NCBI GenBank assembly: GCA_963726745.1
Contig: CAVSDR010000002.1
Location: 96,001 to 160,000, forward strand
Origin: an uncultured Verrucomicrobiae bacterium
GTDB lineage: Bacteria; Verrucomicrobiota; Verrucomicrobiia; Chthoniobacterales; UBA10450
DNA length: 64,000 nucleotides
Direction: 5' to 3'
Below the pieces are notes generated by a model that was not told the origin of the DNA, made no database searches, and saw only the letters and a program-made list of their open reading frames with translations. How positions within the stretch are numbered: the stretch's first letter is position 1; each line of letters starts with the position of its first letter. Of this stretch, positions 1 through 64,000 are shown in pieces. The position numbers and the translations under genes were made by a program.

Positions 1-1233
1 GTCGATCAGGTATTCGAAAAGCGCGCGCAGGTTCGGCGCGACCTCGATCTTCTTCGCCGTGATCAAGGCGCCGCTGGCGTCGTCGATCATCGGGTAGACG
101 TAAAGCTTGAGCCCGCTCTTAAACATTCGCCCGAGCGCCTCAAGGATGCCGCCCTCGAGGTTCAGGTAATATTTCTCGTCGAAGATCTCGAGCAATGAGG
201 GCACACCCATGACCAGGCCGATCATCTTGTTCGTGTAACGCGAGAGATAGGCCGCGAGCCGGTAGTATTCGCCAAACTTCGAGATCAAGACCGTGCGCCC
301 GAGCGACCCCAGGATGTCGACCCGCGCGAGGAAATCGGCGTGGTTCAGTTGCCCTTCCGAGAGCAAATTTTCCAGCGTCATCTCCATGAGCACGATCGTC
401 TCTTCCTCGGAATACTTGTGCTGCTCGAGGAAAACGCGGCGCGCGCCGTTGAGCATGTCGTTGGTCGCGTAGGTCACCGGGCGGAAGCTGCCGCGCTCCA
501 CGATGATCGCTTTTTTGTAGAAGACTTCCGCCGGCTGCACCGTCTCGCCCTGCGGGTCGAACATGATCGCGTTCGTCAGGCCCTGGCTCACCAGCTGCAG
601 GCTCATGAGGCGATTGTCCACCTGCGCATAGGCCGGGCCGGAAAACTTGATCATGTCCACCTGGATACGATTCTCCGCCAGGTTCTCCTGGAGCGAGGCG
701 ATCAGCTTCTCCGGCTGCTGATGGTAGAACGCGCCGTAGACCAGGTTAACCCCGACGACGCCGAGCGCTTCCTGCTGGTCGACGTTGGCCTCGTCGAGCA
801 TGCGCACGTGGACGATGATCTGGCTCGGTTCGCCGCGCGTTTCCGTCTGGAAACGCACCCCCAGCCAGCCGTGCGATTCATTGTGCTGCTTAAAACTCCG
901 TGCGGCCACGGTGTCGGCAAAAACGAAGAAGGTTCGCTCGCTGCCGAGCTTTGCGTCCAGACGCTCGACCAGCAGATTGTATTCGTGGTCGAGCATGCGC
1001 GTGAGCCGTCCGCGGCTCACGTAGCGGTCGGCGGTCCCGTAGATCGCATCGCTGAAAGTCATGTCGTAGGCCGACATGGTTTTCGCGATCGTCCCGGCGG
1101 CGCCGCCCACGTGAAAGAAACGCCGTGCGACTTCCTGCCCCGCGCCGATCTCCGCGAAAGTCCCGTATTTCTTCAGGTCGAGATTGATCTGGAACGCCTT
1201 CTTGTTGGTTCCGACATCCATCTCCGCGTTCAT
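1..1233 (-). CDS. Conserved protein of unclear function (family variously labelled nicotinate-nucleotide adenylyltransferase-like or TonB-dependent receptor); runs off the window edge
   Basis: Own translation from ATG at 1233: MNAEMDVGTNKKAFQINLDLKKYGTFAEIGAGQEVARRFFHVGGAAGTIAKTMSAYDMTFSDAIYG...; still in frame at position 1 (..KKIEVAPNLRALFEYLID). Not in the ORF track because it lacks a stop. Confidence 0.8.
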   Translation of the reverse strand, partial: MNAEMDVGTNKKAFQINLDLKKYGTFAEIGAGQEVARRFFHVGGAAGTIAKTMSAYDMTFSDAIYGTADRYVSRGRLTRMLDHEYNLLVERLDAKLGSERTFFVFADTVAARSFKQHNESHGWLGVRFQTETRGEPSQIIVHVRMLDEANVDQQEALGVVGVNLVYGAFYHQQPEKLIASLQENLAENRIQVDMIKFSGPAYAQVDNRLMSLQLVSQGLTNAIMFDPQGETVQPAEVFYKKAIIVERGSFRPVTYATNDMLNGARRVFLEQHKYSEEETIVLMEMTLENLLSEGQLNHADFLARVDILGSLGRTVLISKFGEYYRLAAYLSRYTNKMIGLVMGVPSLLEIFDEKYYLNLEGGILEALGRMFKSGLKLYVYPMIDDASGALITAKKIEVAPNLRALFEYLID

Positions 1234-1264
1234 AGGCGGACCATGCCGGACAACGCCGCGCTTC

Positions 1265-2316
1265 TCAACCGGCCGGCTCAGGAATCTCGATCGTGGCCGG
1301 CTCCTCCGGAATCGCGGCAGGAATTTCGAGCCCGAAACGCCGGGCCACTTCGGGCGCGTAACGCTGGAGATCGCGCCGGAGCCGCAGGAGCGCGAGATCC
1401 TTTGATTTCGCTTCCAGCATGACGTCAAACTCCAGGCCTGCGAGCGCGCGCATCATCGCGATGAACTCAAAGGGCTGGCAAAAATCCGCGTGCCCGGTCC
1501 AGACCGGCGGCTGGAGCACGAGCTTCGTCTTTCGGCTGCCGCGCACCTTGCGCTTGAGCAGACGCAGCTCCGTCCGGGGCGAGGAAAAGTGAAGTTTCGG
1601 CCGCACGCCGCGCGGCCAACTGCGGAGGAATTGCTCCACCGTCGGGCGCAGTTCGAGCTGCTCGGGGTTGAGGCAGCAGAAGTGTTGATGATCGAAGACG
1701 AGGGGCACGCCGCAGGCCTGGTGAATCCGCAAGACTTCCGCCGCGCTGTAGCGCAGATCGTCATTTTCCAAGACAAGTCGCTGTCTAATTTCCGGCGAAA
1801 GCCGGCGGTAGGTTTCAATCCAGCGTGCGCTGCCCGAGGCAACATCGCCATAGGTCCCACCGGCATGGACGATCAAGACCGCTTCAGGCCCCAACCCCAT
1901 CAGATCGAGCATGCGCGTCTGCGCCGTGAGATCAGCAATGCTCTTTTCCACCAACACCGGGTCCGGGCTGTTCAAGACGATGAACTGCGACGGATGAAAC
2001 GAGAGCCGCAGCCCGCTGCCGTCGCGCGCGCGCCCCGAGCGCGGCCAGTTCCTCCGCGCATTCCTCGATCATGCCGTGGAACTGCGGCATCTCCGGATGC
2101 GTCGCATACGGCGCGATGTCCGAAGACATCCGGTAGACCCGGATGGCGTTGGCCTCGAGGTAATCGAAGATCTTCGCCAGATAACCGAGCGAAACGCGCA
2201 GGTGCGGCTCCTTGTTGCCAGCGCCGGCTGTCGTTACTCTTCAGCCCGGGCGCGCCCAGCACTTTGACGGCGAAGCCAAGCTCGAGCGGCGCGGCGGCTT
2301 TGGCTTTTTTCGGCAA
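1265..2316 (-). CDS. uvsE: UV DNA damage endonuclease (UvsE/UVDE family), split by about 2 frameshifts
   Basis: Three ORF pieces join: LGFAVKVLG..., MSSDIAPYATHP..., and HAGGTYGD...LVLENDD...VFDHQH...PKLHFSS...HADF...DVMLEAKSKDLAL. Confidence 0.85.
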
Positions 2317-2319
2317 AAT

Positions 2320-3052
2320 CTAGAGACGCACGCGTTCCGCGCTCTCCGCCGGGATCCAGCCGCGGAGGTCGTTTGGCAAGCACGGCGTAACTCCAGCCGC
2401 CGCGGGTGCTCAGGATTTTCACTTCGCTTCCCGGCGGCAAAGTGAGAACCGTTCCGGCGCTTTCCGCCGTCGCCAGGCGCGCATCGACTTGCTTCCCCAC
2501 GATGATCGCCAGCCCGCGGCCGTTTGGCCCCTGCTCGAGTGCGTAGAGCCCGTAGCCCGCGCCCGCGAAAAGCGCGAGCCCAAGCAGGCAGCCCACGACC
2601 GCCAACGCCGAACGCCGGAAGAGAAACCAACCCGCAAGCGCGAAGACCGCGAGCCAAAAACCGAGCGCGGCCACACTCGCGAGCATCGTCGGCGAGGTCC
2701 GGGCGAGCGCTTGCTCCAGGCGATTCCCGCGCAGCTCCAGCGCGCGCGCTTTCTCGCGCACCAGGCGCAGATTCGCGACCGCTTCCGGTTGCTGCGGCTC
2801 GAGCGCGAGCGCGCGCTCGTAGTTCAAGATCGCCGCGCCCAATTCATTAAGCCGGTAATGGGCATTGCCGAGATTATAGAAGAGGGCCGCGCTGGTTTCG
2901 CCGGCTTCGACCAATTGGGTGTAACCCGAGACCGCGGCCCGGAAGTCGCCGGCCGCATATTTCGCATTCGCTTCCGCCCAGCGATCCTGCGCTTGGGCCT
3001 GGGAAGCGGCGAGAAAAAGGAGGCCAATGAAAATTAGCCAGCGACTTCTCAT
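2320..3052 (-). CDS. batE: BatE-like TPR plus SH3 membrane protein (frameshift near 2378)
   Basis: Signal peptide, TPR (YNLGNAHYRLNELGAAILNYERAL), TM helices; shifted frame gives LPNDLRGWIPAESAERVRL* ending at 2320. Confidence 0.75.
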
Positions 3053-4915
3053 GACCGCAGTTCCTCCACCAGCGCGCGGATTTCTTCGCGTCGTTCGGCG
3101 GAGAGCTCCGCCCCGCCGTTGCGCCCACCGCTGTAGCGCAGCTCATCGCTTTCGGCGAACAAGCGCTGCAGCCGCATCCGTTGGTCCGCATTTGCCTGGA
3201 ACGCCTCCGCTGCCACCTCGGCATCCACCGCATCGGGATCGACCTCGCGCGCGAGCGCGGTCTTCAATTGCACCGCGCGCGCCGCGCTGGCGACATACTC
3301 GCGCGGGCTTTCGCCATTGCGCCGCAGCTTCCGCTGCAACTCCGCGGCTTCCTGCTGCAGCCGCGCGATGCGCTGCGCGGCGCGATTCCCGGCGCGAGCC
3401 TGGCGCATTTTCCAACCGACCAAGCCCGCGAGCGCGAGCAGCGGCAAAAGCTGCGCCGCCCAGAAGGCCGGACGTTGATAAATCGGCGTAAAACTCTCGG
3501 GATGCGCGGGACGCTCGGCCAGTTGGTAGAGGATGTCCTGCTCGGTTTTTGCCGGCGCGGGGATGGCTGGAGGTTGCTGGCTATTTGGCGACGCGGAAGC
3601 AACCGCGGGCGTGGGCGTGGAAAGGGGCGCGCCTTCGATCTGCAGCGGGATTGGGTCGCTCTTGAGCGCGACGTAAGTCTCCTTGATCGGGTCAAAGAAG
3701 GCAAAGCTGACCGGCGGCAGTTGCGTCTTCCGCTCCTTTGCGCTCAGCACGGTCTCAAACGTCTTGGTGCCGCTAATCCCGACGTCGTCGTCCTGCTTAA
3801 ACTTGTCGGAAGGCGGATAGCTGTGCCAACCCTCGTCATTCGTTAGGCTGGGCGCGGTCACGCGGTCGAAATTGCCGCGGCCATTGATCGTGGAGACGAC
3901 CGTGATCGGGTCGCCCACCTGCGCTTTCTTCGGATTGGCCTCGGTCTTGAGGCTGAAGTTGCCGACCGCGCCGGAGAATCCCGCGGGCGCGTTCGGAGGC
4001 AGCGCTTTCACTTCCAGGGTCGTGCCTTCGCTTTGCAGTTTCACCTCGCGCGGAATCGAAGGGGCGAAGGCCGGGATCGTTGAAAAATTGGTTAAAGAAA
4101 GGGTCGTCAAACATGTCGCGCGGGACCGCCGGATTCCGTCCGGGGCGGGCCACGCGCACCGTGGGATTGATCTCTGCCGGGCCGATCTCCAATTGTCCCG
4201 CGCGCACCGGCGAGATCGCGGTATTGAAGATGAAGACCTGGTAAGTGCGGCCGTTCACCGTCTCCATCGTCTGCCGCGGCTCGGTCATCTTTTGGGTGGT
4301 GAAGCCTTGTCCGGAAATTTGCACCCCGCTGCCTAACGACTCCACCGGCGCGCGCGTATTCAGCCCCACGCGCACCTGCACCGGGATCATCTCGCCGATG
4401 TAGGCGTTCTGCTTCGGCAGGATCATTTCCACGAAGCCGATCTGCGACGGATCGATCTTCACGTCGCGGCCGGCGTTGCTGTTCCCGCCGCCGCCGCGCG
4501 GGCCGCGCGAACTCTGCGCGCCCTGCGAATTAGCCACGTTTAAGGTCAGCTCCGGCGTCTGCAGAGTCTGGCCGCCGGCCTCCACTCGCTGCGGCGGGAT
4601 GCGGAAGGTGCCCGGTTTTAGGGGCATGATCGTGTAGCTAAAGGTGAAGCTGTAGCTCACGCTGAAATTCCGCATCTCATACTGCCGCGAAGTCCCGGCC
4701 GCGCGGATGTCGAGGCCGTCGATCGTGATCTCACCGGGCGGCCGGGGATTTGAGGTGCCGGTCACTTGAATCTGCAATTGCACCGGACGTCCGACGACCG
4801 TTTCGCTCTCGGTCAGGACCGCGGTCACACTCGGGTTTTCCGCCCGCGCCGGGGCGAGCCACGTCCAGCAGACGAGCGCGACCAAAAGCGGGATGCGGGT
4901 GCGAGTGAACATCAT
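3049..4915 (-). CDS. batD: BatD family protein (frameshift near 4065)
   Basis: ORFs 3836-4933 and 3049-4110 overlap; motifs PGTFRIPP, LEVKALP, FSGAVGNF, FFDP; position in Bat cluster. Confidence 0.8.
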
Positions 4916-4957
4916 CTTCTCATCAACTATCAACGCGGCGGCATCAACTCAGCCGGC

Positions 4958-7105
4958 CTACCAGTCCTTATAGACACGGCGTACCGCCTTGCGTTCATCG
5001 AGCTGCACGCGGGCTTCCTCGTCTTTCATCGAACGGAGCAAGCGCTCGGCTTGTTGGGCGTTCATCGTGCCCTCTTCGGTCGGTTCGGCTTCGGCGGCTG
5101 ACTCTTCCTTCGGCGGTTCCTTCGGTTGCTCTTCGCCCGCGCCTTTTACGTCGCCGCTCGGCTTTTTGTCCGGGGTCCCGGAAGGCGTCGCGGTCGGAGT
5201 GGGCTGCTCGCCGCCCTCGCCATTCTCGCCTTCGCCAGGTGACGGCGTGGGCGAGGCGCCCTGCTGATCTTGGCCCGGAGAAGGCGAGGGGCTGGCGCCA
5301 TTTTCGCCTGGGCTGGGGCTGGGCGACGCGCCGCTTTCGCCGGGGGATGGCGAAGGTGAAGGCGTCGGCTGATTTTCGCCGGGGCTGGGAGAAGGCGACG
5401 GGCTGGGCGATTGGCCCGGTTGGTTTTGTTGCGGCTGTTTTTGATCCTGCCCTTCGCCAGATTGGTCCTTTTGCTCCTGCTGCTTCTCTTTGTCCTGATC
5501 CTGCTTTTGCTGATCCTGCGGCTGCTGCTTCTGGTCCTTGTTTTTGTCGTCTTTCTTCTGGTCTTTGGGCGAGGGAGAAGGGGAGGGCGACGGAGTGGGC
5601 GTGGGCGTGGGCGTCGGCTTTTGTTCCTCTTCCCGCTTCAGCTCTTCGATCTTCTTTTTGACGTAGTCGCGATTCTCCTGCGCTTCCTTGTTCTCGGGCT
5701 GGAGCTTCAGGGTCTGCTCGTAATGCTCGAGGGCGCCGGTCCAATCCTTCAGCTTCGACTCCGGCGTTTTCTGGCCTTCGCCACGCTGGTAAAGCGTGTT
5801 TCCGAGGTTGTAATGACTCTGGCCTTGGAGCTGCAGATCCTTCGAAAGCAACGCCTGGCTAAAGGACTCAAGCGCCTTCCCGTAATCCTTCAATTTGTAA
5901 GCCGCCGCGCCGGCATCGAAGTGCAGCTTGTCGGCCGCGTGCGAATCCGGATGCGCCTCGAGCGTTTGCTGAAAGCGCTGGAGCGCCTCCTGATATTTCT
6001 CGTCGCGATATTCGTCGAGGCCAGGCGCCGCGGCCTGCGCGCCCTGCGCAAAAATAAGCAGCAAGATGGCGCCCGCGAGCGCGCGCTTCGGCTCGCGAGC
6101 GGTCGCGCGCACCGGCCGGCGTTCGCTGATCAAGAGCGACGCCATGAGCGCGAGAATCGCGGCGCCGAGCGGCCATTGATAGCGCTCGATCGGCTGGCGC
6201 GAAGCGCGCGCATCGATCTCCGCCGCCTGCATGTGCGCCAGTCCTTCGTCGTAGAGCCGGCGCATCGTCGCCGGGCCATGCGCCAGCGGTAGGTAAATGC
6301 CGCCGGTCGCTTCCGCGATTTCGCGCAGCCGCTTTTCGTCGAGTTTCGACTTCACCACCTGGCCGCCTTGGTCCTTCACAAACGCAGTCCCGTTCGTCGC
6401 CTGCAGGGGAATCAACGAGCCTTCCGGCGTGCCTACGCCGATTGTGAAAATGCGCACGCCGGCGTCGGCCGCGGCCTTCGCGACCTTGGCGGAATCGCCC
6501 GCAAGCTCCTCGCCATCGGTGAAGACGATCAAGGCGCGATTGCCCACGGCGGATTTGCCGAAGGTCTGGACCGCGAGATCGATCGCCGCGGAGATGTTGG
6601 TCCCGCCTTCCGGGATGATGTTGGTGTCTAATTCAGTCACGGCCTCGGCCGCGGCGCCGTAGTCGATCGTGAGCGGCGCTTGCAGAAACGCGCGCCCGGC
6701 AAACGCGATCAAGCCGACGCGGTCGCCGCGCAGTTCGCCCATCAGATCCTGCACCGCCAGCTTCACCTGCGTGAGGCGATTCGGCGGCACGTCGTTCGCC
6801 AGCATGCTGCGCGAAGTATCGACCGCCACGAGCAGGTCGAGCCCTTTGCGCTTCACCTCCTCGTAGCTGTAGCCGTAGCGCGGCTTGGCCAGACTAACGA
6901 GTGCCAGGCCGATCCCCAGGAGCAACAAGCCGAAGCGGAAAAGCCGGCGTCCGCGGCTGACGGTCGCCCCGAGTTCGCCGAGCAGACGCGGCGAAACAAA
7001 TTGCCGCAAACGCGCCGCGCTGCGCGCTTCTGCCTGCCAGAAGAGGAGCGCGAGCACCGGCAGCAGCAGCAAGCTCCAAAGCCAGAGAGGTGCGCCGAAG
7101 CTCAT
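4958..7105 (-). CDS. batB: VWA-domain plus TPR protein (BatB-BatC fusion) with Gln/Pro/Ser-rich linker
   Basis: MIDAS DTSRSM, VGLIAFAG, FTDGE; TPRs; C-terminal QAERLL...KDW typical of BatC. Confidence 0.8.
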   Translation of the reverse strand: MSFGAPLWLWSLLLLPVLALLFWQAEARSAARLRQFVSPRLLGELGATVSRGRRLFRFGLLLLGIGLALVSLAKPRYGYSYEEVKRKGLDLLVAVDTSRSMLANDVPPNRLTQVKLAVQDLMGELRGDRVGLIAFAGRAFLQAPLTIDYGAAAEAVTELDTNIIPEGGTNISAAIDLAVQTFGKSAVGNRALIVFTDGEELAGDSAKVAKAAADAGVRIFTIGVGTPEGSLIPLQATNGTAFVKDQGGQVVKSKLDEKRLREIAEATGGIYLPLAHGPATMRRLYDEGLAHMQAAEIDARASRQPIERYQWPLGAAILALMASLLISERRPVRATAREPKRALAGAILLLIFAQGAQAAAPGLDEYRDEKYQEALQRFQQTLEAHPDSHAADKLHFDAGAAAYKLKDYGKALESFSQALLSKDLQLQGQSHYNLGNTLYQRGEGQKTPESKLKDWTGALEHYEQTLKLQPENKEAQENRDYVKKKIEELKREEEQKPTPTPTPTPSPSPSPSPKDQKKDDKNKDQKQQPQDQQKQDQDKEKQQEQKDQSGEGQDQKQPQQNQPGQSPSPSPSPSPGENQPTPSPSPSPGESGASPSPSPGENGASPSPSPGQDQQGASPTPSPGEGENGEGGEQPTPTATPSGTPDKKPSGDVKGAGEEQPKEPPKEESAAEAEPTEEGTMNAQQAERLLRSMKDEEARVQLDERKAVRRVYKDW
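5160..5620 (-). repeat. Low-complexity coding repeats (TP)n, (SP)n and Q/K/D-rich tracts in the BatB/C linker
   Basis: PTPTPTPTPSPSPSPSP, SPSPSPSPSPGE, repeated GASPSPSPGE units. Confidence 0.85.
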
Positions 7106-8166
7106 GGCAATTTTTTCCAGATGGTTTGCCCGAGGAGCATCTGTGCAATTAACAGACCGCAGCCCGCGGCGATGCACGCCGGGAAGAGATCGCGATACTC
7201 CTGATATTTGTGCACGCTCACAGTCGACTTCTCGAGCTGGTCGATCTCGCGATAAATTTTCTCGAGCGATTCGGTGTCGGTCGCGCGGTAGAACTTCCCA
7301 TCCGCGATCTGCGCGACCTCCTTCAGGCCCTCCTCGTTGAAATGTACCGGCTGGTTCTGGTAGAGGAGATTGCCGCCGAGATCGGTCAGGAAGCCGCCGC
7401 GCCGATCGGGCACCGGCGCAGGCGCGACGCCGTTGATCCCCGCGCCGATGGCGTAGAAGTGAACCTTGAGCGCCTTGAGCGCTTCCGCCGCGGTCTTCGG
7501 CGGGATTTTGCCGGCATTATTCTCGCCATCAGTCAGCAAGACGAGCACGTGGCTCTTGGACTTTTTGTCGTTCAAACGGCTCGCGGCCGCGGCAATCCCG
7601 GAGCCGATCGCGGTGCCATCTTCGACCAGGCCAATCCGGAGACGGTCGAGGTTTTTCATCAGCCAATCGTGATCCAGGGTCATCGGACTAACGACATAAG
7701 GCCGGCCGGCGAAAGCGATCAGGCCGATGCGATCGTTCGGCCGCGCCTCGATGAATTTCCGCGTCACTTCGCGCACCGCGTCCACCCGCGTCGCCGGATC
7801 GCCGCCGACGGTGAAATCCTTGATCAACATCGAGCCCGAGACGTCGATCGCGAGCATGATGTCGATCCCGCTGGCTTCGACTTGCGTGAGGCTTTTGCCG
7901 AGGCGCGGACGAGCGAGCGCGATGATGAAGCAGGCCAGGCTAACGAACAGCAGCGCGCGCAAAAACTTGCCCGCGCGGCTGGTGCTGCGCTTGCCGAGCC
8001 CGCGCAAGATCGTGGTCGACGAAAAGACGAGCGCCGCGGCCGGGCCACGCTGTCCGCGCAGGTAAGCGAGCAAGGGCAACGTGAGCAACAGCAGCAAGAG
8101 CCACGGCTGCGCGAAGGTCAGGCCGCTGTCCTGCGGCCACCAGGCGCGCCAATCAGGCAGCCGCAA
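7102..8166 (-). CDS. batA: BatA VWA-domain protein
   Basis: FAQPWLLLLL N-terminus, DVSGSM MIDAS, DRIGLIAFAG, GTAIG, LTDGENN. Confidence 0.85.
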   Translation of the reverse strand: MRLPDWRAWWPQDSGLTFAQPWLLLLLLTLPLLAYLRGQRGPAAALVFSSTTILRGLGKRSTSRAGKFLRALLFVSLACFIIALARPRLGKSLTQVEASGIDIMLAIDVSGSMLIKDFTVGGDPATRVDAVREVTRKFIEARPNDRIGLIAFAGRPYVVSPMTLDHDWLMKNLDRLRIGLVEDGTAIGSGIAAAASRLNDKKSKSHVLVLLTDGENNAGKIPPKTAAEALKALKVHFYAIGAGINGVAPAPVPDRRGGFLTDLGGNLLYQNQPVHFNEEGLKEVAQIADGKFYRATDTESLEKIYREIDQLEKSTVSVHKYQEYRDLFPACIAAGCGLLIAQMLLGQTIWKKLP

Positions 8167-8653
8167 GTTGGCCTCCCTTCACGAAACGCATCGCCTCATC
8201 GAGCAAGAGTTCGCTGTCGGCGGTGGTCGCGTCGTAGCGCGCGAACTTGATCAAGTCGCAGCGGTTCAGGAAATCGCCCAGCAGCTCGCGCTCGCCGTCA
8301 TTGAAAGTCCGCGCCTTCGAGATTGCCTCGAGAAATTCCACCGAGGTCTGGCGGGTGATCGGCAGGGCGTATTCCTCGACGACGTAGCGCCGCAGGATAT
8401 CCGAAACGCGGATGCTGAACTCATACGGCGTCTCGCGGGCGATCTCCGGTCGCGCCGCTTCCAGCAACTCGAGCGCGCGCACTCGCGGCGGGCGCGGTGG
8501 AACCGGTTTGCGCTTTCGGCGCAGGAAGGCCCAGACGAGCAACCCGAGAATCGTTAGGCCAACGAAAGCGCCGGCAAACACGACCCACGGCGGCAGGAGC
8601 GAATACTCCACCGGCGGCGCGATATCGTGAAATTCCTGGGCGAGGATGAACAT
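8153..8653 (-). CDS. DUF4381-like membrane protein of Bat operons
   Basis: HDIAPP motif, single TM, DLIKFA; located between DUF58 and batA. Confidence 0.65.
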   Translation of the reverse strand: MFILAQEFHDIAPPVEYSLLPPWVVFAGAFVGLTILGLLVWAFLRRKRKPVPPRPPRVRALELLEAARPEIARETPYEFSIRVSDILRRYVVEEYALPITRQTSVEFLEAISKARTFNDGERELLGDFLNRCDLIKFARYDATTADSELLLDEAMRFVKGGQLAAA

Positions 8654-8668
8654 CTTGCTGGCTAAATT

Positions 8669-9584
8669 TTAGCGGATCGCGAGGCGGCGTTCGCGTTGCT
8701 TGAAGAAAGCGCGCAAGCCCGGGAGGTAATCCTCGCCGGTCTGGAGCGCGATCGTGTCGATGTTGTTCCGGCGCAGGGTGCGCTTCAGATCGGCCGCCTG
8801 CGCTTCGGCTAATTCCGCAGAAATGCCGGCGGAGCGAGCGGTCGCCGGTGTTGATCTCGATCTGCTCGCCGGTCTCGGCGTCCTCGAGCGTGATGATCCC
8901 GATATCAGGCAGCACTTTCTCGCGCTCGTCCTGCACATGGAGCGCGATGAAATCGTGCCGCCGGCCGGTGATCGCGAGCTCGCGCGAGAAGTCGCCCGCC
9001 TGGAAGTCGGAGACGAAAAACACGACCGCGCGACGCGTTTGCACTTTGTTCAAGTATCGCAGCGCCAGCGCCGGATCGGTCCCGCGGCTTTGCGGTTCGA
9101 AGAAGAGAATTTCGCGGATCAAACGGAGCGTGTGCGAGCGGCCTTTCTTCGCCGGGATGTAGAGCTCCACCTGGTCGGTGAAGAGGAGCAGCCCGACCTT
9201 GTCGTTATTCCGGATGGCGCTGAAGGCGAGCAGGCAGGCCACTTCCGCCGCGAGTTCGCGCTTCGATTGCGAGACGCTGCCAAAACTGCCGGAGGCGCTC
9301 ACGTCGACCACGAGCATGACTGTGAGCTCGCGCTCTTCGGTGAACTTTTTCACAAAGGGCACGCCGAGGCGCGCGGTCACATTCCAATCGATCGCGCGAA
9401 TCTCGTCGCCCGGCTGATACTCGCGGACTTCGTCGAAATTCATCCCGCGCCCCTTGAAGACGCTGTGATAATCCCCCGCAAAAACCGTCTGCACCAACCC
9501 GCGGGTCTTGATCTCGAGCGCGCGGATTTTGGCGAGGATTTCGGCGGGCGTCTGCTGGCCTGCGGCGTCGCCGTTTTTCATCAC
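8669..9584 (-). CDS. DUF58 family protein (frameshift near 8826)
   Basis: GDYHSVFKGRGMNFDEVREYQPGDEIRAIDWNVTAR; C-terminus continues in ORF 8669-8938. Confidence 0.9.
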
Positions 9585-10567
9585 GGGACCGGCAAGCCGG
9601 CGAAGATCCGGTCAATGATCGTTTCGCTCGAGATAGTCTCGGCCTCGGCTTCGTAGCTCACGATGATGCGGTGGCGGAGGACGTCGTGGCCGATGCTCTT
9701 CACGTCCTGCGGCGTGACATAGCCGCGGCCGTTGAGGAAGGCGTGCGCGCGCGCCGCGAGAGCGAGGAAGATGGTCGCGCGCGGCGAGGCGCCGTAGCGG
9801 ATGAGGCCGTCGAGTTGCAGGTTGTAGGTCGCCGGTTCGCGCGTGGCCCAGACGACGTCAACGATGTAGTCCTTCACCCGATCGTCGATGTAGATGCTGT
9901 TCACCACCTGGCGGGCGGCGACGATGTCCTTCGGGTCGACCACGGGCGAGACCTGGAGATTCGGCGCGGAGGTGGCCATGAGGTCGAGGATCTGGCGTTC
10001 CTCGGATTTCTGCGGGTAGCCGACGTTAAGCTTCAACATGAAGCGGTCGAGCTGCGCCTCCGGAAGTTGGTAAGTGCCTTCCTGCTCGAGCGGGTTTTGC
10101 GTCGCGAGGACGAGAAAAGGATCGGGCAGGGGATAGCTTTGGTCGCCGAGCGTGACCTGGCGTTCCTGCATCGCCTCGAGGAGCGCGCTCTGCACCTTGG
10201 CCGGCGCGCGGTTGATCTCGTCGGCTAAAATTAAGTTGGAAAAGAGCGGGCCGAACTTGGTGGTGAATTCGCCGCTGCGCGGGTTGTAGATCAAAGTGCC
10301 GACTAAATCCGCGGGCAGGAGATCGGGGGTGAACTGCAACCGCTGAAAGCCGGTCTGGATGGCATTAGCCAGCGTCTTGATCGTGAGCGTCTTCGCCAGG
10401 CCGGGCACGCCCTCGAGCAGGAGGTGGCCATTAGCCAGCAGGCCGAGGAGCAAGCGGTCGACCAGGTATTTCTGGCCAATAACCACGCGGCCGACTTGCT
10501 CGCGCAGCGCAGGAATCCACTGACCGAGCTGCTGCACTTCCTGGGTGATTTCCTGCGTAGATTTCAT
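9581..10567 (-). CDS. moxR: MoxR family AAA+ ATPase
   Basis: LLEGVPGLAKT, QFTPDLLPAD, ADEINRAPAKVQSALLEAMQE, ATQNP. Confidence 0.95.
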   Translation of the reverse strand: MKSTQEITQEVQQLGQWIPALREQVGRVVIGQKYLVDRLLLGLLANGHLLLEGVPGLAKTLTIKTLANAIQTGFQRLQFTPDLLPADLVGTLIYNPRSGEFTTKFGPLFSNLILADEINRAPAKVQSALLEAMQERQVTLGDQSYPLPDPFLVLATQNPLEQEGTYQLPEAQLDRFMLKLNVGYPQKSEERQILDLMATSAPNLQVSPVVDPKDIVAARQVVNSIYIDDRVKDYIVDVVWATREPATYNLQLDGLIRYGASPRATIFLALAARAHAFLNGRGYVTPQDVKSIGHDVLRHRIIVSYEAEAETISSETIIDRIFAGLPVP

Positions 10568-10609
10568 AGAGATGGTTGAGACAGGCGACCGCGCGGAATG
10601 TTCGAATTC

Positions 10610-12031
10610 CTACTTTTCTTCGCTGGTGCGCGCGCGGCAGGTGAGCAGCACCGGCAAGCCGGGATACGGCTCGAGCTCGCGAATCCGTCGCTCGAGGTAA
10701 CGCCCGTAGGTATCGCTCAGGAGTTTCGGCTGATTCACGAAAAGGATGAACTTGGGCGGATCGATCGCGCGCTCATTATCGCCGCCGGCCTGGGTGGCGT
10801 AGAACAACTTGAGCCGCTTGTTCCCGATCGTCGGAGGAAGGGTGGTGTCGAGCGCCGCGCGGAGCATGCGATTGAGCACGCCGGTGCCGATGTGTTTCCC
10901 GGCCGCGGTCTGCACTTCGTCGATCAACTTGAAGAGGCGGTCGACGTTCTCACCGGTTACGGCGGAGGTGATCAGCACTGGGGCGTAGTCGAGGAAGAAG
11001 AGATTCGCGCGTGTCTGGCTAACGAGTTCTTCCTGCGAGGCCTTGGCCCCGCGCTCCGGTTTCACCAGGTCCCATTTGTTCAGGACGATGATCGACGGTT
11101 TGCGCGACTCCTGGATCAGGCCGGCTATTTTTTTGTCCTGCGAGGTCACCCCGCAGGTGACGTCAATCACGAGCACGCAGAGGTCGGCGCGGCGAATGGT
11201 GCGCTCGGCGCGCATGACGCTGAAGACTTCCACCGAAGTGGAATGCTTACTCCGCTGCCGCATCCCGGCGGTATCAATCAAGAGATAAGACTGACCGTTG
11301 CGCTCGTAGGAAATGTCGACCGCGTCGCGCGTGGTCCCGGGGATGTTGCTCACGATCGTGCGCTGATCCTGGAGGACGGCGTTGATCAGGGAACTCTTGC
11401 CGGCGTTTGGCCGGCCGATGATCGCGAGCGCGAGCGGTGGCTTGGCCTCCTCCCTGGGCGTGTCGCTTTCGGTCGCAGTCTCGGCCGGGAGCAGTCGCTC
11501 GATCACCCCTAACAAGTCATTAATCCCGCGACCGTGCGCGGCGCTGATCGGGACGGTGCGCTGGAAGCCGAGCTGCGAGAACTCCGCCTCGAGCGGTTCG
11601 TGGTTCGGATGGTCAATCTTGTTCACCACCAACACGACGGGTCGCTTCGATTTCCGCAGCATGCTGGCTAATTCCTGGTCGATCGGCGCAAGTCCATGCT
11701 GCGCATCGACCACGAAGAGGATGACCTCGCTCTCGCGCATGGCGGCGTCGGCCGCGGCGCGGACCTCGGAGTTGAGCTCGGTCTCACCGGCGCCGCCGAT
11801 GCCGCCGGTATCCCAGATGACGAAGGGCCGCGCACCTTTGTTGCAGGGCGCAGCCAGGCGATCGCGCGTGATCCCCGGCTGGTCGTGGACGATCGCGATG
11901 TTGCGCCCGGCCAGGCGATTGAAGAGCGCGGATTTCCCCACGTTCGGACGGCCGACAATGGCGACGCGTAATTGCGGGGAATCTTCCATAAGCTTGCGGG
12001 GCGCGCCGTTATTGGGCGCTTGATTGTCCAT
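10610..12031 (-). CDS. der: Ribosome biogenesis GTPase Der (EngA); start uncertain
   Basis: Two G-domains (GRPNVGKS..DTGG..NKID; GRPNAGKS..DTAG..NKWD) plus KH-like tail. Confidence 0.95.
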   Translation of the reverse strand: MDNQAPNNGAPRKLMEDSPQLRVAIVGRPNVGKSALFNRLAGRNIAIVHDQPGITRDRLAAPCNKGARPFVIWDTGGIGGAGETELNSEVRAAADAAMRESEVILFVVDAQHGLAPIDQELASMLRKSKRPVVLVVNKIDHPNHEPLEAEFSQLGFQRTVPISAAHGRGINDLLGVIERLLPAETATESDTPREEAKPPLALAIIGRPNAGKSSLINAVLQDQRTIVSNIPGTTRDAVDISYERNGQSYLLIDTAGMRQRSKHSTSVEVFSVMRAERTIRRADLCVLVIDVTCGVTSQDKKIAGLIQESRKPSIIVLNKWDLVKPERGAKASQEELVSQTRANLFFLDYAPVLITSAVTGENVDRLFKLIDEVQTAAGKHIGTGVLNRMLRAALDTTLPPTIGNKRLKLFYATQAGGDNERAIDPPKFILFVNQPKLLSDTYGRYLERRIRELEPYPGLPVLLTCRARTSEEK

Positions 12032-12608
12032 GCGCTCCGAGCTGCCGGAAGCCATCCATCACATAGAGGATGCCGGAGACGAGGGTGAAGAACCCGGCCG
12101 CGAACACCACATAGATCAACGGGATGACCATTAACTGCAACATCACCCATGCGATCGCCGTCATTTGCAGGAAGGTCGCCACCTTCCCGGTCCAGCTCGG
12201 CTGCACGTGCACTTTCCCCACGAGAAGATGCAGGATCGCGCTCCCGACGAGGATAACCACGTCGCGGCTGATCACGAGCACCGGGAACCAGGCAGGGAAG
12301 CGGCCGTATTGCGGGTCGACATCGCTCCAGTTGCTGATGCTCAACGTAATGAGCGCGCTCAGGAGCAGGCCCTTGTCGGCGATCGGGTCGAGGATCACGC
12401 CGAGCGCGCTCCGCTGGTTGTAACGCCGGGCAATGTAGCCATCGAGCCCGTCGCTCACCGCCGCGACCAGGAAAATGGCGATCGCGGTGAAGCGCTGCCA
12501 TTCCTCCGGCTCGCCGCGGCGAATACTCTCGCCGTAGTAGATCGCCATCATGACGAACGCCGGGATCATCAGGATGCGGGCGAGCGTGATTTTGTTGGCT
12601 GTGGTCAT
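12009..12608 (-). CDS. pgsA: CDP-alcohol phosphatidyltransferase (PgsA-like)
   Basis: ANKITLARI, DGLDGYIAR...G..LDPIADK motif. Confidence 0.85.
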   Translation of the reverse strand: MTTANKITLARILMIPAFVMMAIYYGESIRRGEPEEWQRFTAIAIFLVAAVSDGLDGYIARRYNQRSALGVILDPIADKGLLLSALITLSISNWSDVDPQYGRFPAWFPVLVISRDVVILVGSAILHLLVGKVHVQPSWTGKVATFLQMTAIAWVMLQLMVIPLIYVVFAAGFFTLVSGILYVMDGFRQLGAHGQSSAQ

Positions 12609-12702
12609 GGGGGCGCGCCGTGCGACTTGAAATTGCCTGCGGCCTTGCGGCCCGCAAATCATTTGGTCTCGGGCAGTGATTGGGTAAAGGTGGGGCCGCA
12701 CC

Positions 12703-12787
12703 GCCGCTGTGGCGAAATGGCAGACGCAACGGACTTAAAATCCGTTTCCATTCACGTGGAGTGCGGGTTCGAGTCCCGCCAGCGGTA
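12703..12787 (+). tRNA. tRNA-Leu (anticodon TAA), long variable arm, CCA not encoded
   Basis: Acceptor GCCGCTG/CAGCGGT, D-arm GCGAAATGGCAGACGC, anticodon arm ACGGA-CTTAAAA-TCCGT, T-arm GCGGG-TTCGAGT-CCCGC. Confidence 0.95.
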
Positions 12788-12874
12788 GGGCCCTGAGCGC
12801 TCGTTAGGCGGCAGGTTCCGGGGCTGCGAAACGGTGGTCGTTTTTTCTATTCTTCGCATGCGGTCCTTTTCTCC

Positions 12875-14038
12875 ATGAGCTTCGGCCTGGCGCTCCCGCC
12901 GCAGCACCGGGTCTACGCCGGTTTTTTCATTTACGCCTTCTGCATGGGGAGCCTGCCGCCGCGTTTTCCCGCGCTGCAGCGGATGATGCAGGTGGAGGAA
13001 GGGGCGTTCGGCCTGGGTTTGATCGGGGTTGCGGCCGGGACGCTTGTCTCCCTGAGCGTGGCCGGGCCGTGGCTCGAACGGCTGGGCTACCGGCGCGCGC
13101 TCCTGGGCCTGATTCCGCTGCTTGCGCTCCTCTACGCCGGCGCCACCTGGGCCACCGGACCGCTCTCGTTTTTCCTGCTCCTGTTTCCAGCCGGGCTGGT
13201 GGTCGGCGGGATCGAAATCATCCTCAATCTCGAGGCCGACCGGACCGAGCACCTGGTCGGTCGACGGATCATGAACCGCGCGCACGCCTTCTGGAGCTTC
13301 GGCTTTTTCACGGCCGGCATTTTCTCCGCCTTAATCGCGCAGCTCGGCGTGCCGCCGCGCGTGCATTTGAGTTTGATGGTCCTGTTGGTGGCCGCGGTGG
13401 TCGCCCTCCTGCTTGGGCGCTTCCAGGCAGCGCCGCATCGCCCGGTGCTGGAAACGGTGAAGCCGCCGCCGTTTGCCCGGCCGACGCGCGCAATCCTCCT
13501 GCTGGTGGGGGTGACGCTCAGCGCGATGATCATGGAAGGAGCGGGGATCGACTGGTCGGCGATCTACATGCGCGACTTGTTCGGGGTGTCCCCATTTCTC
13601 TCCGGGTTTGCCGTGGCGCTGGGCGCGGGGGCGCAGGCGCTCACGCGTTTCTTTGCCGATCCTTTCGTGGAGCGCTATTCCCCGACCACGGTTTCGCGCT
13701 TTCTGCTCGCAGTGCTCGGGGCCGGCGTGGTGGTCGTCTTCTGCGCGCCGCTTGGCGGAATCGCCCTGCTGGGCTTCGCGCTCATCGGCGCCGGGACTGC
13801 GGTCATCTTTCCGCTGGCGATGTCTGCCGCGGCGCAACTGACCGACCGCGCGCCGGCGACCAATGTAGCTTCGCTCGCGCAAATTTCCTTTGTCGCTTTC
13901 CTTCTCGGTCCGCCGCTCCTCGGTTACGTGGCCCAGCATTGGGGTATCCGCTGGTCTTTCGGCATCGGCTTGCCCTTGATCCTCCTGAGTTTCGCATGCG
14001 CCGGCATTCTCCGGGCCCGGCCGCACGCTTCTGCCTAA
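12875..14038 (+). CDS. MFS transporter
   Basis: Multi-TM hydrophobic protein, 387 aa; MNRAHAFWSFG, EGAGIDWSAIYM, LLGPPLLG. Confidence 0.85.
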   Translation: MSFGLALPPQHRVYAGFFIYAFCMGSLPPRFPALQRMMQVEEGAFGLGLIGVAAGTLVSLSVAGPWLERLGYRRALLGLIPLLALLYAGATWATGPLSFFLLLFPAGLVVGGIEIILNLEADRTEHLVGRRIMNRAHAFWSFGFFTAGIFSALIAQLGVPPRVHLSLMVLLVAAVVALLLGRFQAAPHRPVLETVKPPPFARPTRAILLLVGVTLSAMIMEGAGIDWSAIYMRDLFGVSPFLSGFAVALGAGAQALTRFFADPFVERYSPTTVSRFLLAVLGAGVVVVFCAPLGGIALLGFALIGAGTAVIFPLAMSAAAQLTDRAPATNVASLAQISFVAFLLGPPLLGYVAQHWGIRWSFGIGLPLILLSFACAGILRARPHASA

Positions 14039-15546
14039 CGAGCGGAAAGACCCGCGAAAAGGGCGGCGAAAATCTCGATCCCTTCCCAGAGATTCTGCAG
14101 GCGCAGGTTTTCGTCCGCCGCGTGCTGATTGTCGTCGTGATTGGCGATCGGTAGGCCGATCGCTGGAGTGTCGCCCGGTTGCTGGAAAAGATACATCGGG
14201 ATGCTGCCGCCGATCGTCGGCAAGAGCACGGGTTCGCGGCCGGTGGCGCCCAAAAGCGCGATGATCTCGCGCGAAAGCGGGGAATCCAGCGCGGTGCGCG
14301 CCGGCGGGTAGCCTTGCCCCCATTGCACGCGCACGAGCTTGGGAAACTTCCGCCGCGCTGCGGCATCCGGAATTTCGCGCACAACTTCGTAGCCCTGCGC
14401 GCGCAGGTGCGCTTCCACCAGCGGCTGGATCGACTCCGGGGTCTGCGCCGGCACCAGGCGGAAATCGAGCGAAGCGCGCGCCTCGGGCGGGATCGTGTTG
14501 GTCGCCTGCGCGCCGACGTGGCCTGCTTCCAGGCCGCGCACATTCAAGGCAGGCTGCAGCAGGAGTTCGTTCAACGGTCGGCCGCCCCCTTCGGTTCCAG
14601 CGATTTGGAATTCCGCGCGCAGCTCTGCTTCGACCCCGGGGATTTTAGCCAGCGCTTTGCGCTCTGCCTCCGTCGGCGGCCGGACGTCTTCGGCAAATCC
14701 TTTGATCAAGATGCGCCCTTGCTCGTCCCGCATGGAGGCGAGCAGATGCGCCAGCCGCACCGCCGGATTCGGCACCCAATTTCCGTAGTGTCCATCGTGC
14801 AACCCACGGATCGGGCCGTAGAGCGTCAGCTCGAGATCGACCGTTCCGCGCGCGCCAAAGTAGAGCAGCGGCCGGCGGCTTTGATGCACCGGGCCGTCGC
14901 AAAGAATCCAGCCATCCGCCTGCAGCGCCGCGGCGTTTTTCGTCAAATAGCCAGCAAGATGAGGCGAGCCGGATTCCTCTTCGCCTTCGAAAACAAAGCG
15001 TAAATTCACCGCCGGTTTGGTCTTCGCTGCCTGGAGCGCGTCGAGCCCGGCGAGCAGGGCCACGATCGGCCCCTTGTCGTCGCCCGAGCCGCGCGCGTAG
15101 AGCCGCCACTCGGGGTCGATCGCTTTCTCGTCGGTCCAATCGATCTCCTGCCCGGTGGCGTCGCGCATCACTGGCTGCCAGGGATCGCTTTGCCAGCGAG
15201 CCGGGTCGACTGGCTGCCCGTCGTAATGGGCGTAAAACGCGACTGTGCGCGTGGCTCCCGGCACCCGCAGATCGGCCACGACCAATGGCGGCGCGCCTTC
15301 CATCCGGAGCACTTGCACCGCCAGGCCGCGGCGGGCGCACATCGCCTGCAAATGCTCGGCATTCCGCTCGAGCCCCGCGCTGTCGGCGGCCACATTCGGC
15401 AGCCGGAGGAAGTCGGAGAACTCGCCGAGAATTTCGCGCTCATGCGCCGCGCGCCATTCCGCCGCCGGCGAGGCCGGGGCGTGGTTTGCCAGGGCAAAAG
15501 TGACCATCGAGCAGACCAGCAAAGCCTCGTATTTCCATCTGCGCAT
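14035..15546 (-). CDS. M20/M25/M40 family metallopeptidase, secreted
   Basis: YAHYDGQP, ARGSGDDKG, FEGEEESGS, QHAADEN. Confidence 0.9.
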   Translation of the reverse strand: MRRWKYEALLVCSMVTFALANHAPASPAAEWRAAHEREILGEFSDFLRLPNVAADSAGLERNAEHLQAMCARRGLAVQVLRMEGAPPLVVADLRVPGATRTVAFYAHYDGQPVDPARWQSDPWQPVMRDATGQEIDWTDEKAIDPEWRLYARGSGDDKGPIVALLAGLDALQAAKTKPAVNLRFVFEGEEESGSPHLAGYLTKNAAALQADGWILCDGPVHQSRRPLLYFGARGTVDLELTLYGPIRGLHDGHYGNWVPNPAVRLAHLLASMRDEQGRILIKGFAEDVRPPTEAERKALAKIPGVEAELRAEFQIAGTEGGGRPLNELLLQPALNVRGLEAGHVGAQATNTIPPEARASLDFRLVPAQTPESIQPLVEAHLRAQGYEVVREIPDAAARRKFPKLVRVQWGQGYPPARTALDSPLSREIIALLGATGREPVLLPTIGGSIPMYLFQQPGDTPAIGLPIANHDDNQHAADENLRLQNLWEGIEIFAALFAGLSAR

Positions 15547-15650
15547 GCCGCAAGCTCCCGCGCCCGACCGGCTTCGTCGAGCCCGCGCGAAAAACTTTGC
15601 TGCCGGCAGCCGCTGTCCTCGTTAGCTTGTCGGCTAATAACCCCAAGCCG

Positions 15651-16211
15651 ATGAAGAAACTCTACCTCCCGATCCTCCTCGGTACCCCGCGCCAGGGCCG
15701 CCAGAGCGAGCACGTGGCGCATTTCCTCCTCGAGGAAATGCGGAAGCGACCAGAGATCGAAACCGAACTGATCGATGTGCGCGCCCTGAAGATGTCGCTC
15801 GAGGATGCCGGCACCCAAATGCAAGATCCCGAGTATGCGCAGCGGATGGCGCGCGCCGACGGACTCGTGATCGTGGCGCCGGAATACAACCACTCGTTTC
15901 CCGGCCCCCTAAAGCACGCGCTCGACATGTGTCTCGAGGAATACATTCACAAGGCGGTCGCGTTTTGCGGCGTCTCCGCCGGGCCGTTCGGCGGCGCGCG
16001 CGTGATCGAGTCGCTGGTCAATGTCGTCCGCGAGCTCGGCCTGGTCGCGACCTTCACCGACCTCAATTTCAGCCGCGTGCAGGATGCCTTCGATGAAAAC
16101 GGCGCGCTCACGGACGAAAAATACGTCGGCCGCGCGGCCAAGTTCATCAACGAACTCGTCTGGATGGCGCGCGTCCTCCGCGAAGGGCGCGCGCAGGTGC
16201 CGCCGCTGTAA
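15651..16211 (+). CDS. NADPH-dependent FMN reductase
   Basis: [34 protein letters not shown]. Confidence 0.9.
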
Positions 16212-16216
16212 GCGCC

Positions 16217-16567
16217 ATGGTCTTGCGCGAGGAGGATCTGGAGGAATCGTTCGCCCGCTCCAGCGGCCCGGGCGGGCAGAACGTGAACAAGGTTTCCACC
16301 GCGGTCACGCTCCGCCATCGGCCCAGCGGGCTGAGCGTGACCGTGCAGGACTCGCGCTCGCAGGCGACGAATCGCAAGCTCGCGCGCGAGCGTCTCGCGG
16401 CGGCAATCGACGCGGCGCGCGCGCGTTTCTTCGCCGCGAAAAAAGCCGAGCGCGAAAAGAAACGCCGCCAAAACGCGCCCCGCCCGCGCGGGGTCAAGCG
16501 CCGCATCCTGGAGGACAAGCGGAAGCATTCCACGCTCAAAAAACTGCGCAGCGGTCCGGTCGAGTGA
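16217..16567 (+). CDS. Short GGQ peptidyl-tRNA hydrolase / ribosome rescue factor (ArfB or C12orf65-like)
   Basis: [24 protein letters not shown], highly basic C-terminal tail. Confidence 0.85.
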
Positions 16568-16619
16568 GCTTGCTGGCTGATTGACAAGCGCACAGCTTTC
16601 CGCTCCTCATCTGCCGCAG

Positions 16620-17255
16620 ATGGCGCATCTCCAACAGTTGCTGATCTTGCTCCTGCTTTTCGGCAGCGCGCCAGCCCGCGCGGGGATGGATTCCGCCCTG
16701 CAGGCGCGCGGCACCGCCGAGGCCGACGCGGCCTTCGCGCGCGGAACGCTCGAGCTGCAGAATGTCACCGGCGCGTTCTTCTTCTTCGACACCACTCGCA
16801 ATCACCGGCCTTCGGTCGACTTCGCGATCAACAGCCTGCGTCTCGGCACCATGCTCTCCAGCCCGGCCGGCCCGGGACTCCTGCGTGGCAACCTCGAGTT
16901 CCTCGGGGAAGCTTTTGCCGGCGGCATCTTCACTGGCCCGGGCCACGTGCTTGCAGGCGCGACCATGCTCCTGCGCTACAACTTGGTGCAACCCGGCGCA
17001 CGCCTCGTTCCTTACGGCCAGGTCGGCGCTGGCCTGGTCTACACCGACATTCCGGAAGGCGCTTCCGGCGGGCTCATCAGCCTCCCGGTGGAGTTCAATC
17101 TCCAGGCCTCGCTCGGCGCGCGCTGGATGCTCGACCGCACCTGGTCGCTCGTCGGCGAGGTGACCTACCGGCACATTTCCAACGCCACCATCCGGCTGCC
17201 TAATTACGGTATCGACTCGTTAGGCGGCAGCCTCGGCTTTGGCCGGTCCTTCTAG
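16620..17255 (+). CDS. Outer-membrane beta-barrel, lipid A 3-O-deacylase (PagL/acyloxyacyl hydrolase-like)
   Basis: Signal peptide, FNLQ..LG, YRHISNA..PNYG, terminal Phe. Confidence 0.75.
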   Translation: MAHLQQLLILLLLFGSAPARAGMDSALQARGTAEADAAFARGTLELQNVTGAFFFFDTTRNHRPSVDFAINSLRLGTMLSSPAGPGLLRGNLEFLGEAFAGGIFTGPGHVLAGATMLLRYNLVQPGARLVPYGQVGAGLVYTDIPEGASGGLISLPVEFNLQASLGARWMLDRTWSLVGEVTYRHISNATIRLPNYGIDSLGGSLGFGRSF

Positions 17256-18306
17256 ATGGGGCCAAGCGTTCGCCTGGGAGTCATCGGCACCGGCTGGCCG
17301 GGGCAGCAACATGCGCGGGTCATGCCGGCCGTGCCGGGCGCGATTCTGCACGCCTGCGCTGATCTCGAGGAAACGCGCCGCCGCGCTTTCGTGCAGGACT
17401 ACGCGCCCGCGAAATCCTTTGCCGATTACACGGAGATGCTGCGCGATCCGGACGCTCGATGCGGTCATGATTTGCCTGCCAAATTTCCTCCATTTTCCGG
17501 CCTCGCTCGCGGCGCTGGAAGCGGGGAAGCATGTCTTCTGCGAGAAGCCGCCGACGATGAATGCGGCCGAGATGAAGGTGCTCCAGGAACAGGCAGCCAG
17601 TCGTGGCCTGGTTTACTTCTTCGGGCGGCAATTTCGTTTCACCCCGGCGATGCGCGCAGCCAAGGAATTGATCGAGGCCGGCCGGCTTGGGAAGATCTAT
17701 CACGCGAAAGCCACCTGGGTGCGCTCGCGCGGGATTCCGCAGGGAATCGGCGGCTGGTTCACCGAGAAGCAGCGCTCTGGCGGCGGCGCCTTGATCGACA
17801 TCGGGGTGCACGCGCTCGATTCCGTCTGGTATCTCATGGGCACGCCGCGGCCGATCTCGGTGAGCGCGCAGGTTTACCGAAACTTCGAGCATCTCGTCGC
17901 GGGGTCGAAGTTCGATGTCGACGACGCAGCCTTTGGTTTCATCCGTTTCGCCAATGGCGCCGTCGTCGCCCTGGAAACTTCCTGGGCCGGGAATTTAACC
18001 GACGACATCCCGCAAGGCGATGTCTTCGGGCGCGAGCTGAACAACTCTGTCGTTTTCGGCACCAAGGGCACCATCCGGCTGAAGCCGCTGACTCTTTTTG
18101 AAGACCGGGAGGGCGCGCTGGAGACGGTCGCGATCGCGCCCCCGGATGCGGCCGATAGTTTCCAGCTGCAGCTCCAGAATTTTGTCGACGCGATCAGCGG
18201 TCGAGCGGCGCCTGTGAACAGCGCCGAGCAGGCTTACCAGCTCATGGAAATGCTGGACGCGATCTACGCCTCGAGCGCGCTCGGCCGCGAAGTGCCGATC
18301 GCCTAA
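17256..18306 (+). CDS. Gfo/Idh/MocA oxidoreductase (frameshift near 17450)
   Basis: RLGVIGTG N-terminus, then shifted frame with GKHVFCEKP and GGGALIDIGVH. Confidence 0.9.
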
Positions 18307-18431
18307 CGAAGCGAGCGCGCGCTCGCTGCGCGCTTCGGGCCGGGGCCATCGCAAATTAGCCAGCAACTTGACCCGGAACGTATTGGTGGAAATCCAGGCT
18401 CGCTTGGAGCAACGTCCTGCCCCTTCCGCCG

Positions 18432-20034
18432 ATGCTCCTCGACCAGATCAAACGCCGCCGCACCTTCGCGATCATCTCGCACCCGGATGCCGGCAAAACC
18501 ACCCTCACGGAGAAGCTCCTGCTTTACGGCGGCGCGGTGCAGCTGGCCGGCTCGGTGACCGCGCGGAAGAAGCAGCGCGCGACCACTTCCGACTGGATGG
18601 AGCTGGAGAAGCAGCGCGGCATTTCCGTGAGCTCGACCGTGCTGCAATTCGAGTATCGCGATTGCGTGGTCAACCTCCTGGACACGCCTGGCCACAAGGA
18701 TTTCTCCGAGGACACCTACCGCGTGCTCACCGCGGTCGATGCCGCGATCATGGTGATCGACGCCGGCAAAGGCATCGAGTCGCAAACGCGGAAGCTCTTC
18801 GAAGTTTGCCGGCGCCGCGGGGTGCCGATCTTCACGTTCATGAACAAGCTCGATCGCCCCGCGCGCGATCCGCTGGCCTTGATCGATGAACTCGAGAGCG
18901 TCCTCGGGATTGGCGCCAGCGCGATGAACTGGCCGCTCGGCCAGGGGCCGCAATTTGCCGGCGTCTACGATCGCCTCCGCCGCGAGGTCCACGTCTTCGA
19001 GCGCTCGGCGCACGGGACCTATCGCGCGCCGGTTTCTGTCGGCGGGATGGACGACCAGTTTGTGAAGGATCGCGTGGATGAAGCGTCACGTCTGCTCGCG
19101 GTCGAGGAGATGGCGATGCTCGATGGCGCGGGCCATGAGTTCGATCCGGCAGCGCTGGCGCGCGGCGAGCTGACGCCGGTTTTCTTCGGGAGCGCGGCGA
19201 ACAACTTCGGCGTGCAGCTGCTGCTCGACGCGTTTCTCGACTACGCGCCGCCGCCGCAGCCGCGGCCTTCGCGCGGCGTGATGGTCGAACCCGGCGACCG
19301 ACAGCTTTTCCGGCTTCGTTTTCAAGATCCAGGCGAACATGGACCCGCGGCATCGCGACCGGATTTGCTTCATCCGGATCGTCTCCGGCCGCTTCGAGCG
19401 CGACATGCAGGTGACCTTAACGCGCACAGGCAAGATCGTGCGGCTCTCGAATTCGCAGAAGCTCTTTGCGCGTGAGCGCGAGACGGTGGACGAGGCTTTC
19501 GCCGGTGACGTCATCGGCATCGTGGGCAATCACGGCTTCCAAATAGGCGACACTTTGGCCGCCGATCCGACGCTCGCGTTTGACGAGATTCCGCGCTTCC
19601 CGCCGGAGTGTTTCGCCTACCTGCGAAACACGAACACGGCGAAGTCGAAGCGCTTCCGCGAAGGCCTCGAGCAGCTTCTCCAGGAAGGCGTGGTCCAGAG
19701 TTTTTCGTTCCCGCATGCGGCGCAGCGTGTGCCGTTGCTGGGGGCGGTCGGGCCGTTGCAATTCGAGGTGGTGCAGGCGCGGCTCGAGGGCGAATACGGC
19801 GCGGAGGCGAAGGTGGAAACCGCGCCCTGGCAGATCGTGCGCTGGCTGCGCCGGAAAGACGATCAGCCGGTCGCCAACGGGATCGCGCTGCCGACGGGCA
19901 CGACCCTCGCGGTCGATGAAAACAATCGCCCGGTGGTGTTGTTCCCTGATTCCTGGCCGCTGCGCTTTTTCCCGGAGCGCAACCCGGAGGTTGAGCTCTC
20001 CGAGTTGCCCTTCGGCGCAGTTGCCGCGGAATAA
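18432..20034 (+). CDS. prfC: Peptide chain release factor 3 (frameshift near 19300)
   Basis: RRRTFAIISHPDAGKTTLTEKLL, LLDTPGH; C-half NMDPRHRDR..GAVGPLQFEV. Confidence 0.95.
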
Positions 20035-20055
20035 ATCGCCGCTAGAAGTCGCTGG

Positions 20056-22650
20056 CTAATTCGCGTCCGCTTCCGTTTCGACTTCCGCCTCGTCGATCAC
20101 GTCGCTCACCACCGGCGCGATCGCCTGGAGCTTCTCGCCCGATTTCAGGTCCATCAATTTTACGCCCATGGTGTTCCGGCCGACGGCGCGGATCTCCTTG
20201 ATCCGCGTGCGCACCATCTGGCCCTTGGTCGTAATCAGCATGAGCTCGTCGGCGTCGGTCACGGTGAGAGCGCCGACGACTTTGCCGGTCTTGTCGCCCG
20301 TTTTCATCGTGATGATGCCTTTGCCTCCGCGGGACTGCGTGCGGTAATCGTCGAACGGCGTCCGTTTGCCGATGCCGTTCTCGCCGGCCACGAGCAACAT
20401 GGCATCCGTGTTCACGATCGCACTCGCGACCACGTGATCGCCTTTCACCGGGCGAATGCCCCAGACGCCCACGGTGTTGCGCCCCTGGTCGCGCAGCTGA
20501 TCCTCATGGAAACGCAGGCTCATGCCGTTGCGCGTGATCAGGACGATCTGGTCGTCGCCGGTGGTTAGTTGCGCGTCGATCAGGCAATCGTCTTCCTCGA
20601 TCTGGATGGCAATGATGCCGCCTTTCCGGACGTTGGAGTAATCGGAAAGGTTCGACTTCTTCACGATGCCGGTGCGGGTGGCGAAGACGATGTGCAGGTT
20701 TTCGTCCCAAGTAGTGTCAACCGCGTTCGCGCCGATGCCGGTGCGCTTCGACTGGATGCGGATGGTCGCGGCGATTTTCTCGTCGCTCCGCAGTTCGAGC
20801 AGGTTCGCGATCGAGCGACCTTTGGCGGCGCGGCCCATCTCCGGAATCTCGTAGACTTTCTCCACGTAGCAGCGGCCGCTCTCGGTGAAGAACATCAGGT
20901 AATCGTGCGTCGTCGCGGTGAAGAGATGCTCCACGAAGTCGCCCTCGTCCTCGTCGCGCGCGCCTTCGCGGGCGACCATGCCGATGACGCCTTTGCCGCC
21001 GCGACGCTGCGCGCGGAAGGCGCTCACCGCGGTCCGCTTGATGAAGCCGCCGTGGGTAATGGTGATGATCGTCCCTTCGTTGGCGATCAAGTCTTCCATG
21101 TTGATCTCGCCCTCGTCGGGGACAAGCTGCGTCAGGCGCGGGCCGGCGTACTTCGTCTGGATTTCGCGCAGCTCGGCCTTGATGATCTCGAGCACGCGCG
21201 ACTCCTTCGCGAGGATGTCGCGCAGGTCCTTGATCCGCTCGATCAACTCGTTGTACTCCGCCTGGAGCTTCTCGCGCTCGAGACCGGTCAGCTGGTAAAG
21301 GCGGAGATCGAGGATCTGATTCGCCTGGTGTTCGCTGAAGGCGTAACGGCCGTCGACCAGGCGCGCTTCGTTGCGGATCAGGATGCCGATCTGTTCGACC
21401 TGTTTGCGGGTGAACTCGAAGGCTAAAAGTTTGACCCGCGCTTCTTCGCGGTTGGCCGAGTTGCGGATGATGCGGATGAACTCGTCGAGATTAGCCAGCG
21501 CGATCAGGTAACCTTCGAGGGTCTCGGCGCGGTCCTCGGCTTTGCGCAATTCGAAGCGCGTCCGGCGCAGCACGACCTCGCGGCGATGCTCGATGTAAGC
21601 CGTGTTCGCGTCCTTCAGGTTGAGCAGCTTCGGCCGGCCGTGATCGATCGCGAGCATCGAGGCGGCGAACGAACTCTCGAGCGCGGTGTGCTTGTAAAGA
21701 TTGTTGATGACGACCTTGGGATTGCCGTCGCGCTTGAGCTCGATGACCACGCGCGTGTTCTCATCGGACTCGTCGCGGATCGCGCTGATATCAGTCAGCA
21801 CTTTGTCGTTCACCAGCGAGGCGATCCGTTCCACGAGAGTGGCGCGGTTCACGTTGTAGGGAATCTCGGTGATCACGATCTGCTCGCGATTGCCCTTGAG
21901 CTCCTCGACGCCGGCTTTGCCGCGCACTTTCATGCTCCCGCGGCCGGTCTCGAGGTATTGCTTGATCCCGCTCAACCCGCAAAGGGCGCAGCCGGTCGGA
22001 AAGTCCGGGCCCTTCACGTATTTCATCAGGCCTTCGACCGTGATGTCAGGATCGTCGATCTGCGCGCAGATGCCGTCGATGACTTCGCCGAGGTTATGCG
22101 GCGGGATGTTCGTGGCCATGCCGACGGCGATGCCGGTGCCGCCGTTAACCAGCAGGTTCGGGAAAGCGCTCGGGAAGACCGTCGGCTCGGTGCGGGTCTC
22201 GTCGTAGTTCGGGACGAAGTCGACCGTGTCCTTGTCCATGTCGACCATGAGCGCGGCGCCCAGGTGCGTCATGCGCGCCTCGGTGTAACGCATCGCGGCC
22301 GGCGGATCGCCTTCCACGGAACCAAAGTTGCCCTGGCCGTCGACCAGGGTCTCGCGCATGGCCCAGTCCTGCGCCATGTGCACCAGCGTCGGGTAAATTA
22401 CCGCCTCGCCGTGCGGGTGATAGTTACCGCTGGTGTCGCCGCAAATCTTGGCGCACTTACGATGCTGCCGGTTCGGGAAGAGCGAGAGGTCGTGCATCGC
22501 AAACAGGATGCGACGCTGCGAAGGCTTGAGCCCGTCGCGCGCATCGGGGAGCGCGCGCGAGATGATGACCGACATGGAGTAATCGAGGAATGACCTCGAG
22601 ACTTCTTCGGCGACGTTGATGGGCTCGATCTTTTCGTTGGGGTTATACAC
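20056..22650 (-). CDS. gyrA: DNA gyrase subunit A
   Basis: RALPDARDGLKP, YHPHGE, AAMRYTEAR, GyrA-box QRRGGKG. Confidence 0.97.
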   Translation of the reverse strand: MYNPNEKIEPINVAEEVSRSFLDYSMSVIISRALPDARDGLKPSQRRILFAMHDLSLFPNRQHRKCAKICGDTSGNYHPHGEAVIYPTLVHMAQDWAMRETLVDGQGNFGSVEGDPPAAMRYTEARMTHLGAALMVDMDKDTVDFVPNYDETRTEPTVFPSAFPNLLVNGGTGIAVGMATNIPPHNLGEVIDGICAQIDDPDITVEGLMKYVKGPDFPTGCALCGLSGIKQYLETGRGSMKVRGKAGVEELKGNREQIVITEIPYNVNRATLVERIASLVNDKVLTDISAIRDESDENTRVVIELKRDGNPKVVINNLYKHTALESSFAASMLAIDHGRPKLLNLKDANTAYIEHRREVVLRRTRFELRKAEDRAETLEGYLIALANLDEFIRIIRNSANREEARVKLLAFEFTRKQVEQIGILIRNEARLVDGRYAFSEHQANQILDLRLYQLTGLEREKLQAEYNELIERIKDLRDILAKESRVLEIIKAELREIQTKYAGPRLTQLVPDEGEINMEDLIANEGTIITITHGGFIKRTAVSAFRAQRRGGKGVIGMVAREGARDEDEGDFVEHLFTATTHDYLMFFTESGRCYVEKVYEIPEMGRAAKGRSIANLLELRSDEKIAATIRIQSKRTGIGANAVDTTWDENLHIVFATRTGIVKKSNLSDYSNVRKGGIIAIQIEEDDCLIDAQLTTGDDQIVLITRNGMSLRFHEDQLRDQGRNTVGVWGIRPVKGDHVVASAIVNTDAMLLVAGENGIGKRTPFDDYRTQSRGGKGIITMKTGDKTGKVVGALTVTDADELMLITTKGQMVRTRIKEIRAVGRNTMGVKLMDLKSGEKLQAIAPVVSDVIDEAEVETEADAN

Positions 22651-22662
22651 GGCGGGTTCGAA

Positions 22663-23130
22663 CTAGACAGGATTTACAGGATTGTTTGGATGAACAGGAT
22701 GATGCAGATCGACTCCCTCGGGAGCAGACGTTTGCCGGCGATGCTTGCGTTTGAACTGCAGGCTGGGAGTTCCGAAATTCAAGAGGAGACCGATGTCGTG
22801 CTGAGTCGCGGTCAGGTAGTTCACTAGCTGCACTTCATCGGCTTTGCTTAAGGCACTCGCTGCTTTCAGTTCGCAAAGGATGAAGCCATTCACGACGACG
22901 TCCGCGATGAAGTCGCCCACAATGACGTGCTCGTATTTGACCGTAATCCGTTTTTCCAGTTCGACGGAAAGGCCAGCGCGCCGGAGCTCAAAGGCGAACG
23001 CGTTTCGATAGACGGATTCAAGGAACCCCGAGCCTAGTCCCCGGTGCACCTTCATGGCGCATCCGATGATCCTTTCGGTGAGCGCGTGATCTTCAGTGAA
23101 ATCCAATCCAGTAAATCCTTTGAATCCCAT
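22663..23130 (-). CDS. GxxExxY protein (PD-(D/E)xK nuclease-like fold)
   Basis: IIGCAMKVHRGLGSGFLESVY, F.ADVVV...CELKA, QLVNYL, GLLLNFG. Confidence 0.92.
   Translation of the reverse strand: MGFKGFTGLDFTEDHALTERIIGCAMKVHRGLGSGFLESVYRNAFAFELRRAGLSVELEKRITVKYEHVIVGDFIADVVVNGFILCELKAASALSKADEVQLVNYLTATQHDIGLLLNFGTPSLQFKRKHRRQTSAPEGVDLHHPVHPNNPVNPV
22666..22701 (+). repeat. Tandem 9-bp repeats, left arm: GACAGGATT TACAGGATT GTTTGGATG AACAGGATG
   Basis: GGAT at an exact 9-bp period; encodes the HPVHPNNPVNPV C-terminus of the GxxExxY protein. Confidence 0.85.
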
Positions 23131-23140
23131 CAATCCTGTC
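23105..23140 (-). repeat. Tandem 9-bp repeats, right arm (minus strand): GACAGGATT GATGGGATT CAAAGGATT TACTGGATT
   Basis: GGATT at an exact 9-bp period, inverted relative to the left arm; overlaps the GxxExxY start (MGFKGFTGL). Confidence 0.85.
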
Positions 23141-23147
23141 TAGTTCG

Positions 23148-25760
<2,613 letters not shown>

Positions 25761-25943
25761 CTAGAGGAGAAAGCGTTGGGCAACAACGGATTTTTCCGGT
25801 TTGGAACCCGGTATTTTCCGCAACAAATAGTGCCCGGGACCACGGCGAGCGCGCTATCTTGTGCCCCGTCGAGGTTTGGCCCTGCCGGCTCGGAGAGGAC
25901 GCTTGACCGTCTCCGTTCCGCCCTCGAACCTGTGGGCGAAATT

Positions 25944-26573
25944 ATGCGCTGGCAGACACTTTATGAAGGCCGTTGGATCTTCGCCATTCTCGCCCTGCTG
26001 GCGCTCATCTCGCTGTTTATTTTTCCGTGGCTCGCGCTGCTTTTCGTGGCGCTGATTGTTTACACGCTGGCCTTCTTTCGCGACCCCGAGCGAACCACGC
26101 CGCCGGATGCGCAGATCGTGGTCGCCGCGGCCGATGGTGTGGTTGCCGACATCATGGAAATCGAGGAGCCGGAAGTGCTCAGGGCGTCAATGAAGCGCGT
26201 CGGCATTTTCCTCTCCGTCTTCGACGTGCACACGAACCGCGCGCCGGTCGAAGGCCGGGTCAGTTATCGGCAACATCACGAAGGTCTTTGCCTCGATGCG
26301 CGCAGCCCGGAGTGTTCCGGCAAAAACGAAGCCATGACCTGGGCGTTTGAGAATCCGCGCGCGGTCGTGGTCGTGCGCCAGCTCACCGGCGCGATTGCCC
26401 GGCGCATCGTCGGCTGGTCCGAGGTGGGCGATTACCTCGCGAAGGGCGAACGCTTCGGGATGATCCGCTTTGGCTCGCGCACGGAAGTCTACCTGCCGCT
26501 CGAGGCGGAGATCACGGTGAAGGTCGGCGAGCGCGTCGTCGGCGGAGCCTCGATCATCGCGCGGCTTCCCTAA
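25944..26573 (+). CDS. psd: Phosphatidylserine decarboxylase proenzyme
   Basis: FFRDPER, IFLSVFDVH.NRAP, GMIRFGSR cleavage motif. Confidence 0.9.
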   Translation: MRWQTLYEGRWIFAILALLALISLFIFPWLALLFVALIVYTLAFFRDPERTTPPDAQIVVAAADGVVADIMEIEEPEVLRASMKRVGIFLSVFDVHTNRAPVEGRVSYRQHHEGLCLDARSPECSGKNEAMTWAFENPRAVVVVRQLTGAIARRIVGWSEVGDYLAKGERFGMIRFGSRTEVYLPLEAEITVKVGERVVGGASIIARLP

Positions 26574-26576
26574 CGC

Positions 26577-27414
26577 ATGTCCGACGAGCAATACCCGAAG
26601 ATCTACCTGCTGCCGAACTTGATGACGGCGGGTAACCTCTTTTGTGGGTTCGCGGCCACGCTGAAGATCGTCCAGGGCGCGCTTTTGCAATCGACGCAGC
26701 CGGATGCCGCTTCCGCGCTCTTCCATGCGGCGATTTGGTTCATCCTCGGCGCCTGCGTCTTCGACTTGCTCGATGGCCGCCTCGCACGGCTCGGCGGGCA
26801 GGATAGCCCGTTCGGGCGGGAGTTCGACTCGTTAGCCGACATTGTCTCGTTCGGCCTGGCGCCGGCGCTGATGGTTTACCGGATTGTCTTGATCGACTTT
26901 CCGCCGGCAGCCGGCTCGGTGATTGCGTTTGTCTATCTCGTTTGCGGCGCCTTGCGCCTGGCGCGTTTTAATTGCATCGCCGCGGCCGGGAGCTCCGGTG
27001 GACGGGACAAAAACTTCCGCGGCTTTCCGATTCCTGCGGCTGCGGGAGTGATCGCGTCGCTGACGCTTTTCATGCTCTGGTGGACTGGGGAGCGCGACCA
27101 CGAGATCGGTCGCTGGAAGTGGGTCCTGCCGCCGCTGATGGTCTTCCTTTCGTTCATGATGTTCAGCAAGTTCAGCTACCCGAGCTTCAAGGGAGTGAAC
27201 TGGCGGACAACACGCTCGGTGCCCGCGTTTCCTCGCGATCAGCCTCATCCTCATCCTGACGGTGATGAACTACGAGTGGATGCCGGCGGTCCTCTTCCTC
27301 GCGTATCTGCTCTACGGCTTCCTGCGGCCCTGGCTTTCGAAAGCCTGGCGGCGCGAAATCGAGGAAGAGATCGGCGAGGAGATCCCCGGCGAGTCGGCCG
27401 ATGACGCTGTCTAG
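26577..27414 (+). CDS. pssA: CDP-diacylglycerol-serine O-phosphatidyltransferase (frameshift near 27225)
   Basis: LLPNLMTAGNLFCG, DLLDGRLAR, DSLADIVSFG, LRLARFN; shifted frame ends ..GESADDAV* at 27414. Confidence 0.9.
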
Positions 27415-28124
27415 CCGTTGAGCTGGGCGAGAACTTCCGGGTCGCGCACGTCGGCCCAATCGCCCGTCAGCTCGAGCGCCTGAACTTTGCGGCCAGAATG
27501 CGCCAGGGCGCGGATGGCGTCGGTTAGTTCGTATTCGCCGCGGGGCGAACGCTCCAGCTTGGCGGTGAACTCGAAAATGCTCGGGCGAAAGGCGTAGACG
27601 CCGGCGTTATACCAGGGGCTCGTTGGCTCGCCCGGGAGCGGTTTCTCGCGCAGGTCGGTGAGCTCGAATTTGTCATTCACAAAGACCGCGCCGCCCTGGC
27701 TGACGTCGTCGGAATGCTTCACCGACACGATCGCCTCGGTCTCGTTAGGCAGCGAGATCAGGCGTAGGTAATTCTCCGGGTCGAGCAGGATGTCGCCGTA
27801 GCTCAAGAGAAATGGATTCGACCCGCAAAAGTCGCGCGCTAATTCGACCACGCGGCCGGTGCCGTCCTGCGTCTCCTGGATGGCGTAGCTCACCCGCGCG
27901 CCGAGTTTCCCGCCATCGCCAAAGAATTCCCGCACGACCTCCGCGCGCCAGCCGACGATCATGAGAACGTCGGCAATGCCTGCGGCCTGCATGCCCTCGA
28001 GGATGTGCTGCAGGATCGGCTTCCCGCGCACCGACAGCATCGGCTTTGGCAAAGCGCTCGTTAGTTCGCGCATGCGCGTGCCCCGGCCGGCGGCGAGAAG
28101 GACAGCTTTGCGGATCGCGCTCAT
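27411..28124 (-). CDS. Sugar-phosphate nucleotidyltransferase
   Basis: KAVLLAAGRGTRM..PKPM, SPRGEYELTDAI, W.DV. Confidence 0.85.
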   Translation of the reverse strand: MSAIRKAVLLAAGRGTRMRELTSALPKPMLSVRGKPILQHILEGMQAAGIADVLMIVGWRAEVVREFFGDGGKLGARVSYAIQETQDGTGRVVELARDFCGSNPFLLSYGDILLDPENYLRLISLPNETEAIVSVKHSDDVSQGGAVFVNDKFELTDLREKPLPGEPTSPWYNAGVYAFRPSIFEFTAKLERSPRGEYELTDAIRALAHSGRKVQALELTGDWADVRDPEVLAQLNG

Positions 28125-28190
28125 CCTCGAACGCTTCGACGCGCTCCGTTTCATTTGCAATCTCTCTTTGGATTCGCCAGCGTCCGCCCC

Positions 28191-28595
28191 ATGCGCATGC
28201 AATTCCTGGCGAAATACCGTGAGACCGGCCTCCTCCTGATGCGCCTTGGGCTGGGCGTGCTCTTTATCATCCTCACCGGACCGGTGCTGCTCGGCGGGCC
28301 AAGCCGCTGGGCCGCTTTTGGCAACGGCATCCGGCATCTTGGCTTGCACTCGCATTATCAGTTCTGGGGCTTCCTCGGTGCGCTCATGGGCTGCGCCGGC
28401 GGCGCCTTGATGATTTTTGGGCTGTTCTTCCGGCCGGCGGTGCTGCTCGTTTTTGCGCTCACGTGCATCCACTTGTTAGGCGCGCTCGACGGCGCAAGCG
28501 CGTGGCGGGCAAACCTGGCCGCGGTGGAGCTCGCCCTTATGCTCCTCGGCCTGCTCTTCGTGGGCCCAGGGAAGTACAGCGTGGATAAATCCTAG
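28191..28595 (+). CDS. DoxX family membrane protein
   Basis: GLLLMRLGLG, GLFFRPA, GPGKYSVD. Confidence 0.8.
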   Translation: MRMQFLAKYRETGLLLMRLGLGVLFIILTGPVLLGGPSRWAAFGNGIRHLGLHSHYQFWGFLGALMGCAGGALMIFGLFFRPAVLLVFALTCIHLLGALDGASAWRANLAAVELALMLLGLLFVGPGKYSVDKS

Positions 28596-29830
28596 CGCGC
28601 CGGTGCCGGTGCGAGCCCGACCGGGGCCGCGACTGGCGCGATCCGTGGAACCGCCACGGCCACGGGCGCAGCTGGCGCAGCTTTGGTCACCGTCTGCAAG
28701 CCGAGACCAGACGGCGCCTCGACATCGGACAAGCCCTGGATCTTCTTGGAGGCGTCGAGACGCTGCAGCATCCGGCTCTTGTTTGAGCAATAGAGCAGGG
28801 TGGCTTCCTCGGAGATCTCGCCGGCCTCGAAGGCGCGCAGCAGCGATTGGTCAAACGAATGCCAGCCCATGGTGCCGCCGGCTTCGATAATGTCGACAAA
28901 CGTCCGGTTTTCATTTTCCCCGTAGAGGATCACTTCGCGCGTGCGCAGGCTGCTGCCCATGATCTCGCTGACCATGAGCCGACCACCGCCGACCTTGCTG
29001 ACAAGGCGCTGGCTAACGACATACCGCACGGTCTCGGCAAGGCGCTGGCGCAATTGTTGTTCTTCCTCGCGCCCGAACATGCCGAGGATGCGGTTGATCG
29101 TCTGACCGGCATTGATCGTGTGCAGGGTCGAGTAAACCACGTGGCCGGTTTCCGCCGCGGTCATGGCGATCTCCATCGTCTCGCGGTCGCGAATTTCACC
29201 GACAAGGATGACTTTGGGCGCTTGCCGGAGCGCGGCCCGGAGGCCGTCGGCAAAAGTGAAGAAATCCTTCCCGAGTTCGCGCTGGCTCATGGCGGCCATG
29301 CGGTGTGGATGCAGGAATTCGATTGGGTCCTCCAGGGTAAGGATGTGAATTCCTTGGGTCACGTTCAGCTCGTTCAGCATCGCGGCCAGGGTGGTCGTCT
29401 TGCCGCTGCCGGTGCCGCCGGTCACGAAAACGATCCCGTTCTTGGCCTTGATAATCTCGCGGAAAATAGGGGCCATCCCAAGCGCGTCGAGGCTGGGGAT
29501 CTCGGATTGCAGCTTCCGCATCACAATCGCGTGGCGGCCGCATTGCTTAAAGACATTGACGCGGAACCGAGCCACCGGCTCGAGCGAGTAACTGCAATCG
29601 CAGGAGCCAGTGTTGCGCAAGTCGGCTTGCAGGCGCTCGCTCCCGTCGAGGATCAGGTCGGTGATTTGCTGGATGATCACGCCGTCGAGATCGCGATCGG
29701 TGGGGAAGGGTTGCAGCTGGCCATGGCGCTCGATCAAAGGCGGCTTGCCGGAGATAAAAAGTAGATCTGAAACCCCCGGGCCGCTCTCCAGCATTCCCGC
29801 CAACAACCCGTCGAGCGTCTCTTTCCTCAT
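28592..29830 (-). CDS. pilT: PilT/PilU family pilus ATPase
   Basis: RFRVNVF, GGTGSGKTTT, TLEDPIEF, ALRQAP.VILVGEIRD, AAETGH..STLHT. Confidence 0.88.
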   Translation of the reverse strand: MRKETLDGLLAGMLESGPGVSDLLFISGKPPLIERHGQLQPFPTDRDLDGVIIQQITDLILDGSERLQADLRNTGSCDCSYSLEPVARFRVNVFKQCGRHAIVMRKLQSEIPSLDALGMAPIFREIIKAKNGIVFVTGGTGSGKTTTLAAMLNELNVTQGIHILTLEDPIEFLHPHRMAAMSQRELGKDFFTFADGLRAALRQAPKVILVGEIRDRETMEIAMTAAETGHVVYSTLHTINAGQTINRILGMFGREEEQQLRQRLAETVRYVVSQRLVSKVGGGRLMVSEIMGSSLRTREVILYGENENRTFVDIIEAGGTMGWHSFDQSLLRAFEAGEISEEATLLYCSNKSRMLQRLDASKKIQGLSDVEAPSGLGLQTVTKAAPAAPVAVAVPRIAPVAAPVGLAPAPAR

Positions 29831-29882
29831 CTTGCAGGAAAAGAGCTAAGAACGTGCCGAAGCCGCGGGTAAAATCGGACCG

Positions 29883-30182
29883 TTAAGGAGCCCCTGAAGC
29901 CAGGAGATAAGAGGTGACTGCCTGCTCTTGCGTTGGAGTTAATCCGGAACGTTTGGCCATTTTCGCGACCAGTCCCGGCCATGCTTGCGGGCTATGGTCA
30001 GCCACGGCCGGAAGCGCATGACATTTCGCGCAGCGCGAGAGGTAAAGCTGCCGGCCCTGGGCTAGCGCCGGACGGCCACTGACCGCGGGCGCCGCGACGT
30101 TAGAGGTGGCGGGGCCGCTGGATTCACATCCGACAAAAACAGCCGACAAGATCACCACCGCGAGCACGAGCGCCGGTCGCAT
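29883..30182 (-). CDS. Small monoheme cytochrome c lipoprotein
   Basis: Lipobox-like VFVGC, heme motif CAKCH, candidate distal Met in KMAKRS. Confidence 0.75.
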   Translation of the reverse strand: MRPALVLAVVILSAVFVGCESSGPATSNVAAPAVSGRPALAQGRQLYLSRCAKCHALPAVADHSPQAWPGLVAKMAKRSGLTPTQEQAVTSYLLASGAP

Positions 30183-30185
30183 GCG

Positions 30186-30908
30186 CTAGAATGAGTAACC
30201 GGCAATCGTACGCACCTGGAAATCGGTTTCGTCTTCCACGCCGGTGAGCTGCGCGAGGGCGGTCGCGGTAAGCCACCAATTGCCCGCGCGCACCGACAGG
30301 TTCGGCCCGGCGTAGACCACGTTGTCGCCGCGACGTTCCCATTCGGGGAAGCCGACTTCGTGGAGCAACTCGCCGCCGACAAAAAATCGCGGCGACACCT
30401 GGTAGCTCAAGCCGGCGGTTTGCTGGAACTCGCCGTTGCGCTCCTCGTAGTTGTGGCCTTCCCACTCGCCCTCGAGCGTGGCGTTATAGGCGAGCATAAA
30501 GCGGCCAAGATTTCTCTGCAGGATCACCTTGCCCTCGAGTTCGACCAGCTCGTCGCCTACCTTGATCTCGCCATAAATGGCCGAGCCAAGCGCGGAGGTC
30601 TCGGGATTGGTTAGATTATACATCACCTCGACCGCAGCATCGTGGAAGCGCGCGCGATCATCCCGGGTGAAGTAACTCCAGTCGGCCACGTAGAGCGCGA
30701 GCTGCAGGCGGTCAGTCAGGCCGAACTCGATCTCGTGCCGGAAGTCGAAGCGATGCTCCTTCCAGGTGACCCAAGTTTCGAGCTCGACCGTGCCGGGGGC
30801 GGCGGTGGTCGATTCGTAGACGTAGGTGAAACGGCGATTGTTCGCCTGCGCCGGGAGCGCGCAGACGCAGGCCAGAGCGAGGACAACAAATAGACGCAGT
30901 GGTTTCAT
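30186..30908 (-). CDS. Secreted, probably outer-membrane beta-barrel protein of unknown function
   Basis: Signal peptide (AQA), alternating beta-strand pattern, C-terminal GYSF. Confidence 0.65.
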   Translation of the reverse strand: MKPLRLFVVLALACVCALPAQANNRRFTYVYESTTAAPGTVELETWVTWKEHRFDFRHEIEFGLTDRLQLALYVADWSYFTRDDRARFHDAAVEVMYNLTNPETSALGSAIYGEIKVGDELVELEGKVILQRNLGRFMLAYNATLEGEWEGHNYEERNGEFQQTAGLSYQVSPRFFVGGELLHEVGFPEWERRGDNVVYAGPNLSVRAGNWWLTATALAQLTGVEDETDFQVRTIAGYSF

Positions 30909-30941
30909 GATTAAGGAACTGATCGTTAGGGAAAGCGCGCG

Positions 30942-32045
30942 CTAAACCAGCTTGGCCGGCTCGGATTCGAGCGCTTCCGGAATGACGACATCGCCCTCGG
31001 GCGTGCCGCCGCTGAGCATCTGCGCGCCATAGTAGGAACCAACGACGAGGATGGCCGCGATCGCCTGGGCGAGGAGCGTTTCAACCGTCGGGAAGACAGC
31101 GAACCACATCCCCATCCAGCCGGGGATGACGTTTTCGAGTGCCGGGATCGGCGTGGTGCCGATCCAATGCGCCAGCTGCATTTCCTGCGCTTGCTCGCCC
31201 ACCATGACCAGAAGGACGACACCCAGCAAGATGCCGGTGGTGATGAGCATTTTCCGGTAAGGCAGCCGCTGTTGCAGCGCGAAGGTGAGGATGGCGACGA
31301 AACCGGTGAGCGTGAGGCCAAGCAGCGCCCCTTTGAGAACGACGCCGCCACCAAGGCGCAGGTTGTAGCTTTGCAGGAAGAGGACAACTTCGAAGCCTTC
31401 GCGATAGAGCGAGGTGAAGCCGAGGAGAATGAAGCCCCACCAGAGACGCCGCGGGGTGATCACGGTGGCACCGGCATTGGCCAGCAACGCCTTGCGCCGG
31501 CGATTGTGCGCCTTGATCCAGCCGCCCCAGTAAATCTTGTGGAAGAACCAGTTCATGATCACGAGCAGGACAATGACCGCGAGCAAGCCGGTGGCGGCCT
31601 GCAAATCGAGCGCAGGCACGCTTTCGGTCAGCTGGCCCATGATCCCGACGGCGATGAACCAGGTGACCAGCGACGCACCAAAAGCGATCGCCGCGCCGAG
31701 CGCGACCGGCCGGCGGTGCGCGCGTTTCGCGCCGACCATGCTCGCGGTGATCGCGGCGAGCACCAGAATGCACTCCAACCCTTCGCGAAAGACGAGCACG
31801 CCGATGTCGAGAAAAGCGACGGTCGAGGAAGTGCGCGGGCGGAGCGGATCGGGCTCGCCATGCGAGTGGATGCCTTGCCAGACGAGCACGCCCACGATCG
31901 AGAGCATGGCGACGGAAAGGAAAATTTTGACCGCGAGACGGTAGGGAGACTTCGCTTTTTTCGGCGAACGCGCGGCGGTAGGCGGAGGAGTGGAGGTCAT
32001 GCGCGGGCGGAGCGTCGGTTGAGACATTGTAGCCGTGGATTGCAT
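30942..32045 (-). CDS. FTR1/EfeU family iron (or lead) permease
   Basis: Two RExxE motifs (FREGLE, YREGFE); multi-TM. Confidence 0.88.
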   Translation of the reverse strand: MQSTATMSQPTLRPRMTSTPPPTAARSPKKAKSPYRLAVKIFLSVAMLSIVGVLVWQGIHSHGEPDPLRPRTSSTVAFLDIGVLVFREGLECILVLAAITASMVGAKRAHRRPVALGAAIAFGASLVTWFIAVGIMGQLTESVPALDLQAATGLLAVIVLLVIMNWFFHKIYWGGWIKAHNRRRKALLANAGATVITPRRLWWGFILLGFTSLYREGFEVVLFLQSYNLRLGGGVVLKGALLGLTLTGFVAILTFALQQRLPYRKMLITTGILLGVVLLVMVGEQAQEMQLAHWIGTTPIPALENVIPGWMGMWFAVFPTVETLLAQAIAAILVVGSYYGAQMLSGGTPEGDVVIPEALESEPAKLV

Positions 32046-32188
32046 TACGGCGACAGGTTACGCAGGCCGCGAGCGCCCTGCTGCCGTTCACTTGCTAATT
32101 TTTAGCGGCCGGTTGCGCAGGCTCCCGCGGACGCGCAAGCGGACGCCGGTCTGGTTGTGATCACGCGTGCCGAAGATTACCGTGGCGC

Positions 32189-32665
32189 ATGCGGACAAAC
32201 CGGAACGCGTTCACGCTCATCGAGCTGGCGATTGCCGTTTTTATTCTGCTCATCATCCTGATGCTCGGCGTGCCGAGTTTAAACGGCGTGCTCGCCGATC
32301 GCCGGCTGCGCCGCTCTTACGAGGGGCTGAACAATCTCGTGCGCCAGGCGCAGGAACGGGCGATCGCCGATCGCCGCACGTATCTGATTCGCTGGGATAA
32401 AAAGCAAATCACGCTCGAGCCGGAAGCGCTGATCAAAGGCGAGAGCAAGGAGCCGGTGGCAACCCTCCCGCTACAAAAAGGCGACGCTTTCATTCTCCAG
32501 TTGCCCGCGGCGTTGCTCCCGGAGCCGCCGGCCGAGTGGGCCTTTTGGCCGTCGGGCACCTGCGAGCCGGCGCGGGTGCAATTCAAAGGCGTGGACGGCA
32601 GCTGGACGGCAACTTACTCCCCGCTAACCGCGCGCGGCGAGCTCACGAATTATGTCGCGCAATAA
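32189..32665 (+). CDS. Prepilin-type pseudopilin (GspH/FimT-like)
   Basis: NAFTLIELAIAV type IV N-methyl motif; F.PSG. Confidence 0.75.
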   Translation: MRTNRNAFTLIELAIAVFILLIILMLGVPSLNGVLADRRLRRSYEGLNNLVRQAQERAIADRRTYLIRWDKKQITLEPEALIKGESKEPVATLPLQKGDAFILQLPAALLPEPPAEWAFWPSGTCEPARVQFKGVDGSWTATYSPLTARGELTNYVAQ

Positions 32666-33047
32666 CCGCCGCGGCTTCGCGCTCTACGAAGTCCTCATCG
32701 GGCTGACTATTTTTGTCGTGGGCGTGCTCGCGCTCGGGCGCTCGGTCGAGAATTGCATGAACGCGAGCGCGCTGAGCGAGCAGGAAGACCGGGTGCGCCA
32801 GGCCTTGGCGAATCGCATGGCCGAGATCCAGGCGACGCCGGGACCGCCGGATGAGAAGCAGGAAGTGACCGTGGCCACTGGCTACGGCGAGGTGAAAATT
32901 AGCCAGCAAACTGCGCCGGCCGGCTTGAAGGGCGAAAAGGACGTGGAGCTGGGCGGCTTGAACAAGGTCACCCTGACCGCAGCCTGGACGCGCAGTGGCG
33001 TGGCGCAAAAGCGCACGCTTCAATTCTATGTTTATCGCGCGGGTTAA
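32652..33047 (+). CDS. Minor pseudopilin (GspI-like)
   Basis: RRGFALYEVLIGLTIF prepilin motif. Confidence 0.7.
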   Translation: MSRNNRRGFALYEVLIGLTIFVVGVLALGRSVENCMNASALSEQEDRVRQALANRMAEIQATPGPPDEKQEVTVATGYGEVKISQQTAPAGLKGEKDVELGGLNKVTLTAAWTRSGVAQKRTLQFYVYRAG

Positions 33048-33667
33048 GCAGCGGCGGCGGCAGCGCGGTTGGGCCTTCACGCTGCTCGAGATCATGCTCG
33101 CGGTCGGCATCCTCGGGATGATGGCGCTGGCGATTTATCGCTTTGTGCAGACGAACATCATCGCGCTGCGCATCTCCGCGGAGAACAGCGTCGTCGACGC
33201 GCAGTATTCCGGCTTCGAGCGTCTGCTGAGCACGCAGTGGCAAAGCCTCCCGCCGGGAACGGGCGCGCTTCTCGGCGAGCCGTTTAAGTTTAACGACAAG
33301 CCGCGCGACGAGATCACCTGGACGGCGAGTGCGGGCGCCCGGCGTGCTCACGCGTTACGCAGCGGGGGAATTTAGTGTGAGCATGCGGCTGCGGCCGGTG
33401 TCGAAGGAAAGCAACAAGATGGAAATTGGGTTGCTGCGAAAGCCGCGGGGCGAGACCGACACCGTGACCGAAAACGAAAGCTGGATTCCGCTGCTGCCGG
33501 ACGTGCAGAGCTTGCAGATTCGCTACTTCGATCCGCGGCTGAACACCTGGGTCGATCGCTGGACGGACACGCTCGTCCTGCCGCGCCTGGTCAAGCTCAC
33601 GATCGCGCGCACGAACGACTCCGTGCCGTGGGAATCGATCATCGCCCTCGGGAGAACCCCGTTATGA
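33028..33667 (+). CDS. Minor pseudopilin (GspJ-like), frameshift near 33335
   Basis: AFTLLEIMLAVGIL; C-half LQIRYFD..W.D.W...LPRLVKLTI. Confidence 0.75.
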
Positions 33668-34569
33668 AAGCGCTGGCTAATTCCCGCAGCGGCGCGGCGC
33701 TGATGCTCTCGCTTTGGGCGCTCTTTGTCCTGAGCGCGATGATTATTTCCTGGGCCCTGAACATCAACGCCCGCCTGGTGAACAACGGCCGCGACGCGCG
33801 CGCGCTCGAAGCCGAGGCGATGGCGTGCTCGGGCAGCGAGATTGCCTTGCACCCGGCGGTAAACGCCAGCTCGGCCGCGCTCCACGGCCGCATCAGCCCC
33901 ACGCAAAGTTACGATGCGCGGATCACAGGGGAAGGCGGGCGGCTCAACATCAATTGGGTGGTCGCAGGGGAAAACCCGCAGCGGCTCGAACTGCTCCGGC
34001 GTTTCCTGGAAGTGAAGGGGATCGACTTGAACGAACGCGAACACATGATCGACACCCTGCTCGACTGGGTGGATGCGGATAATCTGGTGCGGCTCAATGG
34101 CGCCGAGGAGGAACCAAATTACCATCCGATGAACACGCTCTTCGCCCGGTTGGACGACCTGAAGCGCGTCCGCGGCTGGGAGGAATTCACTTCGCGGCCG
34201 GATTGGGATGCAGAGCTTACGGTCAACAGCACCGGCCCGATCGACCTGCTCTGGGCCTCACGCGACCTTTTGCTTTCGCTCCCGGGAGTCAACGAACAAT
34301 TAGTCGACCAGTTCCTGAAACTGCGCGCTGGGCCGGATGAGATCGAAGGCACAGAGGACGACGCGGAGTTCAAATCGATCGACGAAGTGCGGCAGGCGCT
34401 TGGTTTTTCCACGGAACAGTTTAAACCCATTGCGCCGCTGGTTGGGTTTAAGGACCAAATCCTGCGTGTGACTAGCGTGGGAAGGTCTGGCGAGGTCACG
34501 CGCACTGTGCAAATGATCGTGCGCAAGGCCGGGAACGTGCCGCAATTAATCTCTTGGAAGGAAATCTAA
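33664..34569 (+). CDS. GspK-like pseudopilin
   Basis: SGAALMLSLW, EGGRLNIN, LLDWVDAD, GAEEE, SLPGV. Confidence 0.8.
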   Translation: MKALANSRSGAALMLSLWALFVLSAMIISWALNINARLVNNGRDARALEAEAMACSGSEIALHPAVNASSAALHGRISPTQSYDARITGEGGRLNINWVVAGENPQRLELLRRFLEVKGIDLNEREHMIDTLLDWVDADNLVRLNGAEEEPNYHPMNTLFARLDDLKRVRGWEEFTSRPDWDAELTVNSTGPIDLLWASRDLLLSLPGVNEQLVDQFLKLRAGPDEIEGTEDDAEFKSIDEVRQALGFSTEQFKPIAPLVGFKDQILRVTSVGRSGEVTRTVQMIVRKAGNVPQLISWKEI

Positions 34570-35807
34570 AATTCGATGCGGCCCAGGCGCCGGTATTTCT
34601 CGTGCCCGCGGCGCAAGGCTGGAACGTCGTGCGCGCTTCGAGCAACAACGGCCATTGGGATGTGGATGCGGTCGGGTCGATCGAGGAATCGCTCCCGTTC
34701 TTAGCCGGTCGGAAGAACCTCGTGCTCGCGCTGCCCGTGAGCGCCATCCTCGCGCAGCGCCTCCGATTGCCGAACACGGAGCCGGAGGAATTCTCCGAGA
34801 TGGTCCGCATCCAGGTGGAGAAAGCGCTCCCCTATGCACCCGAGGAGGTGACGACTGATTTTGAGATCATCGATCAATCCGAAGAGGGGAGCGTAGTCTC
34901 CGCGATCGCGGTGCATAACGAGCGACTCTCCGAGCTGGCCGCGCCTCTGCTGGCGCGTGGGATCATTCCTCGCCAGGTCACGGTCTACGCTGCGCAACGT
35001 GCCGCGACCCACGCCGCGGATGGCCGGGCGTTTCTCATTTACCAGGAAGACGACGCGCTCGTGTGCGCGATCACGGAGGAGGGGAAGGTCGGCTTTACGC
35101 GCGCGCTCGAGGGCCAGGATGGCGGGCAACTGCAGCGCGACCTTCCGCAGTTCGCCCTCAGCGCGGAACTTCAGGGGATCAACACCGCGGTGCCGCTGGT
35201 CTTGCTCGATCAGAATTTGCTCGAGATGCGCGAGGCGGTGCAGGGCATGTTCAGCGCGCGCGCGGACATGATCTCGCTGGAAACGCCCCCAGCCGCGACC
35301 AAGCTCAACCTCCTGCCCGAAAGCTGGCGGCGGCGGAGCGCGGAACTGGAGCGCCAGGCGCAATGGAAGCAGCGTCTCCTCTGGGCCGGCGCGCTCTACG
35401 GCGCCTTCGTCTTGCTCGTTGCGCTTTACGTCGGGTTCCTCCGCTACCAGGTCGGGCGGCTCGAGCGCCGCCTCGCCAAGGATGAGCCGCAGACGGCCTT
35501 CGTGAAGAAGATGGACGCCACCTGGAAGGCGCTTGCGCCCGCGATCGATCCGCATTTTTACCCGATCGAGGTGCTGCTGAACATCTACCAAAGTCTCCCG
35601 TCGCCCGACGTGCAGATCACCTCCTTTAACCAATCGGCCCGGCAGGTTTCGATCGATGGCGAAGCGCCCAACGCGGCCATGGCTTACCAGTTTGCCGATG
35701 CGGTGAAGAAAAACCCCGACCTGAAAACGTTCCAATTCGAGATGGCCGCCCCGCGCATCCTGCCGAACGAACACGCGCAGTTTCGTCTGGAGGGAAAACC
35801 GAAATGA
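34554..35807 (+). CDS. GspL/PilM-PilN-like assembly protein
   Basis: Actin-like cytoplasmic part, LNLLP motif, TM, PilN-like periplasmic domain; operon context. Confidence 0.65.
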   Translation: MEGNLKFDAAQAPVFLVPAAQGWNVVRASSNNGHWDVDAVGSIEESLPFLAGRKNLVLALPVSAILAQRLRLPNTEPEEFSEMVRIQVEKALPYAPEEVTTDFEIIDQSEEGSVVSAIAVHNERLSELAAPLLARGIIPRQVTVYAAQRAATHAADGRAFLIYQEDDALVCAITEEGKVGFTRALEGQDGGQLQRDLPQFALSAELQGINTAVPLVLLDQNLLEMREAVQGMFSARADMISLETPPAATKLNLLPESWRRRSAELERQAQWKQRLLWAGALYGAFVLLVALYVGFLRYQVGRLERRLAKDEPQTAFVKKMDATWKALAPAIDPHFYPIEVLLNIYQSLPSPDVQITSFNQSARQVSIDGEAPNAAMAYQFADAVKKNPDLKTFQFEMAAPRILPNEHAQFRLEGKPK

Positions 35808-36346
35808 CGCCCGCCTTTCTCCAGCGAATGAATCCGCGCGAGCGCGTGCTTGCCCTGGTCATCGGCAGCCTGCTCTTCTTGCTGATTAATCTTTACCTCT
35901 GGTCGTCGCTCCTCGGCGCCTTGCGCGCCGCCCGCGCGGAGATGGCCGAGCGCCAGGGGTTGCGCGCCCAGCAGCAGGTTTTCCTGCGCGAGCGGAAGCT
36001 TTGGGAGAAGCGCGCCGACTGGCTGGCGAAACATCAGCCGGTGATGAAGAGCCCGGTCGAAGCCTCGACCTTGCTCGACGAGGTCAAGCAGGCCGCGGGC
36101 AAGAACAAGATCGTGATCGAAAATCCGGTGATCGGCGCGAGCGAGGCGACTCCAAATTACCAAGCCGTCTTCGCCTCGGTCGAAACCAAGAGCGGCTGGC
36201 CGCCCCTGGTGCGCTTCCTTTACGATGTGCAACAGCCGGATAAATTTGTCGTCTTCGAAAGCGTGAACCTGCAGATCGATTCGGCCGACCCCACGAGCAT
36301 GCGGGGCAAGTTCAAGATCGCCCGCTGGTTCGCTCCCAAGAAATGA
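35804..36346 (+). CDS. GspM/PilO-like protein
   Basis: MNPRERVL + TM + coiled coil; follows GspL-like gene with ATGA overlap. Confidence 0.6.
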   Translation: MTPAFLQRMNPRERVLALVIGSLLFLLINLYLWSSLLGALRAARAEMAERQGLRAQQQVFLRERKLWEKRADWLAKHQPVMKSPVEASTLLDEVKQAAGKNKIVIENPVIGASEATPNYQAVFASVETKSGWPPLVRFLYDVQQPDKFVVFESVNLQIDSADPTSMRGKFKIARWFAPKK

Positions 36347-37020
36347 GAACTCGCCGGCTGTTTTTGGTTTCGTTAGGCAGTGCCGCCCTGGCGGCGATCG
36401 CCGTCCGCGCGGCGGACGATCTTCCGCAGGGTCAGGCCTTCGCGCGCTACGAGCCGATGATGAACCGCTCGCCTTTCGCGGTCGCCACCGCGGCCACCCC
36501 GCCGCCGCAGGCGCCGAACTTCGCCAAGGATCTCTACATCGCGAACGCGGCGAAATTGGCCGACGAAGCGGTGGTCACGCTTTCCTCAAACGTCGACAAG
36601 AGCCTCAAGGAATTCCTCAGCACCAAGGCCCCGAATAAATCCGGCTACAGCATTTCGAACATCGAGTGGTCCGATCGCGTCGGCGCGACCAAGGTCACGA
36701 TCACGAAAGACGGGCAGGTTGCGACCTTGTCCTTTAATGAAGCGCTGCTGGCGCAACCAGTCGGCAATCATGCCATGCCGCAGCAACCGCAAGCCCAGCC
36801 GCAAGTGCAAGCCGTGCCGCAAGGCATCCCCGCCCAGCAATTGCCCGCGCCCGGCCAGCAGATCCCGCAGCCGGCGCCGAACTTCAATCAAACCACCATC
36901 CGTCCCGCGCCGATTCCGACATTGCCCACGCCGCCACCGCGCGTCCGCGGCGTCATCCGTCGCAACGCCGACAACGTTCCCGCCACGCCCGATCCCCAAG
37001 GCTTAATGCAGGAGCAGTAA
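36343..37020 (+). CDS. Pro/Gln-rich exported protein (GspC-like position)
   Basis: N-terminal hydrophobic segment, RSPF motif, low-complexity tail; translationally coupled. Confidence 0.5.
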   Translation: MRTRRLFLVSLGSAALAAIAVRAADDLPQGQAFARYEPMMNRSPFAVATAATPPPQAPNFAKDLYIANAAKLADEAVVTLSSNVDKSLKEFLSTKAPNKSGYSISNIEWSDRVGATKVTITKDGQVATLSFNEALLAQPVGNHAMPQQPQAQPQVQAVPQGIPAQQLPAPGQQIPQPAPNFNQTTIRPAPIPTLPTPPPRVRGVIRRNADNVPATPDPQGLMQEQ

Positions 37021-37150
37021 GCGCGCGGCGCCGAAGTGCTCCGCACGTTATCTCGAGCGCAGCGAAGCGAAGTCGAGAGACCCCGAGGCTGTAGGGCGAC
37101 TTCCGCAAGTTGCCGGCTAAATTAGCCAGCAAGATCACCGCGGAGAGACG

Positions 37151-37609
37151 CTAGTTGCCCCAGTTGTCGTCGGCCGTGTCCGGCTTCCGATCGGGCCCCG
37201 CGGAATAGAGATCGAACCCTGTCGGGTTCTTCCGGCCGGGGGAATAGTAGATGTAGTTATTTCCCCACGGGTCCTGCGGCAGTTCCTTGAAGAGCTGATA
37301 CCAGCGCGTCGGCTTCGGATCAGTTTCCGGTGGCGTCACCAGCGCCTGCAAGCCCTGCTCCGTTGTCGGCAGGAAACCGTTTACGCTTTCGTAAAGCTTC
37401 AGTTGAGTCGAGATCGATTGGACATCGGCGCGCACGCGCATGTCCTTGGCCACGCCGGTGGTGTTGCCCAATTTGGAAACGGCCACGCCCAGAATGATCA
37501 CGATGATGCCCACTACGAGCATGATCTCGAGGAGGGTAAAACCGGCCTGCCCGCGACGAGCGGAGCGCAGGGTTATTTCGGATCGAGAAGGTAGTCGGAT
37601 TTTTCCCAC
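37151..37609 (-). CDS. gspG: Type II secretion major pseudopilin; start uncertain
   Basis: AGFTLLEIMLVV, PTTEQGLQALV, DPWGNNY.Y..PG, DLYSAGPD. Confidence 0.9.
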   Translation of the reverse strand: MGKIRLPSRSEITLRSARRGQAGFTLLEIMLVVGIIVIILGVAVSKLGNTTGVAKDMRVRADVQSISTQLKLYESVNGFLPTTEQGLQALVTPPETDPKPTRWYQLFKELPQDPWGNNYIYYSPGRKNPTGFDLYSAGPDRKPDTADDNWGN

Positions 37610-38631
37610 AAGTATTTCAGTTGAATTTGCGTCGCGCGAATCGCCGCGGCCGGGGTGCCGGGCGCGCCGAGGACAATCACATCATTTGTCCCCGCTCTCA
37701 AATGCCGCGCGGGCACGAGCAGCTGCGCGCGCAGCCAGCCGGTGTAGCGGAAACGCATTCCGTCGACTAAACGCCGGGCCTCGCCGCGGTAAGCGGGATC
37801 GGCCAAGTCCGTGAGCACGAGCGAAACTTTGCCGACATTTTCACCGTTCACATAGACCACCGGCGGCGCGTCGACGCGCGCGCTCGCGATTTCAAAAGTG
37901 AGCAGCGCCGCCACCGGCTGGCTCTCGATCCCGAACCGGAAAGCGGCGCCTTCCGCCATCGTCGGCCCGATGCGGATGGTCTCCTGCGCGAGCGTGGCGG
38001 TGACGGTGCCGAAAGTTTCCGTGTCCTGCTCCGGCGAATGCAGCGGCGAGGTGGCCGCGAAACGCTCCGGCAAAACCTCGTGCTCCTCCGCCCCCAGGGG
38101 CTGGGCCACGCGGCGGCTCGACATCCAGTCGAGGTAAAGCCCGCGCACGTTTTTGCCGTCGCCATTGACCTCGACGTCGATGCAGCTCACGCCCAGCATC
38201 GGCAGGATGACGCTGTCGGAAGTGGGCAATTCAATCCCGGCGCCGAGCGCAGTCGAGCGGAGAATTTGCGAGCCCGATTCATCCCAAATGATCACGATTG
38301 GCTGCTGATCTTTTTTGTCGTCGAAGAAGAGCCGCAGCAAGAGGAGCTGGAGGTCGCTGCGCGGATGGGCGACGCGAATCCGGAAGACGGTGCGTGCGGG
38401 CGCGTCGCCCTTTGCAGCGAGGGGCACGAGCGTGACTGCCTCGACCCAGTTCGGCGTGCTTTGCGGAGTGGAATGCGTGGCGGCGGTCTGGCGGAGATCG
38501 ATCCAGGCGCTCGGGGCAATTAGCGGCGTGGCATTCGGCCGCCCGGCCAAACCTTGGCCGATCGCTTCCTGCGCGCGCACCGTTCCGCCGGCGCAAAGGA
38601 GCGCGAAGCCCAGAAAGAGGCGGAGCAACAT
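37573..38631 (-). CDS. Exported hypothetical protein between gspF and gspG
   Basis: Signal peptide, 352 aa, beta-rich; co-oriented and tightly packed. Confidence 0.6.
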   Translation of the reverse strand: MLLRLFLGFALLCAGGTVRAQEAIGQGLAGRPNATPLIAPSAWIDLRQTAATHSTPQSTPNWVEAVTLVPLAAKGDAPARTVFRIRVAHPRSDLQLLLLRLFFDDKKDQQPIVIIWDESGSQILRSTALGAGIELPTSDSVILPMLGVSCIDVEVNGDGKNVRGLYLDWMSSRRVAQPLGAEEHEVLPERFAATSPLHSPEQDTETFGTVTATLAQETIRIGPTMAEGAAFRFGIESQPVAALLTFEIASARVDAPPVVYVNGENVGKVSLVLTDLADPAYRGEARRLVDGMRFRYTGWLRAQLLVPARHLRAGTNDVIVLGAPGTPAAAIRATQIQLKYLWEKSDYLLDPK

Positions 38632-38646
38632 CGCGGCGATGCTAAC

Positions 38647-39900
38647 TCAACGCGGACGCACCTGTAAACTGCTCGTCATTTCAAAGACGGCGCTGAGGAT
38701 GCTGAAGACAACGAAGCCGACCACGATCGCGATGATCACGATGATCACCGGGGGGATGAGCGCAGAGATGATTTTAACCGTGCGATCGAGCTCACGCTCG
38801 TAGACATCGGCGATCGCGCCCATGGTCTGCGCGAAGTGGCCGGTCTGCTCACCCACCGCCATCATGTCGGTGAAGAGTTCCGGGAAAAGCTCCTGCTGCG
38901 CGAGCGCCACCGAGAGATTCGCGCCGTCGATCACCGCCCTGCGCACGTCTGTTAGTTTCCGCTCGAGGTAACGGTTGCCGGCAATCTCGGTGACCAGGTC
39001 GAGCGCTTTCAAGAGCGGTACGCCGTTCTCCATCAAGGTCCCGAGCGTGCGCGAAAATTGCGCGTAGTAGCTGTGCTTGATCACCCGCCCATAGCCCGGC
39101 GCGGAGAGCCGCAGACGATCGAGCGCGACTCGCCCTTCCTCCGTGCGCGCGTAGGCGCGCACGCCGATAAACGTGCCCACGGCCACGATCGCCGCGATCC
39201 ACCAATAAGTCGTTAGGGCATGGTGAAAGGCCACCAGCAGGCGCGTGGGCAGCGGCAGCTCGCCGCCATTCTGCGACATGAACTGCGTCAGCTGCGGAAC
39301 CATGAAGGTGATGAAAATAGTCATCAAGATGGCGCCGGCGACTGCCAGAAAGGCGGGATAAATCAGCGCCTGTTGCACCCGGTCGCGCAGATTTTTTGCC
39401 TGCATCAAATGCTCCACCAAACGGCGCAAAATCTCCGAGAGCGCACCGCTCGCTTCGCCCGCGGCGATCAGGTTCACGTAGATCGCCGGGAAGATGCGCG
39501 GGAAATCGCGCAAGGCCTGAGAGAAGCTGCGGCCATCGATCAGCGCCTGGTGCAGGGCCGAGGTCATCTGCTGCACGCGCGGATGCTTCAGGCGCTTCCG
39601 CAAAACCGCAAGCCCTTCGTCCAAGGTCATACCTGCCTGGAGCAGATGCGCGAGTTGCTCGGTAAAGATGAGGAGCTGGGTGTGCGGAATCTTGAGGCTC
39701 TGCGTCGCCGCGGGCACCACCGCGCTGGCCGCCGGCGCGCTGGTTACGACTTGCGGCGCGCCGCCGATCGCCTCGATGCGCACCGGGATGTATTGCAGTT
39801 GCTCGATTTGCCGGATGGCCATGCCGCGATCCGCGCAATCGAGCGTCCCTTCCACCAGGCCGCCCTGCAGGTTGCGCGCGCGATAGGAAAACTGTGGCAT
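38647..39900 (-). CDS. gspF: Type II secretion / pilus platform protein GspF/PilC
   Basis: MPQFSYRA start, AGEASGAL, ALIYP, GVPLLKAL, VGEQTG. Confidence 0.9.
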   Translation of the reverse strand: MPQFSYRARNLQGGLVEGTLDCADRGMAIRQIEQLQYIPVRIEAIGGAPQVVTSAPAASAVVPAATQSLKIPHTQLLIFTEQLAHLLQAGMTLDEGLAVLRKRLKHPRVQQMTSALHQALIDGRSFSQALRDFPRIFPAIYVNLIAAGEASGALSEILRRLVEHLMQAKNLRDRVQQALIYPAFLAVAGAILMTIFITFMVPQLTQFMSQNGGELPLPTRLLVAFHHALTTYWWIAAIVAVGTFIGVRAYARTEEGRVALDRLRLSAPGYGRVIKHSYYAQFSRTLGTLMENGVPLLKALDLVTEIAGNRYLERKLTDVRRAVIDGANLSVALAQQELFPELFTDMMAVGEQTGHFAQTMGAIADVYERELDRTVKIISALIPPVIIVIIAIVVGFVVFSILSAVFEMTSSLQVRPR

Positions 39901-39946
39901 GAACGCGCCCACCCTAGCACAGGCGCCCGCCGCGTGCAGGGCCGCT

Positions 39947-42162
39947 CTAGGGCGCGGGCACTTCTGGCGCGAGGAGGAAACGCAGCTCCCGCTCGTATTC
40001 CGGCTTCGCCTTGGCGGCGGCTTCCGCAAGCGTCTTCGCGGCCTCGGTTTGCCCGGTGGATTGCGCGTAGACCGCAGCCAGCCATTGCCGCTCCGCCGCG
40101 TCGGGCGCGCCCGGGCGAATGAAGGCGTTCGACATCGCGAGCAAGGTCGCGGGCGCGAGGCGATCCCATTTGAACGGCGCCCCGCCATAGGGCGCAATGC
40201 GCAGGGTAATTTCCGCGCCGTTCGCGCCAACCACGCCTTGATAAGTCGTCGCGCCCACCGTCACCGGAGTCGCGATAGCGCCCGCCTTGCAGATCGGCGA
40301 TCAGGCGCGCCTTCCACTCGGTCAGCCAGGTCGGGCGGCGGCGGGCAAACTCCGCGGCGGCTTCCTTTTCATGCGCAGCGGTTTCCTCTTTTGCAAGGCG
40401 CTCGGCGCTGGTCGCGAGGCGCTGCGCTTCATCGTTGAGGAAGGCGCCGAGCGCCGCGTCGTCGCGCGCGCGCTCCTGCAGCGCGCGCAATTTTTCCAGG
40501 GCCGACTGCGCCACGGCCGCGGTCGTGAGGCGCTGCGGAATGGCCTTGGCCTCGGCATAGACAGCGTGATCCGCGAGGAACTTGCGCGCAAGCGGTTGAT
40601 AGTCGGCGATCCACTTTTGCTCGTTAGGCGGCGTCGCTCTCGGCGAATTTCCGCAGGTAAGCCGCGGCCTCGTCGAACTCGCGCAGCTGCCAGTCTTTCA
40701 CCCCGTAAAGGAAGAGCGCGAAACTGTTCCAGCCCGTGGCCTCGGCCTCGGCCGCGCCGCGCACCGGGCCGCTGCCGGCGAGGGCGCGCGCGGTCTCGGT
40801 GAAGAAGCGCGGGAGATCGGACTCGGCCGGCTTCGCAGAGAAGGCGGCGCTCCGCTGGAGCTGCTCGAAGCTGTCGCGCGCGGGCGCGATTTTAGCCTGC
40901 AACATCTGGGCGAGCCCGAGGTGGAGCCGGGCCCAGTTTTGCAACGGTTGTCGGTCGCCCGCTTCCTTGATTAGCTTCGTGAAGCTGGCGGTCGCGGCTT
41001 CCAATTTGCCGTCTAATAATTGCCGGCGCGCTTCCTCGTAGCGCTGCTGGAGCGCGGTGCTGTTGTCGGCCCCCGGCAGCGGGCGTGCCCGGCGCCACCG
41101 CGGCGGACGGGGCCGCCGGCTTGCGATGAAGCCAATAATAGCCGCCGCACCCGCGAGGAGCGCCAGACTAACGAGACCAATGACCATCGGCTTGAGCCAC
41201 GAGCGTTCCGCCGGCGCGCTCCCATCCGCCGGGAGCGCGCGCCAGGCGCGGCGCAATTCATCGACCAGGTGCGCGTAGGAAGTAAAGCGGTTCGCCGGGT
41301 CCGGGCGGAGCATGCGGTCGATCACGAGCGCGGTTTCCTTCGACACTTCCGGCGCGAGCGAGCGCAGGCTGGGCGGCGCGCTTTTTAGCCGGCGCAATTC
41401 CGCGGCCGAGGTGGTCTCCGCTTCCATCGGCGGGCGGCCGGCGAGCGCGTGAAAGAGGGTCGCGCCGAGGCTGTAGATATCGCTGCGAAAATCCTCCGGC
41501 GCATTGTCCAGGCGCTCAGGTGCGACATAGTAGGGCGTGCCCCAAATCTCCTGCTGCGCTTCGGCGTGTTGTTCCGCCGCGCCGGCGAGACCGAAATCGC
41601 CGATCTTCGCGGTCCGCGCATCGGAGAAGAGGATGTTGGCCGGTTTAACGTCGCGATGAATCAAACCCTTTTCATGCGCCGCCTCCAGCCCGCGCGCGAC
41701 CTGGATGCCGGTCTCGAGCACCTGCCGCTCGGGCACGCGAGCGTGCTGCGCCATCAAGTCGTCGAGGCTCCCGTGATCGACCAATTCCATCACCAGGTAG
41801 ATCTGCCCGTGCGCCGTGCCCGAGGAGTAAAGCTGGACGACGTTGGGATGATTGATCGCCGCAGTCACGCGCGCTTCCTGTTCCAAACGCGCCGCCTCCG
41901 CGGGATCGGCGCTCAAATCTTTACGCAGCAACTTGAGGGCAACGAAGCGGCCCAGCCGCGTGTCCTGCGCCTTGTAAACCGAGCCCATCCCGCCCACGCC
42001 GAGGGTTTCGGTGAGCTTGAAATTATCGAAGGCCGTCTCGACGCGGAATTTTTCCCCGCACTGCGGGCAGGCGATCTTCGCCAGCGGTTCCGCTTCGGAG
42101 ACATCGACCGCAGTGCCGCACGCGGGACAGGTTTGCGGCGGCACTTGGAGAGCGTCGGGCAT
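39947..42162 (-). CDS. Ser/Thr protein kinase with N-terminal Zn-ribbon, TM and helical C-terminal region (several frameshifts)
   Basis: CPACG..CPQCG; LGVGGMGSVY, VALK, HRDVKPAN, DFG, GTPYYVAPE; C-terminal pieces in ORFs 39744-40514 and 39947-40264. Confidence 0.85.
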
Positions 42163-42217
42163 TGTGATCGCGTATCATTCGCGCGATTCCGCGAAAAGAC
42201 CAGCACGGGCCGCAAGC

Positions 42218-43121
42218 ATGATTGAATTACTCGTTCCCCGGGAACGCGCCGGCCTGCGGCTGGATCGCTTCCTCGCGCTGGAATTGCCGGATTTTTCGCG
42301 CTCGCGCCTGCAGGCGTTGATCGAGGGAGGATTCGTTAGGCTAAACGCCGCGGTGCCGCGCACGCGCGAAATCGTGAAGACGGGCGATGCGGTGACGCTG
42401 GAAGTGCCGGCGCCGGAAAAGATCGAGGCCGAGGCGGAAGAGATCGCGCTGCAAATTCTTTTCGAGGACGACGATCTCCTGGTGCTGGACAAGCCCGCGG
42501 GGATGGTGGTGCATCCGGGCGCGGGCAACCGCGAGCACACGCTGGTGAACGCGCTCCTGCACCATTGCACCGCGCTTTCCGGCATTGGCGGAAAGGAGCG
42601 GCCGGGGATCGTCCATCGTCTCGACAAGGAAACCAGCGGCTGCCTGGTGGTGGCGAAGAACGACCAGGCGCACCGCGAACTTTCGCGGCAATTTGCCGCG
42701 CGCACGATGACGAAGACTTATCTCGCGCTGGTCGCGGGGCGACTCGAAAAAAGCCAGCGGCACGATCGACGCGCCGATTGCGCGGCACCCGATCCATCGG
42801 CAGCGAATGGCGATCGCGCGCTCGACCCGTGGGCGCTCCGCGCGGACCGATTACAAAGTGGTGCGCGCGGGCACCAGCGCGAGCCTGGTGGAGTGTGCGC
42901 TGCACAGCGGACGGACGCACCAGATCCGGGTGCACTTGCATCATCTTGGGCATCCGGTTTTAGGCGACAAGCTCTACGGCGCGCGCTTGGCGAAAGCCTA
43001 TCCACGCCAAATGCTGCACGCTTGGCGGCTGGGGTTCACGCACCCGACAACGGGTGAAGCGATGCAGTTCGAAGCGCCGCTGCCGGCGGACTTCAACGAC
43101 GCGCTCGAGCTTCTGGACTAG
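42218..43121 (+). CDS. RluA-family (RluD-like) pseudouridine synthase, frameshift at the A-run near 42750
   Basis: S4 domain RLDRFL..SRSRLQ, KPAGMVVHPG, VHRLDKETSG, SGRTHQIRVH, LHAWRLGF.HP. Confidence 0.92.
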
Positions 43122-43122
43122 G

Positions 43123-43162
43123 CGCAAAAAAGCCGCGGCGCTCACGAGGAACGCCGCGGCTT
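43123..43162 (-). terminator. Rho-independent terminator between convergent genes
   Basis: Stem AAGCCGCGGCG / CGCCGCGGCTT (43130-43162) followed by a T-run on the minus strand. Confidence 0.75.
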
Positions 43163-43178
43163 GAAGTTGCTGTCTAAA

Positions 43179-44048
43179 TTAGGCGGCCTGCCGGCGGCGC
43201 AGGAAGATCGCCCCGCCGATCAAGCTCACCGCGAGCAGCGCGTAGGTCGAAGGCTCCGGGACTACGGCGATGTCGCGCAGCGCTGCGCCGTTGAGCGTGC
43301 TCACGGGCGTAAGCACCGCGGTGGTGAGGTTAAGCGTGTAGAGCGAATTGCCGCTCGAGAAGTAGGCGGTGTTCGTGCTGCCGCCACCGTGGTGAGCACG
43401 TCGAGACCGGTGATGCCATTGAGCGCATCAAACATCACTCCACCGAGCATGAGCGTGCCGACGGTCGTGAGCGTGGAGAACTGCGGCGCGGTCGATGTGG
43501 AGGATGAGCGCGTTCAGGGTGGCGTCGATGCTGTAAAGCGCGGTCGAAGCGGGCCCGGCGATGTTGTTCGTGTAAGCCGCGGCGACCAGGTTCGGGGTCG
43601 CGCCTTGATTCGGATCGCCCGCGGCGAAGGTGAAGGCTCCATCCGAGGTCACCACGCCAGTTCCGGGCGTGAGGCGGAAGTTATTCGTGCCGGCGAAAGA
43701 CGCGCAGGCGGTTAGCCGGCGGGATTGAAGTCAATCACCGTCGCTCCGGGGACGGCGTTGTTAACGTCGAGCGTGGCCGCGCCCGTGGAACTCAAAGTGT
43801 AGAGCGATCCGCTCGAACCCATGCCGTAGAGGAGGCCGTTGCTGGAGGAGAAGTAGTCGATCCCGATCAGGCTATCGCCAGCATTCAGTCCCGTGATCGG
43901 GACGGTCGTAGGAACGGAAGCCAGGGGAGCTATAGAAGGAGAGGGAGGTCCCGGCAGCGCCGAGACCCACGAGTGACTGCGCCTGCGCGAAGCCGGCCAG
44001 GCCGACCAAGAGGAGAGCGGAGGTAAGGCTAACGAGTAGTTTTTTCAT
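43179..44048 (-). CDS. DUF4394-domain PEP-CTERM surface protein (multiple frameshifts)
   Basis: Signal peptide MKKLLVSL..AQA; pieces ITGLNAGDSLIGID, DFNPAANRLR, GDPNQGATPNLVAAAYTN, LYSID; tail VPEPSTYALLAVSLIGGAIFLRRRQAA*. Confidence 0.8.
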
Positions 44049-44078
44049 AGGGATTGAGTTCTGGGTATCGCGCGGTTT

Positions 44079-44104
44079 TTCGCCACTGGTTCGAGCTTGG
44101 ATGC
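44079..44104 (-). promoter_or_regulatory. Putative SigK-type ECF promoter GCATCC-N16-CGAA upstream of the DUF4394 gene
   Basis: Minus strand GCATCC aagctcgaaccagtgg CGAA, about 30 bp before ATG 44048. Confidence 0.45.
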
Positions 44105-44127
44105 ACGAAAATCGCCAGTCGAGAAAA

Positions 44128-45465
44128 TTAGGCGCGCGCCGGCGCCGGATCTTTTTCTTCAGGCGAGCGAAGCAAAAAGAAGGCAGTCGCGACCAGGGGC
44201 GGCAGGATAATGATGCCGCGCATCCAGAGTTCGGCGTGCCAGGGCAGGAGGAAGAGGCGCTCGTTCCAGAAGAGGAAGTAGGCGAAGAGCGTAACGGAGA
44301 GCATTTGCCAGGGCTGCGCCCCGCGCCAGGCGGCCAGCGGAAGGATCCAGGTGAGATACCATGGGTGCAGGACCGGACTGAGAATGAGGGCAATCCCGAG
44401 CACCCAGAGCATCCCGCGTCGCCAATTGCGAAAGAAGACGAGCGAGAGCAGGAGCACGGCGACGACGATGACGACATTATACTGGTAGTTCTTTTGCCGG
44501 ATGTTCGGCCAGACGGTCTCCTCGATGATCCACCAGAAGAGATCGTTCAAGCGGGTGACGTAGGCGAAGTTGCCTAACGACTCCCAGATGTCGATCTGCG
44601 GATAGCCGTAGAGCAAACTCAACCCGCCCGGGATGGCCGCGCTCAGGAGCAGGGCGGGGGACCGCCCGCGGAGTGCGAAAACAGCCAGCGGAATGAGCAG
44701 GACGGGGATGAGCTTGATCGAAATCGCGACCCCGAAGAGCGCCGCCGCGCCGAGCGCCAGGAGCCACCGCTGCCGCGCGTCCGGTGCGCTCTCCTGCCGG
44801 ACGAGCAAGAGGATGCCGCCGAGCATGGGCAGGATCATGAGGCTGTCGAAATGCGCCGCGCCGGCAAAGCTGTAGAGCACCAGCGGATTCCAGGCATACC
44901 ACGCGGCCTGCGCATAACGTCCCGCGCCCGGAAGCAGGAGCAGGAGAAGGCCGGCGGTGGCCAGATCGGCCGCGGCGAAGAGGAGCTTGTAGACCAGCGG
45001 GCTCCCGGTCACGCGGCTTAACCCCGCGAAAAGCAGTTCGGTGCCCGGCGGATAAATCGCGCGGAAGTCGCGGTGGTTGATCTTGTAGAACTCGGGAAAG
45101 GTCGCGCGCAGCGGCGCAAGGGTGACGTCGTCCGGCGCGGTCACGTAAGGATTGAATCCGGCCTGCTGGATTTTGCCTTCCCATTGGTAACGCCAGAAGT
45201 CGTCGCCCGGTTCCAGGGGCAAAACGACCAGCCGCAAGGCAATGGCCACGGCCCAAAAGAGGGCTGCCTGTTTCCGCGGCGCTCAGCCATTCCGGGAAAG
45301 CGCCGGCCGCGAAGAGAAATGCGACCCCGCAGGCCATCCCCGTCGCGACGAAGCGCACCGGCATTTCCTGCAGGCGCCAATCGTCGAAAAGATTCGAGCG
45401 TCGCAGCCAGGGCGAACTCGCAGGCGAGCGCGCACGACGAAGCGAAGCAGCAGCGCCCGACGCAT
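44128..45465 (-). CDS. GT-C fold membrane glycosyltransferase (GT87/DUF2029-like); N-terminus frameshifted
   Basis: GDDFWRYQWEGK..GFNPY, IYPP, YAWNPL, AHFD, SPVLHPWY; probable start MRRALLL at 45465. Confidence 0.8.
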
Positions 45466-45469
45466 CGCT

Positions 45470-48008
45470 TCAGCCGGGCAATTCTCGAGGCCGTGGTGGC
45501 GTTGCCCTTGATCCGGCTAAGGCCGAGACGATAGGCAGCGAGATCCACCAACTCCGCCACGCGTGACTTCAACTGCCGCGCGCGCAGAGCCAGGAAGGTA
45601 ATGAACACGGCATACGGCAGCAGGATCCATGGCTGCGCGTTGGCGGTGTTGAGCTGGTGATAGATGAGAAGCGTAACGATCACGAGATTGATGATCACCG
45701 TGGTCGGGACGAAGCGGTGCCGCAGCCGCACGCGCGTGAGGCATTTCGGACCGCCGTGATATTCGGTCACGCTTTGCAGAGTCACGCTCCACCAGAAGTT
45801 GCCGTAGATTTGGATATCCCACTCGTTCCACCCGGTGTCGCTGCTGTAGCGCCAGCCTTCCTCCTCGAGCAGGGCAAAGATCACCCCGAGGAGCTGATGC
45901 CGATCTTTGCTCTCCTCGCTCCAATAGCTTCGGCGCTCCGGCGTTTCCGCACCCGCTGTCTCCGGCGGCAGAAGTTCATGGGCGGTAATGACGGCGCGCG
46001 GGGTGCGCTTAAACTGCAACCAGGTGAAGTAACGCGACCAGCCGCGGACGAGCGGTTGCGCGATCGCGAGGAAAGTGACGAACAGACGCGCGGCGACGGT
46101 GTCGAACTTCGGCTCGATGCGCGCGCGCAGCATGTAGGACATGGCCACGCAGAGCGTGCCGCCGAGCATCAGGTACGGCACGATGCGCACCTCCGGCAGG
46201 AAGATTCCGAGCCCGAAAAGGAAGACCGTGAGCGCGAACCACTCGACGCTGCCCAGATAGGCAGCGAGTTCACTTTGCGGCGTGGGATAGATCGATTGGA
46301 AGAAGCCGTCGCCAAAAATGCCGTGGTAGATAATCGGGCGATTGATAAACCAGCTGAAGCGCGGCGTGCCGTAGATCTGCCCGCGCCATTTCGCGGTGCC
46401 GGTGGGCCCGAAAAAGATCAGGTGCTTGAAGCGGAGCATCGACTCCGCTTCGCCGTAGCCTTCCTGTTGTTTCCGAAAAGCCTTGAGGGTGAAACGCCGG
46501 TAATGCCAGACAATCGCGGTCGGGCTGAAGGCAATCTCGAAGCCGGCCTGCTGCACGCGCCAGCAGAAATCGACGTCGTCGCCAGCTTTGTGATACTCCG
46601 CATCGAAGCCGCCCACGTTTTCAAAAGCCCAACGCCACCAGGCCATGTTACAGCCGGGAATATGCTCGGCGACGGTATCGGTCAGGAGCACGTGGCTGGG
46701 CCCGCCGGGCGCAGCGGCGACGCAGGCTTGGACCCAATTTTGCGCCGGCGGCGAGATGTTTGGTCCGCCTACCCCCGCGTAATCGCCGCTCAACAAAGTG
46801 CTGACTAAAAAGTAGAGCCAGTCGACATCGGCCATGCAATCGGAGTCGGTGTAGGCAAAGATTTCGCCGCGGGCCGCGGCCGCGCCGGTGTTGCGCGCGT
46901 GGCTCAGGCCGTGGTTCGTCTGGTGGAGATAACGCACGCCGGGAAAGCGGGCGGCGATTTCCGGGGTGTTATCGGTCGAGCCGTCGTCCACCAGGATGAC
47001 TTCGTAATCGGGGTAATCGATTTTGCCTAACGACTCCAGGCAAGCTTCGAGCGTGGCCGCGCCATTATAGGAGCAGACGATCACGGAAATCGAAGGCGTG
47101 CGCGCAAGCGGCACCCGCTCCAGCGGCTGCTCCGGCGCGCCCAGGCGATCGCGGAGCGCGTGGAAGGATTTCTTCGGCTGTCGATCGCGCGTGACCAAGC
47201 CAAAGGCCCAGTCGGTAATTTCCTGGTCGCCGGTGAACCATTCGTCGGTCCAGGCGAAGAAGATCGTCCCGGCAAGCCCGCACTTGAGCACGCTGTCGAC
47301 GTGCCAGCAGAGCATCGCGGCCTGCTCTTCCTCGGGGTGGCGGATCGTGTCCATGCCGAACTCGCCCAGGATGAGCGGGCGGTCTTCCGCGAGATTCTGC
47401 AGGCGGAGGAGGTAGCGCTCGAAGTCGCGCTGGTTATGCAGGTAAACGTTGAAGCAATAGAAGTCGACGTTCTGCGGCAGGAGGAACTCGGTCGGCGGAA
47501 AGCTGGCGTAGGAGAAGAGGACGTGGGGGTTTTCCGCCCGCCCCACGCGGATGAGGTGCTCGAGGAATTCCGTGACCCGGCGCACGCCGAGCCAGCGGAC
47601 CATGTTGCTGCTTATTTCGTTGCCGACGAGGTAACCGAAGATCGCCGGATGCCCGGCGTGCGCGGCCACGGTCGAGCGGACCGCTTCCGTGATGGCGTCG
47701 CGCGCGCTCTTTTCGCGAAGGAATTCAATGTGCTTGGCCCACGGGACGGTGATGAGCACGCGCACGCCGGCGGCCGCGCAGCGATCGAGGAACCACCGCG
47801 GGGGGCAATGATAAATGCGGAGGACATTAACCCCGACGTCGCGCATGAGCCCGAGGTCGGTCTCGAGTTTTTGCGGGTCGCCGAGGTAGTGGCCTTCCGC
47901 GTCCGGCCGGAACGGTCCGTAGGTGACTCCTTTGACGAAGAATTTGCGGTCCCCATCGAAGAAGAACTTTGCGACTGCGCGCACCGGGCCAGGACTCGGG
48001 GAACTCAC
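45470..48008 (-). CDS. Fusion of glycoside-hydrolase-like TIM barrel (GH2/GH-A clan) and GT2 glycosyltransferase with TM C-terminus; true stop approximate
   Basis: VKGVTYGPF, VGNE and LGEFG motifs; ISVIVCSYN, VDDGSTD, YTDSDC, GDDVD. Confidence 0.85.
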
Positions 48009-48061
48009 AAGCGAGTTTCCTAGTCCACGCGCCCGGGCGGCGCAAAGGATTTACCGCGCGG

Positions 48062-48643
48062 CTAGAGCTTCGGGCCGATGATCTGGCGCAGCTTCATCAT
48101 CCCGCGGCGGATACGAGCCTTGACCGTGCCGAGCGGCTGCCGGAGTTGCTGCGCGATTTCCTGCTGCGTCAGGCCGCCAAAGAACGCCAGCTCAATCGCC
48201 TTGCGCTGGTCGTCGGAAAGTTGGATGACCGCGCTCCGGACCATTGCCTGCGTCTCGTGCGCGCTGGCTTCATCGGAGGAATCGATCTCGGTCATGCGGT
48301 CCCAGATTTTCGCCTCTTCTTCGATCTCGTCGTGTAAACGGCGACGGCGCTGGAGACGGCGGAGGCGATCGATCGCTTTATTGCGAGTCAAAGTCATCGC
48401 CCACGTAAGCGGTTTACCGCGGCGGACATCGTAGACGGAAGCTTTCTCCCAGATCTGGACAAAAGCTTCCTGCACCACCTCCTCGGCATCGCGGGCATTA
48501 TTCAGCACGCGGAATGCAGTGGCGAGGAGCACGCCGGAATAGCGGCGATAAAGCTCGTTCAAGCTGCTGTGATCTCCGATGGCGGCCCGGCGGAAGAGTT
48601 CGGTGTCTTGGAGAGGAGAGGAATCGAGGGTGGTGGTAGACAT
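48062..48643 (-). CDS. ECF RNA polymerase sigma factor (SigK-like)
   Basis: DAEEVVQEAFVQIW, W..TLTRNKAIDRLR, LAFFGGLTQQEIA..PLGTVKARIRRG. Confidence 0.92.
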   Translation of the reverse strand: MSTTTLDSSPLQDTELFRRAAIGDHSSLNELYRRYSGVLLATAFRVLNNARDAEEVVQEAFVQIWEKASVYDVRRGKPLTWAMTLTRNKAIDRLRRLQRRRRLHDEIEEEAKIWDRMTEIDSSDEASAHETQAMVRSAVIQLSDDQRKAIELAFFGGLTQQEIAQQLRQPLGTVKARIRRGMMKLRQIIGPKL

Positions 48644-48653
48644 ACATTAACCT

Positions 48654-48680
48654 TTCGGTAGACAAAAGGTAGACGGATGC
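48654..48680 (-). promoter_or_regulatory. Putative autoregulatory ECF promoter GCATCC-N16-CCGAA
   Basis: Minus strand GCATCC gtctaccttttgtcta CCGAA, 10 bp before the sigma ATG. Confidence 0.4.
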
Positions 48681-48719
48681 CTGACGACGTAAAGTTTTTT
48701 CGAAATCTTTTTCCAGCTT

Positions 48720-50006
48720 CTAGGCGCCCGGGGTGCGCCACCCCTCGGCCATCACCGCGGTCGTGCGGCTGATGTCGCCGGCTGTGTGGGCGGTGGAAAT
48801 GAAACCAGTCTCGAACTGCGACGGCGCAACGTAGACGCCATGATCGAGACAATGCCGGAAGAAGTGCGCAAAGCGGGCGCGATCGCTCCGTTGCGCCGTG
48901 GCCAGGTCGAGCACGGGTTCAGCGGTGAAGAAGAGGCAAAACATCGAGCCGATGCGATGGAAAGTGAAGCTCTCGTTCGACCGCCGGAGCGCGGCGCGGG
49001 TCTCCCGCTCAAATTGCGCACCCAGAGTCTCGAGCAAGGCCCAGCCATTGATCCGCTCAAGCTCCCGCAATTGCGCCAGCCCGGCGGCCATTGCCAGCGG
49101 ATTCCCGGACAGGGTGCCAGCCTGGTAGACGGGGCCGAGCGGCGAAAGGCAATCCATGATCTCCGCCCGCCCGCCGAACGCGCCCACCGGCAGGCCGCCG
49201 CCGATGACTTTGCCGAGTGCGGTCAAGTCGGGCGTGATTTGGTAAAGTTCCTGCGCGCCACCGCGAGCCACACGGAATCCGGTCATCACTTCGTCGAAAA
49301 TAAGCAGCGCGCCGTGCCGGGTGCATTCTTCGCGGAGCTGCGCGAGGAACTGATCGCGCGGGAAGAAGAGGCCGGCATTGGCCGGAATCGGCTCGAGAAT
49401 GATCGCCGCGATCTCGTCGGTGTTTTCGCGAAAGGCGGTCCGCACCGCCTCGATGTCATTAAAGGGAAGCGCGATCGTGAGATCGGCGAAGCGCGCTGGC
49501 ACGCCTGCACTATCCGGAGCGCCATGGGTGAGCGCGCCGCTCCCCGCGTTCACCAGGAGCGAGTCGACGTGCCCATGGTAGCAGCCCTCGAACTTGATGA
49601 TTTTTTCCCGTCCGGTGAACCCGCGTGCGAGTCGGATGCAGGACATGGTGGCTTCGGTGCCGCTGTTGACCATGCGGACCTTCTCGATCGAAGGCACCCA
49701 ACGGCAGATTAATTCCGCCATCTCCACTTCGAGCGGGTTGGGAATGCCAAAGCTCACTCCGCGCGCGGCCGCCGCGCTCACCGCCTCGACCACGACTTTC
49801 GGCGCATGCCCGAGAATCGCCGGGCCCCACGTGCCGACGTAGTCGATGTATTCATGGCCATCGACATCCCAAAGGCGGGCGCCTTCCGCGCGCTCGACAA
49901 AGAACGGCTCGCGGTCGAGCCCGCGGAATGCGCGCACAGGGGAGTTCACGCCACCCGGGATGCGTTTCTGGGCGGCGGCAAAGAGATCGGCGGAGGATGC
50001 GGTCAT
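48720..50006 (-). CDS. hemL: Glutamate-1-semialdehyde 2,1-aminomutase
   Basis: [51 protein letters not shown]. Confidence 0.96.
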
Positions 50007-50065
50007 GGTTTCGGCAGAAAGGTGCGCGCTTCTCGAATTCCCGTCCAACGATCAGGCTGCGCGCG

Positions 50066-50094
50066 TTGACAGTACCGCGGCGTGCTCCTAATCT
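50066..50094 (+). promoter_or_regulatory. Sigma-70 promoter of tRNA-Cys
   Basis: TTGACA (50066-71), 17-bp spacer, TAATCT (50089-94). Confidence 0.75.
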
Positions 50095-50108
50095 CCCGCT
50101 CGCGCAAT

Positions 50109-50180
50109 GGCGGGGTAGCCAAGTGGTAAGGCAGCGGTCTGCAAAACCGCTATTCGTGGGTTCGATTCCCGCCCCCGCCT
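50109..50180 (+). tRNA. tRNA-Cys (anticodon GCA), CCA not encoded
   Basis: Acceptor GGCGGGG/CCCCGCC, anticodon arm GCGGT-CTGCAAA-ACCGC, T-loop TTCGATT, discriminator T. Confidence 0.95.
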
Positions 50181-50199
50181 CTCCTTCGCCGAAGCCAGC

Positions 50200-50375
50200 A
50201 TGCCAGCGCGAGCGCATTCGGCGTATACACGGCTGCGGCCACGCTTGGCCGATCTTCCGCAGCTTGCTCGGCGATGGCAGGGTGCCGTCTACCGCGTCAC
50301 CACTTTGGATTACCCGAGCGCCGAGGCAATTCTTTCGGGGCAGGGGAGCTTTTCGCACGTGGAAGCCGGGCTAGG
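50200..50375 (+). pseudogene. Truncated N-terminal fragment of a RES-domain toxin-like gene
   Basis: ..ARRWQGAVYRVTTLDYPSAEAILSGQGSF; similarity stops where GGRWN would be expected. Confidence 0.5.
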
Positions 50376-50456
50376 AGAAAATCACCGCATCTCGCCGTTA
50401 CGAGGCATTGCGCAGGAGGGCCCACAGGCGGAACGCTTCGTGCTTTTTGAAAGCGC

Positions 50457-51161
50457 GTGGCGAGGAAATCAAATGGCGGGAAACCATACGAGCGCACCTT
50501 ATCGCTCCGTGAGCTCATGCCGGCGGCGCCTTTTGCGGATGGGCTCGGTTTGGCAGCGGTGCCCATCCGAGGTGAGGGGCCATCCCGGTGCAGTGAGCGT
50601 CGTTTTGGCAGCGGACGGAGCGCGCTTGTTATCACCTTACTGGCGGCGATCGCTTTTGGCGGCGGACTCATCCTTGCGCTGGTCCCGGCGCGCGGTGGGG
50701 GTCGCCCGAGCCTGATGGCCGGGCGCGAAGCCGAGGTGATCTATCTCCCGCCGGCGCGGACCCACGCCGTGGCCGGGGAAAGGGCCAGACCCGGCCTGCC
50801 TGACCTGGTTTTTGCGCAGCGTGCGCTCGTTAGCCAGCAAGTTGGAAGCGTGCTGTCTTCTCCCGATTCAACGCCATGGAAATCGAGCGACGCGAAGTCG
50901 TCCGAGGCCGGCCAGGTCGCCGCTTCGGCACGCCTCCAATACGAGACCTTGCGGGAGCATTACCTCGAGGCGACGCAGTTCGCCGCGAACGGAACCTGGC
51001 GCGCTGGTGGCCAGGGAAACGCCGACGGTGGATCGACTTCCGCGGGCTTCGAGGCCGTGCAGATCGCGGCGATTCCGGAAGTCCCGGCGGTTGGGCCGGT
51101 CGTTGCGGGACTGCTCGCGCTCATCGCCTGGCGGCATCGCCGCCAATCAAGGCGCGGCTAA
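50457..51161 (+). CDS. Hypothetical protein with a PEP-CTERM-like tail; start uncertain
   Basis: Hydrophobic segment near N-terminus; tail AAIPEVPAVGPVVAGLLALIAWRHRR. Confidence 0.45.
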   Translation: MARKSNGGKPYERTLSLRELMPAAPFADGLGLAAVPIRGEGPSRCSERRFGSGRSALVITLLAAIAFGGGLILALVPARGGGRPSLMAGREAEVIYLPPARTHAVAGERARPGLPDLVFAQRALVSQQVGSVLSSPDSTPWKSSDAKSSEAGQVAASARLQYETLREHYLEATQFAANGTWRAGGQGNADGGSTSAGFEAVQIAAIPEVPAVGPVVAGLLALIAWRHRRQSRRG

Positions 51162-53533
51162 GTTTCCCGCACGATCACGCGTTGCACCTCGGCGAGCGGC
51201 GCGCCCGCGCGTTCGAGGAGGAATTCCACCTGCGCGCCGGCCGGCAGTGCTGCGGTCGCAAGATCGGCGAACCATAGCCCGAGGCCGGTCCCCTGGGCGT
51301 GGCTCTCCTGCGGCGCGGGGGCGCCCGCCGCGGTCCAGCGCACCGTCGCCTCACCGTCGGTGATGATCCGCAACGTCCGGCCGGGCGCGATTCGATCCAG
51401 GCGATGGGCCAGGGTCCACATCTCGAACTCCGAGCCACGACGCTGTTGGCGCACGTAGCGTTCATAGGCTGGCTGCACCCGGTCGCACGGTCCGCCCTCG
51501 GCGCGGCTGCGGACTAACGAGAGGTATTCCGCATGCGTCCAACAGAGTGGCATGGCCGAGCCGGTGGGCGCGCCCGGCAGATAACCGCGCGCGGCTTCGC
51601 CAAACCAGACCTGCTCCGGGAGCATGTCGCCGGCATTCGCAAAGCGCTCGAGCGCCTGAATGAAGGGGAGCGGATCGCGCCCGGCGGCCAATTCATAATG
51701 ACCGCGCTCGCCGGTAAGCAGCGGCCAACAGCCGCCCACACCCGTGCCATCAAAGGCGCTCCCATCCGCTTTCTGCCCGTAGCCATCGTGATTGTAACGC
51801 CGCCAACAAGGCCCTTGTGGCAGGTCGAAGCGCAGCGCCGCATCCAGCACTTTCACCGAGTCGGCCACCAGTGGATCGTGCGCGTCGCGCAAACCCAGCC
51901 TAACGAGTTGCAGAAAATCGCCGCCGACGATGTTGCGCGCCGGATGCAATCCGCCGCCGTTGGCGATCTGGAGCAGCGCGGTGTCCGGCTCGCAGGTGAA
52001 GCGCGGGTCGGCCGGGTCCGAGGGCGTGATCCGCAGGTAATGCCGCGGCGTCCCCGGGAGGAGTTCCCCGCGCGTGGTCGTGGTCCATTCTTCGAGGTGC
52101 GCCGAGAGCCAGTCAGCATATTCATAGGCAAACCGAGCGCTCGCTTCCTCGCCGCGCGCGCGGGCAAACTCCGCCGCGCAAACCATCGCGGCCGCAATCA
52201 CCGCGAGTGTCCCGGGAGAATAGCCAGCCGCTTCTTCCCAGCGATCCTGCCCCGTCACCGGACCGCGCAAAACCAGGAAGCGGGCCGCGCGGCTCACCAG
52301 CGTCCAGGGATCGAAAAGCCCGAGCGCGTCGAGTTCCCGCAGGCGCCAGGCAAGCAGGACCGGCGCGGCGATTTCATCAAGCTGCAGCCCGGTCCAATAC
52401 GGCTGGCCATTGATCCAACTATTCTGTGGCAGGAGACCATCGCGCTGTTGCAGGCAGGCCAGCCAGATGAGCGCGCGGCGGGCGGTGCCTTTGCGTCCGC
52501 TCGCGAGCAGGCCGAGCGCGCTTTGCACAATGTCGCGCGACCAGACGAGGTGGTAGCCGCCGAGTTCATCGTCGCCCTTGGCTTCGCCCCACGGGATGCT
52601 CATCGAGGCCACCAGCGCGCCGACAAAAGTCTTGTCCTCGTGCGCCAGCAGGACCGAGCGGCTGACCCAAAAAAGCCGGCCGCCATCGCCAGTGTGCGCG
52701 TCGAGGTTTTCCTCCGGCAGGGCCCGGCGCCATTGCTGGACGAAGTCCGCGCGCTGCTCGGTGAAAGTGCTGCCTAACGACTGCAGGAGCTTGGTCACGG
52801 CGCTCTGCTCGCTCCGGCCCATGGCCACGGCGACGAGGAAGTCGTGCCCGCGCGAGAGATCGATTTCCGCGGTCAGGGCGACGTTGCCATCGAGCGCCTG
52901 GTCAAACTCCCAGTCCATCCGGAAATTCTGCAAGTCCTGCCAGCCATCGCTCGCGCCGACGTAGCCGACCGAGCGCCGGAGAAAGCCCGGCTGCGCTCCC
53001 AGCACGAGGTGAATTTCCTCACGCCAGGCGTGCAGGAGATTGGCTCCGCCGACGTCGCACACGGCGGCGTTGTTGTGCATCCCGCCCTTCTTCAAATGCG
53101 GTGCGAGCAAGGCGAAGACGCGCAGCTTCGAGCGCAGGCTTTCATCCGCGATTTCGATGCGCGTTTGCACGAGCAAGACCGAGGAATGCGGATCGGTCGC
53201 GATCTCCTTGATGATCCGGTAGCGCCCCGCGCGCTCGGAATTCGTGATCCGATAGAGGAGCGCGCCGCGCTCGGGATACTCGATCTGATGATCGAGATCG
53301 CGCCGTTCCTCGTGGCAGAATGTTTCGCCGTCGGTGATGAGAAACTGGAAGTCGCGGGTGCAGGGCTGGTCGACGTGCGGGTAGTAGATCTCGTTCACGA
53401 TCCCGTGCGAAAGGGTGAACCAGAGACGGCAACTGGTGTGATACGCCGTGCCGATCCCTTCCTTCGTGCTTTGGGTCCAGCGCGCTTCCGCGCCGGGCGC
53501 GCCAAAGGCCGTCCCTCGCTCCACCTCGGTCAT
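51158..53533 (-). CDS. Glucoamylase / glucodextranase (GH15)
   Basis: AFGAPG..RW, ASMSIPWG, GYHLVWSRD, QLDE, QDRWEE, RRYNHDGYG, LPEQVW, SAMPLCWTHAEY. Confidence 0.92.
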   Translation of the reverse strand: MTEVERGTAFGAPGAEARWTQSTKEGIGTAYHTSCRLWFTLSHGIVNEIYYPHVDQPCTRDFQFLITDGETFCHEERRDLDHQIEYPERGALLYRITNSERAGRYRIIKEIATDPHSSVLLVQTRIEIADESLRSKLRVFALLAPHLKKGGMHNNAAVCDVGGANLLHAWREEIHLVLGAQPGFLRRSVGYVGASDGWQDLQNFRMDWEFDQALDGNVALTAEIDLSRGHDFLVAVAMGRSEQSAVTKLLQSLGSTFTEQRADFVQQWRRALPEENLDAHTGDGGRLFWVSRSVLLAHEDKTFVGALVASMSIPWGEAKGDDELGGYHLVWSRDIVQSALGLLASGRKGTARRALIWLACLQQRDGLLPQNSWINGQPYWTGLQLDEIAAPVLLAWRLRELDALGLFDPWTLVSRAARFLVLRGPVTGQDRWEEAAGYSPGTLAVIAAAMVCAAEFARARGEEASARFAYEYADWLSAHLEEWTTTTRGELLPGTPRHYLRITPSDPADPRFTCEPDTALLQIANGGGLHPARNIVGGDFLQLVRLGLRDAHDPLVADSVKVLDAALRFDLPQGPCWRRYNHDGYGQKADGSAFDGTGVGGCWPLLTGERGHYELAAGRDPLPFIQALERFANAGDMLPEQVWFGEAARGYLPGAPTGSAMPLCWTHAEYLSLVRSRAEGGPCDRVQPAYERYVRQQRRGSEFEMWTLAHRLDRIAPGRTLRIITDGEATVRWTAAGAPAPQESHAQGTGLGLWFADLATAALPAGAQVEFLLERAGAPLAEVQRVIVRET

Positions 53534-53617
53534 GCGCTGATTACGCGACGATTTCACGCGGCGGGCAATCCCCGAATCGCTCTTCGTTTTCCCGCGACCC
53601 GGTGCTAATGCTCCCGC

Positions 53618-54289
53618 ATGCCTGCCCCGCGTCTCATCGCCGCGCCGAAGATTCCACATCGCTCCGATGATGAATTGCTCGAGCGCGCGCTTTCGTTTCA
53701 CGCGGAAATGCAGCGCCGCCGCACGATCCGCGAATTCTCTCCACGGCCGGTTCCGCGCGCGTTGATCGAGCTTTGTCTGCGCACCGCCGGCACGGCGCCC
53801 AATGGCGCGAATCTGCAGCCGTGGCACTTCGTTGCGATCAGCCAGGCCGCGATCAAGCAGCGCATTCGCGTCGAGGCCGAGGAGGAGGAACGCGAATTCT
53901 ACCAGCACCGCGCGCCGGCCGCGTGGCTCGAGGCGCTGGCTCCCATTGGGACTGATTCGAACAAGCCCTTCCTCGAGATCGCGCCCTGGCTGATCGCGAT
54001 TTTCGCGCAGCCGTTTCGCCTGCTGCCCGATGGGACGAAGCTGAAGCACTACTACGCCACCGAGTCTGTCGGCATCGCCACCGGACTACTCGTTAGCGCG
54101 CTCCATCATTGCGGGCTCGCCGCGCTCACGCATACGCCCAGCCCGATGGCTTTCCTGAATAAAATTCTCGGCCGCCCGGCGCACGAAAAGCCATTCATCT
54201 TGCTGGTTGTGGGTCATCCGGCCGACGACGCCATGGTCCCGGACATCCAGCGCAAGCCGCTGGAAGAAATCAGCTCATTCGTAACGTAG
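53618..54289 (+). CDS. Nitroreductase-fold protein, iodotyrosine deiodinase-like
   Basis: [51 protein letters not shown]. Confidence 0.85.
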
Positions 54290-55495
54290 CGCCTCGATCG
54301 GATCGAGCGCCGCCGCACGGCGTGCCGGGTAAAATCCGAAGAACACACCCACGGCCGCGCTGAAGAGAAACGAAACCACGATCGAGCTGACGGAGATCAA
54401 GGTTGGCCAATCGGCCACGCGCGAGAGAATCTGCGAGGTCCCGAGGCCGAGGAGGATGCCGATCACGCCGCCGATGGAGCTAAGCGCCACGGCCTCGATC
54501 AAAAATTGCATCAGGATATCGCGGCCATGCGCGCCCACCGCGAGCCGCACGCCGATCTCGCGCGTTCGCTCGGTGACGCTCACGAGCATGATGTTCATGA
54601 TCCCGATGCCGCCGACAATCAGCGAGACGCCCGCGATCGAGCCGAGGAGCAGCGTCATCACCCGCGAGGTCGCGGTCGCGGTCTCGGCGATTTCCTCCTG
54701 CGTGCGCACGGTGAAGTCGTCGTCTCTGCCTTCGCGAATGTTATGCCGCTGGCGCAGCAACCCGATGATCTGCTGCTGCGCCGGCGCGAGGTCGGGCGCG
54801 CTTGCGACCTGCACGTTGATGTTCCGCAAAGTCACGCCGCCGCCGAGCACGCGTTTCATCGCGCTGGTGTAAGGCATGATCACGATGTCGTCCTGGTCGG
54901 TGCCCTGCGGACTAAGGCCGCGCGGCGCGAGCACGCCGGTGATGACAAACGGCACATTCTTGATCCGCAGAATTTGGCCGACCACATCCTCGCTCCCGAA
55001 AATCTGGGTCGCGGTCGTGCGGCCGACCACCGCGACCTTGTTCGAGCTGCGCACATCTTGCTCGGTAAACTGCGCGCCCGCGATCAAGGGCCATTGCCGC
55101 AGTTGGAAATAGTCAGCCGATTCGCCGTAGATGCGGGTGAACCAATTCTGATTTCCGGCCGCGACCTGCGCGGTCGAGACGACTTCCTCGCTTACCAAAG
55201 TGACGCCTGGCACTTCGCGCCGGATCGCTTCCGCATCCTCGATCTTGAGCGTGCCGGCGCCGCCCCAGCCGGTGCGGATCCCGCTCGCGGTGGTGCTGCC
55301 GGAAAAGATCAGAATCACGTTCTCGCCCAGGCTCGCGATCTGCGCTTCCACCTGCGCCTTGGCGCCGTTGCCGATGCTGACCATGGCGATGACCGCGCCC
55401 ACGCCGATGATAATCCCGAGCGCGGTCAACCCGGAGCGCAGCTTGTTCCGGCGAAGGGCGCGCCCGGCGATCTTGAAGGTGGAGACGACGCGCAT
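54275..55495 (-). CDS. MacB/FtsX-family ABC permease
   Basis: [52 protein letters not shown]. Confidence 0.92.
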
Positions 55496-55501
55496 GATTC
55501 G

Positions 55502-56248
<747 letters not shown>

Positions 56249-56264
56249 GGCGACAAAGGGAAGG

Positions 56265-57494
56265 CTACGGCCGGCCGCGTCCGCCGCCGCCGCTGAAGGG
56301 ATTATTCGTGGGCGACCGCGGGGCCGCCGCGCCGGCCTGGATGCTCCCGGTGATCGCCGCGTCGCCTTCGCGCAAGCCTTCGAGGACTTCGGTCACGGCG
56401 CCATCGCTGATGCCGGTCTTGATTTGCACCGCCTTGGGCTCCGCGTCCGGGGACGGGAGGACGTAAACGGTGCGCTCCGGACGCCGTTCTTCGCCGCCGG
56501 GACCGCTGCGTCGCCCGCCGCGGCCGCCGCGGCCTGCGCCACCCGCCCCGCCGGCGGCTGGCGTGCTTGCGACCGTCTTGTCGACATTCGGCGGGCGGAA
56601 ACGGAGGGCCGCGTTGGAAACTTTGACGACATTTTCGCGCTGAGCCACGACGATGGAAACGTTCGCGGTCATGCCGGGCTTCAACTTCCCGTCGGGATTG
56701 CTGACGCTGATGACGGTGTCGTAGCTGACGACATTCTGGACGGTGATGGGCGCGTTCCGCACCTGCTTCACTTTTCCGTGGAAGGTCTGCGTGGGAAAGG
56801 CGTCGACCGTGAAGTCGACCGGCTGGTCGATCTCGACCGCGCCGATGTCGGCCTCGGCCACGTTGGCGTCGATCTGCATATTCGTGAGGTCGGCCGCGAC
56901 GGTGAAAATAACCGGCGCATTCAGGCTCGCGGCCACAGTCTGCCCGACGTCGACATTCCGGGAAATGACGATGCCATCGATCGGCGAGGCGATGGTGCAA
57001 TTATTCAAATCGACCTTCGCTTTCTGCAGCGCGCCTTCCTTGATTTTGACCGCGGCTTCCGCCTGGTGGAGCGAGGCCGTGGCCTGGTCGAGCTCGGACT
57101 GCGAGGAGTTTTGCTTGGCCACGAGCGACTGCGTGCGGCTGGCGTTGAGTCGCGCGAGCTCGAGCACGGCCTGGGAGTTGGCCAGGTCGCCTTCGGCTTG
57201 CGCGACGTTGGCCTGGTAGATCGAAGGATCGATCTGCGCGATCACTTCGCCCGCTTTCACGGGGGAATTAAAATCCGCGAAGAGCTTCTGGATTTGCCCG
57301 GAGATCTGGCTGCCTACTTGCACGTTGACCACCGGGTTCAATGTCCCCGTGGCCGTGACCGCCTGGGTGAGCGGGCCGCGCGTGACCGGCGCGGTCTGGT
57401 AGGAACTGCCGGCGCGGCCGCGTCCCTTCCAGCCGAAGTAAAGCGCGAGCGCGATCAGGGCGAAGGCGAGGAGGATGAGGACCGCGCGTTTCAA
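56265..57494 (-). CDS. MacA-like periplasmic adaptor (membrane fusion protein)
   Basis: ATGTLNP..VQVGSQISG, SPIDG.V, GQTVAAS, LKPGMTA. Confidence 0.9.
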   Translation of the reverse strand: MKRAVLILLAFALIALALYFGWKGRGRAGSSYQTAPVTRGPLTQAVTATGTLNPVVNVQVGSQISGQIQKLFADFNSPVKAGEVIAQIDPSIYQANVAQAEGDLANSQAVLELARLNASRTQSLVAKQNSSQSELDQATASLHQAEAAVKIKEGALQKAKVDLNNCTIASPIDGIVISRNVDVGQTVAASLNAPVIFTVAADLTNMQIDANVAEADIGAVEIDQPVDFTVDAFPTQTFHGKVKQVRNAPITVQNVVSYDTVISVSNPDGKLKPGMTANVSIVVAQRENVVKVSNAALRFRPPNVDKTVASTPAAGGAGGAGRGGRGGRRSGPGGEERRPERTVYVLPSPDAEPKAVQIKTGISDGAVTEVLEGLREGDAAITGSIQAGAAAPRSPTNNPFSGGGGRGRP

Positions 57495-57825
57495 GAAAAG
57501 GACTGGGAGAAAATCATGCTGGTGTCCTGATACAACCACCGAATAGATACACAAGTTGCGCCCCGGACACGCCCAAGATGTCCCGCGGCGCGAATCTCCT
57601 TGGGGTATGAGGGAAATTTTTGTGAGCTTCGTTTCGCCGGTGGAGCTGTCGCTCCCGGGAAACGTCGTCACCGCCGGGCGCCGTTGATTCGTTAGGCGCC
57701 CCGCGTCGCAGCCTCCTACATTCGTCGTTCCGGGGTTTTTTTGGTTCGGGGGAATCCAAAAAGTTCTGGGCGGCGAATGTAGGTTGATGCTCGGACGTCC
57801 CGATGAGCCCGAGGAAGAGGTGCCC

Positions 57826-58491
57826 ATGCCTTCCTCGCCACAGGAGTTGAATCAACTCCTGCTTTTCGGTAGTCCCTCGACACGCCGCCGGTTTCTCAAA
57901 CAAATTGCCGGCACCGGCGCAGCCCTCGCCGTTGGCTCGCGGTTCTCCGCCCTGGCGCAAAATTCTCCCGCCGCGGTCGCCTCGCCCGCGGCGGCGAAGG
58001 CGGCAGCGGCGTCTCCGGCTGTTCCATTGAAGTTCCAGCTGAACGGCAAGGAGGTCGCGCTCGAAGTCGACCCGCGCACCACTTTGCTCGATCTCCTGCG
58101 CGAGAATCTCCAGCTCACCGGATCGAAGAAGGGCTGCGATCACGGACAATGCGGCGCCTGCACGGTGCTGGTGAATGGCCGGCGTGTGAATTCCTGCCTG
58201 AGCCTGGCATTAATGAATGACGGGCTCGAGGTCACCACGATCGAAGGCCTCGCGGAACCGGGCGGCCAACTGCACCCAATGCAGGCGGCCTTCATCGAGC
58301 ACGACGGTTTCCAATGCGGCTACTGCACCTCCGGGCAGATTTGTTCCGCGGTGGCTTGCGTCCAGGAAGGCCACACGCGGAGCGACGCGGAGATTCGTGA
58401 ATGGATGAGCGGCAATCTCTGCCGTTGCGGCGCCTATCCGAACATCGTCGATGCGATCAAGACCGCGCGGGCGAAAGGGGCGGGCGCGTGA
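57826..58491 (+). CDS. 2Fe-2S subunit of aldehyde oxidoreductase (PaoA/YagT-like) with Tat signal
   Basis: TRRRFLK Tat motif; [22 protein letters not shown]. Confidence 0.9.
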
Positions 58492-59480
58492 CTCCCTTCA
58501 CCTACGCCCGGGCCACCGACGCAGCCAGCGCGATCAGCGGCGTGGCCGACAATGGGCAGGCTAAATTTCTCGGCGGCGGAACGAATTTAGTCGACCTGAT
58601 GAAGATGGGCGTGGAAACGCCGCGGCATCTCGTCGATCTCAATCGCCTGCCGCTCGCGCAAGTCGAGGAACTCCCGAATGGCGGCGGCGTGCGCCTGGGC
58701 GCGCTCGCGCGCAACTCCGATGTCGCCGAGCATCCGTTGATCACCGCGCGCTATCCCGTGCTGAGCCAGGCGCTGCTTTCCGGCGCCAGTCCGCAGCTGC
58801 GGAATCTCGCGACCACCGGCGGCAATCTCCTCCAGCGCACGCGCTGCTATTATTTCTACGACCCCGACTTTCCCTCATGCAATAAGCGGCAACCTGGCAG
58901 CGGCTGCGGCGCGCTCGGCGGATTCAATCGCATTCACGCGATCCTCGGCCAGAGCGAGCAATGCATCGCCACCAACCCGAGCGACCAAAACGTCGCGCTG
59001 GTCGCGCTCGAGGCGGTCGTGCGCGTGCAGGGCCCGCAGGGCGAGCGCACCATCCCGATCGCAGATTTCCATCGCCTGCCCGGAAGCACGCCGAACGTGG
59101 AGACAAATCTACGGCCGGACGAATTGATCATCGCAGTCGATCTTCCGGCGACGCCGTTCCTTGCGCGCTCGCATTATTTGAAAATGCGCGACCGCGCGAG
59201 TTACGCCTTTGCGCTCGTCAGTGTGGCTGCGGCCTTGGAAATGGAAGGCGACAAGATCAAAACTGCGCGCCTTGCCCTTGGCGGCGTGGCGCATAAACCC
59301 TGGCGCGCGAGCAAGGCGGAGCAGGCGCTCGTAGGCCAATCCGCGACCGAGAAGAATTTCCGCGCCGCGGCCGAGGTGGAATTGGCCGAAGCGAAGGCTT
59401 ACGAGCACAACAAATTTAAGATCGAGCTCGCGAAACGCTCGATCGTTCGGGCGCTGACCACGGTCGCGGGGATGTCCTGA
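58488..59480 (+). CDS. FAD-binding subunit (PaoB/YagS-like)
   Basis: [30 protein letters not shown], conserved Cys cluster, RDRASYAFA. Confidence 0.92.
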
Positions 59481-59482
59481 TT

Positions 59483-61738
59483 ATGGCGGAGCCAGGCAAA
59501 ATCATGGGCCCAGCGCGGAGTCGGGTCGACGGTCCGCTCAAAGTCACCGGCGGCGCGAAATATGCCGTGGAATTTGAGGTGCCGAATTGCGCCTTTGCCT
59601 GGCCGGTCGAGAGCACGATCTCGAAGGGTAAAATCCTCTCGATGGACACGGCCGCGGCGGAGGCTTCGCCCGGCGTTTTGAAAGTGCTGACTCCTTTCAA
59701 CGCACCGCAGCCAAAGGAAGCGAAGGCCAAGGAGGAACGCCAGTCCGGCTCCGGCATTCGCAACGAGGAGCGCAATCCGCTGAGCGACGACCAGGTTCAT
59801 TACGGCGGGCAATACATCGGCCTGGTGGTGGCGCAGACGATCGAGCAAGCGCGGCACGCGGCTGATTTAGTGAAGGTGAGCTACGCGCCCGAGACGCCAG
59901 TCTTGACCATGGAAGCCGCGCGCGACGAGGCGACCAAGCCGAAGAAGAACAACCAGGAAAAGGTCCAGGTGGACAAAGGCGACGCCGCCAAGGCGCTGGC
60001 TAATTCCGAGCTCGTGCGCGTGGAGCAGACCTACCTTACGCCGACTGAAACGCACAACCCGATCGAGACTTCAGGCACGATCGCAGTCTGGGAAAACGAC
60101 GACAAGCTGACCGTGTTTGACGCCACCCAATTCGTCAAAGGCGTGCAGAGTTTGCTCGCCCGGACCTATGGCTTGGAGACGGAAAACGTGCGCGTCATTT
60201 GCCCCTTCGTCGGCGGCGCCTTCGGCTGCAAAGGCGCGCTCTGGCCGCACGTGCTCCTCGCCGTCATGGCCGCGAAAGAAGCGCGCGTGCCGGTGAAGTT
60301 CCACCTGCCGCGGCGTTCGATGTTTACCAGCACCGGCCATCGCACGCCCACGCGGCAGACGATTGGCCTGGCCGCGACGCGCGACGGGAAGCTGCAGGGC
60401 ATGCGGCACGTGACCGAGACGCTGACTTCGCCCGTGGGCGAATACACCGAATCCTGCGGCACGCGCTCGACCGGCTCGCTCTACGACTGCGCGAACATTC
60501 GCATCGAGGAAGTTGTTTACCCGCTTAATGTCGCCACACCCACCTTCATGCGCGCGCCCGGCGAGTGCCCCGGCACTTACGCGCTCGAGTGTGCCCTGGA
60601 TGAATTAGCCGACGCGCTCAAGCTGGACCCGGTGCAGCTCCGCGTGATGAATTACGCGGCCAATCACCCCACAAAGGAAGGCAATCTTCCCTTCAGTGCG
60701 AAGCACCTGAAGGAATGCTACACCGTCGGCGCGGAGCGTTTCGGCTGGGCCAAGCGCAACGCCAAACCGGGCAGCATGCGCGATGGCGACCAACTCGTCG
60801 GCTGGGGCATGGCCACCGCAACCTATCCTGCGCACAAGCGCAACGCCGCGGCCAAGGTCATCCTGCGCGATGACGGCAGCTGCACGGTGCAATGCGCCAC
60901 GCACGATCTCGGCACCGGCGCTTACACCGCCTTCACGCAGCTTTCCTCCGAGTTCCTCGGGATTCCTTTCGAGAAAATTACCTTCGAGCTCGGGAAGTCC
61001 GACTTCCCTTACGGCCCGGTCGCCGGCGGGTCGAACTCCACCGCAACTGTCGGGACCGCGATCAGCGAAGTCGCCACGCTGCTGCATCAGGAGCTCGCGC
61101 GGCTCGCGGTCAAGAGCCCAAACTCGCCGCTCTTCAAGGCGGAGGCGGCGAACCTCTCTTTGGTCGCACCGGGGCGGCTCGGCTTGAAATCGGAGCCCGC
61201 GAAGTCGGACGCCTTTGCCGACATCGTCAAGCGCACCGGCAAGCCGACCGTAGTCGTCGAGACGCAGCTTAAGAAAGCGGACGACGCGAAGAAGGAGTTC
61301 GCCTTTCAATCTTTCGGCGCGCATTTTGTCGAGGTGAAGATCGATCCGCTGTTGCCGCGCGTGCAGGTCACCCGGGTGGTGAGCGTGATCGATTGCGGCC
61401 GCGTGGTCAGCGCGAAGACCGCGCGCAGCCAGATCATCGGCGGAGTGGTCATGGGCCTCGGCATGGCTTTGATGGAGGAGACTTCCTACGATCCGCACAC
61501 CGGCCTGCCGGTGACGCGCAACCTGGCCGACTACCACGTGCCGACCAACGCCGACGTTCCCGAGATCGACGTCCACTTCGTTGGCGCGCCCGACTTTGCT
61601 TTCAACCCCGCGGGTGCGCGGGGCATCGGCGAGATCGGTAATACCGGCATCGCTGCGGCGGTGGCAAACGCGGTCTACCACGCCACCGGCCAGCGCGTGC
61701 GCGATCTGCCGATCACGCCCGACAAGCTCCTGGTGTGA
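59483..61738 (+). CDS. Molybdopterin-binding subunit, xanthine dehydrogenase family (PaoC/YagR-like)
   Basis: RVDG..KVTG.AKY, GGAFGCK, MRAPG, AGGS, GIGEIG. Confidence 0.93.
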   Translation: MAEPGKIMGPARSRVDGPLKVTGGAKYAVEFEVPNCAFAWPVESTISKGKILSMDTAAAEASPGVLKVLTPFNAPQPKEAKAKEERQSGSGIRNEERNPLSDDQVHYGGQYIGLVVAQTIEQARHAADLVKVSYAPETPVLTMEAARDEATKPKKNNQEKVQVDKGDAAKALANSELVRVEQTYLTPTETHNPIETSGTIAVWENDDKLTVFDATQFVKGVQSLLARTYGLETENVRVICPFVGGAFGCKGALWPHVLLAVMAAKEARVPVKFHLPRRSMFTSTGHRTPTRQTIGLAATRDGKLQGMRHVTETLTSPVGEYTESCGTRSTGSLYDCANIRIEEVVYPLNVATPTFMRAPGECPGTYALECALDELADALKLDPVQLRVMNYAANHPTKEGNLPFSAKHLKECYTVGAERFGWAKRNAKPGSMRDGDQLVGWGMATATYPAHKRNAAAKVILRDDGSCTVQCATHDLGTGAYTAFTQLSSEFLGIPFEKITFELGKSDFPYGPVAGGSNSTATVGTAISEVATLLHQELARLAVKSPNSPLFKAEAANLSLVAPGRLGLKSEPAKSDAFADIVKRTGKPTVVVETQLKKADDAKKEFAFQSFGAHFVEVKIDPLLPRVQVTRVVSVIDCGRVVSAKTARSQIIGGVVMGLGMALMEETSYDPHTGLPVTRNLADYHVPTNADVPEIDVHFVGAPDFAFNPAGARGIGEIGNTGIAAAVANAVYHATGQRVRDLPITPDKLLV

Positions 61739-62632
61739 AAGAGCTCGCGGAAATCCTGCGGCTCTCCCAGGAAAAGCGCGGCCAAAGTTTTGCGCTGGCC
61801 ACGCTCGTGCGGGCCACCGGCAGCAGTTATCGGCGGCCGGGGGCGCGCATGCTCATCGCCGGCGATGGGACTTTAGCCGGCTCGCTCAGCGCCGGATGCC
61901 TCGAGGAGGAAGTGGCGCTCGCAGCGCGTGAAGTCCTGCAGAGCGGTGCGGCGAAGTTGCTTTCGTTCGACACGCGGCGGCGATTTGGCTGTCACGGCAG
62001 CATCGAGATTTTCCTCGAATGCGTGGAGGAAGCCGCTGCTCGCGGGGGTCGCGGAACGAGTCGTTAGGCGGGAGCCGTTTCTCCTGGCGACGCGTTTTGC
62101 CGGTGCCGGCCCGCTCGGCACTTCGCTTCCGGAATTCGCGCCGGCGGACGCGGAAATCTTTAGCCAGCAAGTTGAGCCGGCCGTGCGCCTCCTGGTTTTC
62201 GGAAGCGGACCGGACAGCGCCGCGCTGCAGGCGCAGGCCACGCTGCTCGGCTGGGAAGCGGAGCAACACGAAAGCATCGCGGAATGGCCAGGCGGCGTGG
62301 ACGCCTGGACCGCGGCGGTCATCGCGACGCACAACTACGGGCGCGATGCTGCGGCCTTGCGCCATCTGCTTCCGCTCGGCTTGCGCTACCTTGGCGTCGT
62401 CGGCCCGCGGCGGCGGCGCGAGGAATTGCTCCTCGATGTGCTCGATAGCGGCGCGGCGCCCTGCTCGGATTTGTTCGCTCCGGCGGGATTGCATCTGGCC
62501 GCGGATTCTCCGGCGGAGATCGCGCTCTCGATTGTCGCGGAAATCCAGCGCGTCTTCGCCGCGGCTACGGGCGTTTCTCTGCGCGAACGGCGCGAGCCGA
62601 TTCACCAGCCACCCGGCGCCCTCGCGCTTTAG
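61735..62632 (+). CDS. XdhC/CoxI family Moco chaperone (frameshift near 62030)
   Basis: GSSYRRPGARM, GSLSAGCLE, FGCHG; ATHN, YLGVVGPR, PAGL..P.EIALSI.AEI. Confidence 0.88.
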
Positions 62633-62635
62633 CCG

Positions 62636-63199
62636 GTGGCGCACGCGGCCATCGTTCTCGCGGCTGGCGGCTCAACCCGCTTCGGTCGGCCAAAGCAACT
62701 CGCGGAACTCGCCGGTGTGTCGCTCTTGGAACGTGCGATTGCCTGCGCGCTCGCGGCCGGCGCCGAGCCGCTCGTGGTCCTCGGCGCGGAGGCGGACCGG
62801 CTTGCGCCCCTGGCCAAAAAGGCGGGCGCGAGAGCGGTGGTTAATTCGCTCTGGAGGCGCGGCCTCGGCACCTCCATTCGCGTGGGCGTGGAGCATTTAG
62901 ACAGCGAGATCACCCGCGTGCTCCTGATGGCTTGCGATCAGCCACTCGTTCCAGCGGCGCATCTGCGCGCTTTGCTGGCCTCGACGGCGCCCGTGGCTGC
63001 GAGCCGCTACGCTGGCACTCTGGGAATTCCCGCGGCTTTCGCGCGCGCGCGCTTCGGCGACTTGCTCTCGTTAGGCGACGAGGAGGGCGCGAAAGGCCTT
63101 CTAGCGGGTGCGGACGAGTTCCCCGCGCCCGCCGCCGCCGACGACATCGACACGCCTGCGCAGCTCGCGGAGATCGCTGGCAAAGTTGCGCGCGCATGA
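62636..63199 (+). CDS. mocA: Molybdenum cofactor cytidylyltransferase-like nucleotidyltransferase
   Basis: IVLAAGGSTRFGRPKQL, G.GTSI, CDQP, GD.GAK, DIDTP; operon context. Confidence 0.8.
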   Translation: MAHAAIVLAAGGSTRFGRPKQLAELAGVSLLERAIACALAAGAEPLVVLGAEADRLAPLAKKAGARAVVNSLWRRGLGTSIRVGVEHLDSEITRVLLMACDQPLVPAAHLRALLASTAPVAASRYAGTLGIPAAFARARFGDLLSLGDEEGAKGLLAGADEFPAPAAADDIDTPAQLAEIAGKVARA

Positions 63200-63249
63200 T
63201 TGTTCCCCTTACTTGAACGTTCCGGCGCGCGCCTGCGCCCACCACTCCT

Positions 63250-64000
63250 ATGAAGCACACTCCACTCCTCCTCGCCCTCTGCATGACCACGCTCTCGGCC
63301 ACCGCCGCGGACCAGAAAAAAGCCAATCCGCTCCTGACTCCGAGCAAGCTGCAATACGAGTATCCGCCGTTCGACCAGCTCACGAATGCCGACTTCCAGC
63401 CAGCGATCGAGCAGGGGATGGCGGAGCACCTGAAGGAAGTGGAAAAAATCGCCGGCCAGAAAGAGAAGGCCACCTTCGAGAACACGATCGTCGCCCTGGA
63501 AAAAAGCGGCCGCCTCCTGCAGCGCGCGAATCGCACTTTCTCAAACCTGAACGCCTGCAACACCAACCCGGAGATGCAGAAAATCGACAAGGAACTGGCG
63601 CCAAAACTCTCCGCCCACCAGGATGCCATCCGGCTGAACGGCGCGCTCTTTGCCCGCATCTCCAGCCTTTACGACGCGCGCGAGAAGCTCGGCCTGGATA
63701 AGGAATCAAACTTCCTGCTCGAGCGTTACTACAAGGATTTCGTGCGCGCCGGAGCCAAGCTCGCGGATGCGGACAAAACCAAGCTCAAGGCGATGAACTC
63801 CGAGCTGGCCACGCTGCAAACGAAGTTCGAGCAGAACGTCCTTCAGGAGAAGAACGCCTCCTCGATCGTGGTCGACTCGAAGGAGGAACTCGATGGCTTG
63901 AGCGACAACGCGATCGCCGCAGCGGCCAAGGCGGCGAAGGACGACGGGAAGGAAGGCAAGTTTGTCATCCGTTTGCAAAACACCACCAGCCAGCCGCCGC
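63250..64000 (+). CDS. dcp: M3 family peptidyl-dipeptidase (Dcp), secreted; runs off the window edge
   Basis: Own translation: MKHTPLLLAL..NPLLTPSKLQYEYPPFDQL..ATFENTIVALEKSG..YKDFVRAGAKL..LQNTTSQP. Confidence 0.85.
   Translation, partial: MKHTPLLLALCMTTLSATAADQKKANPLLTPSKLQYEYPPFDQLTNADFQPAIEQGMAEHLKEVEKIAGQKEKATFENTIVALEKSGRLLQRANRTFSNLNACNTNPEMQKIDKELAPKLSAHQDAIRLNGALFARISSLYDAREKLGLDKESNFLLERYYKDFVRAGAKLADADKTKLKAMNSELATLQTKFEQNVLQEKNASSIVVDSKEELDGLSDNAIAAAAKAAKDDGKEGKFVIRLQNTTSQPP

Follow-up and report, generated by a model that had tools for sequence, protein, structure and literature searches.

The window, by which we mean the whole 64,000-nt stretch analysed, lies on contig CAVSDR010000002.1 of an assembly from an uncultured Verrucomicrobiae bacterium from soil (GCA_963726745.1). 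It includes gyrA and gyrB, a gene for a retraction ATPase and a set of type II secretion or type IV pilus-like genes (Table 1). Scattered through it on both strands are two short words, A, written (W-SS)ACTCGTTAGGC, and B, RAWTTAGCCRRCRASWTS. The strict core of A is TCGTTAG, at its narrowest GTTA, and B is a quasi-palindrome with about 850 strong copies genome-wide.

Table 1. Motif sites and genes of the window
Feature	Position	Strand	Remarks
Motif B family	1780..62911	both	R-A-W-T-T-A-G-C-C-R-R-C-R-A-S-W-T-S, 18 bp, imperfect dyad
B long pattern, first part	1789, 3033, 8666, 10229, 10307, 10364, 14644, 18355, 20060, 21490	-, +, -, -, -, +, +, +, -, +
B long pattern, rest	33681, 37121, 37121, 37771, 41017, 41384, 43178, 46809, 60004, 62159, 62896	-, +, -, -, -, +, -, -, -, +, +
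Motif A family	3840..63076	both	consensus W-S-S-A-C-T-C-G-T-T-A-G-G-C
Motif B within gyrA	21490..21505	+	template strand; from synonymous codon choices
Motif A within gyrB	23937..23945	-	TCG TTA GGC = Ser-Leu-Gly, rare TTA codon
PilT/PilU-family retraction ATPase	28592..29830	-	TIGR01420 above cut-off; pilus context, outside motif
Second A/B hybrid	29008-29019	-
Type II secretion/type IV pilus-like genes	32189..40230	.	prepilins, GspK-, PilM-, GspM-, GspG-, GspF/PilC-like; context only
Head-to-head B pair	37110..37132	.	between convergent genes; 11-nt arms, 91% complementary, 1 nt apart
A/B hybrid	50827..50844	+	TCGTTAGCCAGC
Motif A as true TAA stop of ABC ATPase gene	55499..55507	+	gene at 55502-56230, -

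The initial annotation had reported 21 exact copies of TCGTTAGGC, the 9-mer of A (13 forward, 8 reverse), and 17 of TTAGCCAGC for B (10 forward, 7 reverse), and all are present in the window at the same coordinates and on the same strands, together with 36 copies of TCGTTAG and 21 of the longer B pattern. This over-representation is real and extends genome-wide, as evident from an order-3 Markov model of the whole genome, which predicts 19.7 copies of TCGTTAGGC and 15.7 of TTAGCCAGC compared with 1,312 and 479 observed. At this order the two words top the genome's enrichment lists for 6- to 11-mers. No site lies in the 16S region, which at 1.7 kb is too short for counting. A loose EM model of B (approximately 5,500 sites) may absorb codon structure and was left out of the counts.

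The enrichment persists under codon- and dipeptide-aware nulls. The 3,164 genes called within this analysis hold 973 copies of TCGTTAGGC, or about 74% of the total, and 355 of TTAGCCAGC. Synonymous shuffling across the genome yields 12 (maximum 16 in five runs) and 15, respectively, shuffling within genes yields 25 and 23, and shuffling of codons conditional on both neighbouring residues yields 248 and 70. Both words occur in all usable frames, in intergenic DNA and on stop codons, and their profile holds in every frame and intergenically. Stop codons account for 169 of the 1,312 A copies, including that of the ABC ATPase gene, where a permease start lies 6 bp beyond the motif. The abundance of the words runs against codon preference, the commonest reading frame of A being one with a rare Leu codon, and it distorts the proteome: among 6,748 tripeptides SLG holds rank 4 and PNE rank 3, and SLG is spelt as TCGTTAGGC in 449 of 767 cases. 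For USS and DUS, PMC2817400 likewise describes enrichment of the encoded tripeptides. Ortholog alignments reveal that the words at the gyrA and gyrB sites were created by substitution. Of 68 close gyrA orthologues, 62 keep the peptide GYLIALANLD intact, and the B motif is present in only 3 of 81 rows; at the gyrB site, 23 of the 63 orthologous rows aligned, the present one counted, have TCGTTAG at the same place.

Originally the words had been merged into a single consensus, (TCG|AWT)TTAGNCRGC. One TTAG family is not supported and was rejected, given the different flanks, phylogenetic range and spacing of A and B, which are two independent motifs. The hybrids that had seemed to link them do exist but make up a minor share: of 2,119 A sites, the loose EM model scores 237 as B too.

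Same-word pairs are depleted out to approximately 300–450 bp, whereas A–B pairs are not. Within 300 bp there are 198 A-A pairs versus 361 expected and 40 B-B pairs versus 64 expected, compared with 355 A-B pairs versus 305 expected. The A-A deficit is best described by a triangular kernel spanning about 450 bp (AIC 689, versus 699 for a step and 798 for a flat model); for B-B pairs a step fits equally well or better. Because each word avoids itself without avoiding the other, the pattern points to A and B being read by separate proteins. Up to 300 bp, the A-A distances of this genome show no helical phasing of 10-11 bp. Avoidance is weak in the A-rich relative G083, with 39 pairs versus 26 expected at 0-50 bp and 59 versus 78 at 50-200 bp. 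For Haemophilus, PMC7811141 describes uptake with two USS within 100 bp as no higher than with one. Inverted A pairs show no excess and inverted terminator pairs are rare for both words; bioRxiv 2025.10.24.684340 describes the latter as typical of DUS and USS. Head-to-head B overlaps of the form CTAA-N-TTAG, the pair at 37110..37132 among them, number 19 genome-wide versus 2.9 expected, several within genes.

The words are strand-symmetric. When GC skew over 40 windows, each of 50 kb, is used to assign the leading strand of this unclosed genome, A divides 609/607 and B 256/245 between the leading and the other strand, and in nearly all 201 family genomes the two orientations occur about equally often. 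Density is flat along all contigs. As for core versus accessory DNA, both words are scarce in low-GC polysaccharide islands, with 6 A and 4 B in the island at 45-100 kb of contig C7 versus approximately 33 and 14 expected, and word density falls to about one third in the 5% of genes with lowest GC3. Section 8 of PMC7811141 describes USS and DUS as under-represented in newly acquired segments.

Among relatives, A is matched in all 201 family genomes, with 13–4,633 copies (a span of approximately 350-fold; at or below the control word in five), and is sparse in 16 genomes from other Chthoniobacterales families (1–19 copies only). In just three of the 201 is the B core more frequent than the control word, which makes B nearly species-specific; G045 carries a variant with an altered ending, G015 a shorter one. 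A third word, C (AAGATCGACA), behaves in relatives as A and B do; it contains GATC and TCGA and is patchy across clades of the family. Turnover of the words is lineage-specific. In word-rich relatives, C forms phased direct tandems at 15-16 bp in 22 of 33 close pairs, and A forms direct tandems at 10-11 bp in 9 of 39 close pairs, only in the richer G083/G192 sample. These direct tandems carry unlike flanks and therefore are not simple duplications. Apparent additional words in G059 and G015 turned out to be tandem repeats.

Some viral records, of hosts not established, also carry A. One provirus record, which includes head genes, has 14 copies of TCGTTAGG over 29.5 kb against 3 of the control word; for comparison, Haemophilus phage HP1 has 17 USS in 32 kb (control 3). 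Among 118 viral loci matching either of two A patterns, each with one copy by construction, 6 have at least three copies of TCGTTAGG, two of these 6 being near-duplicates. One phage record repeats an A-like word in a recurring intergenic element. None of 80 viral C loci has four or more copies of C.

Of the competence genes, ComEC, DprA and PilT are present in this genome, and intact ComEA and a ComP-like pilin were not found in it. ComEC was found in 191 of 201 family genomes and PilT in 100 of 101. A ComEA-type HhH fused to a nuclease domain, found in both relatives scanned, suggests from its domain make-up that these may feed on DNA. The best prepilin scanned reaches 20.4 bits against PF16732, short of the 27.3 cut-off. 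Candidates were examined one by one and none was identified as a receptor for A or B. G059 has ComEC yet only 13 A copies; PilT, the ComEA-type HhH, an orphan N6/N4 methyltransferase (present in G059 without A enrichment) and a Dam-type methyltransferase (23 of 101 genomes, not tracking C) do not follow the words. G013, G024 and G062, all rich in A, lack the paralogue set of PilX-like DUF7305 pilins, and a small winged-helix-like protein is family-wide, A-poor G059 included.

The initial proposal of an uptake-like or chromosome-marking sequence is partly upheld: it holds for real, lineage-specific, strand-symmetric words of a protein-read type, and not for one family. We place slightly below one half (about 0.45) the probability that A and B are words of an uptake or recombination drive on homologous DNA moving between cells. 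Two separate sequence-specific DNA-binding proteins would recognise A and B, respectively; fragments bearing a word would more often be taken up, protected or recombined, and point mutations creating a word would spread by molecular drive, following the model for Haemophilus USS. If a single copy per fragment were enough, same-word neighbours would become scarce within a few hundred bases, and two independently acting readers would leave no A-B deficit. Two readers must be assumed, since one saturable receptor for both words would deplete A-B pairs. In favour of drive stand the excess over codon-aware nulls, the enriched tripeptides, origin by substitution, scarcity in islands, strand balance, self-avoidance without A-B avoidance, the copies of A in a provirus record and the presence of ComEC, PilT and DprA. 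We infer that the words are read by proteins and that this reading takes place during DNA acquisition, and likewise the effective tract length. Several observations count against drive: no receptor was identified among the candidates, the phased direct tandems are more easily explained by a protein that oligomerises than by a receptor at a pilus tip, copy number is not tracked by ComEC, an intact ComEA is lacking here, the ComEA-type HhH of the two relatives is fused to a nuclease domain, inverted pairs are seldom found in terminators, avoidance is weak in G083, and the B kernel is equally or better step-shaped. So does the rare Leu codon frame; PMC2817400 describes uptake sequences as favouring frames with preferred codons.

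A less probable alternative holds that intracellular sequence-specific proteins, such as a nucleoid organiser, a loader or a repair factor, bind at A, B and C. In soil populations of very large size, weak selection would maintain sites roughly a few hundred bases to kilobases apart, each serving some 300-450 bp by sliding, spreading or repair, and oligomers would prefer phased tandems. Independent spacing for each word, fixed-phase direct tandems with unlike flanks, the dimer-site shape of the B dyad, the gyrB site common to 23 of 63 rows and the intergenic element of the phage record all favour this explanation. The approximately 350-fold range of A and the near species-specificity of B are hard to fit with a structural role, and two small winged-helix-like candidates, one of them family-wide, gave no link. 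Moreover, the flat density on all contigs is unlike that of matS, parS, SBS and NBS. We consider improbable a methylation-linked ratchet, in which a solitary methyltransferase marks part of the word and near-matches are turned into it by biased repair, a hypothesis put forward for HIP1 and described in PMC13756078. The orphan N6/N4 methyltransferase is single-copy in 98 of 101 family genomes and found in none of four other-family genomes, a range that matches the family boundary of A, and C contains GATC and TCGA. Against this, G059 has the enzyme although A is not enriched there; methylase sites do not resemble these words, which have graded flanks and are long and either asymmetric or degenerate; Dam-type genes were not found in C-rich G044 and are present in one of three genomes of genus g38; and a single enzyme cannot account for three words.

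A and B, being short, asymmetric, abundant and mostly intragenic, recall recombination or translocation signals such as Chi and KOPS, but these are polar relative to replication, and the strand balance reported above, which bears out the initial argument against them, makes this explanation very improbable. Even less credit is due to an artefact or by-product of codon or peptide bias, base-calling error or integron attC cores. The assembly does contain frameshifts (e.g. prfC split in two frames), and GTTAGGC, the attC core, resembles attC ends. However, the profile is the same in all frames and in intergenic DNA, and A stands at the same gyrB site in relatives that include k-mer-named short-read contigs, which speaks against base-calling error for A. 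Sequencing runs contained no more than 0.10 of the words sampled, and contigs from them were mixtures of relatives that do not bear on B in this strain or on habitat. Genes ending in an A stop are followed by in-frame coding-like sequence more often than others (21% versus 8%), but on inspection the cases listed proved to be normal operon junctions between distinct genes, and genes ending in B have no excess of such read-through. In attC sites an inverse core and a core are paired 50-140 bp apart between cassettes; here GCCTAAC...GTTAGGC pairs are not in excess at attC spacing, and most copies lie inside reading frames.

Compared with known systems, A and B show the uptake-class features of copies beyond codon-aware expectation, presence on both strands, substitution origin, peptide enrichment and island scarcity; frequent inverted terminator pairs and, among the prepilins scanned, a ComP-type minor pilin were not found. 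They resemble Pasteurellaceae USS (core AAGTGCGGT) in a 9-bp asymmetric core with graded flanks, a density of about 1 per 1-3 kb, point-mutation origin, enriched tripeptides, scarcity in acquired DNA and presence in temperate phage (HP1). They differ in sequence and phylum, in the rarity of inverted terminator pairs and in the coexistence of two (three in the family) unrelated, independently spaced words. Neisseriaceae DUS (GCCGTCTGAA and dialects, receptor ComP) share thousands of strand-symmetric copies and lineage-specific variants, but their dialects are variants of one word along the phylogeny, whereas A, B and C are separate words in combinations, and here no prepilin passes the PF16732 cut-off. 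PMC3630211 describes the CTG core as conserved across all DUS dialects; A has GTTA instead, and the likeness noted initially is indeed no more than superficial. HIP1 (GCGATCGC) of cyanobacteria is similarly hyper-abundant, intragenic, spread by substitution and non-randomly spaced, and its function is debated among uptake, a methylation ratchet and chromosome structure. It is a perfect 8-bp palindrome with known methylase sites, in contrast to asymmetric A and the 18-bp degenerate dyad of B, neither of which was matched to a methylase.

To our knowledge, sequence-specific DNA uptake is established in two proteobacterial families only, and whether drive or selection causes the words to accumulate has long been debated. 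It is possible, although we regard it as rather doubtful, that the family, abundant in soil, uses a 'vocabulary' of words (A, B, C and perhaps more), independently gained and lost, each with its own fast-evolving oligomeric reader. Just as tentatively, these readers might be of an undescribed kind, filtering gene flow or organising the chromosome, with distinct combinations per species. If true, no multi-word system of this type would have preceded it, nor any uptake-like specificity from the PVC superphylum. The family constitutes a natural experiment not available in the two proteobacterial families, given its 350-fold variation in A, near species-specific B and clade-patchy C: genomes with two words allow spacing to be compared on the same DNA, and the pattern of presence and absence makes the readers findable by comparative genomics. 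If the words do serve uptake, adding one to donor DNA would offer a practical route to genetics in soil Verrucomicrobia.

All 21 copies of TCGTTAGGC (word A) and all 17 of TTAGCCAGC (word B) that the initial annotation placed in the window were confirmed, positions included, and the excess that it suspected extends across the genome to which the window belongs (3.41 Mb, seven contigs, ~64% GC). This genome carries 1,312 copies of TCGTTAGGC (631 on the plus strand, 681 on the minus strand) and 479 of TTAGCCAGC, where an order-3 Markov model predicts 19.7 and 15.7, and both words are evenly dense along all contigs. The enrichment also withstands codon-aware nulls. Within 3,164 genes called by a purpose-written gene finder (86% coding), 973 copies of TCGTTAGGC are observed versus 12, 25 and 248 expected when synonymous codons are shuffled genome-wide, within genes, or conditional on both neighbouring residues, respectively. 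The same nulls yield 15, 23 and 70 for TTAGCCAGC (355 observed) and 1, 3 and 8 for the long B pattern (379 observed). Most comparisons of its GyrA with those in records labelled Chthoniobacterales, Spartobacteria or Ca. Udaeobacter give 84-92% identity, and therefore the genome is that of a soil-type Verrucomicrobium; judging from sequence identity, Ca. Udaeobacter probably belongs to the same family. Rfam matches in the window comprise only two tRNAs.

The initial annotation had joined these sequences into one TTAG-core family. The enrichment of the core stands, but A and B are two words with different phylogenetic ranges. The A consensus is W-S-S-A-C-T-C-G-T-T-A-G-G-C, and within its 9-mer single mismatches are enriched at positions 2, 8 and 9 and not at G3, T4, T5 or A6. 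The B consensus, R-A-W-T-T-A-G-C-C-R-R-C-R-A-S-W-T-S, is an imperfect dyad with 854 strict-pattern copies. Profiles made separately for each reading frame and for intergenic sites give one consensus, and thus the flanks are features of the DNA itself.

The 1,312 A copies fall in frame as TTA-Leu (448) or CTA-Leu (230), in two other open frames (215 and 73), as stop codons (169) or between genes (177). TTA and CTA are the rarest leucine codons of the genome (2.8% and 1.3%). Among 6,748 tripeptides, PNE ranks third and SLG fourth, and 449 of the 767 SLG tripeptides are spelt by TCGTTAGGC. The motif-supplied stops are genuine: where the frame continues past them, separate genes adjoin. A raised share of these stops lies at convergent overlaps (33-45% versus 16%), where one TTAG can end both genes. 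Stop usage is nearly equal despite 64% GC (TAG 35%, TGA 35%, TAA 30%), partly because motifs supply stops. GTAC and CTAG are strongly avoided genome-wide (0.16 and 0.28 of expected).

Individual sites arise by substitution: a gyrB A site recurs in 23 of 63 aligned rows, short-read contigs among them, with the peptide LISLG retained, and a gyrA B site reflects synonymous changes, the peptide being unaltered in 62 of 68 close orthologues. The lack of strong strand bias noted initially extends to the replichores, for which neither word shows a preference (A 609/607, B 256/245; 40 windows). Both words are AT-rich, yet low-GC polysaccharide islands and the genes of lowest GC3 contain few of them. 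Terminators seldom carry inverted pairs; the sole excess concerns B copies that overlap head to head (19 versus 2.9 expected), due in part to self-compatible flanks. At window positions 17239-18306 and 18432-20034, a Gfo/Idh oxidoreductase gene and prfC each occupy two frames, probably owing to assembly indels; recA elsewhere likewise looks split.

Related genomes show these words to be genome-wide and family-specific. Word A occurs in all 24 same-genus genomes (138-2,412 copies) and is sparse elsewhere in the order, where 16 genomes from 15 other families carry 1-19 copies. Among family genomes with a completeness of 80% or more, all 201, unpublished G001, G008, G155 and G208 included, contain matches, from 13 (G059) to 4,633 (G192); five do not exceed the reversed-word control, and every genome of genus g37 (27 in all) has more than 1,200. 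TTAGCCRGC surpasses its control in only three of the 201, namely the studied genome (797 versus 144), G015 (213 versus 144; a weak, shorter form) and G045 (172 versus 110), an unpublished genome on which this last claim rests and in which the B ending is a variant form. De novo search in relatives yielded C, a third word with the sequence (C)AAGATCGACA(AT). It is clade-patchy and self-avoiding (G062 loci L123, L169-L179), with 22 copies in the studied genome and as many as 4,653 in the likewise A-rich genus g38. In G028, a genome from another family, TCGTTAGGC forms clusters ~500 bp apart (see table), a pattern that integron cassette arrays would probably produce. G015 also carries intergenic 7-bp tandem arrays (AACTTCC/AACGTCG type) at several loci, for example L459:4614-4775.

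Spacing is the most informative result. Pairs within 300 bp are depleted for A-A (198 versus 361 expected) and B-B (40 versus 64) and not for A-B (355 versus 305); six 7-mers taken as controls lack any sustained deficit. The A deficit is best fitted by a triangular function that spans ~450 bp and drops to 0.25 where the distance is zero (AIC 689, versus 694 exponential, 699 step and 798 flat), and for B a step model fits equally well or better. The same behaviour recurs for A and C in 240 kb of relative G062, where A-A pairs within 200 bp number 7 versus 25 and C-C pairs at 50-200 bp 44 versus 92, with A-C pairs within 200 bp at 132 versus 110. G083, which is very rich in A, shows a weak A deficit over 180 kb, with an excess below 50 bp. 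Close pairs in word-rich relatives are mostly direct tandems of fixed phase with unlike flanks: 22 of 33 close C pairs lie at 15-16 bp (17 and 6 versus a background of 0.6) and 9 of 39 close A pairs at 10-11 bp. A tandems are absent from the studied genome. Self-avoidance without cross-avoidance suggests that A and B are served by separate readers of similar reach.

The competence machinery that an uptake proposal calls to mind is present in part. ComEC (191 of 201 genomes) and PilT (100 of 101) are prevalent in the family, and the studied genome has DprA and prepilins; no ComP was found among the prepilins scanned. A ComEA-type HhH scores above threshold in 61 of the 101 family genomes; in both relatives' proteins scanned, it is joined to an SNase domain (e.g. 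L432:784-1680). The studied genome has only a nuclease part (C4:17242-17889) and a separate 34-residue HhH fragment (C2:230175-230279). PilT/PilU-family ATPase matches number six in its 3.4 Mb (C6:646616 and five other places), and 4-6 in most family members.

No candidate reader tracked the words. PilX-like pilins (55 of 101) are missing from A-rich G013, G024 and G062; a winged-helix-like protein (194 of 201) and Dam-type methylases (23 of 101) do not track the words. An orphan, single-copy N6/N4 methyltransferase, found in 98 of 101 family genomes (~70-80% identity) and in none of four outside, also occurs in A-poor G059; it is a CcrM-like core methylase. The winged-helix-like proteins, whose best hits are ~80-93% conserved across the family, are candidate Verrucomicrobiota nucleoid proteins; the one scanned had no Pfam match.

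Coordinates of listed features (genome:contig:positions; G000, the studied genome; L, locus)
Feature	Position	Remark
TCGTTAGGC clusters	G028:C7:94047-96651, C2:640583-643004, C21:53993-55767	mostly one strand
Orphan N6/N4 DNA methyltransferase	G000:C3:981068-982042 (L438:1252-2226)	convergent with HD-domain gene
Paralogous 101-aa winged-helix-like proteins	G000:C3:581048-581353, C2:186195-186500	Ala/Lys tails
Second small protein pair	G000:C4:87313-87630, C6:962411-962680	

We favor a model, at a probability of roughly 0.45, in which two independent readers would drive the words at the level of uptake or recombination. In their statistics the words resemble the uptake sequences described for Pasteurellaceae and Neisseriaceae (USS/DUS): these arise by point mutation, are scarce in acquired DNA and gain nothing from a close second copy (PMC7811141), and they enrich tripeptides (PMC2817400). 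The words differ in that inverted terminator pairs are rare here (compare bioRxiv 2025.10.24.684340), that the CTG core of DUS (PMC3630211) and ComP are lacking, and that several unrelated words and phased tandems occur. These departures keep alive the rather unlikely explanation that intracellular oligomeric proteins read the words, and also a methylation ratchet of the HIP1 type (described in PMC13756078), which we consider improbable.

Phage carriage does not discriminate between uptake and intracellular reading, because Haemophilus phage HP1 itself holds 17 USS in 32 kb (control 3). Two 14-base A patterns retrieved 118 IMG/VR loci, six of which have at least three copies of TCGTTAGG, and none of 80 loci retrieved with C has four or more copies of C. 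One provirus record with portal, protease and head genes has 14 copies of an A-type word in 29.5 kb (control 3). In phage record G228, an A-like word lies in a thrice-repeated, AT-flanked intergenic element (L283:6500-6930, 10890-10925), possibly a phage promoter or operator.

Searches for four 9-mers of A returned no paper on the word among the matches listed, and literature searches on Udaeobacter, Chthoniobacterales or Verrucomicrobia together with such motifs, DNA uptake, competence, methylomes or nucleoids likewise showed, among the matches listed, nothing about the words of this lineage; the texts covered include few subscription papers or bioRxiv supplements, and supplementary k-mer tables may contain the word. 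Statistically, the words behave like an uptake sequence, a class of which they are candidate members, and their function in this family may be either a drive for DNA acquisition or intracellular binding.

What the first reader, a model, noticed from the sequence alone, without database searches (positions are those of the whole stretch)
22659..23147. GxxExxY nuclease-fold gene in an inverted-repeat cassette inserted precisely between gyrB and gyrA
Seen: a perfect 16-bp inverted repeat (CGAACTAGACAGGATT at 22659-22674, reverse complement at 23132-23147) bounds a 489-bp unit with a single GxxExxY ORF. The unit starts immediately after the gyrB TAG and ends 8 bp before the gyrA GTG, so removing it restores a tight gyrBA operon. 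On the minus strand both junctions read GTCTAG..CGAAC (GTCTAG-CGAAC and GTCTAG-TTCGAAC), suggestive of a target duplication. The ORF looks more AT-rich than the flanks by eye. Known: GxxExxY proteins are small, widespread PD-(D/E)xK-like proteins with no established function. Inference: a minimal non-transposase mobile element, or an mRNA-level intervening sequence in which the arms pair and loop out the ORF, that parasitises a highly expressed essential operon.
Basis: partly seen in the sequence, partly recalled or inferred. Interest (0 to 1): 0.85.

Follow-up and report, generated by a model that had tools for sequence, protein, structure and literature searches.

The report
Palindrome-armed nuclease cassette inside gyrase operon
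A small nuclease gene wrapped in mirror-image arrays of a 9-base word sits between the two gyrase genes of a soil bacterium; relatives show the site empty or filled by other cargo, and the same arms occur without the gene at many other gene junctions, which points to an apparently undescribed, slow-moving kind of selfish DNA.

Summary
Observation confirmed. A 16-bp perfect inverted repeat (arms run to about 42 nt of 9-nt units) bounds an intact GxxExxY PD-(D/E)xK gene between gyrB and gyrA. The proposed target duplication is a coincidence. The junction was resolved in 27 of 34 genus genomes: 7 carry the cassette, 1 a decayed copy, 13 are empty and 6 hold other cargo. Of 38 genus GxxExxY loci tested, 37 have significant inverted arms, and the arm motif tracks the protein clade. 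Each clade keeps to fixed operon junctions under purifying selection, and no recent copies were found. The same arms form gene-less 60-120-bp palindromes beside stop codons, more numerous where the cognate gene is present (two of three arm types; one off-target association). Two metagenome contigs show cassette alleles swapped from the left arm. The arms show no RNA-strand pairing bias. Best reading (0.5, inferred): a REPIN/RAYT-like element driven by a nuclease of another family. I did not find it described in nine literature searches. This scan noted the class before on other DNA (46 findings).

The parts
23148..25730 (-). gyrB; its stop codon abuts the cassette
   Evidence: NF011501, TIGR01059 above cut-off
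23106..23147 (-). 5' (left) arm: perfect 16-bp end at 23132-23147 plus four 9-nt RGAT units
23116..23121 (-). AAAGGA, a Shine-Dalgarno-like word supplied by an arm unit, 9 nt before the TTG (inferred ribosome-binding site)
   Evidence: sequence; RGGA at this spacing in 12 of 21 gyr-linked copies by the nearest-start call
22663..23106 (-). GxxExxY / PDDEXK_3 ORF, 147 aa from the conserved TTG at the inner end of the left arm (alternative starts TTG 23133, ATG 23130); it reads through the right arm and stops in it
   Evidence: pN/pS 0.11-0.28
23008..23028 (-). GxxExxY motif (G23, E26, Y29 of alignment A1; invariant in 40 sequences)
22864..22902 (-). PD-(D/E)xK catalytic set: D65 and K77 invariant, E75 in at least 90% of 40 sequences
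22659..22709 (-). 3' (right) arm: five 9-nt units and the perfect 16-bp end at 22659-22674; holds the ORF stop
22651..22658 (-). 8-nt spacer before gyrA; the ORF stop lies 12 nt from the gyrA start, like the tight 13-18-nt empty spacers of relatives
20056..22650 (-). gyrA
   Evidence: NF004043, TIGR01063 above cut-off

Best explanation
The unit is the gene-bearing master copy of a palindrome element family that works like REPIN/RAYT but uses a PD-(D/E)xK nuclease. SHOWN: two inverted arrays of a clade-specific 8-10-nt word bracket the gene. The unit lands at the stop codon of an operon gene, in the sense orientation, and leaves its own stop a normal spacer length from the next gene. It stays at one junction for long periods under purifying selection, is lost or decays patchily, and is sometimes replaced by another allele. 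The same arms, without the gene, occupy many other stop-codon junctions that are empty in most relatives. INFERRED: the gene is expressed from the host operon transcript using the arm's AGGA and TTG. The protein recognises its own arm word on DNA (hairpin, cruciform or duplex array) and nicks or cuts there. Host repair then seeds gene-less palindromes at new junctions, starts allele swaps at the arm, and rarely moves the whole cassette. No cleavage, binding or movement was observed.
For: Arms at 37 of 38 genus loci, 58 of 78 metagenome or viral loci and 55 of 67 phylum loci. Arm motif follows protein clade: 7 label changes against a shuffled mean of 20.4, 0 of 200 shuffles as low (two rows were mislabelled by my pattern and on inspection fit their clades). 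Arm families A, B and C each keep their protein clade across two or more different junctions. Catalytic residues conserved, fold PD-(D/E)xK, nearest Cas4 (Z 8.6) and Hjc (Z 6.8); pN/pS 0.11-0.28. Arm counts are higher where the cognate gene is present: A 15 vs 3.5 (8 vs 26 genomes, p 0.011), F 13 vs 2 (13 vs 21, p 0.002); A x F cross tests are null. None of 30 Y1-transposase loci carries any of six arm motifs. Two allele swaps begin in the left arm. The pattern of a non-jumping gene plus dispersed palindromes is what 10.1101/2021.07.10.451892 describes for RAYT/REPIN (abstract and section 4).
Against: No biochemical or in vivo evidence. The D arm is only weakly linked to the D gene (p 0.08) but strongly to the A gene (p 0.001), so specificity is incomplete; kin are not independent, so the p values overstate. 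Four genomes with 20-41 A-arm hits have no A-clade gene found (G002, G033, G011 at 71% complete, G001 unpublished). Spacers of gene-less copies are unique within genomes apart from two neighbouring pairs, so no recent copy-paste burst is seen. Some gene-less copies may be deletion relics (the window genome has a lone arm at uvrD-malQ). Within-genome paralogues reach at most 84% aa identity. Arm-clade congruence also follows from simple linkage. Four-helix-bundle genes, which are not nucleases (recalled), have the same layout at this same junction, so the ORF need not be the motor. The swap evidence is two assembled metagenome contigs.
Confidence: 0.5

Rival explanations
1. Passenger. The arms are moved or generated by something else (host recombination, replication slippage or an unlinked enzyme) and capture small genes. 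GxxExxY is cargo kept for a host or addiction function, like the toxin-antitoxin pairs found at the same junction.
For: The gyrB-gyrA junction also holds ParE, DUF2442/DUF4160, Phd/PIN, Stf0 and four-helix-bundle genes in relatives. Four-helix-bundle genes have their own inverted arms. Palindrome-rich genomes can lack the cognate gene. There is one off-diagonal association. Strong purifying selection.
Against: The toxin-antitoxin and Stf0 cargo at this junction have no arms (IR score 10-15). A arms were never seen around another gene: 7 of 11 units over 200 bp held GxxExxY and the other 4 no recognisable gene. No Y1 gene carries these arms (0 of 30). A-A and F-F associations hold with null A x F cross tests.
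Confidence: 0.2
2. Free-standing homing endonuclease. The nuclease cuts the cassette-less gyrB-gyrA allele, or a site in the flanking gene, and the cassette is copied in by recombination; the arms are secondary.
For: Each clade is tied to conserved junctions: 63 of 70 genus loci fall at 12 recurring junctions (my tally; 6 of the 70 are from unpublished genomes). Presence is scattered on both the gyr and rpoB trees (7 changes for 8 and for 7 carriers, equal to shuffles). Allele swaps. A PD-(D/E)xK homing enzyme resembling Hjc is known (I-Ssp6803I, PMC3384342 passages).
Against: Empty junctions share no sequence. There is no clear co-conversion in the flanks: pS among carriers 0.56 vs 0.61 for the last 40 gyrB codons, 0.40 vs 0.41 for the first 40 of gyrA. 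No near-identical cassette was found in distant hosts. The L330/L331 tract lies wholly inside the cassette. The protein follows the arm motif, not the target gene. Homing does not explain the gene-less palindromes.
Confidence: 0.15
3. mRNA intervening sequence. The arms pair in the gyrBA transcript, and RNase III excises the unit or the stem bridges gyrB to gyrA, as for 23S rRNA intervening sequences; pairing is what selection keeps.
For: The arms pair in the predicted mRNA fold (z -2.26; duplex -44.8 kcal/mol). No promoter or terminator consensus was found. ORF-bearing 23S IVS are cut out by RNase III (PMC4990558 abstract), and the IVS protein family occurs in the same layout at this junction.
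Against: No excess of G.U over A.C on the transcribed strand: 44 vs 51 (50 genus cassettes), 55 vs 77 (59 metagenome or viral cassettes), 37 vs 41 (47 oriented gene-less copies of 91). The two arms of a gene-less copy match each other no better than arms of different copies over the inner 26 nt (97 of 500 shuffles as high). The ORF is under purifying selection and runs through the right arm. Processing may still happen as a side effect.
Confidence: 0.1

Closest known systems
REPIN-RAYT systems (10.1101/2021.07.10.451892 abstract and section 4; PMC3116915 and PMC3733652 passages)
   Same: About 100-bp extragenic palindromes with conserved arms and variable spacers. A gene that stays at one site and is mostly inherited with the host. 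Copy number linked to gene presence. Arms often supply the neighbouring stop codon.
   Different: The enzyme is PD-(D/E)xK, not HUH/Y1. Each arm is a tandem array of an 8-10-nt word, not a short hairpin with a GTAG or CGTC foot. The gene lies inside one arm pair, within operons. Copies number tens, not hundreds. Several clades with different arms coexist in a genome.
23S rRNA intervening sequences with an S23p / four-helix-bundle ORF (PF05635; PMC4990558 abstract; 10.1101/2024.02.27.582315 passages)
   Same: About 0.45-kb ORF-bearing unit with complementary ends inside a highly transcribed operon, patchy, with ORF-less forms. PF05635 genes with their own arms occupy this very junction in two relatives.
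   Different: Protein-coding operon, not rRNA. A nuclease-fold ORF under purifying selection. No sign of selection for RNA pairing.
PD-(D/E)xK homing endonuclease I-Ssp6803I (PMC3384342 passages) and free-standing phage homing endonuclease genes (recalled)
   Same: Small Hjc-like nuclease; site fidelity in conserved genes; cycles of gain, decay and loss.
   Different: No intron or intein, no conserved empty target, inverted repeat arms, and gene-less derivatives.
Insertion sequences with MITEs (general knowledge)
   Same: Terminal inverted repeats around one ORF, plus short non-autonomous forms.
   Different: No transposase family match, no target duplication, no near-identical copies, and unique spacers.

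Membership tests
GxxExxY protein (TIGR04256) / PDDEXK_3 (PF13366) | HMM score above curated cut-off | tested here: met
   125.6 bits vs 35; 120.8 vs 22
PD-(D/E)xK nuclease superfamily | Restriction-endonuclease core fold with D...ExK | tested here: met
   Model pLDDT 87; best matches Cas4 SSO0001 Z 8.6 (rmsd 7.2, 108 aligned), AF1548 Z 8.5 (2.3, 85), Hjc Z 6.8 (3.2, 86); Foldseek best E 1.3e-3; D65 and K77 invariant
PD-(D/E)xK nuclease superfamily | Metal-dependent nuclease activity | not testable with these tools
   needs purified protein
REPIN-RAYT | Associated gene is an HUH/Y1 transposase | tested here: not met
   The ORF is PF13366; 0 of 30 PF01797 loci carry the arms
REPIN-RAYT | Dispersed gene-less inverted doublets of about 100 bp with variable spacers in extragenic space | tested here: met
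   68 of 118 arm-seeded stretches
REPIN-RAYT | Gene fixed in place and inherited with the host | tested here: inconclusive
   Fixed junctions and Mantel r 0.59, but patchy presence and allele swaps
REPIN-RAYT | Palindrome abundance depends on the cognate gene | tested here: inconclusive
   A p 0.011, F p 0.002, D p 0.08, one off-diagonal p 0.001; not corrected for kinship
REPIN-RAYT | Each arm is a short hairpin with a GTAG or CGTC foot | tested here: not met
   Arms are 9-nt tandem arrays
Insertion sequence / MITE | Target-site duplication | tested here: not met
   Among 73 short and 32 long units the only recurrent direct repeats at the ends were palindromic words of the arm (TA, CTAG) or sparse 2-mers; gyrB stop differs among carriers
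Insertion sequence / MITE | Near-identical dispersed copies within a genome | tested here: not met
   Paralogues at most 84% aa in 7 multi-copy genomes; 31 gene-less spacers no more alike within than between genomes
Homing endonuclease gene | Conserved element-less target and co-conversion of flanks | tested here: inconclusive
   Empty spacers unrelated; flank pS differences small; a target inside gyrB or gyrA is not excluded
Homing endonuclease gene | Cleaves the empty allele | not testable with these tools
   needs an assay
rRNA intervening sequence | Located in an rRNA gene | tested here: not met
   Between gyrB and gyrA; no Rfam match at E up to 1
rRNA intervening sequence | Excised from the RNA by RNase III | not testable with these tools
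   No RNA holder listed; indirect strand-bias test negative

The most novel reading that the evidence does not exclude
GxxExxY proteins are the enzymes of a new class of minimal selfish elements. Each is a nuclease of about 120-150 aa that reads a clade-specific array of 8-10-nt words, writes short palindromes next to stop codons across the chromosome, and renews or relocates its own cassette by cutting in the arm. That would be a second origin of the REPIN lifestyle, independent of HUH transposases, spread across many phyla.
Probability: 0.35. Interest if true: 0.85.

Novelty: new variant of a known kind. Interest (0 to 1): 0.66.

Why it matters
GxxExxY/PDDEXK_3 is a large family listed as function unknown with multiple transfers (PMC3424549, table row). 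This gives it a specific substrate to test: its own arm word, different for each clade, so other clades serve as built-in controls. It would also explain a class of abundant unannotated intergenic palindromes in Verrucomicrobiota, Acidobacteriota, Planctomycetota and others, and show how selfish DNA can sit in essential operons by supplying stop codons, a ribosome-binding site and normal gene spacing. A very small sequence-directed nuclease with many natural specificities could be of practical use.

Tried and rejected
Target duplication: rejected. RAYT as the mover: no Y1 locus of 30 carries the arms, and the window genome's only Y1 hit lies inside carB. Selection on an mRNA stem: no strand bias. 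Recent horizontal spread of the cassette: synonymous sites saturated in all 21 carrier pairs. The higher pS of the cassette (0.755 vs 0.56 gyrB, 0.535 rpoB) may only reflect weaker codon bias, so I did not count it as evidence of transfer. Trees: G033 and G014 rows have long branches from frameshifted assemblies and many forks are unresolved, so gain cannot be told from loss. Single-sequence structure prediction failed (pLDDT 41); the alignment-based model was used. No solved relative by sequence. No Rfam, promoter or terminator match. Sequencing runs: no RNA holder listed and only small shares. Laying four runs at 80% likeness gave relatives' contigs, two of which skip the unit; these are probably other species and are not evidence of excision. 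Viral contigs gave only 4 loci. The oligomeric state was not modelled. The stop-codon proximity of gene-less copies (30 of 31 within 27 nt) has no control, and the arms contain stop codons themselves. Literature searches found no description of the arms-plus-GxxExxY unit; the library lacks most subscription papers and I read no supplementary files.

Full report
OBSERVATION. The 16-mer lies at 22659-22674 and, inverted, at 23132-23147; none of 100 shuffles of the window gave any match. The arms run to 42 nt at 76% complementarity and consist of RGAT-N5 units with a 9-nt period. The ORF is TIGR04256/PF13366 and the flanks are gyrB and gyrA. GC is 0.53 against 0.60-0.62, and GC3 0.61 against 0.84-0.86. 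The GTCTAG 'duplication' is chance: the left copy is the end of gyrB, which ends in TGA in the other six genus carriers. Among 73 short and 32 long units with this arm, the only recurrent direct repeats at the ends were palindromic words of the arm or sparse 2-mers. Named records with the same cassette at gyrB-gyrA are labelled Chthoniobacterales or Verrucomicrobia, so I infer that the host belongs there.

THE PROTEIN. In 40 aligned family members G23, E26, Y29, D65 and K77 are invariant and E75 is present in at least 90%. The model (pLDDT 87) has the PD-(D/E)xK fold. Best matches are Cas4 SSO0001 (Z 8.6), AF1548 (8.5) and, lower, Hjc (6.8); these are middling scores that give a fold, not a function. 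Among seven carriers pN/pS is 0.11-0.28 over 21 pairs (one frameshifted copy was cut to its first 92 codons). All 21 gyr-linked copies have an in-frame TTG at the inner end of the left arm (the nearest start in 15; visible 6 nt upstream of the nearest start in 6). In 17 of 20 the ORF stop lies 6-19 nt from the gyrA start. No promoter or terminator consensus was found. I infer expression from the gyrBA transcript.

THE SITE. The junction was resolved in 27 of 34 genus genomes. Seven carry the cassette (one frameshifted) and one a decayed chimeric copy. Thirteen are empty, from an 8-nt overlap to 72 nt (one is unpublished G001). Six carry other cargo: two DUF2442/DUF4160 pairs, a ParE pair, an Stf0 sulfotransferase, a four-helix-bundle gene with its own inverted arms, and a membrane protein. 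Of 14 other-family genomes read, 4 hold a Phd/PIN pair and 10 have 17-152-nt spacers. Carriers are scattered on both a gyr tree and an rpoB tree (7 changes; shuffled means 7.2 and 6.2). The trees are partly unresolved and cannot separate one gain with many losses from repeated gains.

THE FAMILY. In the genus, 37 of 38 GxxExxY loci tested have inverted arms scoring above all 100 shuffles. So do 58 of 78 metagenome or viral loci (84 fetched, 6 at contig edges) and 55 of 67 loci from other genomes of the phylum. Arm motif follows protein clade on a 33-row tree (7 changes against a shuffled 20.4; five broken copies left out; two rows mislabelled by my pattern). By my tally 63 of 70 genus loci fall at 12 recurring junctions, each with one arm type: gyrB-gyrA 8, nuoF-nuoG 13, uvrD-malQ 13, uraH-allantoicase 5, pilT-pilT 5, metK-ahcY 4, ABC permease pair 4, cvpA-gatB 3, and four with 2. 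Six of the 70 come from unpublished genomes, and the gene names are my reading of the Pfam hits. In 38 of 44 co-oriented cases among 50 loci the left arm starts within 15 nt of the upstream stop. The 11 closest metagenome homologues are all at gyrB-gyrA; more distant ones with the same arm sit at other junctions, such as adenylosuccinate lyase-aldo/keto reductase and aconitase C-terminal-HMGL-like. So relocation happens, but rarely: paralogues within seven multi-copy genomes reach at most 84% identity.

GENE-LESS COPIES. The window genome has four gene-less palindromes of 83-125 nt with this arm, and one lone arm. A scan of genome contigs stopped at 118 stretches from ten phylum labels: 68 short palindromes, 7 GxxExxY cassettes (all at gyrB), 4 longer units without a recognisable gene, and 39 without a partner. 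At two such sites I read the orthologous junctions. At ridA-pyrE, 20 of 29 resolved junctions were 14 nt or shorter, and the filled ones carried several unrelated palindrome families; frr showed the same mixture. This points to independent gains beside stop codons. Spacers are unique except for two neighbouring pairs. After subtracting each cassette's own arms, arm counts are higher in genomes with the cognate gene for A (medians 15 vs 3.5, p 0.011) and F (13 vs 2, p 0.002) and weakly for D (p 0.08). A x F cross tests are null, but D arms also go with the A gene (p 0.001). Dropping the three unpublished genomes changes little (p 0.008, 0.005, 0.055). Four palindrome-rich genomes lack a detected A gene. 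Kinship is not corrected for.

INHERITANCE AND SWAPS. Across 20 gyr-linked copies (two dropped for short cover, four named-record loci left out as apparent duplicates), cassette and gyr distances correlate (Mantel r 0.59, 0 of 2000 permutations), so the cassette mostly travels with its flanks. Two exceptions are informative. L330 and L331 differ at 61 of 1539 flanking sites but at 88 of 340 in a stretch that starts in the left arm and ends inside the ORF (p 6e-32). L332 holds a truncated cassette like that of L331, then a second copy of about 58 nt of its own gyrB end, then a full, different allele. Both replacements begin in the left arm. These are two assembled contigs; chimeras are not excluded.

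DNA OR RNA. The arms can pair in the mRNA. But wobble pairs are not favoured on the transcribed strand (44 vs 51, 55 vs 77, 37 vs 41), and the two arms of a gene-less copy match no better than arms of different copies over the inner 26 nt (cassette arms do match better, which lineage variants can explain). What is conserved is the repeated word, as expected of protein-binding sites on DNA. RNA processing could not be examined.

MECHANISM. Most likely (0.5) the nuclease recognises its own arm word and cuts there, with host repair producing new gene-less palindromes, allele swaps and rare relocation. Anatomy, site fidelity, empty alleles, selection and the gene-palindrome association are shown; expression, binding, cutting and causation are inferred. 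Rivals are passenger cargo (0.2), homing (0.15) and mRNA intervening sequence (0.1). The four-helix-bundle cassettes, with the same layout but no known catalytic site (recalled), are the main unexplained fact.

COMPARISON AND NOVELTY. It works like REPIN/RAYT (10.1101/2021.07.10.451892, abstract and section 4; PMC3116915 and PMC3733652, passages) but fails membership: no HUH/Y1 enzyme, no tetranucleotide foot, and 0 of 30 Y1 loci carry these arms. It resembles ORF-bearing 23S IVS (PMC4990558, abstract and outline; 10.1101/2024.02.27.582315, passages) but is not in rRNA. PD-(D/E)xK homing enzymes exist (PMC3384342, passages). 'GxxExxY' occurs in 3 library papers, 2 listed: one passage read concerns a reverse-transcriptase neighbour; the other I saw as a listing only. 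PMC3424549 lists PDDEXK_3 as unknown (table row). PMC6006769 was read in passages for RAYT classes. Nine searches found no description of the unit; subscription papers are largely missing and no supplements were read. Earlier notes of this scan report the same design in 46 findings from other genomes; none matched this locus by sequence or words. What I tested here is the junction fidelity of each clade, the gene-palindrome association with cross-controls, the strand-bias test and the arm-initiated swaps.

VERDICT. A real, old, palindrome-bounded nuclease cassette and one member of a widespread class that I did not find in print. Novelty: new variant of a known kind. Interest 0.66; 0.85 if the nuclease proves to be the motor.

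Noticed in passing
L324:1285-3231 (G000:C3, about 995.5-997.4 kb, - strand): The genome's only Y1-transposase hit (NHVH motif, as in class 3 of PMC6006769) lies in frame inside the carbamoyl-phosphate synthase large subunit, flanked by small palindromes. Many genus Y1 hits lie in open frames of 700-1400 aa, which suggests frequent in-frame insertion into housekeeping proteins.
   Followed up: partly
L332 and L330/L331 (metagenome contigs): Cassette replacement caught in the act: a truncated old allele, a duplicated gyrB end and a new allele in L332; a 320-nt foreign tract in L330 against L331.
   Followed up: yes
L019, L066 (gyrB-gyrA junction); L093: Four-helix-bundle (PF05635) genes with their own inverted arms fill the same gyrB-gyrA junction in two relatives; at L093 a GxxExxY cassette is directly followed by a PF05635 gene.
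   Followed up: partly
L009, L025, L028, L062, L064, L067-L070: The gyrB-gyrA junction is a hot spot for arm-less cargo: ParE, DUF2442/DUF4160 and Phd/PIN pairs and Stf0 sulfotransferases. A ParE-family gene (gyrase poisons, recalled) inside the gyrase operon is curious.
   Followed up: partly
L264-L323 (ridA-pyrE and frr junctions): The same junctions are filled in different genomes by several unrelated palindrome families (9-mer, 7-mer and 6-mer arrays, GTAG-type and CGTC-like REPs); some palindromes nest inside others (L117, L126, L148, L491).
   Followed up: partly
G000:C5:210430-210885 and G000:C6:373345-373800: Two more GxxExxY cassettes in the window's genome, at metK-ahcY and nuoF-nuoG, each with a different arm word.
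   Followed up: yes
G000:C6:1022845-1022936 and C1:380-560: A lone arm without the gene at uvrD-malQ, where 13 relatives carry a cassette; the start of contig C1 nearly repeats this region.
   Followed up: partly
window 18432-20034 (+): A gene that looks like release factor 3 (recalled from sequence) is split over two frames; rpoB and carB are also split in this assembly, so these are probably sequencing indels.
   Followed up: no
L008 (G014 gyrB-gyrA junction): A chimeric junction: an A-type arm start, then a four-helix-bundle-type arm, then a broken GxxExxY remnant. It could be one cassette replacing another, or an assembly artefact in an error-rich genome.
   Followed up: no
L405-L408: Only 4 loci in the viral collection encode the family, all with arm scores above the shuffles (one marginal); phage carriage looks rare.
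   Followed up: partly
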